A DNA stretch of 64,000 nucleotides. Source: Blepharisma stoltei ATCC 30299. Lineage: Eukaryota > Protista > Ciliophora. The notes below the pieces were generated by a model, which was not told the DNA's origin, ran no database searches, and saw only the letters and a list, made by a program, of their open reading frames with translations. Positions within the stretch are counted from its first letter, which is position 1; each line of letters opens with the position of its first letter. The position numbers and the translations under genes are program-made. The stretch covers positions 1 through 64,000 of the forward strand of contig CBFDEM010000023.1 in the NCBI GenBank assembly GCA_965603825.1, written 5' to 3'. Positions 1-64,000 of this stretch are shown here, piece by piece.

Positions 1-3000
1 CCCTAACACCCTAACACCCTAACACCCTAACACCCTAACACCCTAACACCCTAACACCCTAACACCCTAACACCCTAACACCCTAACCACCCCTAACACC
101 CTAACACCCTAACACCCTAACACCCTAACACCCTAACACCCTAACACCCTAACACCCTAACACCCTAACACCCTAACACCCTAACACCCTAACACCCTAA
201 CACCCTAACACCCTAACACCCTAACACCCTAACACCCTAACACCCTAACACCCTAACACCCTAACACCCTAACACCCTAACACCCTAACACCCTAACACC
301 CTAACACCCTAACACCCTAACACCCTAACACCCTAACACCCTAACACCCTAACACCCTAACACCCTAACACCCTAACACCCTAACACCCTAACACCCTAA
401 CACCCTAACACCCTAACACCCTAACACCCTAACACCCTAACACCCTAACACCCTAACACCCTAACACCCTAACACCCTAACACCCTAACACCCTAACACC
501 CTAACACCCTAACACCCTAACACCCTAACACCCTAACACCCTAACACCCTAACACCCTAACACCCTAACACCCTAACACCCTAACACCCTAACACCCTAA
601 CACCCTAACACCCTAACACCCTAACACCCTAACACCCTAACACCCTAACACCCTAACACCCTAACACCCTAACACCCTAACACCCTAACACCCTAACACC
701 CTAACACCCTAACACCCTAACACCCTAACACCCTAACACCCTAACACCCTAACACCCTAACACCCTAACACCCTAACACCCTAACACCCTAACACCCTAA
801 CACCCTAACACCCTAACACCCTAACACCCTAACACCCTAACACCCTAACACCCTAACACCCTAACACCCTAACACCCTAACACCCTAACACCCTAACACC
901 CTAACACCCTAACACCCTAACACCCTAACACCCTAACACCCTAACACCCTAACACCCTAACACCCTAACACCCTAACACCCTAACACCCTAACACCCTAA
1001 CACCCTAACACCCTAACACCCTAACACCCTAACACCCTAACACCCTAACACCCTAACACCCTAACACCCTAACACCCTAACACCCTAACACCCTAACACC
1101 CTAACACCCTAACACCCTAACACCCTAACACCCTAACACCCTAACACCCTAACACCCTAACACCCTAACACCCTAACACCCTAACACCCTAACACCCTAA
1201 CACCCTAACACCCTAACACCCTAACACCCTAACACCCTAACACCCTAACACCCTAACACCCTAACACCCTAACACCCTAACACCCTAACACCCTAACACC
1301 CTAACACCCTAACACCCTAACACCCTAACACCCTAACACCCTAACACCCTAACACCCTAACACCCTAACACCCTAACACCCTAACACCCTAACACCCTAA
1401 CACCCTAACACCCTAACACCCTAACACCCTAACACCCTAACACCCTAACACCCTAACACCCTAACACCCTAACACCCTAACACCCTAACACCCTAACACC
1501 CTAACACCCTAACACCCTAACACCCTCAACACCCTAACACCCTAACACCCTAACACCCTAACACCCTAACACCCTAACACCCTAACACCCTAACACCCTA
1601 ACACCCTAACACCCTAACACCCTAACACCCTAACACCCTAACACCCTAACACCCTAACACCCTAACACCCTAACACCCTAACACCCTAACACCCTAACAC
1701 CCTAACACCCTAACACCCTAACACCCTAACACCCTAACACCCTAACACCCTAACACCCTAACACCCTAACACCCTAACACCCTAACACCCTAACACCCTA
1801 ACACCCTAACACCCTAACACCCTAACACCCTAACACCCTAACACCCTAACACCCTAACACCCTAACACCCTAACACCCTAACACCCTAACACCCTAACAC
1901 CCTAACACCCTAACACCCTAACACCCTAACACCCTAACACCCTAACACCCTAACACCCTAACACCCTAACACCCTAACACCCTAACACCCTAACACCCTA
2001 ACACCCTAACACCCTAACACCCTAACACCCTAACACCCTAACACCCTAACACCCTAACACCCTAACACCCTAACACCCTAACACCCTAACACCCTAACAC
2101 CCTAACACCCTAACACCCTAACACCCTAACACCCTAACACCCTAACACCCTAACACCCTAACACCCTAACACCCTAACACCCTAACACCCTAACACCCTA
2201 ACACCCTAACACCCTAACACCCTAACACCCTAACACCCTAACACCCTAACACCCTAACACCCTAACACCCTAACACCCTAACACCCTAACACCCTAACAC
2301 CCTAACACCCTAACACCCTAACACCCTAACACCCTAACACCCTAACACCCTAACACCCTAACACCCTAACACCCTAACACCCTAACACCCTAACACCCTA
2401 ACACCCTAACACCCTAACACCCTAACACCCTAACACCCTAACACCCTAACACCCTAACACCCTAACACCCTAACACCCTAACACCCTAACACCCTAACAC
2501 CCTAACACCCTAACACCCTAACACCCTAACACCCTAACACCCTAACACCCTAACACCCTAACACCCTAACACCCTAACACCCTAACACCCTAACACCCTA
2601 ACACCCTAACACCCTAACACCCTAACACCCTAACACCCTAACACCCTAACACCCTAACACCCTAACACCCTAACACCCTAACACCCTAACACCCTAACAC
2701 CCTAACACCCTAACACCCTAACACCCTAACACCCTAACACCCTAACACCCTAACACCCTAACACCCTAACACCCTAACACCCTAACACCCTAACACCCTA
2801 ACACCCTAACACCCTAACACCCTAACACCCTAACACCCTAACACCCTAACACCCTAACACCCTAACACCCTAACACCCTAACACCCTAACACCCTAACAC
2901 CCTAACACCCTAACACCCTAACACCCTAACACCCTAACACCCTAACACCCTAACACCCTAACACCCTAACACCCTAACACCCTAACACCCTAACACCCTA

Positions 3001-3047
3001 ACACCCTAACACCCTAACACCCTAACACCCTAACACCCTAACCCTAA
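1..3047 (+). repeat. Telomeric repeat (CCCTAACA)n, C-rich strand at chromosome left end
   Basis: About 380 near-perfect 8-mers from base 1, with small irregularities near 86-90 and 1527. It ends in CCCTAA-CCCTAA followed by AT-rich unique sequence. CCCTAACA is the known Blepharisma/Stentor telomere unit. Confidence 0.98.
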
Positions 3048-3305
3048 TTTTATGCTTATACCGCAAACAGATTTTTATTTCTTACTACTAAAACAAAACC
3101 ATCAGAAAAATTTATATTATTTGTCATAAATCCATTAATAATCAAAATTTTTTATATAAACCTTTTTATTTAAATAATTATTACGAGTGTTAAATGCGCG
3201 CCCGAGCTACAATAATTTAAATAAGTCCATTTTAATAAAAATCGATTGAAGCACATTCCGAATTTATTATATAAAGCTAAACATATAAAATTTAACTTTT
3301 AGTTC

Positions 3306-3770
3306 TTAATATCCACTATTGTTGTTTGCATCAATGATTTTCGAAGTAGAAATTTTTGTAGCAAACAATTGAATTGCTGATAGTAGCAGAAATACTTGAA
3401 GCATTGATCGTTGAAGATCTAATAGATGATGAGCTTATAGTTGAACCAGATATAGTTGAAGATTTGATAGACGAAGCATACAGCGATTTTTGAATCAATG
3501 ATGACTGAAGCAGACACTTTTAAAGCATGATAGCTAAGGAGATAATGCTTGAGGCTGAAATAGTTGAAATAATGATTGTTGAAAATTTGACAGATAAGTA
3601 GAAATAGTTGAAGCAGTAATTGTTGAAAATTTGACAGATGAAGTAGAAATATTTAAACAAGGACACTCGAATTAGAAATGCTTGGAGTAGAAATATTTGA
3701 AGCGGAGAGGGTTGAAGATGCGATACTTGAAGTAGAAATCTTCGAAGTAGAAATGGTGTCCTAAAAGCAT
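3306..3770 (-). pseudogene. Decayed Ser/Thr-rich pentapeptide-repeat ([IV]-x-x-S-x)n coding remnant
   Basis: 15-nt periodicity. Minus-strand frames read ISTSK-ISTSS-IASST-LSASN-ISTPS-ISNSS...VKFST-ITAST...IKSST-ISGST-ISSSS-IRSST, ending ISTSKIIDANNNSGY-TAA. Several frameshifts and stops. Confidence 0.55.
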
Positions 3771-5156
3771 ATAGTCTGGATGAATTCCAAAATGATTTTC
3801 GAGTAAAAAATGCTTAAAATTTGGTGCTTCACCCTAAATATTTACTATTTTTTCTATGTCTCATCATAACAGATTTGTTTGCTTTAAAAGCAGCAACCCA
3901 TATATCCAGTTTATATTATCTTAATCACTTTCAAAAGTAATATTTTTATTCTCCGCATAATTCATGAATTATTAGCATTTCATTGGTCCATTTCTCTTTT
4001 TCGAATCTTAAATCTGCTTAGCATGAAATAGTTTCTGATAGATAGGCTGGGCCATAGGTATCTTGCTTATTACAAATTGCTAAAATTGCATGTTTATCTG
4101 ACAACCCTAAGCTTTAATTTTTTCAATGAGTTTTTCTCTTGGGTTTTTTTTATTCAGGTTTTATTGCTTGTCTGTATTAGATGTGCTATATCAAAATCCA
4201 CAAGCAAATGTTTGTGAGCTAGCTCAAGCAGATAAAATTTAACCCTAGAGTGAATTTTTTAAGACTAATCTTTTGTTAGAGTCCTTATTGTGCTATATAA
4301 CTTAAGTGATTATATATTGGCTTCTGAAATCCCAGTGGTCTTAAAAACTATTGTTGAAACACTCTCGATTGATAAAGATGGTATAATTTTTTCAAAAAAT
4401 GTAATATTTTATTTAATTAGTAATCAAAATGTTACTTAAAAACACTAAGCTTGAAGAATTTATTATTAAAACAGCAAAATTAAGCTATAGATATAAGAAA
4501 TTATTGTCTGTATTCCTTAGATTATTTCTAATCACAGATACCTCTAAGAATTCCCTTTTAAATAAGCTGTGCTTGCTTTAAGGTCTTTTTCATTTTATTA
4601 CTAGTAATTAGTCAAATTTTGATATAAAAAATGAATTGAATAATTTTTCAGAATTAAAATATAATCTGTTGAGCAAGAAGAAATATGTGCATCAAGATAT
4701 AATTTCTGTTTTGAATTATTTAATGTTTTCATTCTACGTTATATAAATTTATAGATGATTAGAGAATCCTATTTATTTCAAATTAAAGATTTAATTACCT
4801 GAATAAAGCCTTTTAGTTATTGGATTATGACTCTAAAAAATTCTTTGCCTAGTATTTTATTTAAAACTTCAGATTCTATTAAATTATGGTTTTTTCTTAA
4901 AAATCATAAAATTTAATATTATTAAAGATTATAAATGAAGCAAACGTCCTTATAAAATTAAAAAATAAAAATTCCTGAATTAAAAATCCTTTTCATATTT
5001 ATTTAATAAGGTTGAATTTAAGGTCTATTTAGCCAATTAGGCTGAGATTTATTATTATAAATACTCTTAACTTATTTACTATTTTTTTTTTAACACTAGT
5101 TTTCGATCAATGATTTTTAGCTATGATTTAATCGTTCATATAATATTAAATAAGCA

Positions 5157-8100
5157 ATGAACATAATAGAATTTTCTTTTATCATTGCAATTCTTGTGAG
5201 AAGTCAGATAGTTGTTGATATAGCCTGAAGCTCCTTCACAAATCCGAATTTCGCCTCAAATTTAACTGCTTTACTTCACCAAAATTTCCAAGATCAATTT
5301 GAATTTAACTTGGCTTATTTTGATACCTCTTCAACTCATCAACAGTTTCTGAACAGTCCAGATCTAATTTTTGATATTACCTTTAGTTCTTTTTTATCAC
5401 AAAGAATAAGAGAATACACTGCTGAAAATCCTACCATAATAGCAAGTATCAGCAAATCAATTGGCGCATATTCTGATTGAGAATTTTTTATTCACAATTC
5501 GTGGGAAAACCAAATTGAAGCTTTATCCAGTATCATTTCTTATTTGAACTGGACAACTTTTATAGTGATTTCTGATAAGATTTATAATGAAGATGATGAG
5601 TTGTTTTTTAATTGTTTTTCCAAAAAAGATTACCATTGATTTTATTTCGCAAATAGCAATGATAAAAATTCTTCGGACTTATTTATTGGAAAGGTAATTC
5701 AGGCGATCGGGATAAAAAACATTGTGATATTAAATTTTGGGGAAAGCACAAACTTGCTGCTAAAAAGCCTATCTCAGAAAAGTTTGCTCACTAAAGGAAC
5801 TGGAGTTATTGTAGGAAGTAAAGGCTCATGGGGTTTGTATGGAGATGGTATCATTGCTTATTCAGAATTAGGATTAGAAAGTGCTGATAGTTATTACAAA
5901 TATGAAGGATTAGCATTCATAAAATTTTTGAATTTAATACTCAGCTTTCCTTTAGCATCCAATTCTTTGGAGTTAATTGGGTTTTTAAACAAAAATACAG
6001 TTGATCATCATCCATTCCCAAATTTTACTCTATTAAATATCGAAGATAGTGAAAGATCAATCAAAGGAAAAATTTATAACGGAAATTTAACGATATCAAA
6101 ATCCCTGATCTATCCAGGGAATTCTTCAATTATTCCTAACTCCCCTACCACAGACATAAATATATGAATCGCAGATGGAACAATAAATCCAGGAGGTGAC
6201 TCTGATATATTGGCAACAACTCCAACAGCAGGAGCATTTTATGCTTTAAGCTATTGAAAAAGTATACATTCCTTGGATGGCTTTGAAGTCTCAGTAACTC
6301 ATACAGACTGTGGGGCTACAGTATTTGATTTGACTTATGCATACTCCTGCTTTTCTAAATTACTAGCAACTCCTGGTGTTGGATATCTAACATCTCTCTA
6401 TCCATATATAGCCATAGGTAACATTTTGGTATTAAGATCTTTGAATCTTTCAATACCCCACATTTCCCCTTATGCTCCTTCAACTCTTTCTCTTAATAAC
6501 ACCCTTTTCCCTGAGTTTATGACAATAATAAAAGACGAAGCTTTCAATACCCAGGTCATTTTAGATCTTGCAGTCATTTTTGGTTGGAAGCATTTTCTAG
6601 TCATTTATGATAAAAATAATTTAATGGCTTATAACTTTTTTCTATCAAAAGTCGAACAATATAACATGATCATTGCAAATGGCCCTGAACTGAGGCAAAT
6701 GGATGCATACTACACAAGAGACAAATATCCTCACTGAAAAGATTGATTTGCAAGTATAATAAGCTTGAAGGTCAGATTTTTAGTTGCATTTTTAACACCT
6801 CCTTACGGATTTCACGTAGCTGAAAGCTTCTATGATGCAGGGATTAGAAAAGGCGACATGATAATCTTATGCAACGCAAGAATGTCATATGCATTTGATT
6901 GAGAAACCGATTTGGTCCAGCGACGAAAAGTCACTGAGGTATTTTATGGTGCGATTGCTGTTGCCCAAGCTGAGTGAATTGGAGAATATGGACAAATGCT
7001 TGTAAGAGGCTATTTAAAGGAGTATGTAAACCAATTAGAGTTTCGCTGCTTAGCATTTGATTCTGCAATGCTACTTCTAAATAGCATCTCATTTACTATA
7101 AAACAAGGTGAAAATGTGAAGGATTATGAAATATTGAACGCAAACATAAGAAAACAAAAATTTTTAGGCTGCTCTGGGACTGTGTCAATTGAGCCGGGAA
7201 CTAATCAAAGAAGTTTGCCTACTTTCGGGATTTTCAGCTTAAGGTGAAATGATACTACTCAGAAGCTTTACGAAGAATCGGTGGGGTTGTATGATCTCAG
7301 CAGTGTACAATTAATTACTTTTTATAGCCAGATCTTATGATATGATAACACCACAAATCTGCCTTCAGATTTAATTATATATGAAAATGGCTGCCCATTT
7401 CCAGCTAAAATGATTCATAGGTCTAAAGCCGGTGCCGGTATGCTATATGGAATATCGATTGGGCTGATAGTTATCACGATTATTGAATCCTTTTTTATAT
7501 GAAATAAATTTTTAAAAAACATCAGAATACAGAAATTAAAAATATCTGCATATGTTCAGTTTGAAGATTACTTCATGATGGCAATTTTGGCTATAGATTT
7601 TTTCCAATTTATTTCTCAAGGACCTGATATAAGTGGATTACATGAATGGCTGTCCTTACTCTGCACCTATACAATGACTAACTTTGATTCTACCGTTACA
7701 GGTGATATTTATTGGGTTTATTTATATACTGCTATGGCTATTTCTTGCTTTTGAGTTTTTACAGCTTTTTTATTGCTTTATCAGCTTAATGAATTTTTTA
7801 GTGAAATGCTAAAACGCGTGAAAAATATTTCTTTACTTTTGCTTCCTATAATTGGAAATATAGTGTTTGTGCCAATGGTGTCAGTGCTCTTAAGCATTTT
7901 TCAATGTGATCAAGGAATTAGCTCAAAAATTACAGATTCTTTTATAAGATATGATTGCACTACATATTGCTGGGATAATAGGTATACTTTATGAGGAATT
8001 TTTGCAATTATTTCCTTGCTAGTTTATATTCCTTTAACTATTTATTTAAGATATTATTATGAAATTGTTAATGATCATATTAACATCAGAACGAATCCGA

Positions 8101-8627
8101 TTTTTATTATAGAAAAAGCAATCTGCCAAATAATTATTATTTTTATGAGCCGAACAGTCAAAGAGTATAACGAATCTTTGCACGGACTTTGTTGTTGCAT
8201 CCTTTTTATTACAATGATTCTGCTGTGCTATAAGCAAGGCCCTTATAATTATCATAGAATGAATCTTTGAATTAGTATTTCTTATCTGGCTATTCTATGA
8301 AGTTTTATTTTGTCAAGTACTTATTGACTCACAGAAATTGATAATAAATTAATTTTTATAGCTTTACAATGTTTAGGCTGGCTTATCTTAATAGCTTCAG
8401 GTATTGCTATTCAATGCAAGTGATACCCAAACCTATTGAATACTGAGAAGGTTGTTGACATTGCGATTTTTTTTAAATTTGAAATAGGAAATAAAATTAC
8501 AGCTGCTGAGCTCAATAGAATGAAAAAAGAGATAAGTAATTCAAACTACTCAACTAAAAGCAAAACATCAAATATAAATTGCACTCAAATTATTCCAACT
8601 ATTAACGATAATATTATATCAGAATAA
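5157..8627 (+). pseudogene. Receptor copy A (2x Venus-flytrap + multi-TM), full length but TAA at codon 4
   Basis: One frame from 5157 to 8627 with 18 in-frame TGA(W). ATG context agcaATGaa matches copy D. The only internal lesion is TAA at 5166-5168. Confidence 0.8.
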
Positions 8628-8749
8628 TTATTATAATTAAATTTTTAGATATCTGTAAACTCTAAGCTAAATATCTAGCAATTAATTCAATGAATTTTAT
8701 ATATTTTATATATTTTGAATATAATAATTTGTTTGAAGTCTATAGGTAT

Positions 8750-9596
8750 CTTAAATTGAGCAATATCATGTTTTGAACTTTTCTTTTTTCTTTCCTTTCC
8801 TATAGTGCCTCTTTATTGGAGCTCATAAAATGATTGCCAAAGAAAAGCATTATATAATCGCTTCCATTTACAAAACACTTGGCACATTCTAACTGAGAAT
8901 TGTTTCATACTCAATGGGTAGTCAGCTTGCCTCACTTATTATTTAAAATGAGAAAGATTAATTGTAATTTCTGATGACTTACTAAGATAGTGGATTTTGA
9001 AATTATTTTTCGAATAAGAATTATCAATGATTTTACTTCTCAAGCATCTATAAAGAAAGCTTGACTGATTAATTAATTGGAAAAATAGTTCAAGCCAAAT
9101 GGAACGAGAAATATTGTTATAATAAATAAAGCAGAAAGTGCAGTGTTTATAAAATCACAATTTCCATACTATTGGGCAGGAGTATTATAGGAAGTAAGGC
9201 TCGTGGGAGCCATGTGGAAATGGAGCTATTGGATATTCTAAATCTTGTCTTGAGTTTGCTGATGACTATTTTAATTACGAAAAATTAGCTATTTATGAAA
9301 TTTTATTTATCATTTACTTATTGACTCATTACTTTTGGTTATTCAGCATTGTGACTCATACTTAACGTTCTGGGTTTATCTTAATAGAGGCTGATATTAC
9401 AATTCAATTCAATGCCAAATAGCTTCCTAGTTTATTAGTTTTTGATAAAGCTGTAGATATAGCTAATTTTTTTAAATTTTTAATGGGAAGCCAAATGAGT
9501 AAGAAGGAGCTTATAAAAGCTAAAAGAGAAAAATTCAAATGCTAGTAATGAGTCTTGCTCTTCTTATTCTGATGGAAATGGTATAAAAGAATAATT
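8750..9596 (+). pseudogene. Internally deleted remnant of receptor family (5' piece fused to 3' tail)
   Basis: tatagtgcctctttat...gagctcataaaa and ggaaaaatagttcaagcc match copy B 5' sequence. From ~9310 it matches the family 3' end (DKAVDIA.FFKF). Many stops and indels. Confidence 0.75.
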
Positions 9597-10224
9597 ATTA
9601 ACACAAAACTTTAATAAATAATTAAATTCTTATTTATCAGCTCACTTATATAAAATTTGCATGCTTTATAGCATCGTAAATTTTGATAAGCTCACCCTTT
9701 AATAGTTTTAAATATTCACAATAGCTATTTAATTAATAAAATTCAAATTTTAATTATAAATAAAATTAGATTTAAAGGATTATAAATTTATAAATTAAAC
9801 AAAATTGCAATTTTTGCTACTTCTAACATTTTACTTTAAAATAAACTAGTAATCAAATGCTGCAATCGAGCCCTTTTTATTTCAAAAAAAAAAAAGAAAT
9901 GCTCGTTTGGTAATCCAAGCCCCTCTATTTCAATATGAAATTCAGTTCAAAATTAAGAGGAAGATTAAAAGTTTAGTAAAAGTATCATTAACATCTGAGA
10001 TGTCAATTTAAAAATAAAGAATAAAGCATCAAAATAATTTTAAGGAAACTTTATTTAGACACTTATTGAGTTATAAATTATGTTTAGGAAAGAAGTTAAA
10101 AATTTAATACAATTACTTTGAATATATTTATTTAATTTAAAACCATTTTTTGAAAAAATCAAGTTAAAATTTATCGAAAAATCAACTAAAAAATGGAATT
10201 GAATATTTTTAAGTAGCGTGTATA

Positions 10225-12225
10225 ATGTCAGTATTCAAGTTTTTACGGATCATACTCTGTATGGCCATCCTTGCCAAATCTCAGCTGATTGTTAATATTA
10301 TTTATAGTTCTTTCACAAATCTAGAGCTTGCTTTGAAAATCTCTTCTTTGCTACTTCAAAACTTTCAAAGTCATATTGACTTTAATCTAACTTATATAGA
10401 AACCTCCGAAGATCTAAAGCTGGCTACAGATGCTTCAAATATAGTTTTTGGCCTTATCTATAGTGCCTCTTTATCTGAGCTCATAAAAGAGCTTGCAGAA
10501 GAAAAATATTTTATTATCGCTTCTATTGAAGAAACTTCGAGGACATACTCAGAGTGGCAATTTTTTATTCATAATTCTTTAAAGAATCAGATTGAAGCTT
10601 TGCTTTCAATTGTTTCCTTTTTAAATTGAGAAACATTTATTGTAGTTTCTGACCAAACTTATAGTGAAGATGATGGATTTTCAAATTATTTTTCTAATAA
10701 GAATTATCGGTTATTTTATTTCTCAAACAGTAATGATCAAAGCTTGGCAGATTTATTTATTGGAAAAATAGTTCAAGCCACCGGGATAAGAAATATTGTA
10801 ATTCTAAATAGAGGGGAAAGTGTAAAATTACTGCTAAAAAGCTTAGAAAAGCACAATTTTCTTAATATTGGGAGTGGAGCTATTATAGGAAATAAAGGGT
10901 TTTGGGGACTTTATGGTAACGGAGTTGTTAGTTACTGCGAATCGGGACTAGAATTAGCGGATAGCTATTATAATTATGAAGGTTTAGCATTTGTGAAATT
11001 TTTAAAACAGATTCTCAGTTATAGTTCAACATACAACTCTTTAACCCTCAAAGAGTTTCTGAATAAAAATACAGAGGATCATCACCCAGTGTCCAATTTT
11101 ACTCTAATTAATGCCAAAAATAATGAAAATTTTCTAGTAGGAAAGATTTTTAATGGAATCTTAACACTAATAAACCCTTTAGTATACCCAGGAAATTCTT
11201 CAAAAATTCCAAACTCTCCTACTACAGATATTAATATATAAATCGCTGATGGAACAACAAATCCTTTTTTTTTCTCTGAAAATTCAGCATTAAAAATTGC
11301 TTATGCAGAGTTTTATGCTTTAGGATTGTGGGAAAATAAGCATGTATTGGACAACTTTGAAATAAAAGTAGTTGATACCGACTGTGGAGTGTCAGTTTAT
11401 GATTATGATTATGCATATTCCTGCTTTTCTCAGCTACTCAATACTCCTGGAGTGGGTTTTTTAACATCTCTATATCCCTTTATAGCAATTGGATATATAT
11501 GCATTGAGGTCTTTAAATTTTTCAATACCTAGCATTTCACCATATGCCATATCAAGTCTATCGCAAAACAAATCATCTTTTCCTGAATTTATGACTGTAA
11601 CGAAAGACGAAAGATTTAACACAGGCGTTATCTTAAATCTTGCAGCAGTTTTCGGCTGGAAACATTTTATTATCATCTACGATGAAGATAATTTAGGGAC
11701 TTATAATTATTTTGTGGAAAAAATTGCAAAAAATAACATGAAAATTGCAAATAGTCCTGATCTTCGAACTATGGACATGTTCTACACTAGAAATGATTAT
11801 CCCAAATGAAAAAGCTGATTTGCTAAAATAATTAGCTTAAAAGTGAGACTTTTTTTTATCATTTTAACCCCTCCCTTTTGATTTTATATAGTTGAAAGTT
11901 TTTACGACGCAGGATTAAGAAGGGGTGACGTTTTATTTTTATCTGATGCAAGGATGGCTTATTCTATTTTTGGGAAACTGATTTAGTTCAACGAAGAAAA
12001 ATTATTGAGCTACTGCATGGTACAGTTATAACTGCCCAAGGCGAATGGATTGATGAGTATGGACAAAAAATAAAAAATGGGTTTATTAAAGAATATGGAA
12101 ATGAGACAGATTTCGATGCTTAGCATTTGATGATACAATGCTGCTTCTAAATGGAATAGAGTTTACTATAAAGCAAGGCCAAAACGTGAAGGATCACCAA
12201 GTAATGAATGAAAATCTTAGAAAAC
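10225..12225 (+). pseudogene. Receptor copy B, 5' ~660 codons, nonsense and frameshifts, truncated by retroelement
   Basis: Signal peptide and both VFT domains align with copy A. TAA at 11239-11241 where paralogs have TGA(W). Frameshifts near 11497, 11970 and 12116. Homology stops at ...NLRK (12225). Confidence 0.85.
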
Positions 12226-13008
12226 TTACTTAATTATTCAGCAGGCAATGCCTGCAGCAAGAACCTTATGGTTCTTTTTTAACTAACCATCTATCTATTT
12301 TAAGCTGCTGCGATTTATCACTTCGGCCCAAGAGTCTATCTTCTCTCTCTTTCATTAACCCATGTCGCTTTGCTCTTGAGACCAACACCTCTTCATGGAA
12401 AACTTTGATTGCCTTGTCTATTTCATCTATGCTGTGCGTCTCTTCATTCTCGTAACGCCAGTTTAATAAGCTCCGTTCAAGCCGGTGACTATAGAGGATT
12501 ATTTCAGCCAACCTGATTTTTTCACATGGGTAGCTAATCTGCTCCAACCTTTTTTTCAGCTTATTTCTCTGCAGAGCATATTGTGGACAGATTTCAATTA
12601 TGTGTTCTTCTGTTTCCTCTTCATAACACACTTCGCATTTTGCTGACTGTGCTAGGTGCCTAATCCATGCATTGTGATTACTAAAATTAAACCCAGCCCT
12701 TAGTCTGTGGATTGATCCAATTGCAAGATGCCTGTCAGGGTTGTGTTTTATAAACGTCGGGGTATAGCTATATTCAGCTTCTTCTTTCAACCATCTTCAT
12801 ACCCTCGTCGTTTTCTTTGTCTCTAGTTCTAGCCTGTTTACAATTTCTCTCAAGTTGCATTCGCTCAGTTTACCTTCCAAAATTTGGTCTCACTGCTCCT
12901 TCTTAGTGTTTAATATTCTCTCGTCTTCCAAGAATTCGTCTAAGTTAAGATCCCTTATGAAGCGTTGGCATTTTCGCTCTCAAGGAAGGATCTCTTTAAT
13001 GTTAATGA
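12226..13008 (-). mobile_element. 5'-truncated non-LTR (LINE-like) retrotransposon, ORF2 C-terminal CCHC region plus 3' UTR
   Basis: Open frame from ~13005 to 12266 (TGA=W): PWERKC...RLRAGF...CEVC...ETEEHIIEICPQY, the typical post-RT Cys/His motif. Higher GC than flanks. Short 3' UTR ending ...AATAATTAAGTAA. Confidence 0.85.
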
Positions 13009-15938
13009 TTTATTTATAGGAAAAGCAATTCAAGCCAGTGGAATAAAAAATCTTGTGCTATTAAATAGAGGGGAAAGCGCTGAATTGCTATTAAAAAGTT
13101 TAGTAGAGCAAAGTTTGCTTTCTCTTGGAACTGGAGTTGTTGTTGGAAGCGAAGGTTCGTGAAGTTTAAATGGAAACGGAGTTATTGCTTATGTAGAATC
13201 AGGATTAGAAAGTGCTGACAGCAATTTCAATACTCTTATGAAGGTTTAGCATTCATAAAATTCCTGAATCTAATGATTAACTTTTCTTCAAAGCCTGACC
13301 CTTTTGACTTACTCGAATTTTTAAATACAAAAACAGTCAATCACTATCCTATCTCCAATTTTATGCTTCTCAATACAGTAAATAACATAAATGCTGCAGT
13401 CGGAAATATTTTTAATGGAAATTTGACTATACTTAATTCTCTTACCTTTCCAGGAAATTCTCCAAATATTCCGAACTCTCCAACGACTGCAGTCAATATA
13501 TGAATGGCAAGTGGAAACACAAATTGGATGTCATCTCCTGATGTTGTAGTGCATGAACTAGCAATTGCGGAAACGTTTGCCCTGAACTATTGGAAAAGTA
13601 CACATGCTTTAGAAGGTTTTGAAATAACAGTAACTAACACTGATTGTGGGGCGTCTGAATACAATGCTACCTATGGGTATTTCTGCTTTTATAATTTACT
13701 TGCTACTCCTGGCGTTGGCTATTTATCATCACCATACCCGTACATAGACTTGCCTACATCTATACATTGAGAAGTTTAAACGTTTCTATATCCCAGATTT
13801 CTCAATACGCTCCTTTTGCAAGTTTGGAAAACCAAACAAACTTCCCTGAGTTTATGAGAGTTGCAAGAAGTGATAAGTACAACATACAAGTTATATTTAA
13901 TCTCTGTGTGATTTTTAACTGAAAAAATATTATGGTTATATACGACGAAACAAGCTCTGATAGCTATGAGTATTTCGTTGCAATGGCTAAACAATTTAAT
14001 GTGGAAATTGTAAATAGTCCGAAATATAGATTGATTGACACTTACTACACAATGGATATGTACCAGGAGTGAAAATGGTGGTTTGAAGGCAATGTAAACT
14101 TAAAGGCTAGACTTGTGGTGCCTTTATTGATTCCTCCTTATGGCTTCTATGTAACTGAAAGTCTTTATGATACAGGAATGAGAAGAGGCGATATTATTGT
14201 CCTCTCTAATTCTCGTATTGCCTATTCTTTACAGTGACTAAATGACCCTATCCAAAATAAAAAAATAATTGAAATGTTTGATGGAGCAGTTATCGCTACA
14301 CATGAGTGAATTGGAGAATATGGAGAAATGCTAAAAAAGAGTTCAATAGGCATTATTCTAATTCAACAGATTTTCGTTGTTTAGCATTTGATTCTGCAAT
14401 TCTTCTTTTAAATGGAATAAAATTTACTATACAGCAAGGGCAGAATACCAAAGATTTTCAATCCATGAATATCAACCTAAGGAAACAGAGGTTTGCAGGG
14501 TGTTCTGGACAGTGTCAATTGAACAAGGAAGTAGCCAAAGGCTCTTGCCTAGAATTGGGATTTACAACATAAGACTGGATACTACGACTCAAAAATTATA
14601 TGAAGTACTGGCAGCACAACTTTGATTTCTTTATTTAGTGAGATCCTCTGATTTGACTCTACTACTGTAGTGCCAACTGACTTTATAATATATGAAAATG
14701 GGTGTCCTTTCCCAAAAAAAGCAATTTCTCATTCAGAAAAAGGTTCTGGGGTGTTCTATGGAATTTCAGCTGCTTTTGTCGTCTTCACAGCTTTATATTG
14801 TTTTTGAATCTGGAACAAATGGTGGAAAAATATAAAAATTGAAAAATTAATAAATTCTTCGGCTGCTCAGTTTGAAGATTATATTCTCATGGCAGTCGTG
14901 GCAATTGACTTTTTTCAATTCATTAGTCAAGGTCCGGATATTGGCTGGCTATTTTTTTGGCTGTCTAGAATATGCTCTTATTCAATAACAAATTTTGATT
15001 ATTCTGTTGGCAAAAGTAATTATTGGATTTATTTGTATACAGCCATGATAATTTCTTGCTATTGGGTTTTTTCAGCTTGCGCATTGATTTTTAATTTAAA
15101 TAAGCTTGATGGCTGGCTATTGAAGTATGTTAGAATTTTTGCTACTCTTTTGTTGCCTATAATTGGAAATATCGTATTTGTGCCTATGGTCTCAGTTTTT
15201 TTAAGTATTTTTCAATGCGATGAAGGAACCAGCAATCAAATATCTGATTCTTTTATAAGACATGATTGCACTACTTATTGCAGAAATCACAAATATATTT
15301 TATGAGCATTTTTTTCATTAATTTCGCTGATCATGTATATACCTCTGTCTATCTATTTTAGATATCATTATGAGAATAGTAATGATCACATCAATATACG
15401 AACAAAACCAACTTTTATTTTACAAAAATCAGTTTTACAGATCAGTATCATTGCTATGAGCCAGACCATAAAAGTATATAGCCAATCCTTGCATGGTCTT
15501 TGCTGCAGCATACTTTTACTTATATTTATTTTATTATGCTTAAAGAACAGTCCTTATAATTATAGTCGCATGAATTTTTGGGCAGTTACTTCATATTTTG
15601 GAGTTTTATATAACTTTATTCTATCTTCAATTTATTGACTTACAGAATTTGAGTCCCAAGAATTATGACTTAGTCTTCAAATCTTAGTTTGGGCTACCTT
15701 AGGGATATCTGGTATTTTAATCCAATGAAAACTGATTCCAAGCTTACTTTTGACAGCTCAGCCACCAGATATCGCGATTTTTTTTAGATTTTCATTGGGT
15801 GCTAGAGTCTCAGCTGCAGATATTAATAAACTGAAAAAAGAAATTGTCCAAATTAGTGACATGGGTGAAGAAAAATTGCCAAATCTTAAAAGCCAAACCC
15901 GCTTTTCGATTGAAAAGGATGACCTAATTTCAGAATAA
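13009..15938 (+). pseudogene. Receptor copy C, 5'-truncated near-identical duplicate of copy D
   Basis: Collinear with 19112-22060. Indels near 13225, 13750, 14303, 14335, 14510 and a ~20-nt deletion near 14605. Lacks the first ~170 codons. Confidence 0.85.
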
Positions 15939-16649
15939 AATTACTTTTAGTGATAACATTTATTAGTTTGTAATTTCCAAATAATAATTATAATGCGAAT
16001 ATAAGCACTTCTACTCATTTTGATTATCTTATTTTCAAATAGTATAAGAAAAATCATTCTGAGTATTTATAATTTATTTAATGATTCCTTAATCTTGATT
16101 ACAAAGAAAAATTAAAATCTCTCCTTTTAAAGCATTTTTTTAAAATTAATTATTTTGCATTATATTGAAAAGTAGCCTAATATTATTCATCTCATATAGT
16201 CTTTTTCAATTCAAATTATTTATTAGCATCTTTTATATGAACAGTAATTTTTTTGATTATGATATACTCAACAATTTATCTATAAGTCTTGCTGTTCCTT
16301 GATCACATATAGCTAACTTTATATTGCCATAAATTTATTGAGGTCTGAGGTGTAAAAGTAAAGCTGTTTGCTTTTCTGCGAGCTCAATAATTTGAATTCT
16401 TTGTAATTAGCCTCCCTTTTATCGTTGATGAAGCCGATTTATTTATTTATTTGAACTAAATATCAATAGAAAATTCGAGTTTTCTAACTCTACCCTCAAT
16501 CCTTGATTGCATCATCAAATTCATTGGGTTTAAAATTTTTTGGGTCACGTGTGGGTTTCATGATTACTTTATCAAAGCGCTCAACCAAAGGTCTAATTTC
16601 CTGATTTTTTGGCAAATTTTATGATCTTCTCGTTTGGTCATGGCTCAAA

Positions 16650-16930
16650 AAATTTGATACCATGGTATTTTGGTTTTAATGCAATACTCAGTCTGGCTTT
16701 TCTTGACAGTAGCTGGAATGATAACTCAATAAAAATGGCATCCTATTTGATTATTAACTGATAAGGTAGAGATATAGCATATTTCTTTACGTTTCAAATG
16801 GGAAGACAGGCATCTGTAAAGAAATTAACAAAATGAAAGGGGAGATTGAAGAAAATATAGATAAATAGCTGTAAATATTGACGATCAATCTATTTCTTCA
16901 AGCTCAAGATTGAATGTACTGTTAGATTTT
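16650..16930 (+). pseudogene. 3' remnant of receptor family
   Basis: Matches the last TM and tail (gtagatatagcatatttctttac..ttcaaatggg). Paralogous to 22757-23040. Confidence 0.65.
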
Positions 16931-17254
16931 GTTAGCTGAAGGAATTTTAATTATATTTAAAATCAATAAATTTTCAGTTAAATTAATTATAGATTTAAGA
17001 TTTTACTTTTAATTTAGGTAGCATGCCATTTGGCTTCGTTTTTTTAATCTTATTTTAATATATTCCAGATTTGATTAATTCTATCATTTATTGGTTTTTT
17101 AGTGTTAATTCTAAACTATTCTTTATCAAATAATCTTGTCTTGTAGCAGTTATTATATTTAGCATTTATGTTAAGCAATTAGAGTTTTGGCTTCAGCTTT
17201 AAGCAGCGGTTCCTAAGAACTTAGAATCAGAAAAAGCAAACTATAGATTTCCTA

Positions 17255-17765
17255 CATTAACATAAAATCAAAGCCCCTTTTTATTATAGAAAAAACTATT
17301 ATCCAGCTTCTCATCGTTGTTTGAATAAAACTTCAAAACCCTTTGATGAGTCTTTGCATGGTCTTTTCTGCATCATCATTTTTGTATTAATACTTTTTTT
17401 ATGCTTCAAGCAAAGCATTAAAATTATCAGAGGGCAAATCTTTGGCTGGCTATTTCATATATAGCTATTTTATGGAATTATTTTTCTTTATTGACTACAC
17501 GTTTTACTCTCAAATGTTATGGCTTGTGCTTCAATTCTCAGTGTGGTATCTCTTAGCAGCAGTTGGTATTACCATTCAGTGTAAGCGATTTCCAAGCTTA
17601 TTACTTGCTGATAAAGTCGTCGACATAACCATTTTTTAAAAATTTTCAATGGGAATCAAATTAGTGAGATGGAACTTGTAAAAGCTTAAAAAAATATATA
17701 GAAAACAAAGAAGAAGGTTCTGAGAATTTATCACATTCATCTCAAGATAATATTTTTAAGAATAA
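17255..17765 (+). pseudogene. 3' remnant of receptor family
   Basis: IKSKPLFIIEK..., gatgagtctttgcatggtc and GITIQCKRFPSLLLADKVVDITIF are recognisable. Frameshifted. Confidence 0.7.
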
Positions 17766-18592
17766 TTATTAAATATAAAGTAATTTTTATTATCAATTTC
17801 ATTCTAGTTTAAAATATTTAGCTGATAGCTTGAGCAAATTGAATTTTGGCTTATACTAATTTCGAATATCGTTTGCTTATTAGTTTCAAATAAATTAAAT
17901 AATTTCATGTAAATAATTTCTTGATTAGTTATTATAATTTAAAGCGTATCTGCTCCCGTCTTGGCTAGCTTGAATATAATTTCTATTAACAAAAAATTTA
18001 TTAAAAGAAGATTTGAGGAGCCGATTGTCTGTAGTGAATCAATAAAAAAACAAATAAGACTATAGCTTGTATATTTATCGACTGATTAATAAAATTGGTA
18101 TAAATTCTTTTTTCTTATCCTTAGAAAGTGCTAAATTTTAAATATTGTTAGGCAGATAGTTAATAAAAATCGAAAAGCAGACACTTTTTGATATAATTAA
18201 TTTTGAAGTATTAAAGTATACAAACAATCGAATTTATGACACTTGTAAATAATTTATGAACGATATTTCCCCTTTCCATTTTATTGAAAGTTCTAAATTT
18301 TATTCGCTGGCTAATAAGTATAAAGTCCTAGGTAGGTTATTACGAAAGGCAATATCGAATTGATTTCATATCACAAAATTTAACTTTCTTAAACACCTAA
18401 TTGAGCTTGTCAAATGCAAAATGAATCTAAAGATTTTTGGCTATCCAATAGGCATCCTAATAATGATTTAATATATAAATTTTCTAAAATAATTTATTTA
18501 ATCAAGAAATCCTAATAAAAGCTAGATTGATAAAAATAACAAATAAATCTTGATATTTTTTCTTAAAGTAAGATTTAATATAAAAGTTAGCA

Positions 18593-21500
18593 ATGAAGAT
18601 TTTGGTAATTTTGCTATTCATGATAGTCCTTTCTAATAGCCTATTGCTTATTGGCATCGTTTATAGTCCTTACACAAATACAGAACTCCCCTCGAATATT
18701 ATTGCTTTGTTGGAAAATAGTTTTCAAGGTCAGTTTGAATTTTACCTAACCTGTGTTGAGACTTTTGAAGATGTTCTATTGGCTACAAACACCGCAGATA
18801 TAATTTTTGATCTAACCTTTAGCACTTCACTTTTAGAATCCATCAAAAAGCTCGCTGAAGAGAAGCATTTTATAATCGCTTCAATCAATAAATCATCTGG
18901 CACTTTCTCAAATTGAGAATTTTTTATCCACGACTCATGAGAAAATCATCTTAAGGCTTTATCAAGCATTATTTCTTATTTTAATTGAGAAACTTTTATT
19001 GTGGTTTCTGATGAACGGCATGACGAAAATGATGGTTTTGATACATATTTTTCTGATAAAAATTATCAGTGATTCTTTTTTGCTAATAATAAGATTAAAA
19101 AATCATCGGACTTATTTATAGGAAAAGCAATTCAAGCCAGTGGAATAAAAAATCTTGTGCTATTAAATAGAGGGGAAAGCACTAAATTACTATTACAAAG
19201 TTTAGTAGAGCAAAGTTTACTTTCTCTTGGAACTGGAGTTATTGTTGGAAGCGAAGGTGCGTGAGGTTTATATGGAAACGGGGTTATTGCTTATGTAGAA
19301 TCAGGATTAGAAAGTGCTGACAGTTATTACTCTTATGAAGGTCTAGCATTCATAAAATTCCTGAATCTAATGATAAACTTTTCTTCAAAGCCTGACCCTT
19401 TTGACTTACTCGAATTTTTAAATTCAAAAACAGTCAATCACTATCCTATCTCCAATTTTATGCTTCTTAATACGGTAAATAACATAAATGCTGCAGTCGG
19501 AAATATTTTTAATGGAAATTTGACTATACTTAATTCTCTTACCTTTCCAGGAAATTCTCCAAATATTCCGAACTCTCCAACGACTGCAGTCAATATATGA
19601 ATGGCAAGTGGAAACACAAATTGGATGTCATCTCCTGATGTTGTAGTGCATGAACTAGCAATTGCGGAAACGTTTGCCCTGAACTATTGGAAAAGTACAC
19701 ATGCTTTAGAAGGCTTTGAAATAACAGTAACTAACACTGATTGTGGGGCATCTGAGTACAATGCTACCTATGGGTATTTCTGCTTTTATAATTTACTTGC
19801 TACTCCTGGCGTTGGCTATTTATCATCACCATACCCATACATAGACCTTGCCTACATCTATACATTGAGAAGTTTAAACGTTTCTATATCCCAGATTTCT
19901 CAATACGCTCCTTTTGCAAGTTTGGAAAACCAAACAAACTTCCCTGAGTTTATGAGAGTTGCAAGAAGTGATAAGTACAACATACAAGTTATATTTAATC
20001 TCTGTGTGATTTTTAACTGAAAAAATATTATGGTTATATACGACGAAACCAGTTATGATAACTATGAGTATTTCGTGGCAATGGCTAAACAATTTAATGT
20101 GGAAATTGTAAATAGTCCGAAATATAGATTGATTGACACTTACTACACAATGGATAAGTACCAGGAGTGAAAATGGTGGTTTGAAGGCAATGTAAACTTA
20201 AAGGCTAGACTTGTGGTGCCTTTATTGATTCCTCCTTATGGCTTCTATGTAGCTGAAAGTTTTTATGATACAGGAAAGAGAAGAGGTGATATTATTGTCC
20301 TCTCTAATGCTCGTATTGCCTATTCTTTAGAGTGATTAAATGACCCTATCCAAAATGAAAAGATAGTCGAAATTTTTGATGGAGCAGTTATCGCTTCACA
20401 AGCTGAGTGAATTGGAGAATATGGAGAAATGCTAAAAAAAGAGTTCAATAGGCATTATTCTAATTCAACAGATTTTCGTTGTTTAGCATTTGATTCTGCA
20501 ATGCTTCTTTTAAATGGAATAAAATTTACTATACAACAAGGGCAGAATACCAAAGATTTTCAATCAATGAATAGCAACCTAAGGAAACAGAGGTTTACAG
20601 GATGTTCTGGAACAGTGTCAATTGAACAAGGAAGTAACCAAAGGCTCTTGCCTACAATTGGAATTTACAACATAAGACTGGATACTACGACTCAAAAATT
20701 ATATGAAGTACTTGTAGGACTTTATGATCCTGGCAGTACTACTTTGATTTCTTTATTTAGTGAGATCCTCTGATTTGACTCTACTACTGTAGTGCCAACT
20801 GACTTTATAATATATGAAAATGGATGTCCTTTTCCAAAAAAAGCAATTTCTCATTCAGAAAAAGGTTCTGGGGTGTTCTATGGAATTTCAGCTGCTTTTG
20901 TCGTCTTCTCAGCTGTGTATTGTTTTTGAATCTGGAACAAATGGTGGAAAAATATAAAAATTGAAAAATTAATAAATTCTGCGGCTGCTCAGTTTGAAGA
21001 TTATATTCTCATGGCAATCGTGGCAATTGACTTTTTTCAATTCATTAGTCAAGGTCCGGATATTGGCTGGCTATTTTTTTGGCTGTCTAGAATATGCTCT
21101 TATTCAATGGCAAATTTTGATTATTCTGTTGGCAAAAGTAATTATTGGATTTATTTGTATACAGCCATGATAATTTCTTGCTATTGGGTTTTTTCAGCTT
21201 GCATATTGATTTTTAAGTTAAATAAGCTTAATGGTTGACTATTGAAGTATGTTAGAATTTTTGCTACTCTTTTATTGCTCATAATTGGAAATATCATATT
21301 TGTGCCTATGGTCTCAGTTCTTTTAAGTATTTTTCAATGCGATGAAGGAACCAGCAATCAAATATCTGATTCTTTTATAAGACATGATTGCACTACTTAT
21401 TGCTGAAATCACAAATATATTTTATGAGCATTTTTTTCATTAATTTCGCTGATCATGTATATACCTCTGTCTATCTATTTTAGATATCATTATGAGAATA

Positions 21501-22060
21501 GTAATGATCACATCAATATACGAACAAAACCAACTTTTATTTTACAAAAATCAGTTTTACAGATCAGTATCATTGCTATGAGCCAGACCATAAAAGTATA
21601 TAGCCAATCCTTGCATGGTCTTTGCTGCAGCATACTTTTACTTATATTTATTTTATTATGCTTAAAGAACAGTCCTTATAATTATAGTCGCATGAATTTT
21701 TGGGCAGTTACTTCATATTTTGGAGTTTTATATAACTTTATTCTATCTTCAATTTATTGACTTACAGAATTTGAGTCCCAAGAATTATGACTTAGTCTTC
21801 AAATCTTAGTTTGGGCTACCTTAGGGATATCTGGTATTTTAATCCAATGAAAACTGATTCCAAGCTTACTTTTGACAGCTCAGCCACCAGATATCGCGAT
21901 TTTTTTTAGATTTTCATTGGGTGCTAGAGTCTCAGCTGCAGATATTAATAAACTGAAAAAAGAAATTGTCCAAATTAGTGACATGGGTGAAGAAAAATTG
22001 CCAAATCTTAAAAGCCAAACCCGCTTTTCGATTGAAAAGGATGACCTAATTTCAGAATAA
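18593..22060 (+). CDS. Receptor copy D, intact 1155 aa: signal peptide + two Venus-flytrap (ANF_receptor-like) domains + ~9 TM domain
   Basis: All ORF fragments are in one frame joined by TGA(W). VFT motifs include TDCG, FPEFMRV, IFNWKNIMVIYD and FTGCSGTVSI. TM motifs include IDFFQF, LSIFQCD...DCTTYCW and PYNY. Ends in TAA. Confidence 0.88.
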
Positions 22061-22384
22061 AATTACTTTTAGTGATAACATTTATTAGTTTGTAATTTCC
22101 AAATAATAATTATAATGCGAATATAAGCACTTCTACTCATTTTGATTATCTTATTTTCAAATAGTATAAGAAAAATCATTCTGAGTATTTATAATTTATT
22201 TAATGATTCCTTATGAAATAAAGATCTATAAATACTCAAAGAAAAACCAAAAATAAGAATAAAATTTTCTTACTATATTCCAAAAATAGGCAAATCCATA
22301 TAAAACTGGCTAGCTTTCTTTCCTTTTGCAATGTACTTCATCTTGGACATCAAATTTTGTCTTCTTCACTGGTGAGCTTAAAAA

Positions 22385-23050
22385 AATTAATGTATAAAAC
22401 CGATATAGAAGCAATAAATATGCTTTATGAGCAGCCTTCTCAGTAATTTGTTAATAATTTCGATCCCTTCAATTTATTTCAAAAATTATTATGAAAGGAT
22501 TTACAGCTATATCAATATAAAAACAAAGCCAATTTTTATTATGGGAAAATCATGATTCCAAGTTATTATATTTGCAATGAATAAGAATATAAAAATTTAT
22601 AATGAAGCCTTGATGGTCTTTGTTGCACTCTTCTTATCATCCTAATTTCTTTATGCTTAAAAATAAGCATTATAATTATAACAGCAAAAACTTTTGGTTA
22701 TTATTTCATATATAGCGATTTTATGAAATTTATTTATCATCATTTTATTTGCTCACAAAATTTGATACCTGGGTATTTTGGTTTTTAATGTAGTTCTGTT
22801 TGGCTTTTATCGACAGTAGCTGGGATGATAATTTAATGAAAATGGCCTACTAGTTTATTATTTACTAATAGGGAAGTAGATATAGCATACTTCTTTACAT
22901 TTCAAATGGGAAGACAGATATCTGCTAAAGAAATTAAGAAAAAAAAGGAAAATTAAAGAAAATAAAGATTTAGGCATTAAAATAACTGTAAATATTGACG
23001 ACAAATCTATTGCTTCAAGCTCAAGATTAAATATACTGTCAGATTTTGTT
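22385..23050 (+). pseudogene. 3' remnant of receptor family (TM5-tail)
   Basis: aaatatgctttatgagca, atcaatataaaaacaaagccaattttt and ggtctttgttgc match the family TM region. Many indels. Confidence 0.7.
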
Positions 23051-23903
23051 AGCTAAAGAAATTTTAATCATTTTTTGGTTTAGATCAATAGTTAACCAAT
23101 TAGTTTTACAAAATCTTTCAGTTAAATTAATTATAGGTTTAGATTTTACTTCAAATTTAGGTAGCTTGCCACTTAGCTTCGTTTCTTTAATCCTATTTTA
23201 AGATATTCCAGATTTGATTAATTTTATCATTTATTAGGTTATTAGGGGCTTAATTCTAAACTCGTCTTTATAAATAGCCTTGCCTTGTCGCAGCTATTAT
23301 ATTTAGCATCTAATGCTGATTAGTTATAGCTTTGGTCTTCATTGACTTAGGAATATAAGCAGCTACATTAAATTTTTCATTCTTCGATATATAGCTATAT
23401 TAATGTTTTATCCATAGCACCTTGCATAAAGCTAGGAGTTTCAAAGATTATGTTTAGCTCTTAAGAACTTAATGAATATGAGAACCATTCAGAATTCCTA
23501 GCTTTTATAAACATTTCTAAATGACAGGAAGGCTTTGTGATTCTTCAATCTTGCTTTTAATGGTATTTGAATAGACTTAAAGCAAAATCAAAGCCTAAAT
23601 TGATTACATTAAAAAAGGACGCTATTTTTATAAATAAATTCTTTCAGCACCATATAATTATTGTCTTTATCACAACAATAGAAAAGCAATATAATCTATC
23701 AAAACTCTATCCTTTTCGAATAAATAGACTTGATTTTAAACAAAGTAATAGTATATTAAAAAATTGTTGGATAGTTTATTATAATTCTTTTGTTCACTAA
23801 TTTATCTTTTTATACTTTATTCTCAAATTGATTATCTTGAAGGTATACAAGTTTTAAATAATACTTTCTTATATATCGCTCATTTCTTTGGCTAATATAA
23901 TTA

Positions 23904-26900
23904 ATGATTTTGGCTATATTGCTTATACATATAGCATCCTGCTTGCTACCAGTTTTTATTGCAATAAGCCAATATAGCAGTCAAAACATGATTAACCAAA
24001 TTATTGACTCTTTCCAAAGTTCTGCTTTAAATTTCACAGAACTGAAAGTATCCAAAATAAGCCAGGAGGATCCTCTTGACAGCTTTATGGGAGAAAGCAA
24101 GATTATAATCGATGTCACTTGCAATCTCTTATTACAAGTAAAGCTTCCTGAAGCTGCAAAGTTAAATTCTTTTGTCCATATAATAGTTCGAGAACCATTT
24201 GAAAAATTTTCTGATTGGGACTATTTTACGCTGTTTCCGATACAAGCTCACTACGAAGCTTTAAATAGTTTTTTACTTTATTTTAATTGGTATCAATATA
24301 ATTTGATTCATAGTGATTCAGCGAATGCAATTAATCTCAGCAGTCTATTTTATAGAGATATAAATAAAAAGCAGGACTTCTGCTATTCAAATGATAGAAA
24401 CGAGGATGCCGCTAATTATTTTATTGGGAAAGAGGTAAAAACTACAGGATTAAAAAATGCTGTTATTCTAAATGAAGGAGAAGGAGTAAAGAAGTTGATA
24501 AGGTCATTAGTAAAAAATAAAATTTACATTAAAAATGCAGGAATAGTATTATAAAGCAAAGGCATATGAGGGGCAGAAGAAGAAGGTCTTATCATTATAG
24601 TGCAAGAGAGTCTTGAATTTGTAAGAAATTCAGATGAATATGAAATTGCTTCAGTTTTAAGTTTTCTTGAAAAAATATATATGCTATCAGAATCAAACTT
24701 TGTAATTAAAAAATACTTAGAATCAGAAAGAGCAAACTATAGATTTTCTATTGTCAATATTCAAAATGGCAAGAGAGTAATAATTGGAACAATTTTTAAT
24801 GGTCAAGTTAATCTATTCAAAACTCCACTACTTCCAGGAAATGCATATGATTTTCCTGATTCAAGCAATTCAAAGATAAAAATATCAATTTCTGATGGCA
24901 TTGCAAACTATGATGGGGTTATTCACAGAGGCACTTGAATTATAAGGATTCCAACGCTATACGCAATCAATTATGCGAACAAAACAAACCTAATTAAAAA
25001 TTTTTCATTAGAACTGCATGAAACTGATTGCAGTGCAGAGTATTATGAGCACGATTTTTCATATAACTGCTTTTTAAAGCAGAAAGTAAACTTTGGAGTC
25101 GTTTTTATACCTTCAATTCATGATGAAGTATACTTAGGGACTATTAGTGATTTCAGAGAAATGGGATTAAAAATTCCCGTACTTGGGGATTTTTGTCTTT
25201 ATCCTGCTCTTAATGACCAAATTCAATTCCCTGAATTTGCCCGGGTGGTAAAAGGTTTTGAGCTCCATTCCACCACAATGAGGATTTTCGGTTGGAAAAA
25301 TGTGGTTGTCATGTATGAAAACACGACCTTAGGAATTACCCTATACAAAGGGTTTATGAATGTAGCAAATGTAAATGGGATAAAAGTCCTAAATGATGAA
25401 GATAAGAGGATGGTCAAGGCTTCTTATTCTCTTAAAGATTTTGAAGAATATAAAGGCTATCTTACCCATGCGATCCAAACAAATGGAAGAATATTTGCCC
25501 TTTTCGTATTTGTTGATCTTTCGAGCCATTTCTATTTAACATCCCACTTATATGATTTAGGATTGAGAAGGGGGGATGCTATTTTTTTGTTGTACCAGAC
25601 TGTTTCGTGGTTTCCCTACTATGCAGTTGGCTTAGAAGCAGAAGTTATTTCTAAATGTGAAGAGTTATATTATGGATCACTAACTTTTTTCCAAGCTGAG
25701 TGGGTTGGAGATTTTGGGAAGCAAGCTTATGAAGGCATCAAAAAGTAATGGGGTAATTCTCCTGTGTCTTATCATTGCCACGCTTTTAACACTGGGTGGC
25801 TAGCTATAAATGCGATTAATACTTTAATCCAGTTTGGAGAGGACTACACAGACCGTGACACTCTTTTAAGATCAATCAGGAGGCAAAAGATCATCAGCTG
25901 ATCTGGAAAATTGGTAATGTCACCTAGTGCAAATGAATCTGAAGAAATGATCGTGGGCATTAGCAACCTGATATCTAATTCTACAACTGGGTTATGGGAA
26001 GATTTTCCAGTCGGATCTTATTCAATTGTGAGAAATCCAGTGCTGACTTTTGACCAAAATATTATTTGGCCTGATGGTGGAACTCAACCTTCTACTGATA
26101 TCAGAATAAATTGGCTTAATTGCCCATTTTCCTATAGGCAGATTCAAGACTCTGACAAAGGGGAAGCTATATATTATAGTATCATTGCATTTTGGACTGC
26201 TTTAGGTTTGGCAACATCATTAATTTATATATCAAAGTATTGGAGCTTATCGTTTCCTATCATTCAGGATAAGAGGGAAATAAAATTCCGAGATTGATTA
26301 GCTGTTTTTAGCTTATTGATAGAGACCTTACAGCTTTTAGCTTTAAGTCCTGAATTTATTCATTCAAAAATTTCTAATGGTTTTGATTATATATCAGGAA
26401 ATTTAGCAAATACCACAACATATTACAGTAAAATTTTCTGACCAGGAATTTATACAGCCTTAATAGTCTGCTTGGTGATGCTAATTTTTAATCTGTTATT
26501 AATTTTTAAAATTGAAGAGAAAAGCAGACTCTCTTTTTTAGTAGTAGCTTGCGGGATTGCAAAAGAGCTGCTGCCACATATTAGCAACTTATTTTTCATC
26601 TCTGTCATAAATTCTCTGTTTTCTCTATTCAGATGCACAAAAGGAACAAGCCTGAATGTCCTTGACTCATTTTTATATGGCGACTGCAATTATTTCTGCT
26701 GAAAAGATTTACACTTACTTTTTGCAGTTCTTGCTTTAATTTCCTTGCCTTTTTTTATTCCTAGTGCAATCTTATGGAGACCTTATTATGAATCTCTTAG
26801 CTCTGATAAAAATATTTATTGCAATGAGCATTATTTAATCGCAAAAAGCATCATTCAAATAGTTGCGATTACTTTAAAATCAACTATAGGGAATTACAGT

Positions 26901-27326
26901 AACTCCTTGTATAGTCTTTTATATATTTTCTGTCTCACACTTTTTTTAGCTTACTCCATTTTCTATAAACCTTACAATTATAATAGAATGAACTTATGAG
27001 CCCTACTTTCAATTCTGGCAGTAATGTGAAGCTCAATTTTATCATCTATTTATTCATTAGCTAACAGCAGCATCTTTATATGAGTACATTTATTAAGCTT
27101 CGGCTGACTATGCTTAGCTGTTTTTGGGTATGCTTTTCAGGAAAGATTTTATCCGAACTTTTTGTACTCCGTGCAAGGTAAGGATATCAGCTTGTTTTTC
27201 AGGTTTGAATTTTCAACAAAAATTAAGCCAGATGAAGTTTCTGAGGCTGTGAAGAATAAATATTCAGTGATAGACTCCAGCAGTCGATTTGATTCAGCTA
27301 ATAAGGATTTGAGTTTTATAAGTTAG
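23904..27326 (+). pseudogene. Divergent receptor copy E, full length, two in-frame TAA, no frameshift
   Basis: Single frame from ATG 23904 to TAG 27324-27326. TAA at 24552 and 25746. Same architecture (TDC, FPEFARV, IFGWKNVVVMYE, QAEWVG, NCPF, LFRC...DC.YFCW, KPYNY). Confidence 0.8.
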
Positions 27327-27699
27327 TTATAGCAAGTCAACATATTTATAACAATAGGTAAATAAATAAATTTGTGAAAATTAGAGCTTAACGATTATTT
27401 AAGATTATTTGAAGCTCTGCTATTTCAAATAAGTATTTTTAATCTAATCTTAGTTCGTTCAGCTGCCTCCTACTGTGTATCCCAGTCTCTCATTAGATCA
27501 GAGGATATTGGAATGTTCATCATGTTATGTGCCAAACAAGATTGAACTTACTGAAAATCCTAAAAACTAACTTTATTCAGCATTATCCATGAGTCTTAGC
27601 TCGTTATTCCTTCAGGTAATTATTTCAGTTTTTCTTTAGTATCAATGGTAAAATTAATATTAAAAAAATCAATTTATTATAAAAGCTTTTTTTCAAGCA

Positions 27700-28615
27700 A
27701 TTATCAAGAGCTTGCAGCTACTCACTGGTTAATTTTGATAATTCTGTTAAAGGAAATTTTTTCTGAGATTAGTTGTATTTTGCTCAGACAATTTCATGCT
27801 ATTGAATAACTGCCATATTTATTTTGTATTTTAAGTTATCTAAGGTTGATTGTGAGATATTGAGACACGCCAGAATCTCGCCTTGCTTTTACTTCCAATT
27901 ATTGGAAATATTTTATTTGTCTCTATAATTTCAGTACTTTTAAGTGCTTTTCAATGTGATCAAGGACTTGGCTCAAATATTACTGATTCTTTTATAAGGC
28001 AAGACTGCAGTACGTATTGCTGGAATAATAAATATTTTATATGAGGAAGTTTCTCAATAGTTTCTTTAGTTGCCTATAAAAAACGCAGCAAATTTTTATT
28101 CTAGAAAAAGTTATTTTTCAGATAATAATTGCTTCTATGAATAAAACATTAAAAATTTATGATGAGTCTTTGCACGGCCTTAGCTATATTATCCTCATCT
28201 CTATAATGATTTTGTTAAGCTTTAAACAAAGACCTTATAACTATAGCAGAATGAATATTTGGTTGATAATTTCATATTTTTGAATTTTATGGAGTAATAT
28301 TTTATCATCACTTTATTGGTATAAAAAATTCGAATCATTAATGATGTGGACTTTACTTCAATATTCGGTATGATTTTGCTAAATATCAGCTGGAATTCTA
28401 GTTCAATGAAAATTTTCCCAAGTTTATTGATTACTGAAAAAAGAATTGATATAGCAATTTTTTTCAGATTTTCTTTAGGCAGTCAAATTTCAGCTATAAA
28501 AATTAATAAAATGAGAAAAGAAGTCATAGGAGATACTTTTATCAACGGAAGTTTTCTAAATATTTATTCTAGATCTAGTCGTTCGAATTCTTAAGAAAAC
28601 ATAATATCAGAATAA
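27700..28615 (+). pseudogene. 3' half remnant closely related to copy F
   Basis: gcttgcagctactcactggttaattttgat and tttttattctagaaaaag are nearly identical to 32490-33453. Stops, frameshifts and an internal deletion near 28080. Confidence 0.8.
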
Positions 28616-29199
28616 TTTTTATGAAAATTAATTTAGCTTCTATTAATTTCTTAATAGATTAAAAATTGAGAGTGATTTTTAGAAAACAATCACCAGACAA
28701 AGTTAAATGACAATTATTATTTCTTCTTCATTTATTTAAGGTAAATAGCTGAAGACCTTAGTAATATGGCAGAATTATATTATCACAATTAATAGGATCC
28801 ACGGAATTGAAAATTACCTAGCAGGATAGTTATAAATTTCGAATTTGAGCAATATATATAAATCAATCATGAACGTTCCTCTTCTCATTTTTATGTATCA
28901 AAGTAATTATATTTTAACCCTTTTGTTAAATCAACAAATTTATTTTTTTAGCAACTTTTACAAGTTGGCGTTCGGGAGAATCAGAATCAGAAATGTTTAT
29001 CATTATTTTCTTCCGTTTTAATCATTGCTAATTCCAATAATTCTTGACTAAAATGGGAATAACTTTATTCATTTTAAAAAATTATTATGTCTTATCGCAC
29101 TTTAAACATAAATAGCGATATTTGATTGGTTGAAGTAAAGAAACTACTAGTGTCAACACTAAATCATGATAAGATTATTAATGAAGAAGTATTTCTTAT

Positions 29200-29370
29200 T
29201 TCTATGGCTATTTTTTGCAAAATATATTATATTTTTAACGCTATTATGAGTAAAATTATAAAGATTTCATAAAACTTTGCATGAGCTTTGCTGCATTACC
29301 TTATTTATCATACTAATTGCTTTATGTTTTAAAAATAAACCTTGCAACTATAACAGAATGAATTTAAAAT
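29200..29370 (+). pseudogene. Small highly decayed receptor TM6-7 remnant
   Basis: ctttgcatgagctttgctgcatt and aaaccttgcaactataacagaatgaattt correspond to LHGLCCI...KPYNYNRMN. Confidence 0.55.
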
Positions 29371-30036
29371 TATTATAATATTTTTATAAAAGGTTATATA
29401 ATATAAAACTAATTCAATTTTAAACCTATTTTCCTGGTTATAATTGTTTCTTTAAGTAAAATATTTATAATTTGTGAGAGTTTTGCATAATATCTAAAAT
29501 GACATTATTGAGTTTCAAGTAAAACCCTTATAGCTATTGCTGAAATGAATTTTTCATTATTATTTCGTTTTAGAATTTATTATCATATCATCTATTATTG
29601 ACCTTAAGAAAGTGGAATGCTCAACCTACTTATGCAATCTTACAGGAGAGAAGGGAAGAATTTGTTTAAAAGAGTGAAGGTTAGCTGTGAAATTTATAAA
29701 TTCGAAGCAATTAGCAATGAAATGAATGAAGCCTGGATAGTTGGCGCAGTATTTGACGCTAAGCGAACGAGCTATTGGCTAATTAGTACTAATTAAATAC
29801 AATTATGGCTCGATTTTAATATTTGATAATATTTTAATATAGATGACTTACAAGCTTGCTGATTATTGAAAAATTGGTTGCCATTTCAAATTTTTCATAT
29901 TTTAATAATAAAATTTTTAAATTTGATTTTATTATAGATCGAACTAAACTAGGCTGGCAGCTCAACATAGGGCCTAAGTAGAATTAAACATTTCTAATTA
30001 TTAATATTTATCTCTTATCTTTTAATGTCCTAATAA

Positions 30037-33000
30037 ATGTCAATTATTCTGTACATAATTTGAAATTCTTTCACAAATCTCAGCCTGATTTCAGACATAA
30101 AAGCTCTAATTGATCAAAATTTTCAAGATCAAGCTGATTTTAGCCTTGTTTTCTCTCAAAATCTTTCAGGTTCCCATCTTACTGCAGGTAGCCAAAATAT
30201 CATTTTAGATCTCGGTTTCGACTGATCACTATCAAAATCAATAAAAGAGTTTGCTGAAGAAAACCAAGCCATAATAATTAACATTCATAGGTCTATTGGA
30301 TCTTTTTCAGAATGAGAATTTTTTACGCATTGCTCATGGAAAGACCAAAGTGAAGCGCTTTTTATTGTTACTACTTATTTAAATTGGCAAAAATTTATAG
30401 TGATTTCTGATGAAATTTACAATCAAGATGATGAATTTTTTAATTTATTTTATGATAAAGATTATCAGTGGTATTTTTTTTCGAATTGCAATGATGAGAA
30501 CTCGGCAGATTTGTTTATTGGAAAAATTATTCAGTCTATTGGTATTAGAAACATTGTGATATTAAATAAAGGTGAAAGTGCAAGATTGCTTTTGAAAAGC
30601 TTAGAGCAGCATAATTTCTTAATAAATGGTACTGGAATAATCGTAGGAAGTGAGGGCTCATGAGGGTTATATGGAAATGGAGCTATTTCTTATGCGGAAT
30701 CAGGATTGGAAAGCGCTAATAGTTACAATAGTTATGAAAGCCTATCAATTATTAAATTTTTAAAGTTAGTATTCAGTTTTCCTCCGGCTTCAAGCTCATT
30801 AGAATTACTTGAATTTTTAAACAAAAACACTATTAACCATCATCCAATCTCCAATTTTACGCTTCTCAATATGGAAAATAATAAAACTATAGGAAAGGGG
30901 AGCATTTTTGATCGAAATTTAACAATATCAAATCCCCTAAATTTTCCAGGAAATTCTTCAATCATCCCGAATTCTCCAACCACAGATGTAAATATATGAA
31001 TTGGAGATGGCACAAAGAACCCAAACTCTCCTTCAGATCCTTCATCAACAAGATCAATGCTAGGAGAATATCTAGCTTTAAGCTACTGGAAAAGCTTGCA
31101 TGCTTTAGATGGTTTTAACATAACAGTAACTCATACAGATTGCGGGGCATTAGCTTATAATGCAACTTTAGGGCTTTCTTGTTTTTCTAACCTTCTTGCT
31201 ACTCCTGGAGTAGGCTATTTAACTTCACTTTATCCTTTTATTGCTATTGGCTATATTTATACATTGAGATCTTTAAACTGCTCGATACCAAATATTTCTC
31301 CATATGCCCCTTCAAATCTTTTGCAGAATCAAACATTGTTTCCTGAGTTTATGACAGTAACCAAAGACGATAGATTCAATATTCAGGTCATCCTAGATCT
31401 TGCAGTTGTTTTTGGATGAAAAAGATTTATAGTAGCTTACGATAAAGAAAATATAGAAAGTTACAAATATTTTTTAGCAAAAATCGAGCAGTTTAATATG
31501 GAAATCGTAAATAATCCTGACCAAAGAATGATAGAGTCATACTATACCGTAGATAAATACTCAGAATGGGAAAATTGGTTTAAAAGCATAATCAGCTTAA
31601 AAGCTAGACTTTTTATTATTTTTTTTGCGCCTCCTTATTGGTTCAATGTAGTTGAAAGTTTTTATGATGCAGGTCTAAGAATAGGGGATTCCATTTTTTT
31701 ATTTAATGCAAAGGTGGTTTATTCTATGATTTGGGAAAAGAACCCAAAGCAGCTGAATAAGCTTATAGAGATATTATATGGAACAGTTATCATAAACCAA
31801 GCTGAGTGAATTGGAGATTTCGGAAAAACAATGAAAAGAGATTATATAATAACTTATGGTAAATCTACTGATTTTCGTTGTTTAGCATTTGATGCTGCAA
31901 TGCTGCTTTTAAATGGAATTGAATTTACTATAAAGCAAGGCAAAAATGTGATGAATTATGAAATAATGAATAGCAGTTTAAGAAAACAGAAATTCTTAGG
32001 ATGCTCTGGGACTGTATCAATAGAGCAAGGAAGCAATCAGAGAAGTTTGCCTACAATAGGGATTTATAATATAAAATGAAATAATAGCGCCCAATCATTA
32101 TATGAGGACTTTGTTGGTAAATATGATGCTAGCAGTGTGCAATTGATTACTTTATATAGCAGCATTATATGATATGACAATACAACAATAATTCCAACTG
32201 ATTTAATAATATATGAAAATGGCTGCCCGTTTCCTGAAAAATTAATATTTCGGTCTGAAAAAGGAGCTGGAATTTTATATTTGATTTCAGGCTCATTAAT
32301 AATTATTACAGCAATTGAAGCACTTTTTATATGAAAAATGTTTTGAAAAAATATTAAAATTGAAAAATTAAAAAATGCAGTCCAAGCTCACATTGAAGAT
32401 TATTTTTTAATGGGAATTCTGGCTGTAGATTCTTTGCAATTTATTTCTCAGGGGCCTGATATTCCTGAATCATTTTTGTGATTATCAAAAGCTTGCAGCT
32501 ACTCACTGGTTAATTTTGATTCTTCTGTTAATGGAAATTTATATTGGGGTTACTTGTATATTGCTCAGATTATTTCGTGCTATTGAGTTATTACAGCATT
32601 TATATTGATTTGCAAGTTATTTAATATTAATTCTGCGATACTGCAATACGCCAGAAGCCTCGCCTTACTTTTGCTACCAATTATAGGACACTTTCTATTT
32701 GTCCCTATAATTTCAGTTCTTTTAAGTATTTTTCAATGCGATCAAGGGGTTGATTCAAATATTACTGATTCTTTTATAAGACAAGACTGTAATACGTATT
32801 GCTGGGATAATAAATATTTTATATGAGGCAGCTTCTCAATAGCTTCTTTAGTTACCTATATCCCTCTTTCTATTAATTTCAGGTATTTTCATCAAAACAT
32901 CAATGATTATATAAACATAAAAATGAAGCCAATTTTTATTCTAGAAAAAGCTATTTTCCAGGTAATAATTGTTTCTATGAATAAAACATTAAAAATTTAC

Positions 33001-33453
33001 GATGAGTCTTTGCATGGCCTTTGCTGCATTATCCTCATCTCTATAATGATTTTGTTAAGCTTTAAGCAAAGACCTTATAACTATATCAGAATGAATATTT
33101 GGTTGATAATTTCATATTTTGGAATTTTATGGAGTTTTATATTATCATCACTTTATTGGTATACAAAATTCGAAGCATTAATGATGTGGACTTTACTTCA
33201 ATATTCGGTATGGTTTTGACTGATAATAATTGGAGTTTTAATTCAATTTAAATTTTTCCCAAGCTTATTGCTTACTGAAAAAGCAGCTGATATTTCAATT
33301 TTTTTCAGATTTTCAATAGGTAGTAAAATTTCAGCAATAGAAATTAATAAAATGTTAAAAGAAATAAGGGATAAAACTATGTTCAAGAGCAGCTATTTAA
33401 ATATTGATTCTCAATCAGGTTCGAATTCTAAAGATAATATCATACCAGAATAA
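30037..33453 (+). CDS. Receptor copy F, open 1138 aa but lacking the signal peptide
   Basis: Continuous frame with TGA(W) to TAA 33453. ATG 30037 is preceded by in-frame TAA TAA and starts at about the mature N-terminus (MSIILYIIWNSFTN). Confidence 0.75.
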
Positions 33454-33943
33454 TATTTATAATAGTTAAAAAATACCATTAATAGTTTGTTTTAACACTT
33501 TTTGATCACTTGCTGAGAACAAACTTTTTTCAAAAAATTTATATATTGCTTTTTCTAAAATTCCACTAATTAAACTTTAAATTAAACTGGTTTGCATAAT
33601 GTATGTCTTGGAATGCAAGCTTCTTATGCTAGAGATTTTATATTATAATTATCAATATAGGAATTAAACATAAAATATTTTTTATTATTTTTCTCTCTCT
33701 ATCTCACGATGGAGAGTAATTCAATTAGTGACATAGCGGTATAGTAAAACCTTATAAATAATAAATTTATTTGGAGTTAGTATAATTAAGATGTGCTCTA
33801 ATTCGTAATTAAATTGAATTTTAATTATGGATTATTTAGAAGGTGCTTGAATTTTTTTATGAGAAATTAAAATTTAATGCCCTAAGTTCAATCCAAAACT
33901 TTAATTTTGGTGTCTCTAATTAATAAATTTTTAAAAATAATTA

Positions 33944-35623
33944 ATGAAACTTTTAAAGATTATTCTTTGTGCACTTATTCTTATCGAAAGCCAGATGGTG
34001 GTTGATTTTATTTATAGCCCTTTTAGTGATTCAGAATTTGCTTCAAATCTGACTTTTTTCGTGAAGAAAAACTTTCAAGACCACCAATTTATTTTCAATT
34101 TGATTTATATTGCCACCATCGAAGATATACAAAAAATCTCATATAGCCCTGATATAATTTTTGACGTTACCTTTAGCCTCTCATTATCAGAATCCATAAA
34201 AAATCTGGCAGAGGAAAAGCATGTCATAATTGCCTCAATTAATAAACCGCTTGATTTTTTTTCTGACTGAGAATTTTTTGTCCATAATTCCTGGGAAAAT
34301 CGAGTTGAAGCCTTGCATGGCATTATTTCTTATTTAAATTGGCAAACTTTTATAGTGATTTCTGGCGAGATTTACAATGAAGATGATGAGTTTTTTAATT
34401 ATTTTTATGATAAAGATTGCCAATGGTTTTCTTTCTCAAATAGCAATGATAAAATATCAGCTGATTTATTCGTAGGGAGAGAAATACAATCGACTGGGAT
34501 TAAAAATATTGTGATCCTAAACCATGGAGAAAGCACAAAATTGCTTTTGGAAAGTTTAGAAGAGCATGATTTGCTTACTAATGGGACTGGGATCATTATA
34601 GGATGTGAAGGCTCCTGAAATTTATATGGGAATGGGATTATTTCTTATGTAGAGTCTGGATTAGAAAGCGCTGACTGTTATTATTGCTACAAAGGGTTAG
34701 CTTTTATTAAATTTTTAAATTTAATATTAAGCTTTCCTTCAACATCTGATCCTTTTGCACTCCTTGAGCATTTAAATAAAAATACAGTTAGGCATCACCC
34801 AGTGTCTAATTTCACTTTAATAAATACAAAAAATAGGCAAAAAAGTATTACAGGAACAATTTTAAATGGAAATTTAGAAATATTAAATCCTCTGGTTTAT
34901 CCAGGGAATTCTTTAATAGCGCCGAATTCTCCTACTACAGATGTCAATATATGAATCGCAGATGGAACAATAAATCCAGGAGCTGAACCTGAATTATTGG
35001 CAACAACTGTGACATATGGAGAATTTTATGCCTTAAGCATCTGAAAAAGCATGCATGCCTTAGATGGCTTTGAAATCACAGTCACTGATACAGATTGCGG
35101 AGTAACCACATATAACGCAGATTATGCGTATTCATGCTTTTATAAACTACTCCCAACTCCTGGCGTCGGCTTTTTAACATCACTTTACCCATGAATCACC
35201 ATGGGATACATTTATACTTTAAGAGCTTTAAATTATTCAATACCTCACATTTCTCCTTACGCTCCTTCAATCATTACAGAAAACAATACAGCTTTTCCAG
35301 AATTCATGACAGTCATAAAAGATGAGACTTTTAACACCCAAGTCATTTTAAATCTTGCAGTAATTTTTGGATGAAAAAATTTTGTTGTTATCTATGATGA
35401 GACAAATATAGCCATGTATAATTATTTTGTTGCAAAATTAAAAGAATTTAATATGAATATCGTTAATCCGCCTGAATTGCGAAAAATTGATACTTATTAT
35501 ACGAGTGTTAACGGCAGAAAAGTTAGCCTCCATCCCCCTATTATCCCCTATATTCCCTATCCCCCCATACTTTCCGTTCCTCCCTGTGCACCATTAATCT
35601 TTATAGGAGCTCATGCTTTTTAA
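33944..35623 (+). CDS. Receptor copy G, intact 5' half (signal, VFT1, half of VFT2) fused to an unrelated Pro-rich tail; no TM domain
   Basis: 559-codon open frame (TGA=W). Family homology ends abruptly at DTYYT (~35503). May be a pseudogene. Confidence 0.65.
35534..35566 (-). other. Canonical G-quadruplex-forming motif G6-N3-G3-N6-G4-N6-G5
   Basis: Plus strand reads CCCCC TATTAT CCCC TATATT CCC TAT CCCCCC. Confidence 0.7.
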
Positions 35624-36439
35624 AAGTTAACAGATTTTCTCCTCAAATATTATTCCCTTTCTGGTATTAAAAATTGTCACTGCTTTCATCTTCTTCATGA
35701 TCTTTGTGCTCATATGGCTCACTCTGAATCCTTCTTCCTTTTTAGTTTTTATGCTTATCCACTTCTGTGGCATTACCATTTTAATTTGACTTCGGCCATG
35801 CCAAATCCTCCTTTTCATCTCAAATTTATATGTATCATCTAATTTACTTGCTTCATAGTTTTAAAATTTAGAATCTTTATTTGAATTAATATTATTTTTT
35901 CTTATCATTATCCATGACAATTAAAAGTTTAATGTCTTTATTCCTATTGAGTAGTTTACTTTGTGCAAAGAAAAGCAGTCTCTGACCCAACTGGTACTGA
36001 TCAAAATTGGGCGTCTCCTTAATGATGGATACCTAGAAAGCTACCCTTCTAGCTCTCCTTTAATCATAATTGGCGGCACACTTATAGAAACTCTGCATCT
36101 CAAGACCTCTAGTTTAGCGCTGCGTATATAGGCTTTTTAAAATGCCATAGCTAAGGTGATTCTCTGGGCGAAATCAAAACTCACAACAATAGTTAGCTAA
36201 AGGATCTTTTCTATTTTCCTGAATAGATAAATTGATGATGTCATATTCGATAGCTAGACTTCTTTATTATTTAAATGTAATATATTATTGAATGCCTCAG
36301 TGAACTAGAGCTTGCAATCAATTCTTAAGAATATTGCACTAGCTATCACCCAGTTTAGAGTCAAAAATGCTAGAGAGCAAAATATAAAATGCATTACTTC
36401 ATTTAAAAGGAACTCTTTCTTATGATTAATTAAAATAAG

Positions 36440-37103
36440 CTCTTCCAACTCAAGAACCAATTTACGGATACAATACAAGCTGTATACTTCCTGATTATAC
36501 TTATTTCTATTGGGGTAAGCAGAACACTAGTTCAGGCTCAGTTTTTACTATTGACAAAAATAAAAATGTTCAATATCTCCAAAATTCAAAAGTAAATTCT
36601 TTAGCTGATCCTATCTTTTATAACAATTTTATCTATTTAATAGGAGGAAGTAACAACTTGGCTGAAAGGTATGATTTTAAACAAAACGTGTGGGAAAGCA
36701 TGGCTCCACTACCTCAAGGTTTGAATTTTAGTTATGGTTGCAATGCTTTATATAGATATTTGATTCTTATAACAGGCTATTGTATCCAAAAACTGATAAT
36801 TTATAGCATAACTCAAAACAACTACCGAGAAGTCCCCAATTTGGTGCTAAATGCGAATTATTTTAAATTTATGCTGAGGGGGAATAAAAGAGTTTATTTA
36901 TTTGGGAAAGGGGAAGGACTTTTGAAAGTGCTGAAAACAATATTTTTAGTTGGACTCAAATAGGGAATAATAGCATTAGAGCAGATTATAATCAATCAAG
37001 TGCTGTTCGCTATAAGGGTTGCCTTTACTTCATTATCTATGAAAATCAGCTGTGGAAATTCGATCTTACTTCTAAGCACGCATCTCAAGTAGCAACACTC
37101 TAA
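36440..37103 (+). pseudogene. Kelch-repeat protein remnant
   Basis: CILPD.TYF..G and FIYLIGGSNNLAERYDFKQNVWESMAPLP. Upstream in-frame TAAs, frameshift near 36915, then ...QLWKFDLTSK...TAA. Confidence 0.7.
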
Positions 37104-38020
37104 AATAAGAATTTAGAACTTAATGATCTCTATATCCTTAAACAAAATAGTAGTGCAATTAATCTATTCTCACTATAGGTTTAGAATTTAGCTAACTTAC
37201 TCTCGCATAATAAGCATAATACAAGTAAATTTGTGGAATCATCAATAAGTCTGCTCAAACATATCCTGAGCTTGAAGACTAATGCTTGGCAAGGAAGGGT
37301 CCATGAAGTCTATCAGGATTAGCTAGGCTTTAACACCATAAAATTTATGTCAAAGTTTGAAGTATGACAAAGTTTCCGCTTTTATCATTACACTTCATAG
37401 ATAGAGCCAAGAATTTCAATAAGATTAAGTAGTTTAATGCTTAGCATAGTGGCTAGTCCAATTTATAGTGGAAAAGCTCAAATAAAACGGGGCTTTTTTT
37501 GCTTGTCACAAGAATCACTCCAGTCGTGATTGAAGTGCATTAGCTGCCACAGTATTCAATAAGCTAATTCTTTCATTTTTACTCTAATTATTAGACAATT
37601 TTTCTGCTCAGGCTGATATTTGCATATTTATAGCCGAAATTTAATTTTTGTAAAGCTAATTCACTGCCTTGTGCTTTTTAATTACTTACTATTCATTTGA
37701 GATTTACTCATGTTTCTAAATTTCGATTTAGAGTATCTAAATTGACCTTCATGTGTCATGCGCCAATTTTAGATTTTGTAGAAGTGTTACAAATTATGAA
37801 ACTTGTGTCAACTTAAGTCTGAATTATCCAATGGACTTTGCACTTTCCCAGACAATTCTGCATTTGCTTTTTCGAATATTCATGCGAAACAAAGGATTTT
37901 TTTAAATATATTCTAAAAATATTAGCCTTAATTAGTACTGGAATATTATTTATTCTATAAGCCCATATATATTCAATTTAGCTATTTTTTTATACGAAAT
38001 TTTGATGGGGGTTATAATTT

Positions 38021-38848
38021 ATGCCCAAAAAATTTACAAAGCTGCTCAATTTTACGTTGGAGACTCTAATATGAAAAGAATTATTCAACTACAAATTTTA
38101 CTTCTCTCCAGATTCATTTTATGAATCTTCATCTTTTAGCCCAAAATTATTAGCTTCTCCAACCCTGACCGAAGAATCAAAATCTCCTTCTCCTCTTAAT
38201 ACATTACCTCACAGATTTCCTAAGCTAAGGCTAAAAGAGTCCAACACCAGCAATGGCTCAAAGAAAAGAATTGAAAACTCAATAGAAATCAAAGAACCCT
38301 GCAAACAAAATGTGATACAAGACCAAAAGATTAAAAAAATCAGCAAGATGGTAGAAACTTCTGACGAAGACCAAGAAAATCATGAAAATGATCCCCCTTT
38401 ATCTGAAGTATCAGAAAATCTATCACCTTTGCAAGAATACGCAAAGTATTATAGAGAAAGACTTAAATCCCTGCCAAAAAAGAGAAAGCGTGAGGCTACA
38501 CCTCCATCACCAAAGATAATTGGAAAGCAAAGAGAAGTTTTCAAAGCATTTGGAAACAAAATAAACGTATACAAGCAAACAAAATTTGTTGAAGAATGCG
38601 AAACCTCTAATTTTGTGCTAGGAGAAATTAATTTGCATACTGGAAAAAAAGATTTAAATGAGAGGAAAAATGACCTAATTGTAATTGAAAAGCCTAAAAT
38701 ACCTCACAATTTAATAAAAGTTCATAAGTTTCAGATAAAGGCAGATTTAGATAGTTTTGAAAGAATTTTGCAGAGAGCTGAAAATAGAAAAGCTGACCAA
38801 AGTTGCGGAGTCGAAGAGAATCCTGAGAGTAATGATAATAATAGTTAA
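38021..38848 (+). CDS. Hypothetical low-complexity protein (275 aa)
   Basis: ATG 38021 is in frame with ORF 38312-38848 through one TGA. S/P/K/E-rich. Confidence 0.65.
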
Positions 38849-40256
38849 TTTAAAATGTAATAATTCAGTCATGATGATAAATCAATATTAAAATAAATAT
38901 AACTTGAAGAAGTGATAAGCTTTGTGCTTGACCATCTTTATCATTCATAATAATTGCATGAGGTTTTTTTATTCTTCAATTTCATCAATTTTATATCTAT
39001 AGCTTCTAGCTATTCTATCCATTAGAAAGAAGATCTATTATTTATTTACATACATTTTTCCATTAATTCATAAATATTATAATAAAAACTCATATTTTCA
39101 ATCAATTTAAAAATTAATACCCTGCAGCCTGCATATTGAGTATTTATCTGACATGTAAATTTCGACTTCTCATTTATTAATTTTCCTATTCAAAATCTTA
39201 TAATAATGAAGCATGATAAATAAAATCTAATAAAGCCCCTTTATTAATTATTTTAAAATATTTAGCACTTTATTTTCAATATTTTTAATCTTGTTCATAA
39301 TTCTATCATAGGTTTATTGAAATCTTCTATAATCATTGTTTATTAATAAATTGTGGCATGTCTTTTATATTTTCCCCCCTTATTTAGTGATGATAGGGCT
39401 AGATAAGTCGTTTCCTAGAGCATAAAATACTGTATTCCCCATATAGAGTTGAATAAAAACAACTGCCCCAATTTAAATGAATAAATCTTGTTTTCAAAAT
39501 AATTAATATGAATTTGTTTTAGAATTTGTTTAAACTAATAGATTTAAAGCGTCGATTTGTTGTAATATTATTCTAACACCCTTTGAACGAAAATTACAGC
39601 TAAATTTTCGATTTTGATCAAAATTACCTCACTAGAATTTTGTTTTAAACTATTAAAATTAAAAATTACATTTTAGCTTAAAGGGAAGGATTTAGGTTTT
39701 ATTAAAGTTAAATTTCAACTCTCTACTAATTAAAATGACTTAATAATAAATAAATTTTTTTTTCATTCAATAATTTCAAAAGAGTTTATATTGATTAAAT
39801 CAATTCAATTTCAAAGCCAAAATCACAATCTTGGAAATCTTATTTTTTGTCCTTGGAATTGAGATTTGCGACTATCAGTTTTTGACCATCTGCTTGATGA
39901 GAATCAAACTTTCCAGGTGATCTTTCACCAAACCTCAATTTTTCTGGGTAATATCTTGCATACTTTCTATAATATCTGAAAAACAGTTCTTTGAATACTA
40001 GCTTTCCATCCAAAAAGGGAATAATTATGCTTTATTATAGAATAAAAACTAATCATGAAATTTTATTGGTAAAAATTTTAAAAATAAAGAGAAAAATACC
40101 GCATAGAATTTACCGATTCAAGATGATTATTTTTTTAAATAGTAATCTATTAGCGAATAATAGAGATAAATATTAGATACCAAATAAATTTGGCTTCCCT
40201 AGAGGAACTGAAAATAAAATTGAAATTTAAATATCGTTAAATAGTCAATAGTTTCT

Positions 40257-41879
40257 TTATGATTCAAAACACTGCTTTTCGGCTATAGCGTATTGTATAA
40301 GACTTCGTGGTCTATGTACTATTTCTGCTAGCTTTGTAGCTCTCCTTTCTTTTGCAACTTTTCTTTTAGATTTTTTCTGCTTTTCTTCATCTTTTATATT
40401 GTGAATTCAATTAATAAGGTTTTCATTGATATTTAAACCTGTAATTTTGTACCAATTTCTTTTATTATTTATCGCAGCCTTTATAAGAGACTTAATTTCT
40501 GATTTATAGTTAAATAATTGAAACTTTGGCTTTTGAGGTTTTATGTCCCTGAAATTAATTTTATGACCTGTAAGAGCTCTCTCAATTTGCATTGAATGTT
40601 TTTCTATAATTAAAATCTCTTCTTTTTCCTTCATATACTGATAATAATATACAGTCTTAGTTGCATGCTCTTTCAGTATTTTTGTTAAAAATGGTTTTAG
40701 ATAGTATGTCTTAATGAGTTCTGGAATTTTAACTTTGACAGCAGGAGACATCTCCCCTATTGATTTTTTAGTTATTTTTTCTAGTTTTGATCATTGAAGA
40801 TTGAGAGCTTGCAATCTCGCGGAGTATATTTGGCTTAAAGACCTTATTTTCCTTTGTATATAGATAATCTTGGACTTTCAACTTTTCATCATCGCATACA
40901 TTGTTGTGCAGCACATATATCAATCTATTCACCCAATCAAGGCTTTATTAAATTTTTTCTTTCGTTTTTCTTTTCATTTTCTCACCAATAGAATCATTAT
41001 ATTTGATATTTTTAATAATGCTCTTTGAGATCGAAATTTTCTTAATTTTATTCTAAACTTTCCTATTGCAATTGACATTGACTTAAGCAGCTCGATCAAA
41101 TAAAGCACTTTAAGTTTCAAATATGTATGCTTTTGATATATTCTATTTCATAATCCTAAATTTCCAAAAACAGCCAGCAATGTTATTCAGCTTCGTTTAA
41201 TTTTTTCATAATCCCTCCTATTTTGTCTCAGCTCAAATCTGGTAAACTTTTCTTTCAGTTTATTTTCTTGCGTTTCATGTTTTGCAAGAGCAATTAATTC
41301 CTTTGTTCTTTTATGGAGCTGACTTTCAATTAATCTTTTCTGAGCTTTTTCTTTTAGCTGCTCTTTTTTTGCTACCGGGACATGCATTGACAGATCTCGA
41401 GAAGTTTTTATCCTCCTTTCAGCTTCCTTTTTTCTTTCCTCAGTGACATAGTTTACTTTTAAAATACTCAATTGGTGATCTTGTTTTGGGGATTCAAATC
41501 TTGGAGAGGACTCAAATATAAATCAAGGACCAGGAGTTGGAGTGACTGATCTGTAAAATCCTGGGCCTAAATCTTGCGTATTTTTATGCTTAATACTGTC
41601 TAAGACTGCTTTTGATAGTTGATTTGGTGCCTGACTTGAGCTTTTATTTACTTGTTTCGATATTGTTTTGCTTGCTGATTTTGAGATCTTTAGGTTGGAA
41701 TTTTTAGACGAAGGGGAAAATGAATTAGCGCGCTTTAAATCTTTTGAATTTGAAAATCCTGAAGTATTTTCTAATTTTCCTTTAGAAACTTTAGAGATCA
41801 GCTTTTCTTTCTTTGTATTTTTGTAATCTTCTAAAAGAGGAAGCTTTGGGGATAAATAAGTTCTGTCTGTGAGACTCAT
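40257..41879 (-). CDS. Hypothetical basic protein (~540 aa) with PGP-type and IQ-like motifs
   Basis: Three ORF fragments lie in one frame joined by TGA(W). LGPGFY..TPGPWF and IIYIQRKIRS. TAA at 40257-40259. Confidence 0.75.
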
Positions 41880-43265
41880 AAAGCAAATTAAAATATATAG
41901 CTTTTTAAATCTCAAGAGTCATGAAGCTTATTTCTGAAGTTAATAGCAAAAATTTAATTATGGCATAGCACTGTATTTCTTGAGTTGCGAAAATTGAGCA
42001 TTATTGATATTTAAATAATTGAATTTACTAATTATTTATTTAATCTCAACTAAAATATTTCAGCCCGTATCCATCTTACTGCAAGCTTCGGGCTCACCTG
42101 ATGTCAAATCACTTCCTTCCTTGCCGACGTCAAAAAACTGGTGATATCGGCAATTTCTTTGAGGCACTCACCTGAAAACGCTTGAATCAACTCTGCGATA
42201 GAGGATTCTTTTAGCCTTTTAGTGCTCAGGACATGAGGAAATCGTCATATTTCTAGACAACACTGGCTTCATAGGCATAAAGCCTTGCAGAAGACTTTGG
42301 GCCTTAGGCTTTTCATTTGTGGGACAAAAAAAAAAACCCTGTTATGGGGTCCCAACAAGGCGAAAACTCTCCCCAGACCTCCTAAAGAATTTTATCCACC
42401 TGCTGAGGGCCGATTCAACTCTCCGTCACTCCAGAACTTAAGTTCAACTCACCATTCCTTAAAAAGTGCAAGAATAAGTCATAATAAATTTTAAAAAATA
42501 CGAGCTCAATTATTTTAAATTTAACAGAGCTAAAAAGTGAGGCATTTTTCTTAATCAAAGTTAATAAAATTAGAAATCATTATTAAAAAAGCTAATTTAT
42601 TTTAAATACAATTTTAAAAGTTATTATCATTGGCTATTTTTAAATGCTTTAATTTCCAAATTTCTATCTTTTTAAACTCCTTGTATTTAATCAATACCAT
42701 AATAATAAATCTTTAAGCTAACCATTTTGATTTTTAGGCATAGAAACATTTGTTGCTTATGAATTTAAATTAGAGTTTCAAGCAAGCTCTTGAGCACACA
42801 ATCAGGCTAATAAAATATAAAAAATAAGAATTTTAATCTTTAAATCCTGCCAAATCAAAAGCAGAGTTTCATTATCATTTTCTTCAAGAGAAAATAAGTC
42901 TCCATGTATTACCAAATGAAATTATTTTCAGATTTTTCTTATTTCTTTTGCTAGATCTCATTTTTAGTACTATTTCCTGCGATTAAGAAATTCTTATAAA
43001 TCTTTCAATTTCCTTTAAATAAAACTTTAGAGTCCAGTTTTTTGGTTTTTATATGAGGAAGTTTTGGTTTAAATAAACTCTTCCTGCAACGCTCATAAAC
43101 CAAATTAAAACAATACTTTTTTGTTTCCCAGACATTAAGAGTTTATTCGCAAATCTTAGATTCTTTCTAATATTTAGATATCGCAATTATTCATGATTTA
43201 TTTAATGTCAGTGCAAATAATTTTTGTTCCTTCGGATGCAGTATAAAGATGATTTAATTCTAGAA

Positions 43266-44003
43266 ATGGCGATGCTGCACCTTACAGTCTTTAAACTAGA
43301 TCATCGAGTCTTCTGAGCTATTTTTTGGATTCTCCATTTATTTTTAATTGCATGTATGATTGGGATTCTCTGCTCCCAAAATTGAGTGAAATCTGAATCA
43401 TCCTTAACACCATTCGAAGGGAGCTTAAGTAAAGTAACAAATGGATACGATAAAATTGACGAAGATTCTTATACATCTTTATCAGACAGCTACTGTACCA
43501 AATCTCACAACTCTTCTGATAGCTTTTGCAAAACATTTGAAGATCTTTCAGCTGCATATACAGTTTATTTGGTTTTTGAAGTAATTGGGATGATATGCAT
43601 TCTTATATGAGCAATTATTCTTGGGTGTTTTATTTTTAATATAAATTGTTTTCCTTGTACATTTTGCTGCTCAACTTGTGCATTAGCAAGCCATTATATC
43701 GCTTTATTTGGTTGAATAGTAATTTCAAAAGCAAATTTTGAAGGAGACTGCACGGATTCGATGAATGAACAGCCAAATAGCAAGAGGCCACACTTATGTG
43801 TGAGTGAGGGGCCTAAACTTAGCTTATTTCTGGCAATTTTTATTCCAATTGTGGTTATTTCATTTGTTGTAATTGGTGCAACGGCTTTATATAAAAAATC
43901 TAACCAAGGATTAGAAGAGTCAGAGAAACCCCCAGCGGTTGATTTATCGGATATTAGTTTCAAAATAAATAATGACCCAGATCAGTACGATAATGCTATT
44001 TAA
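43266..44003 (+). CDS. Claudin/PMP22-like four-TM protein (245 aa)
   Basis: TM1 followed by NW(TGA)...FEGSL...C...C loop, then three more hydrophobic helices and a short acidic tail. Confidence 0.7.
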
Positions 44004-45047
44004 AATTCAAAATTTTACATTTTTCCATTAAGACAACTTAATTCATTAAATGAAAACTATCCAAAATAATGGAAACTATAATTAGGAATAGCTTAAGAAG
44101 AAGATTTTTAAGCAGATACATAAATTAATTAATAAATAAGGTATAATTAAATTAATAATGAATGAGATAAAATTCTTGTCAAAATCAATGATTTGATTGC
44201 ATGCTAATTTCTGCTTCGATTTATCTCCTACTAGTGATCCTCAAAATCTTGGCAATGTCCATTTCAAAATGATATATGCAAGGCAAGAAAAACTACAAAT
44301 TAAAATGTATTTTTTGAAGTAAATCATCAGAGGCTTCTCACAGAACGCCATTATTAAGAAATTGCACAAAGATTGGACACACTAATAAAGAAAGAAACAG
44401 CAATGAAATATGTGAGACTTTCCAAAGTATTATAGAGGGGAAACTGACTATTTGTTTGTAGGCATTGCATTATTGGCTTCGCTTTGGTGCGAATGGCTTT
44501 AAACGCTATAGATACTTTCTGAAAAGATAGCAGACTTTTTTATTTCAGAATCTCTCTAAATTTTTCATTTAAAAGTTTTTTATAATTGATGGGATCAGCG
44601 AGTTGCATAACTTCTGTAATTTGGCAAGCAAAATGTTGTTATTTTAAAATCTGGCATGAACATGAAATTACGCTTCCATATCAGAAAAATATGGAAATCA
44701 AATTTTAAACGCTATGTAGCTAATATATCAGGTACTCTGTTTCTCAACTCTAGAATTTAAAGCATATTAGAAAAATTAATTACGATTAGCAAGTGTGCGA
44801 GTATTTTTGTAAAATGAAACGAAATCCAGCGTTTTTCTCAACATTATTTATTACCATAAAAAATTTGCTTGCAAAAATTCTGTATTACTAGGATATAAAA
44901 TAAAAGTATTTTTATTATTAAAATTCAGCATCTTGTTTTTGGAGATGGATTCATGTTTAATCGGCCATTTATAGATTTTCATTAAATATTTATTGCTTAT
45001 CTTTATTATAGGAAAGATTATATTGGATTGAGATTAAGCTTATATGT

Positions 45048-45884
45048 TTAAGTCAGAATTTCAAGTAAGTTGTTGAAAACGAAATCAGGCCGATAAGAAT
45101 ATTGCAAATAAGACTCTGAATCTTCAACTCCAGTCAAAACAAGAGCAGAGCTTACATTGCAAATTTTTGTCAAAAGAATGTCATTCTTCATTGTGTCTCC
45201 AAATACAATTATTTTTGAAATATCTAAGTTATCTCTCTCAATTACATTTTTTAATACTATAGGATTCGGCTTTCCTGCGTTTATAAAATTTTTAGCTCCT
45301 GATGAAGCCAATAGTGCATCGACTGTACAAGCTGAGCATGGAAGCATAAATCTTCCTAATCTTCAATTGCAATCATAATTTGAAGTAGCAATTTGTGCAC
45401 CTAATTGAACGCATCTAGATGCATAAGCAATATCGTGATAATTTAAGTCACCTGTATCAGAGACAGCAACAATCTTGATTTCATTATCAACCGAAATATG
45501 AGAATAATCAACATTAGATGCATATAGAGAATTTGCTGGTATCACTTGAAAACCAAGTTCAGAAAGTTCTTCATCAACCCCTTTTGGGCCAAGAGTGAGC
45601 ACTTTTGAGTTTGCCTGACAATTAGTCTTCACCCATAGGGCTAAATTAAAAGCTCCAACTATGAGGTTTTCAAGCTTTGGAAAGATTCCTATACTTTCGA
45701 ATATCTCTTTAAATTTAGTCCGAGAAAGCTCGCAATTGTTGGAAATAAAATAAACTTCTTTTCCCATTCTTTGAAGCCTGCTAATAAGCTCGACAGATCC
45801 TGGCAACTCCTTGAAATTTTCGAAAACTACTCCATCAATGTCAAAGAAGAAATAATCAAACCTATGCAGTTCAGTCAAAATCAT
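45048..45884 (-). CDS. HAD-IIA phosphatase (phosphoglycolate/pyridoxal/4-nitrophenyl phosphatase-like)
   Basis: FFDIDGV, ISNN, GKP, GDTMKNDI, LVLTG motifs. One in-frame TGA at 45363. Confidence 0.9.
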
Positions 45885-46542
45885 AATATATTAGGAATGA
45901 GAATCTATAATTATTAATTAAAAAGGGATTTAAGAAAGTGTGCAAGCAATGATAAATTAAAGGAAGATGCTGGATTAAAATTAAATGCCGTGATGAAAAG
46001 ATGAACGTTAATGATCTAATAAAAATAAAAACTATACCAAAATATCAAGATGCAAGATAAAGCGCCTAAAAAGAAGGCAATAAGAGCAGTACATAAGTGG
46101 AGAGATCTAATTATTATGGCCTACCCTGAGATAATAATCTAAAACAATAATTTAATCTTCTCTCTTAATATTTAAGCTTGATTGATTGGCTGAAGATTTC
46201 AAATTATCAAGTCTAAAAATATTTTATATAAAAATTTTTCACTTCACAGTAAAAGGAGTGAATCATCTATAATGAGATATTATTCCGTAAATAACAGTTA
46301 AATTTATAATGATTCTTAAATCAGATTTAAAATTGATTATTTGATTTAAGTAAGTGTTTCAATTAAACTATTGTATGCATACGATCTTTAAATGTAAGCC
46401 TAACCTTTATATCCTTAGTGTAAAGCTTCTATTATAATAAGAATGGTAAAGGCCAGCTTTCCTAGACCAAAGCTTAGTAATTTAATTCCCATTTTTACGC
46501 AACCTTAAAATTCTAAACTACGAACCTTAAATAATTTAATAC

Positions 46543-47994
46543 CTAGGAAACGACACTATAAATTTTTGAGAGCGCAATCAACATGTGTACCACAATGATT
46601 GCTAACGAAACAATCCTAGGTGTATAAGGGAAGTCATAAATCGATTTCGTTTCTATCATTTCTCTTGCACCAATACACATAAAAGGAATTGCAACTGAAA
46701 CCAAGAGTATTAAAATTATCCCAGCAATCGAAAGAATGTTTCCCTAAATAGAGCTTACCAAATTATACTCAAAAAACGCTATAAGCAGTGGTATAAGGCA
46801 GCAGGCAAGCTTAGTGCCATATTCCCCTATTGTTGATTTGGAAAGGCCGATTGATGATATGATATTGTGGGCAATAGGAATTGCGAGAAGAGGAAATGAT
46901 GATAAAATTCCAAGCGCAGGAGATAGGACAAGAAAGTAAGCAATGATGTAAGTCCACCATGGTCTTTCTTCTTGTGAAAAGCCAGCTGAATAGTTTCTAA
47001 AGCTGATGTTGTACTGTCCATGAACATTTGGGACTACTAAAGGAACAAAGATTCCCATCGCTATGTAGATAATGAGGGATGCAATCAAAGCGCGTTTTAG
47101 TACTTTCTTAATTCCAAGCTTTTCTTTGAAGCCCTCTATAACACTTGGCAACGAAGGCTGATAAATTGTAGCTAAAAGAATGATCGGCAGACTTGTGCCA
47201 ATATTATACACATCCGCCATAATGAAATCTGAGCCTTCTCTAGGCTCATCACTATCCACCATCGTCCCTGCTGCAAGGCTTATAATGCAAAGACTTGACA
47301 CCACCACAATGTTTAGCATCGAAATATAAGCTATTATTGACTGGACGATTTTCTGCTCAGAGATTTCAACCAACGTTAAATATATCGATATCCCTGAAAA
47401 AATAGCCAAATAAAACCAATATGTATTTTTGCATTCATTAAAGAATCCTTCATACTGATAAATATCACACGAATTTACGATCCCAATATCAATGTTTGAA
47501 GCCAAAGAGCTTGAAAATACGACTCCATAGCTGGCTAAAGCTAAAATTGAGACTGTAACAATAAGAACAAGATAAACAGTTTGCCAGTGTTTCCCAAAAA
47601 TCAAATCAACAATTTCGCTGATATCAATTCTTCTCTTTGTGATGTCTGGGGTAATGTCTTCATAACTCAGAATTTTCCGATTTAAATCAGACTTGACTTG
47701 GTTTGTGCCAAAAAGAAGAATTTTTAAGCTTGGCCTTGCGATATTTTGGCCTCTTTCTTTAAGCTGAAGAAGAGCTTCACATCGGCTCATAACTTCAATG
47801 AGCTGACAAGACCAGACATATCCTAAAATGCAGCATATAATTGTGTAAGATCCTGAAATTAGCCAGCCACTTAATCTAAAAGCGTAAGGGACACTTAAAA
47901 GACCTGCACCTATTATAAGGTTTATTGTAAAAAGAAACCCTGCATTTGAACTCATATCTTGGGTCGATTGAGATTGCTTTTCTTCTGTTGACAT
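46543..47994 (-). CDS. Amino-acid transporter (Aa_trans, TMEM104/SLC38-like), one 15-nt intron
   Basis: FTINLIIGAGLLSVPYAF..SGW and ~11 TM. Intron at 46744-46758. Last exon ends in TAG at 46543. Confidence 0.88.
46744..46758 (-). other. 15-nt intron GTAAGCTCTATTTAG
   Basis: Removal deletes an in-frame TAG and restores two further TM helices. Confidence 0.85.
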
Positions 47995-48140
47995 CTAGTA
48001 ACTATAAATGGAAAAATTAATTCAACAGCTCTTTTTTTTAAGTTCGCAAGCCCCAATCTGACTTATAGGCATAACAAATGCTATTACAATAATTCTTAAA
48101 AATATAAATCAATTAGTTCAAAGAAACTTAAAGTAAAAAG

Positions 48141-48980
48141 ATGGACGTCGATCGATATGATGTATTCATCTTTGACTGTGACGGAGTCTTATGAAAAGGC
48201 CCCTCTTCAATTGCCGGAAGCTTTGAGTCCTTACAAAGACTCCATTCTTTAGGCAAAAAGCTTTATTTTTTAACGAATAACTCAAGCAAAACTCCAGAAG
48301 ATCTACTATCACAATTAGGCTCATATGGATATCAAGCATCTCCAAGCCAAATTTATTGTTCAGGCATATCAACAGCGCTCTACCTCAAAATAAACCACCC
48401 TGATATAAAAAAACTTTACTTGATTGGCTCAGACCAATTTCGATCAATGCTATTACGATATGATTTTGAAATAATTCATCATTTGGATATAGAGCCAGCG
48501 CTTCTAGCAGCCCCTGAAGATATTACAAGGTTTGCTGAAAATACCCCAGTTGATGCTATAATTGTAGGGTGGGATGTCAGGTTTACTTATACAGCAGGTG
48601 CACTAGGGTCTGTCTATATTCAGAATGGAGCAAAGTTTATTGCATCTAATAGTGACGCTTATTTTCCAATGGGGAAAGGAAGAGATAGGCCAGGCTGTGG
48701 GGCTATCGTAGGGTTTTTGGAGATTGCAACAAATAAAAAGGCAGAAATTGTGGCAAAGCCTAAGACTTTTATTTTAGATATGATTATGGAAGAGAGCAAA
48801 GTCCCAAAAGAAAAGGTTGTCATGGTTGGAGACTCAATGGAAACAGATATTAGGATGGCTTTTAATGGAGGAATTGATTCAGTGCTGGTATTATCTGGCG
48901 CATCACAGAGAGAAGATTTACCAAGATATGAATTTTCGCCAACACATATTTATGAAAATTTAGGAGGAATATTTAATTAG
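48141..48980 (+). CDS. PGP: Phosphoglycolate phosphatase-like HAD-IIA (279 aa)
   Basis: MDVDRYDVFIFDCDGVLW(TGA)KG, LTNNS, PGCGA, KP, MVGDSMETDI, LVLSG. Confidence 0.9.
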
Positions 48981-49190
48981 AAATGGCTAAATGTGGGATA
49001 TTATGAAATAGAAAATTTTCTTACCACTAATCTTAAACTATCTTCTTATCTTATTCGCGACATAAGTGCATATTTTCAGAAGCTCTTAACATTATATATA
49101 TTTCGCGATTAAATTTCTTATTTAATCAAAAGCAATTATATAAATTATCTACCTTGCACGATTCCGTTTAAACTTTAATACAATATAAAT

Positions 49191-51038
49191 ATGATGGAAG
49201 TTAAAAAGGCCTTTGTAAAGAGATTAATTTTGCCTGATCAATCTCGGTTTTTCGAAAAAAACGCAGAATCGCAATACTTCCCAAAATTCCCCACAAAAGC
49301 CTTAAAATCCCGAAATAGTTCTATTATTAAATCCCCAGAACGTTCAAAAAGCGTCAAGCCAAAGCGTGAAATCCTAATTTCAAAATCTCGAGATAAATTA
49401 ATCCCAGACTCTTCCTCCATTCTAGAATCCATTAGTGACACAAGCATCCCTTTAGCCTTCCGGCGCTTCCATGAAGACAACTCTTTATCCCTCGGCAAGC
49501 CTGACTATTTCCTCATAAAGCACCGTGAAGTCCTTCTTTCACTTTTACAAATCCCAAAAATAGCAGAAAATATCGACAAAATCCTACTTCAAAAACTGAA
49601 GGACTTGACTGTAATTCCTGACAAATTGGCAATTATGATAAAATCGTTATTAACTGAAAATCCTCGAAATTATACAGAAAATGTTTTTAAAATAATGAAT
49701 GATGAAATCAAGGAAAACGAGCAAGAAATCAGCGGACTTAGAGAAAGCCTTGTTAAAGTAAATAAAGAAAAAAAGGAACTCGCAGAAATGCTAATTTCAA
49801 TTGAGACCCAGCAAAGTTTAAATGTAAGCGTAAGGTAGAAAGATATAAATAAATGCTTGTCACGGATAAGCTTATCACCTAGGGCAAGCCCAGGGCATTC
49901 TAAATCAAAAAGTCCAGGAAAAGCAACGAAGATGGAGTTTGAGAGGATCATTGAAAATGCAGCAATGAGCCAAGATATAGACAGCGTAAGGAAAAGATAG
50001 GGTCTCAAGCTAATTTCAGAAGAAATAAGAATTGCAATGCAAGCTGACTCTGTTTTAATTTTGGAGCCGAATGCCCAAAAAACGCAATTTGAAGGGCTGC
50101 TGAATGGAAAACTTATAAAAATCCCATCAAGAGGCACAGCCTTAAACATGGTTTTTCTATATGGGCTCTATAAAAGCGCCCGAGAAATTGATGAAGATTT
50201 CGATCAAAACTTGCCTGTAATTGTAGGGATGAAAATAAGGGCTTACCATATAGGTGCTATAAAAGATCATGATGGAATTCCTATAGCTCTCCTACTAGTG
50301 ACAAGAAAAAGACCTGAACTTTTATATGAAAAAGAGATCCAAAGCCTCTTATGCGTCCTTTCTCTATTTTTAACTAAGTTTTCTGCTATAAAAGAAACAA
50401 AAAGAAAGGAATCAATTATTCGGGCAGTTTTTGAGTCCTTTTACGAGCTGCTCAAAATGAGCTCAGTTGACGAATTCGCCAGTGTCATCGAAAAATACTT
50501 ACCCAGGATTATGAGCACAAATCGAGCTAACGTCCTGCTCTGTGACCACAAGCTAAACAAGCTTTACAGGAGATTTTCTAGTGAGTCTATTGAATATTAC
50601 CCAAGCCAAAAAGGGCTTGCTGGATTCTGTGCAAATTTTAAAAAGGTTCTGGTCTGTAATAACGTTTCTAACGAGAGCAGATTTTTGAAACAAATTGACG
50701 ACCCTGATGGAGAGTCAGTTCAAAACATCCTCACAATGCCTGTATACAAAGAAGAGATGAAAGGTCTGGCTGATCTTACGCTGCAAGTAATTGACAAAGA
50801 AAAGCAAGAAGACTTCAACGAAAGCGACGTAGAGTTGCTAAAAAACTACGGAAAAGTGATTTCGAAAGCTGTAGATGCCATGAAGACTCAAAGGCATATT
50901 ATAACGGTCCAGAGCATGCTGAAAAATTTAGAATCCACCATCAGTGATTTGGCAGTTGACAGCGATACAAGAGCGGCTGGGTATTTCAACATTCAACAGA
51001 CCATTGCGACTTTTAATAGCATGTTCAATAATAAATAA
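49191..51038 (+). CDS. Coiled-coil + C-terminal GAF domain protein, two 15-nt introns
   Basis: Introns at 49824-49838 and 49986-50000 join the ORFs. GAF motifs KGLAGF, SRF..QID, NILTMPV, LQVIDK and FNESD. Confidence 0.85.
49824..49838 (+). other. 15-nt intron GTAAGCGTAAGGTAG
   Basis: GT-AG, A at position 10, removes in-frame TAG. Confidence 0.8.
49986..50000 (+). other. 15-nt intron GTAAGGAAAAGATAG
   Basis: GT-AG, A at position 10, removes in-frame TAG. Confidence 0.8.
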
Positions 51039-51139
51039 TTTATTAATTTGTTCAACAAGTTAAAAGATTACCATTACGTCATAAAAATGGCGCATAAATA
51101 GTATAAGGACGAAAAATAGGCTTAATAGGATTTATATAA

Positions 51140-52018
51140 ATGAAATATCTATTGGCAATTTGTCTGTTTAAAGCTGTACTGGGCTGGTGGAGCACAGGCC
51201 ACATGATCGTAACCCAAATCGCCCAAATCGTGCTTCAGGCAGAGAACCCTCAAGTACTTAATATCGCCAACCAGATCCTCGAGCCTCTTTACGGGCCGAT
51301 GACCCATGGAATTTCAAATAGCTTTGTCGAAAGCGCCTGCTGGCCTGACGACATCAAAGTCTATGGGTTCCACGACTTCGACAGCTGGCACTTCACCAAC
51401 AAACCATATGATTACGATGGTTTTTTAAATATTACTGACTCAGGTGAAGATGTCATTTGGGCCCTTAATCAGTGCATGAGCACCCTTGGCCTCCTCAATT
51501 ACCAAACAGCAATTTTAGAGAATGCACTTGCAATGAGATTTTTGCTGCACTTTGTAGGGGATTATCATCAGCCTCTTCACGTGACCACCCTGTGGAGCCG
51601 GCAATTCCCTTCAGGCGACCAAGGCGGAAACTTGTTCAATATCACGTTTGATAAGACTGTCACCGAACTCCATGCACTTTGGGACTCAGTTATGGGAGAA
51701 TGGGAGGTTGACTTAGTCAGACCCCTAACCAGTGATGGATGGCATGACATCAATATGTGGGCTGAGTGGTGCATGGGCAATTACACACAGGAGGACCTGG
51801 CAGAGGAGCTTGCTGTATCAAATATAACTGACTGGGTGTATCCAACTTACCATTTAGGAGTAGATTATGCTTATCATGGGATTAAGCCACTTGAAAAACC
51901 ATCTGAGGAATACCTCAAAAAAGGATGGCAAATTGCTTTGAGGCAGCTTTCTCTTGGAGGACGTAGACTAGCGCAGTTGCTGATTAACTTGTTTGGGCAA
52001 GAAGAAACTCTAAGTTAA
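51140..52018 (+). CDS. Secreted S1/P1 nuclease 1
   Basis: Signal peptide, then WWSTGH, WPDD, WHF, HFVGDYHQPLH, GDQGGN, LHALWD. Confidence 0.95.
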   Translation: MKYLLAICLFKAVLGWWSTGHMIVTQIAQIVLQAENPQVLNIANQILEPLYGPMTHGISNSFVESACWPDDIKVYGFHDFDSWHFTNKPYDYDGFLNITDSGEDVIWALNQCMSTLGLLNYQTAILENALAMRFLLHFVGDYHQPLHVTTLWSRQFPSGDQGGNLFNITFDKTVTELHALWDSVMGEWEVDLVRPLTSDGWHDINMWAEWCMGNYTQEDLAEELAVSNITDWVYPTYHLGVDYAYHGIKPLEKPSEEYLKKGWQIALRQLSLGGRRLAQLLINLFGQEETLS

Positions 52019-52377
52019 GGGCATCATCAATTTATAGACAGCAATCAAATTAATTTTTGTTAGTTTGTGAGTATTAAATTTAATTTTTTATTAAATTTAC
52101 ACTTACGCTATACAAAAATTTTTTGCGAAAATTTACTTTTGAAACTCTTGGAAATGGAGATATTTAATTCTTAATTAAATTTTGAAAAAGCTAACCATCA
52201 ACCAGAGCAATCTGCTATTAACTTGCAGATTTTTTTGTCATTTAAATCAAGGCTCATTTTTGGAAATTTTTGATTTTTGGCAACTGAATTGACTATTTCG
52301 TCAAAGTTTAATTTTTGCACCAGCTCCAATATGTCATGCACAATGACTTCAGTGTAAATGGCCTGCATTGACTATAA

Positions 52378-53256
52378 ATGAAAAGCTTAGTAATTGTCTG
52401 CCTTCTTGAAGTCGTATTCGGCTGGTGGAGCACTGGGCACATGCTCGTAGCTCAAATCGCTCAAAATGTCCTCCAACAAGAAAACCCAGAGGTGCTTAGT
52501 ATTGCCAATCAAATCCTATCACCCCTTTATGGTCCTCTAACCCATGGTATTTCAAGCAGTTTCGTCGAAAGTGCTGTCTGGTGTGACGATATCAAGAGCT
52601 ACAACTTTGATGTTTACAACAACTGGCATTTCATTGACAAGCCTTACAATTATGATGGCTTCGCCAATGCTACAACATCTGGAGAAGATATTCTTTTTGC
52701 TCTCTCCAACAGCATATGGACCTTGCAAAGCCAAAATTACTCAGTTGCGATCTTGGAAACCTCGATTGCTTTGAGATATGTCCTTCACTTCATGGGAGAC
52801 TACCACCAGCCTCTTCACGTGACAAACTTCTGGAGCCGCAATTTTACCCAAGGTGATGAAGGTGGGAATTTATTCCCTATCACCTTCGATAATCAGATCA
52901 ATGAACTTCACGCTTTGTGGGACTCTTGCATGGGAGTGTGGGCAGATGACTTGCCTCGGCCTTTGAACAGTGACGGATGGTATAATCTCAATATGTGGGC
53001 CGAGTGGTGTACAGGTAACAATACGAAGCAGGACCTTGCCAGTGAGCTTGCTATTAAAGAGTTGTCCCTGTGGCAGTATGACACTTATCGTATAGCTATA
53101 GATTATGCATATTACGGCATCAAGCCAAATGAAAAGCCATCAGAAGAGTACCTCAAGCGAGGGTGGAAAATCGTATTAAAACAACTGGCACTCGGCGGGT
53201 ACAGGCTAGCAAATCTGTTAATCAGTTTATTTGGGCAGACATCAGCCCTAAGTTAG
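52378..53256 (+). CDS. Secreted S1/P1 nuclease 2 (tandem paralog)
   Basis: Same length (292 aa) and same motifs as 51140-52018. Confidence 0.95.
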   Translation: MKSLVIVCLLEVVFGWWSTGHMLVAQIAQNVLQQENPEVLSIANQILSPLYGPLTHGISSSFVESAVWCDDIKSYNFDVYNNWHFIDKPYNYDGFANATTSGEDILFALSNSIWTLQSQNYSVAILETSIALRYVLHFMGDYHQPLHVTNFWSRNFTQGDEGGNLFPITFDNQINELHALWDSCMGVWADDLPRPLNSDGWYNLNMWAEWCTGNNTKQDLASELAIKELSLWQYDTYRIAIDYAYYGIKPNEKPSEEYLKRGWKIVLKQLALGGYRLANLLISLFGQTSALS

Positions 53257-53349
53257 TTCATCTTTAATTTTATTAACCATATTTTATTTGTTCACCTTTT
53301 CCCTTTTAAAATTCCTTTTAATTATTTATTTCAATTATTTTTGGCTCGG

Positions 53350-53604
53350 TTATTCCTTTATCATGATTTTCTTCCCACATACGCTGCAAATTCCTTTGTC
53401 AAACGCACACCTCTGGCAATAGTGGTGCTGATCAAGGACACTTTTTTGGCAAATTCGGCATTTTGTGCCAATTGGGTTGACTCTGTATTTTGCTCTTGAA
53501 GATAATATCATATTTGTGGCGAGGCCTCGCTTTGGCTGGCTTTCTTTTCATACGTCAGGCGATATGAGTCTTGATAATTTACTTTCACATTTGTCGCAAA
53601 CCAT
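53350..53604 (-). CDS. CRIPT: CRIPT (cysteine-rich PDZ-binding protein), 84 aa, absent from ORF track
   Basis: MVCDKCESKLSRLISPDVW(TGA)KE...KCRICQKSV...HYCQRCAFDKGICSVCGKKI. Confidence 0.92.
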
Positions 53605-54267
53605 TTTATAAGAAAATTGGATTTAAAAGCAAAAAATTCTAGACTGCAAGTAGTAGTGATCAGATTATATTTTTAGGCTTTTGAATTAATTATTGACTAA
53701 GAATTTAAATGAAAATTATTCCCCCATCTGATTGGATAAACTATTAGGCCAAAATTATTAAGATAATTCAATGGTTTCTTCATTATACTTTTTTGACTCT
53801 AATCTAGATGCTGAAAGTAGAAACTGCAAACTCCCTTATAATAATATCAAATAATCTTAAAATTAAGTTATGATAGTTTGACCAATGATTATCTCTTTTT
53901 ATTATTTGAAACTCGTAGAATAAATAAGCAAGAAAAACTGAAATCAATAATAATTCTTTGTTATTTACTTATTATTTAATTGAAATCTTATAGTTTGCCT
54001 TAATATTAAATCTTAAAAACGTGATTTTCTTTATCTTATAAATTTTTATCAGCTTTAAAAGTTGAAATACGCCAAAGAAATGGAATCATGACATCAGATT
54101 TAAAAAAAGAAAATTCCATCAATCATCCGTTTCCTTACCTTTAAATTAGCATACCATAGCTCGTGAAATTTCGATTTCCCATTTAGAAAAAATTATTCAG
54201 AATCTTATAGTGTTATTAATTACAATGTTGGTCTATATAAAAACTATCTAAAACAAAAGAAAATTTA

Positions 54268-54531
54268 TTAATTGTCACATTTACATTCTTTTATACTCTC
54301 TAATCCTGAGCAGCTATCAGCTTCTGAAATTCGTTGAGATTGATGAGACTCTTCGAAAAACGAGCAGACTTCGCGAATTTCAAAAAGTTCTTCTTTGGTT
54401 TTTCCAGAAGAGTTTAGATTGAACTTCATGTCTCTTATGGCACATAGAGCCCTCTTAAGTTTTTTGCATTTGCTGGGATTTATTCTTGGTCGGAGTACTT
54501 TTTCACGGCTTATTGAAACACTGCAACCCAT
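54268..54531 (-). CDS. Small hypothetical protein with N-terminal MGCxxS acylation motif
   Basis: 87-aa ATG-TAA ORF with AT-rich flanks. MGCSVS fits the myristoylation/palmitoylation consensus. Confidence 0.6.
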   Translation of the reverse strand: MGCSVSISREKVLRPRINPSKCKKLKRALCAIRDMKFNLNSSGKTKEELFEIREVCSFFEESHQSQRISEADSCSGLESIKECKCDN

Positions 54532-55141
54532 GTTGATTTATTTATAAAGTTTAAATCAGATAGAAATACTTTGTTATGATAAAGCTCTTTTCAGTGATTA
54601 AAATTTGGCTATTATCAATTTTGGAAGATTAGATCTTAAAGCTGCTTATTTACAATAGAAGATACAAATTTGTATTATTTAACACCTAATCTTGCCATAA
54701 TACTCAATTATGCTAGAAACGATGCTACCTCTTTAAAATTTAAGAAACTTTAATTAAACTTTGTAAAATGTAGAAATTTTGAAGAGCAGTGCGAAAATTA
54801 TATATTTTCAAGATCATAAATTAGATGCTTAGGCGTTTCGAGAGTCATTAACTTTAGATTAGTGTATGTTAGCCGGTACCTGCTCTCCAATAAATTACCA
54901 TATGACCATATTTTGAAATTTTATAAATGCTATGAAAATGATGAAACTAAATACTTGATAGTTTTATGGTAGGATCATTCTGCATTCGTCATTTTCTATA
55001 AATAAGTTTATCTCAGGAATTTTTTAAATTAAATTTAACTTTTTCAATACGCATGAAGACAATAAATTGATAGAATTGTATATCAATGAAAAAATTAATG
55101 TATCATTGTTGTACATAATTTTCAATGATTATTAGTTCAAT

Positions 55142-55810
55142 ATGGAGGGACTGGAACTGATCTCTGATGATGTTCTGCTAAATGAAATTCTCACCCTATT
55201 TAGAGACATCAGCGAAATTTTGGTCCTAAGATTGGTTTGCAAATCGTGATGTGAAAGATTCACGCTATTATTGCCTGCAGTTGTAGAAATCTCACTGATT
55301 GAAATTGATAAAATCAACAACTATGAAATTTTTACACAATCTCACAAGGAATTGGAGAAGTTCAGGAACATGAAAATACTTTTTGATTTTAAATTGAAAA
55401 AGCTTGAGAGAGCGCAGTTGTTTTTTCATATGGATCAGATAGATTTCTGTTTAGGGCGAGCAATGATAGCATTATGTGAAGAAAAAGAGCATGCAACTAA
55501 TAGAGAGGTAGAAGCATTTTTGGGGAATGGCTTAGTGAAGAAATTGCAAAGTGTATCCCCTGAAAAACTAAGCAGCGAGATCTATGATGTCGCAAAAAGT
55601 GAACTAATACAAACTCTGCAAATTTTAGGCCCATTAGATGAAACACAAAGAAAAATAATTGAATGAATCACTGGAACTTTGAAACTTTATGAAATTGCAA
55701 ACCAACTAAGCCCTTATTTTAATGATTTATATAAAATGATGCTGAGATTAGATTATTTGCAGTCAAAAGTCAATAGAATTTCAAGGTTCTTCGGATTCAA
55801 TGGAGTATAA
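55142..55810 (+). CDS. F-box protein (222 aa)
   Basis: LELISDDVLLNEILTLF...LVLRLVCKSW(TGA) is an F-box consensus. Frame is open to TAA 55808-55810. Confidence 0.8.
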
Positions 55811-56100
55811 AAGGATTTGAAGCTATAATTGTAATAAATCAGCAATTATTCTAATAATAAATAATAAAATAAAAAGTTAAACCTGCCCAGTCAGTTTATT
55901 TGACATTTAAAATCCATAATAGTATCTTTTTCATGCCATTAATTAGGCATAAATTATATGCCAAAGAACTCAAAATAGTCTAAGGATATTAAAATTTTCC
56001 TACTACAAATTATCGAGATTAGGAAGATCGCCTCCCACGATACATAGATTTAAAACAGATAATTAACTATATACTTACAAAAGAATATTTTACAATTATT

Positions 56101-56763
56101 TTAGCAGTCGAGTTTAATGTTCTCGATAACTTCTTCAATATATTCACTCATTTTCCTAATAGATTTTTTTTTCATCTCCATCAGCTCCTCTGTCTTCTTT
56201 TTCAACTCATTTGCAGCTGATTTTACAGCTGTTTCATTCCTCTTGTGGTTTATTAGTTTAGGGCTCCAATTTTCAATAATATTGTTTAATGCTGACTTAG
56301 TTTTAGTGTCGTCAGCATACTCATTGATTAAATATTCCAGATCTTCGTAAGAGCTTTTAATCGGCGATTTTTGAGTGCAGGGTGTCAAAGACCTTGTTCG
56401 GTACTTCTTGGGAAGCGCCTCAACTCGGAATTTGAAAATATTAATTTGGCGATTAAAATATTTCGTAGAGTTTTTGGATGCCCTTAGGCAATCTGGTATT
56501 ATAGGGCTTGAATTAGGAGGGGACAATGACGGAAAATTGGGTTTTGGAGACAAATCTCCGCGTTTGGAAGGGAAATTGATGGGAGCTAGGTTTCTGGGGA
56601 TTTGGGGTAGCTTGGGAATTGCTGGATCAGATTTCTTAAAATATATTGGTTTTCCCAATAAATTGCCTTCTGTTTCTGCATGGTATTTTCGGATTTTTGA
56701 TAAAATTGGCGACTTTGGCTGAAGATTCTTGAGTTCTTCTTCAAGGACTATTTTTCGACACAT
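56101..56763 (-). CDS. Hypothetical protein (220 aa), Pro/Ser-rich with C-terminal coiled coil
   Basis: ATG-TAA ORF with AT-rich flanks. Confidence 0.7.
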   Translation of the reverse strand: MCRKIVLEEELKNLQPKSPILSKIRKYHAETEGNLLGKPIYFKKSDPAIPKLPQIPRNLAPINFPSKRGDLSPKPNFPSLSPPNSSPIIPDCLRASKNSTKYFNRQINIFKFRVEALPKKYRTRSLTPCTQKSPIKSSYEDLEYLINEYADDTKTKSALNNIIENWSPKLINHKRNETAVKSAANELKKKTEELMEMKKKSIRKMSEYIEEVIENIKLDC

Positions 56764-57355
56764 TTTAATTGAATAATAAAATACTGAATTTTGAATCGAT
56801 TTATTTTTATAACCTTTTCAGAAAAGAGCAGAATTTTATAATTGGATTTCTCAGGAAAGTCAGAAAATAAGATAATAGTAAGATAAATCAATTTTCCCCA
56901 TCAAGTTATATAATAATAGAAGAGATGTAGAATAAATTCTATTAAATCTTAAAATTAGTTTAACTGCAATAGATTACTATAAATCGATCTTATGTAACTA
57001 AAATTACAAATTTTTATATATAGAATACTAAAGCTAAATTGCATTCAATGGAGCACAATAATTTTTTGAAAAAGATTAAACAAATAATTAAAATATATGA
57101 TAAACTTTTAAATTTTTTTAATATATTTTCCAAAAAGTGTATCATCTTCATATTTTTCAAGCTCCGCATAGCTTTGTCTATTTCTCAACATATCTTCTTG
57201 AAGCTATATATCTATAAGAATTAAATACTAAATCGAGCCAAATTCTAATATGATATTGAAAGAAGATTAATTAAATTCTTTTTAGAAATAAATTATATCA
57301 TCTTACGAATTCTAATGATTTGAAAATATATTCTGTTTTATTTCAATACTTGAAA

Positions 57356-59629
57356 ATGGAATCTCAACAAAATTCAGACAAGCTTGCAAGTGAGCCTGGG
57401 TTTTACGCTCAAACAAATCACTCAGTTTATGCTCTTCTCGGCCACGAAGACAATGAGAACATTGCTTTGCCCATCAACCCAAATTTTCTCACATACAAAG
57501 AAGGAGTTATGAATAAACGGTATATGGAAGCTCTATATCTTGATAAAACCAATCATAGACATTTATCAAGGGAATTTATCAACAATTTGCTGACTTTTTA
57601 TTTATTTATTACAAGCTATATTATAATTTCAGTAGTAACTTGGTCATTGCTGTACTCCAGTGATGATCTGTGTAAGTCGCATTATGTTTCTCGTATGGTT
57701 CTTTTAGGTATAATCCTAATTTTCGCATATGGGATTCTATTTTCAATTTGGAAATATCATTCTTTGATTTACTATTCACAGTACTTGTATGGAGCCTTGG
57801 GCTTTTTTATAATGCTTTATTTAGTTCTATGTGATGAAAACATCCTTTCAGGGATTTCAGGAAACCCATATAATTCGAGCACCCAGTCACATGTGCTTGT
57901 GATGGCTTGCTTTATTGTTTTGCTTAGGATTGTAACATTTGATAACTTTGTAAACATTGCAGCGATTTTTATTGTATCCTTGATTTTGCTATTGGCTTGC
58001 TTTATTGCCTTTACAACGATTTCTGTTGTGGCAGTTTTATCAGATTTTTTTATACTGTTAGTTTTCTGTGTGCTACAACTAGTTGAGTCTCGACAAGTGG
58101 AGTTCAGGGCAAAACAGCTCTTTTGAAGAAAAGCTAAAGAAGAAGAAGCCTTGAACACAGGAACTGCCATTGTAGAAAATGAAATAAACAACTACGAATC
58201 AGTTTTTAAGCCAGAAATTGAAATTATTTTCAAGAACCTGGACAAAATAAAAGAAAACATCAAAGCTGCATCAGTCGCCATCATGTTTGCAGACGTGAAA
58301 ACCAAGCTAAAAGTAGCTGCCTCTGAAATAGAGAAAATTAAAAGAAAATTAGTCCACGGAGCCTTGTTCGACCACCCTAATATCCAAAAAGACAAGAACA
58401 TGGATGATGAAGACCTCACCTTTATTTTAGAAAATTTTGTTGATGGCCGCCACGGGACTCTTCAAAGAGTAACTGTAAGAAGGAAAACTATGCTGGAAGT
58501 TGTTGAAAAGAAGCCCTCACTTGCTTGCTTTGGGGCTTCTGATCTTGAAAGGATACTCTCTGGGGTTGGAGTAAATTGGAAGTTTGATATATGGTTTGTA
58601 TACCATGCAACAAGTTCAAGTGTTTGGATTATTTCGAAATACTTGCTGCAAAAGTGGGATATGAATGCACTTTTCAATATCCCTGAGCATGTTTCTGACA
58701 CTTTCTTCCAAGCCCTGGAAAAAGTAATTTATATTTAGTCTTATAATAAAGATGTTCCTTATCACAATTCGTGCCACGCTGCTGATGTTCTTCATTCTCT
58801 TCTCTACTTTTTGATTCAAAGTAACATTTTTAACTCCCTCAGTCCCTTAGAAACCATTGCAGCTATGGTAGCAGCTCTAGGCCATGACGTTGGACATCCC
58901 GGCCTGAATACTCGCTTCCTAATCAATAGCCGTAACGACCTAGCTCTTCAATATAACGACTTCCGGGTTCTCGAAAACATGCATGCCGCCAAAACATTTG
59001 CCTTAATGAAAGAAAAAGGCCACAACATTTTCCAAAACTTATCCAACGACGACTGAATAAAAAGCCGAAAATTGATAATCGAAATGATTTTACACACAGA
59101 CATGACGATGCATTTTGAAGCCCTGGGAAAGTTCAATACAAGATTAAATCTTGGCGACTTGAGCTTGGACAACCATGAAGACAAATTCTTGATTTTGTCA
59201 ATGGGACTAAAATGTGCTGATATCGGCCATAGTGCGAAGATCCCTCAACTTCACGAAAAATGGTCGCTGCTACTAATAGAAGAGTTTTTCAAGCAGGGAG
59301 ATTTAGAAAAAGAAATGAATATGCAGGTCTCGATGTATTGCGACAGACGGACATGTGATATCAATAAAAGTCAAGCTGGGTTCATAAAAAATATCTGTAT
59401 TCCTCTATTTGAAAGCTGATGCAAGTTTTTGAGGTCTGATATAATAAATGTGAACTGTATTGACCAATTGAATGAAAATTGGAGAAGTTGGGAAGAAAAA
59501 GCAGGCAGCAAGCTGAAGAGACCGAACTCTATACTGCCGAATGACTCAATAGCCAATGAAGAAACTCTTATGAATCATGTGAAATCAGTAGAATCGCCTA
59601 CAATAGGGCATCCAAAGGATTCTATTTAG
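57356..59629 (+). CDS. Class I cyclic-nucleotide phosphodiesterase with ~6 N-terminal TM helices, one 15-nt intron
   Basis: PYHNSCHAADV, GHDVGHPG, LENMH, HTDM, KCADIGH, EEFFKQGD and SQAGFI. Intron 58724-58738. TGA=W at 58124, 59054 and 59417. Confidence 0.93.
58724..58738 (+). other. 15-nt intron GTAATTTATATTTAG
   Basis: Removal joins ALEK to SYNKDVPYHN of the PDE core. Confidence 0.9.
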
Positions 59630-59698
59630 AAACATTTATGATTAATTTAATTATTTTTATTAGAAAATTTCATAGTCCTTCTTATTTTTTCTATAATA

Positions 59699-60853
59699 AT
59701 GATAATTTTGATAGGGTTTTTGGGGATCCTAACTCTTGCAAAGATTGTGCCTAGGCCTAGCAAGGGCTCGTATATATCTTTTCAAGTCCCTACGCAAAAT
59801 CTTGATTATTTGCTCCTTATTTCTATTGATAAAATTGACGGCTCTCCAAGTTTGCTGATTCTTTCTCAATCTGGGGCTTTTTCTGCTATTGAAAATGCAA
59901 TAAAAAATGGCATCCAATTATTATTGACAAACTACTATAAGCAGTCTCTAGTTTTATATATCGTTCTACCGAACTCTGTAGCAAACATGGCAGGAAATGA
60001 TGTATGATATGTTGAAATTATAAAAAGCAGTGAGAACGAAATTGGATTTAATTTAGAATTAATTTGGGATGACTCCGATAAGAGTTATTCTCAATGCTTA
60101 AATAGTGGCTGATGCGAAAGCTCTTGATGTATTTGCAAATCCTCAAATTATGGACAGCTAAGTTCAATTGATCAATTCCATATTGACTCAAATTCGCAGC
60201 TTGAGATAAAATCTGAAGCCAATGAGTGGCAATTTTACTATATACATATGAAAGAAAACCATAATATGCTAGATTTCACGTTTTCCTCAATTTCAGGACT
60301 CACAAAAATATATGTTATTGAGAAAAGTGACTATAGCTCACCAGTCACAATATTTTTATATGAAGAAATAATAGTTGCTTATGCTAGAAAGCTTATATAT
60401 TTAATAGAGCTTTCAAAATCTGGCAATGGCTTAATAATTATCGGATTTCACTGTCAAAGTCCAGTAGATTGTATAGGAAATTTGAATTTGACGTCTTATT
60501 ACGAGCAGGGTTCGTCTCACTCCCAGCCTAACCAAGCCATCCCAATCTCAATGTTTATTTTTGCATGTTTTTGTCTGCCTATTGTCCTATGTGCATTATT
60601 GAGGCTAAAGAACTATATAAAAAACCGCGGATCAGCTTGAAAAGAAATAGAAAGAAACTGCAAAATGACAAAATGGGCAAGCACCGATGACTCAAATGCG
60701 CCACTATGTGTAATCTGTCTAGAGGAATTTGTAAAAGAATGCAGAGTCAAAGCCTTGCCATGCCAGCATATTTTTCATACTCAGTGCATTGACCCATGGG
60801 TAAAAAAGAAAGTCGCGTGCCCCATCTGTAAACGGACTATTAAAGCAAGTTAA
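59699..60853 (+). CDS. Type I membrane RING-H2 E3 ligase with degenerate EGF-like segment (384 aa)
   Basis: Signal peptide, CLNSGWCESSWCIC, a TM helix, then CVICLEEF...LPCQHIFHTQCIDPW...CPICK. Confidence 0.88.
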
Positions 60854-60862
60854 CTTAATTTG

Positions 60863-61459
60863 TTAATTTTTCAAATAAATATACTTGGTGTCAGGAAACC
60901 AATAGATTACCACCATCATGCAACAAAATACTGCAAATGCAAAAATCAAAGCGAAAAATGATTTTATTGATGCCCATCAGGATGTTTTAAACTGAATTTG
61001 GTCAAGAATTCCGGTTTCTTTCTTCATCTTAATCAAAAAATTAGCTTGTTTGGCTGCAATTGACTGAACTAAAGGGTCATCATTTTCCAATGTGACTTTA
61101 AAACTGGTGGCTACACTTTTCATATCTTTAGCTAAATTTAATATTTCCCTTTCTAAATCAAGCCTGGAAGCTTCATTAAATTCTGTCTGTTTCTTATACG
61201 AAAGCTGGGTGATCCCCAATAGCCTTTCTCTGTCTTCTTTAAAAGTATTGGAGTTTGGGGTGCTGACCCTTGATTTGAATTTTGCCTGCTGAGACTCTAA
61301 TTGAGCTCTTTGTTGAGGATTAAGGCATATCCAAATATCAAGCAGATTTCCCTCAAACTTGCATAATAGTTCTCTGTCAATAGAAGCTGCTTCTTCAAGC
61401 CTTTTAGCAAACCGGAAAATATTAACAATGTCTCGATGCTGGCGAGAAGTTAGTGGCAT
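60863..61459 (-). CDS. USE1: Use1-like Qc-SNARE (198 aa)
   Basis: EILNLAKDMK...FKVTLENDD SNARE-like helix. Reading TGA as W adds a C-terminal TM anchor. TAA at 60863. Confidence 0.7.
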
Positions 61460-61474
61460 ATTTATTATTTAGAT

Positions 61475-62584
61475 ATGAGTGACCGAGCCAGCACAGAAGA
61501 CTCAGCTGAAAATCCTTTTATTTATATATGACTGGATGGGAACTTTTACGTTGCAGGTGAAAAATTGACAGGCGAGATTTTGCTCAATCTCCCAAGCGCA
61601 AGAGGACCAGGACGCATCCACATCAAAACTTTGGGAATAGAAACAGTCACAATTACCAAAGCAAGCGGCGACGTCTCCTCAGCAGAAAGTGAAGTCTTTC
61701 ACATGAGCACCACTCTGGTAGACTGGGAAGAATTTACTCCCCCAGGGCAATATGTATTTCCGTTTTCTTTTAAACTTCCCCATTACGCCCCAGCAACTTT
61801 TCATCTGAACACGATAAACTTCGACAACAACAAAATCGAGGCGAAAATCACCTATACAATACACGCTGACTTGGAAACTGAACAAAGTCCAATCTCTGAC
61901 TCGAGGATCATCACAATTCATAATAGGAACACAAGGGTTTCTAGGCAATACTCAGTCAATGTTTCTCATCCTTTGGTTTCTTGCTTCTGCTTCAACCGTG
62001 GAGCTTCTTCCTTGAATTTAAGCTACCTCGGACCTGAAAATTCACAAATTGGCAAGACCTCGAATTTCAAGCTAATAATAGATAACAGGGCGACCCAAGC
62101 CAGGATCGTCAGCATTGTAGGACAAGTTCTCTTTGAACTGTCCGTGCAGGTGCCTGGGGACAAAACTTATGTGTTCACTAGCCTAGTATCCAGATTCTCC
62201 CCCAGGCTGGACGGAGGCAACCCTAATGAGCTGCTTTTTGACTCTGACTTGTCGAAAATCCCTTTTGGAATAAATCCGTCAAGTAACGAAAGCTCTTTAA
62301 TCCAGGCCCAATACAAGGTTCAGGTCTTTGTACTGTATGATGTGGGCTGCCGCACCAAGCGATCTGAAATCACTTTAGGGATCCACGTCAATCCCAAGGT
62401 GGCAGAAGAAAGAGAAATCAAGCTTCCAAGTGATTGGAACCCCAAGGAAAACTCGACCTCCAATTTAATTTTACAGTCCAGCAGCGGCGTCCCAATTTCC
62501 TCCCCAAAATCCGCGACACTTCCGAAGAGTCCAAAAAAGATGGATTTTAACTCTATAAGAACATTTAATAATGATACAAAATAG
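61475..62584 (+). CDS. Arrestin-fold (alpha-arrestin-like) protein
   Basis: IYIW(TGA)LDGNFYVAGEKLTGEI, PPGQYVFPFSFKLP..PATF, KITYTIHA, LIQAQYKVQV. Confidence 0.85.
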
Positions 62585-63527
62585 ACTGAGCCTAAATAGT
62601 TCTAGTGAATTTATATTAAGTGCACAAAGCTTGGCTGAGAGCTATAGAGTCCAGCTCGCGCTTGTTAGGCAGAATTTAGACGAAATTGTGATAAATCAGG
62701 TGGGATTGAGGGTAAAAAATAGATAGGAGCTGGCAAACAAGTCTGAAGATACGCAAAGAAACTTAGTAGAAGTCTTGGCAAATCAGCTGGAAGAAGCTAA
62801 AAATGAGCTGGAAACTCTGAAAATAAAGCAAAATCATAGTGAAAATGAAGTAGAAAGGCTGAAAAATTTAGCTGCTCAGCTGGAAAATACAAATAGCACA
62901 CTGTAATAATAAAATAGGGTGAGTGAAAATAGCAGCTTGAAAAACCACGTAACCTCAATTTCTTCACAAATTTCTACTCTACAGCAGCAAATTGTAACAA
63001 ATAACAGTGAATTTGAAGCAATGAAAGCAGAAATCTCAGCACAAGCTACCAAGATTAAGGAAACTGAAGCAGAAAACCTAAATTTAAAACAAAACCTTAG
63101 CCAAGCACTCCAAGAAAAAGAAAAACTGATGAGCTCTAACATAAACAACGTCTCTGAGTTATCCCTTGCCAGAGAAGCCATCAGCTCTATGACTTCTCAA
63201 ATCGCCCAATTCCAAAAAGAAATACTGGAACTCCACAAAACAAACGAAAAACACATCGAGCAAATCGCGTCTATGCAGACTGAAAAACTCACCCTAATCC
63301 AACAAAACAGTAAATAATATGCAGAAGCTGCAGATGAGCTAATAAAAGAAATCTCCCACCCCAAGACCACTGTATATCCCTCACAGTCAATTAGAAGCGA
63401 CCTATCCACCTGCGTAATCTGCTGTGCGCCAAGATTCGGGAGGATGAAAAACTGTGCTGTCTGCCAAGTCCCGGTCCACGCAAGATGCACAACTGATGTA
63501 AAATTTGTGTGTAATAAATGCAAATAA
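62571..63527 (+). CDS. Coiled-coil protein with C-terminal PHD-type finger, three 15-nt introns
   Basis: Introns at 62712-62726, 62903-62917 and 63310-63324. Ends CVIC...CAVC..PVHARC...FVCNKCK-TAA. Start codon is uncertain. Confidence 0.75.
62712..62726 (+). other. 15-nt intron GTAAAAAATAGATAG
   Basis: GT-AG, A at position 10, removes in-frame TAG. Confidence 0.75.
62903..62917 (+). other. 15-nt intron GTAATAATAAAATAG
   Basis: GT-AG, A at position 10, removes in-frame TAA codons. Confidence 0.85.
63310..63324 (+). other. 15-nt intron GTAAATAATATGCAG
   Basis: Removes in-frame TAA and links the coiled coil to the PHD exon. Confidence 0.85.
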
Positions 63528-63536
63528 ATTTTAACG

Positions 63537-64000
63537 TTACTGATTGCTTTTTCGAGTCATTTCTTCGAGGTTTGGGGTTGTGGCTGCGAGCCTTTTTGCT
63601 CTCGATTTTAGTTTTTGTACAGAAATCGGATATCGGACGTCTTCGATTTCTGGGTCATGGTGGAGGTCTTTGAGTTCTAGGAGGTCTCGCAGGGAAGTGG
63701 CTTTAAATTCGTGAGATTTATCTTGGAGCAGGATTGAGGATCGGTTTAGCCTGGAGGAGTCTACTGCTCCGTCTTCTCTTCTGGATATGAAAATTTGGAG
63801 ATGGCCGAGGTATTCTTCTAGTTCTCCTAGTAGTATGAATATATTTTGCTCTGTAAGTGTAGTGGTTTCGTCAAGTCTGATTTCTTCGGCGATTTCTAGG
63901 TCAGCTAAACTAGTTTTGCAGCGCTCTAGGACTTGCTAAATATAAGTTACTTTGAAATAAGGTTGCAGACTTTCGAGTGAGAGCCTGAAGTTTTCAGTTT
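63537..64000 (-). CDS. 3' end of coiled-coil protein, possibly outer-dynein-arm docking complex (DC2/CCDC114-like); partial
   Basis: Open after removing intron 63936-63950: ...LTEQNIFILLGELEEYL...YPISVQKLKSRA...TAA at 63537. Family call is by resemblance only. Confidence 0.55.
63936..63950 (-). other. 15-nt intron GTAACTTATATTTAG
   Basis: GT-AG, A at position 10, removes in-frame TAG. Confidence 0.85.

What the first reader, a model, noticed from the sequence alone, without database searches (positions are those of the whole stretch)
5157..35623. 30-kb tandem array of an unusual double-Venus-flytrap, ~9-TM receptor family: candidate ciliate chemoreceptor repertoire
Seen: seven long same-strand paralogs and about six remnants. 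Each full copy has a signal peptide and two successive domains carrying the ANF_receptor/PBP-I pattern. The first is EFFIH.S.ENQ.EAL.SII.YLNW..FIV; the second is TDCG...IP.ISP.A.S...FPEFM...FGWK.F.VIYD...GCSGTV. A W.D...P.D...CPF linker follows, then ~9 hydrophobic helices with IDFFQ, FQC..DC..YCW and PYN motifs. Known: Venus-flytrap domains bind amino acids and their derivatives in class C GPCRs, iGluR N-termini and receptor guanylyl cyclases, usually one per chain. Inference: no cyclase or kinase tail and no obvious 7tm_3 signature is visible, and the TM block looks more like the protist TRP-like/TmcB-like membrane module. This may be an undescribed sensor architecture evolving by birth-and-death like animal chemoreceptors. 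Blepharisma responds to a Trp-derived pheromone (blepharismone) whose receptor I do not know to be identified, so these are speculative candidates.
Basis: partly seen in the sequence, partly recalled or inferred. Interest (0 to 1): 0.85.

Follow-up and report, generated by a model that had tools for sequence, protein, structure and literature searches.

The report
Double-flytrap, nine-helix ciliate receptor array
This chromosome-end stretch of the ciliate Blepharisma stoltei holds part of a large gene family, already noted in the genome paper, whose surface proteins turn out to carry two ligand-binding 'flytrap' domains on a nine-helix membrane part that is not a G-protein-coupled receptor, making them untested candidates for the cell's chemical sensors.

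Summary
The array is real. The genome is the B. stoltei macronucleus (TGA=Trp). Of seven long copies, only three are uninterrupted ORFs (5157, 18593, 30037), and the third lacks a signal peptide. Three are broken. The seventh is cut at 35505, where this contig leaves sequence it shares with Contig_1 (99.99% over 9983-35505); on Contig_1 the array runs to ~205 kb. Both Venus-flytrap (VFT) domains are confirmed: VFT2 by Pfam and fold (Z~35), VFT1 by a GluN1-ATD profile hit (7e-9). The 9-helix module is not 7tm_3, matches no solved structure, and is remotely PF06011 (Flc/Pkd2 'TRP')-like. Paralogs show dN/dS 0.2-0.3. The family is not undescribed: the Singh et al. 2023 supplement (PMC9942806) reports the Contig_1 cluster, 81+143 ANF_receptor proteins with 7-9 TM, Stentor-only homologs and eroding pseudogenes. 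Not found in the literature searched: the second VFT and the PF06011-like identity of the membrane module. Best reading: a G-protein-independent chemosensor repertoire. The scan found this family before on other B. stoltei contigs.

The parts
1..3035 (.). Telomere, CCCTAACA repeats; the array is subtelomeric
5157..8627 (+). Copy A: intact 1156-aa ORF (leader, VFT1, VFT2, 9-TM, short tail); 18 in-frame TGA read as Trp
8827..9542 (+). Remnants: VFT1 piece and C-terminal TM piece
10225..12266 (+). Copy B: pseudogene; TAA at 11239, three frameshifts, truncated near the end of VFT2
12269..13009 (-). Dispersed repeat ORF fragment (31 genomic matches) with a CCHC-like motif; resembles the 3' end of a non-LTR retroelement (inferred, no Pfam hit); sits between the cut ends of B and C
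12998..15938 (+). Copy C: 5'-truncated, frameshifted recent duplicate of D (96.8% nt)
16607..17708 (+). TM-module remnant
18593..22060 (+). Copy D: intact 1155-aa ORF with hydrophobic leader
22410..22953 (+). TM-module remnant
23904..27326 (+). Copy E: divergent (27-29% to A/D/F), full length but with in-frame TAA at 24552 and 25746; 89% aa to an intact paralog on Contig_1, dN/dS 0.22, so recently inactivated
27700..28622 (+). TM-module remnant, 84-86% nt to F
29262..29402 (+). Small TM remnant
30037..33453 (+). Copy F: intact 1138-aa ORF without signal peptide (= P0028, annotated in NCBI/UniRef as a B. stoltei receptor ligand binding region protein); used for the AF2 model
30037..30972 (+). 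VFT1 of F (aa 1-312): degenerate PBP-I Venus-flytrap domain
30982..32172 (+). VFT2 of F (aa 316-712): class C GPCR/LIVBP-type Venus-flytrap domain
32257..33255 (+). Nine-helix membrane module of F (aa 741-1073), PF06011-like, no solved structural relative found
33944..35505 (+). Copy G: first ~520 codons only in this contig; intact (1156 aa) on Contig_1
35505..35506 (.). Junction where identity to Contig_1 ends (mis-join or recent subtelomeric translocation)

Best explanation
A heterotrich-specific family of cell-surface sensors: leader, VFT1, VFT2, a short Cys/Pro linker, a nine-helix PF06011(Flc/Pkd2)-like module and a short cytosolic tail. SHOWN computationally: the architecture, at least ~145 copies in tandem arrays, purifying selection on all three domains, and frequent pseudogenisation. 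INFERRED: VFT2 binds small solutes (amino-acid-like or other metabolites) in its cleft, with different specificities in different paralogs. Cleft closure moves the linker and switches the membrane module, which signals without a heterotrimeric G protein. The most plausible output is cation/Ca2+ permeability as shown for S. pombe Pkd2 (about 0.3 of this reading), or else a membrane or cytosolic partner. VFT1 is more degenerate and probably serves for assembly or allostery, like an iGluR amino-terminal domain. Copies are born by tandem duplication and die by point mutation, frameshift and rearrangement near chromosome ends.
For: VFT2: Pfam ANF_receptor above cut-off in 8 of 8 full-length homologs; profile hits T1R/mGluR at E 1e-18; fold Z 33-36 to GABA-B, mGlu, T1R2 and LivJ/K. 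VFT1: profile hit to the GluN1 ATD at E 6.7e-9; 29 of 59 members hit ANF_receptor at E<=0.1, best 2e-11; VFT1-VFT2 HHalign 89.6%. All 88 homologs over 1000 aa carry VFT1+VFT2+TM. TM module: 9 helices; ESM-atlas TM-score 0.62 and 0.47 to PF06011-bearing clusters; HHalign 93%, E 2.8e-7, to PF06011-matching B. stoltei proteins, against 0.1% reversed, 0.5% for 7TM-RGS and 5-61% block-shuffled. dN/dS 0.20-0.34 in 20 paralog pairs. No G-alpha over the Pfam cut-off in the genome. Pkd2 has 9 predicted TM and passes Ca2+ under membrane stretch.
Against: The amino-acid-binding Ser/Thr positions of mGluRs are not conserved (mapped from alignment and my own knowledge). Extra variability in VFT2 cleft-side loops is only a trend: p=0.08 over nine strands, dN/dS 0.29, no positive selection. 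PF06011 does not hit the family directly, and the family TM HMM missed the strongest PF06011 matches. Channel activity of PF06011 proteins rests on few studies.
Confidence: 0.55

Rival explanations
1. Protein- or cell-recognition surface repertoire: receptors for gamone 1, prey or self/non-self cues, or variable surface antigens. The VFT dimer would clamp a polypeptide as natriuretic-peptide receptors do (own knowledge), or act as a structural or mechanical spacer.
For: Large, subtelomeric, fast-turnover arrays. The small-ligand motif is not conserved. Other PF06011-like B. stoltei proteins carry Cys-rich ectodomains. The gamone 1 receptor is still putative.
Against: Purifying selection everywhere, with no hypervariable surface found. 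Deep lineages are shared with Stentor and environmental contigs.
Confidence: 0.2
2. Transceptor or uptake system: the VFTs capture a solute as bacterial LIV-binding proteins do, and the Flc-like module imports it.
For: VFT2 matches LivJ/LivK as well as it matches GPCR VFTs (Z 33-34). Flc1 is described as regulating flavin transport (abstract).
Against: No solved transporter fold matches the TM module. More than 140 divergent paralogs fit a sensor repertoire better than a transporter.
Confidence: 0.12
3. Highly diverged class C GPCR with two extra helices.
For: Best whole-chain Foldseek hits are GABA-B and CaSR.
Against: Those hits are driven by the VFT (whole-chain rmsd 10-25 A). The TM-only model has no Foldseek hit at E<=0.001 and best VIA Z 7.3 on partial helix bundles. 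No 7tm_3 hit. The genome's three 7tm_3 matches are separate ~430-aa genes without a VFT. No G-alpha over cut-off.
Confidence: 0.03
4. Mostly decaying duplicated sequence, and the window's copy is an assembly artefact.
For: Four of seven long copies are broken in this contig. The first 35.5 kb duplicates the start of Contig_1 at 99.8-99.99%. The paper reports low coverage (74x vs 185x) across the Contig_1 cluster.
Against: This could explain the duplication and the truncation of G, but not the family: dN/dS 0.2-0.3, 26 full-length ORFs in the cluster, and conservation in Stentor.
Confidence: 0.1

Closest known systems
B. stoltei orthogroups OG0000085/OG0000014 (Singh et al. 2023 PNAS, SI; PMC9942806)
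   Same: Same family and same cluster: ~220 kb with 53 genes on Contig_1, central ANF_receptor domain, 7-9 C-terminal TM helices, only Stentor among ciliates, eroding pseudogenes.
   Different: The paper notes one ANF domain, does not identify the TM module, proposes no function and reports no selection test for it.
Class C GPCRs (GABA-B, mGluR, CaSR, T1R)
   Same: VFT2 fold and a VFT joined by a short linker to a multipass membrane domain.
   Different: Two VFTs; nine helices with no 7tm_3 homology; no canonical G-alpha found in the genome.
Fungal Flc/Pkd2 'TRP' family (PF06011) and protist Ephrin_rec_like + TRP proteins
   Same: Nine-helix module after an extracellular domain; remote profile and predicted-fold similarity.
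   Different: No direct PF06011 hit; tandem VFTs replace the ML/Ig-like domain; large paralog expansion.
iGluR/NMDA and plant GLR channels
   Same: VFT1 resembles the GluN1 amino-terminal domain; two stacked clamshells over a membrane domain.
   Different: The second clamshell is PBP-I, not the PBP-II S1S2 domain; no Lig_chan hit.
Uncharacterised ~1460-1500-aa proteins with ANF_receptor/Peripla_BP_6 + Ephrin_rec_like, some chlorophyte (ESM Atlas clusters)
   Same: VFT-bearing large eukaryotic proteins with similar language-model features (0.87 and 0.79, lead only).
   Different: They have extra Cys-rich repeats; their TM module was not checked. They suggest VFT + PF06011-like fusions may not be ciliate-only.
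Bordetella BvgS / E. coli EvgS
   Same: Tandem VFT domains in one sensor chain.
   Different: Bacterial histidine kinases with PAS and kinase output; unrelated membrane part.

Membership tests
OG0000085/OG0000014 (Singh 2023) | Lies in the Contig_1 terminal cluster; ANF_receptor domain; 7-9 C-terminal TM | tested here: met
   Window 1-35505 equals the start of Contig_1. The orthogroup gene list itself was not retrieved.
PBP-I / Venus-flytrap (PF01094) | VFT2 has the bilobed PBP-I fold and ANF_receptor above cut-off | tested here: met
PBP-I / Venus-flytrap (PF01094) | VFT1 is homologous to PBP-I | tested here: met
   Profile level and alpha/beta pattern in the model; VFT1 was not fold-searched alone
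PBP-I / Venus-flytrap (PF01094) | Binds a ligand in the interlobe cleft | not testable with these tools
   Pocket positions are variable
Class C GPCR | 7tm_3 heptahelical domain | tested here: not met
Class C GPCR | Heterotrimeric G-alpha partner encoded in the genome | tested here: not met
   only partial sub-cut-off matches; the search is exon-wise, so a very divergent G-alpha is not excluded
iGluR/GLR | PBP-II ligand-binding domain and Lig_chan pore | tested here: not met
   No such Pfam hit on full-length homologs or TM parts
Receptor guanylyl cyclase | Single TM plus kinase-homology and cyclase domains | tested here: not met
   Nine TM and a ~65-aa tail
PF06011 Flc/Pkd2 TRP-like | Nine-helix membrane domain | tested here: met
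   compared
PF06011 Flc/Pkd2 TRP-like | PF06011 HMM match above cut-off | tested here: not met
PF06011 Flc/Pkd2 TRP-like | Remote homology or same predicted fold | tested here: met
   HHalign 93% over helices 5-9 with controls; TM-score 0.62. Both are indirect, through PF06011-matching protist proteins.
PF06011 Flc/Pkd2 TRP-like | N-terminal ML/Ig-like domain | tested here: not met
   The ectodomain is two VFTs
PF06011 Flc/Pkd2 TRP-like | Ca2+ permeability | not testable with these tools
   needs reconstitution

The most novel reading that the evidence does not exclude
These are a new class of ligand-gated ion channel: tandem class C-type VFTs gating a Pkd2/Flc-like 9-TM pore, expanded to more than 140 genes as the heterotrich chemoreceptor repertoire, with one clade detecting the Trp-derived gamone 2.
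Probability: 0.2. Interest if true: 0.9.

Novelty: new variant of a known kind. Interest (0 to 1): 0.55.

Why it matters
The ciliate chemosensing and Blepharisma gamone papers read here do not identify the receptor genes involved. This family was counted in the genome paper but left uninterpreted. Two VFTs on a non-GPCR, PF06011-like nine-helix module give a concrete, RNAi-testable candidate repertoire in Blepharisma and Stentor. It also offers a ligand-gated route into a membrane fold with no solved structure found here. The value lies in the family; this window adds only a partly decayed duplicate of a published cluster.

Tried and rejected
Genetic codes 1, 6 and 15: no full-length ORFs; TGA read as sense gives them. 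Tiny introns as the cause of the breaks: no frame-restoring 15/16/19-nt GT-AG at the breaks checked. TAA read-through as Trp: the stops in B and E replace Trp, but 16 stops across the cluster fall on 10 different residues, which is ordinary decay. 7tm_3, iGluR pore and cyclase: not found. Solved-structure match for the TM module: none. Direct HMM link from the family TM to the best PF06011 loci: none; only the C29/30/35/39 group links by profile-profile. Positive selection in pocket loops: not seen; variability trend p=0.08. Canonical G-alpha: none over cut-off. Main-text literature searches found no functional study; the description was only in a supplement.
Full report
ORIGIN. The window starts with 3 kb of CCCTAACA telomere and belongs to a 41.46-Mb, 64-contig assembly. 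Long ORFs appear only when TGA is read as sense. Database proteins identical to copy F and to its paralogs are labelled Blepharisma stoltei. All of this matches the B. stoltei ATCC 30299 macronuclear genome of Singh et al. 2023 (PMC9942806).

OBSERVATION. tblastn and HMM scans find seven long + strand copies and five to six remnants between 5157 and 35505. Three are uninterrupted ORFs: A (5157-8627), D (18593-22060) and F (30037-33453). F lacks a hydrophobic leader and has two TAA codons just upstream. E is full length with two TAA codons. B is frameshifted and 3'-truncated. C is a 5'-truncated, frameshifted duplicate of D at 96.8% identity. Between B and C lies a minus-strand fragment of a dispersed repeat with 31 genomic matches; it looks like a non-LTR retroelement end, a class known in this MAC genome, but that label is my inference. 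No tiny intron explains the breaks, and stops across the cluster hit ten different residues, so these copies are pseudogenes.

RELATION TO CONTIG_1. Window 1-35505 is nearly identical to the start of Contig_1 (99.8% for 1-9982, 99.99% for 9983-35505). On Contig_1 copy G is intact and the array continues to ~205 kb with 23 more full-length ORFs, G included. The sequence after the junction includes a kelch gene family whose copies often lie near contig ends. The window's array is therefore either a mis-joined duplicate or a very recent subtelomeric translocation; I could not test this with reads.

ARCHITECTURE. VFT2 (F aa 316-712) passes the ANF_receptor cut-off, matches T1R and mGluR ectodomains, and superposes on GABA-B, mGlu, T1R2 and LivJ/K at Z 33-36. 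VFT1 (aa 1-312) is more degenerate. Its profile hits the GluN1 amino-terminal domain at E 6.7e-9, half the members hit ANF_receptor weakly, it aligns to VFT2 at 89.6%, and the AF2 model shows the alternating strand/helix pattern at high confidence. All 88 homologs over 1000 aa have VFT1, VFT2 and the TM module, including two Stentor coeruleus proteins. The membrane part has nine long helices (pLDDT 93, pTM 0.90), and four cysteines are invariant across the TM alignment, linker included. It has no Pfam or PDB sequence hit, no Foldseek hit and best VIA Z 7.3. Its nearest predicted structures are protist clusters carrying PF06011 'TRP' (TM 0.62 over 294 residues). Its profile aligns over helices 5-9 with PF06011-matching B. 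stoltei proteins at 93%, above reversed, unrelated and block-shuffled controls. It is thus PF06011-like but not a member by cut-off. The genome's 7tm_3 matches are three separate ~430-aa genes with an RGS-like tail and no VFT (RGS identified by eye), and no G-alpha passes the cut-off.

EVOLUTION. Lower bounds of 143 VFT2 matches and 150 TM matches genome-wide, a handful of them the C1/C23 duplicates, sit mostly in tandem arrays. Twenty paralog pairs give dN/dS 0.20-0.34, similar in all three domains. E versus its intact paralog gives 0.22. VFT2 loops after the core strands, taken as cleft-facing from standard PBP-I topology rather than measured on coordinates, vary more than the loops before them (0.57 vs 0.43); VFT1 shows no such asymmetry. 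Across the wider alignment this is a trend only (p=0.08), and there is no sign of positive selection. Named homologs come only from Blepharisma and Stentor; the rest are environmental contigs. Atlas clusters are Ciliophora, with a weaker lead to larger VFT + Ephrin_rec_like proteins, some chlorophyte.

MECHANISM. The best reading (0.55) is a surface sensor repertoire: VFT2 binds a solute, its closure is passed through the short Cys/Pro linker to the nine-helix module, and signalling is G-protein-independent. The output may be Ca2+ or cation entry, as reported for nine-TM S. pombe Pkd2. Architecture, copy number and selection are shown; ligand binding, gating and output are inferred. Rivals are protein or cell recognition (0.2), solute uptake (0.12), decaying or artefactual sequence (0.1) and a diverged class C GPCR (0.03). 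Nothing here links any copy to blepharismone. The gamone 1 receptor is still called putative in a 2024 paper.

NOVELTY. The supplement of Singh et al. 2023 already describes this cluster and family: 53 OG0000085 genes in ~220 kb of Contig_1, 81 + 143 proteins with a central ANF_receptor domain and 7-9 TM, homologs only in Stentor (29), and eroding pseudogenes. The array, its size and its taxonomic range are known. I found no report of the second VFT, of the non-GPCR PF06011-like membrane module, or of any function (the library misses many subscription papers). Earlier notes of this scan describe the same family on other contigs and call it undescribed; that part is corrected here. Verdict: new variant of a known kind, interest 0.55.

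LIMITS. VFT1 was not fold-searched alone. AlphaFold DB was unavailable for a direct comparison with Pkd2/Flc. Signal peptides were judged by hydropathy.

Noticed in passing
window 35505/35506: Abrupt end of 99.99% identity with Contig_1, inside copy G. The same 11-mer occurs here (35501) and just inside the telomere (3183), possibly by chance. Candidate mis-join or subtelomeric translocation.
   Followed up: partly
window 12269-13009 (-): Non-LTR-retroelement-like fragment with 31 genomic relatives at the breakpoints of copies B and C; may have mediated the deletion.
   Followed up: partly
L024-L026 (G000 C57:710934, C3:327093, C34:173942): Three ~430-aa intronless genes match 7tm_3 and end in an RGS-like domain, although no canonical G-alpha was found in the genome.
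   Followed up: partly
Contig_1 37663-52975 and 160587-166951; also C29, C30, C35, C39: A second large family of ~2400-aa Cys-rich proteins is interleaved in the array and ends in a PF06011-like membrane module remotely related to the VFT family's module.
   Followed up: partly
window 36439-37400: Kelch-repeat gene family whose copies cluster near the ends of several contigs (C4, C13, C32, C35, C36, C39, C54).
   Followed up: no
window 51140-53253: Tandem pair of S1/P1 nuclease genes (Pfam E 1e-49).
   Followed up: no
window 46747-62581: Ordinary neighbours: amino-acid transporter (46747-47994, -), HAD hydrolase (48195), GAF-domain protein (50001), arrestin-like protein (61532); weak O-antigen-ligase-like hit at 57275. 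The ARAGORN tRNA-Gln call at 50298 lies inside a coding ORF and is doubtful.
   Followed up: no
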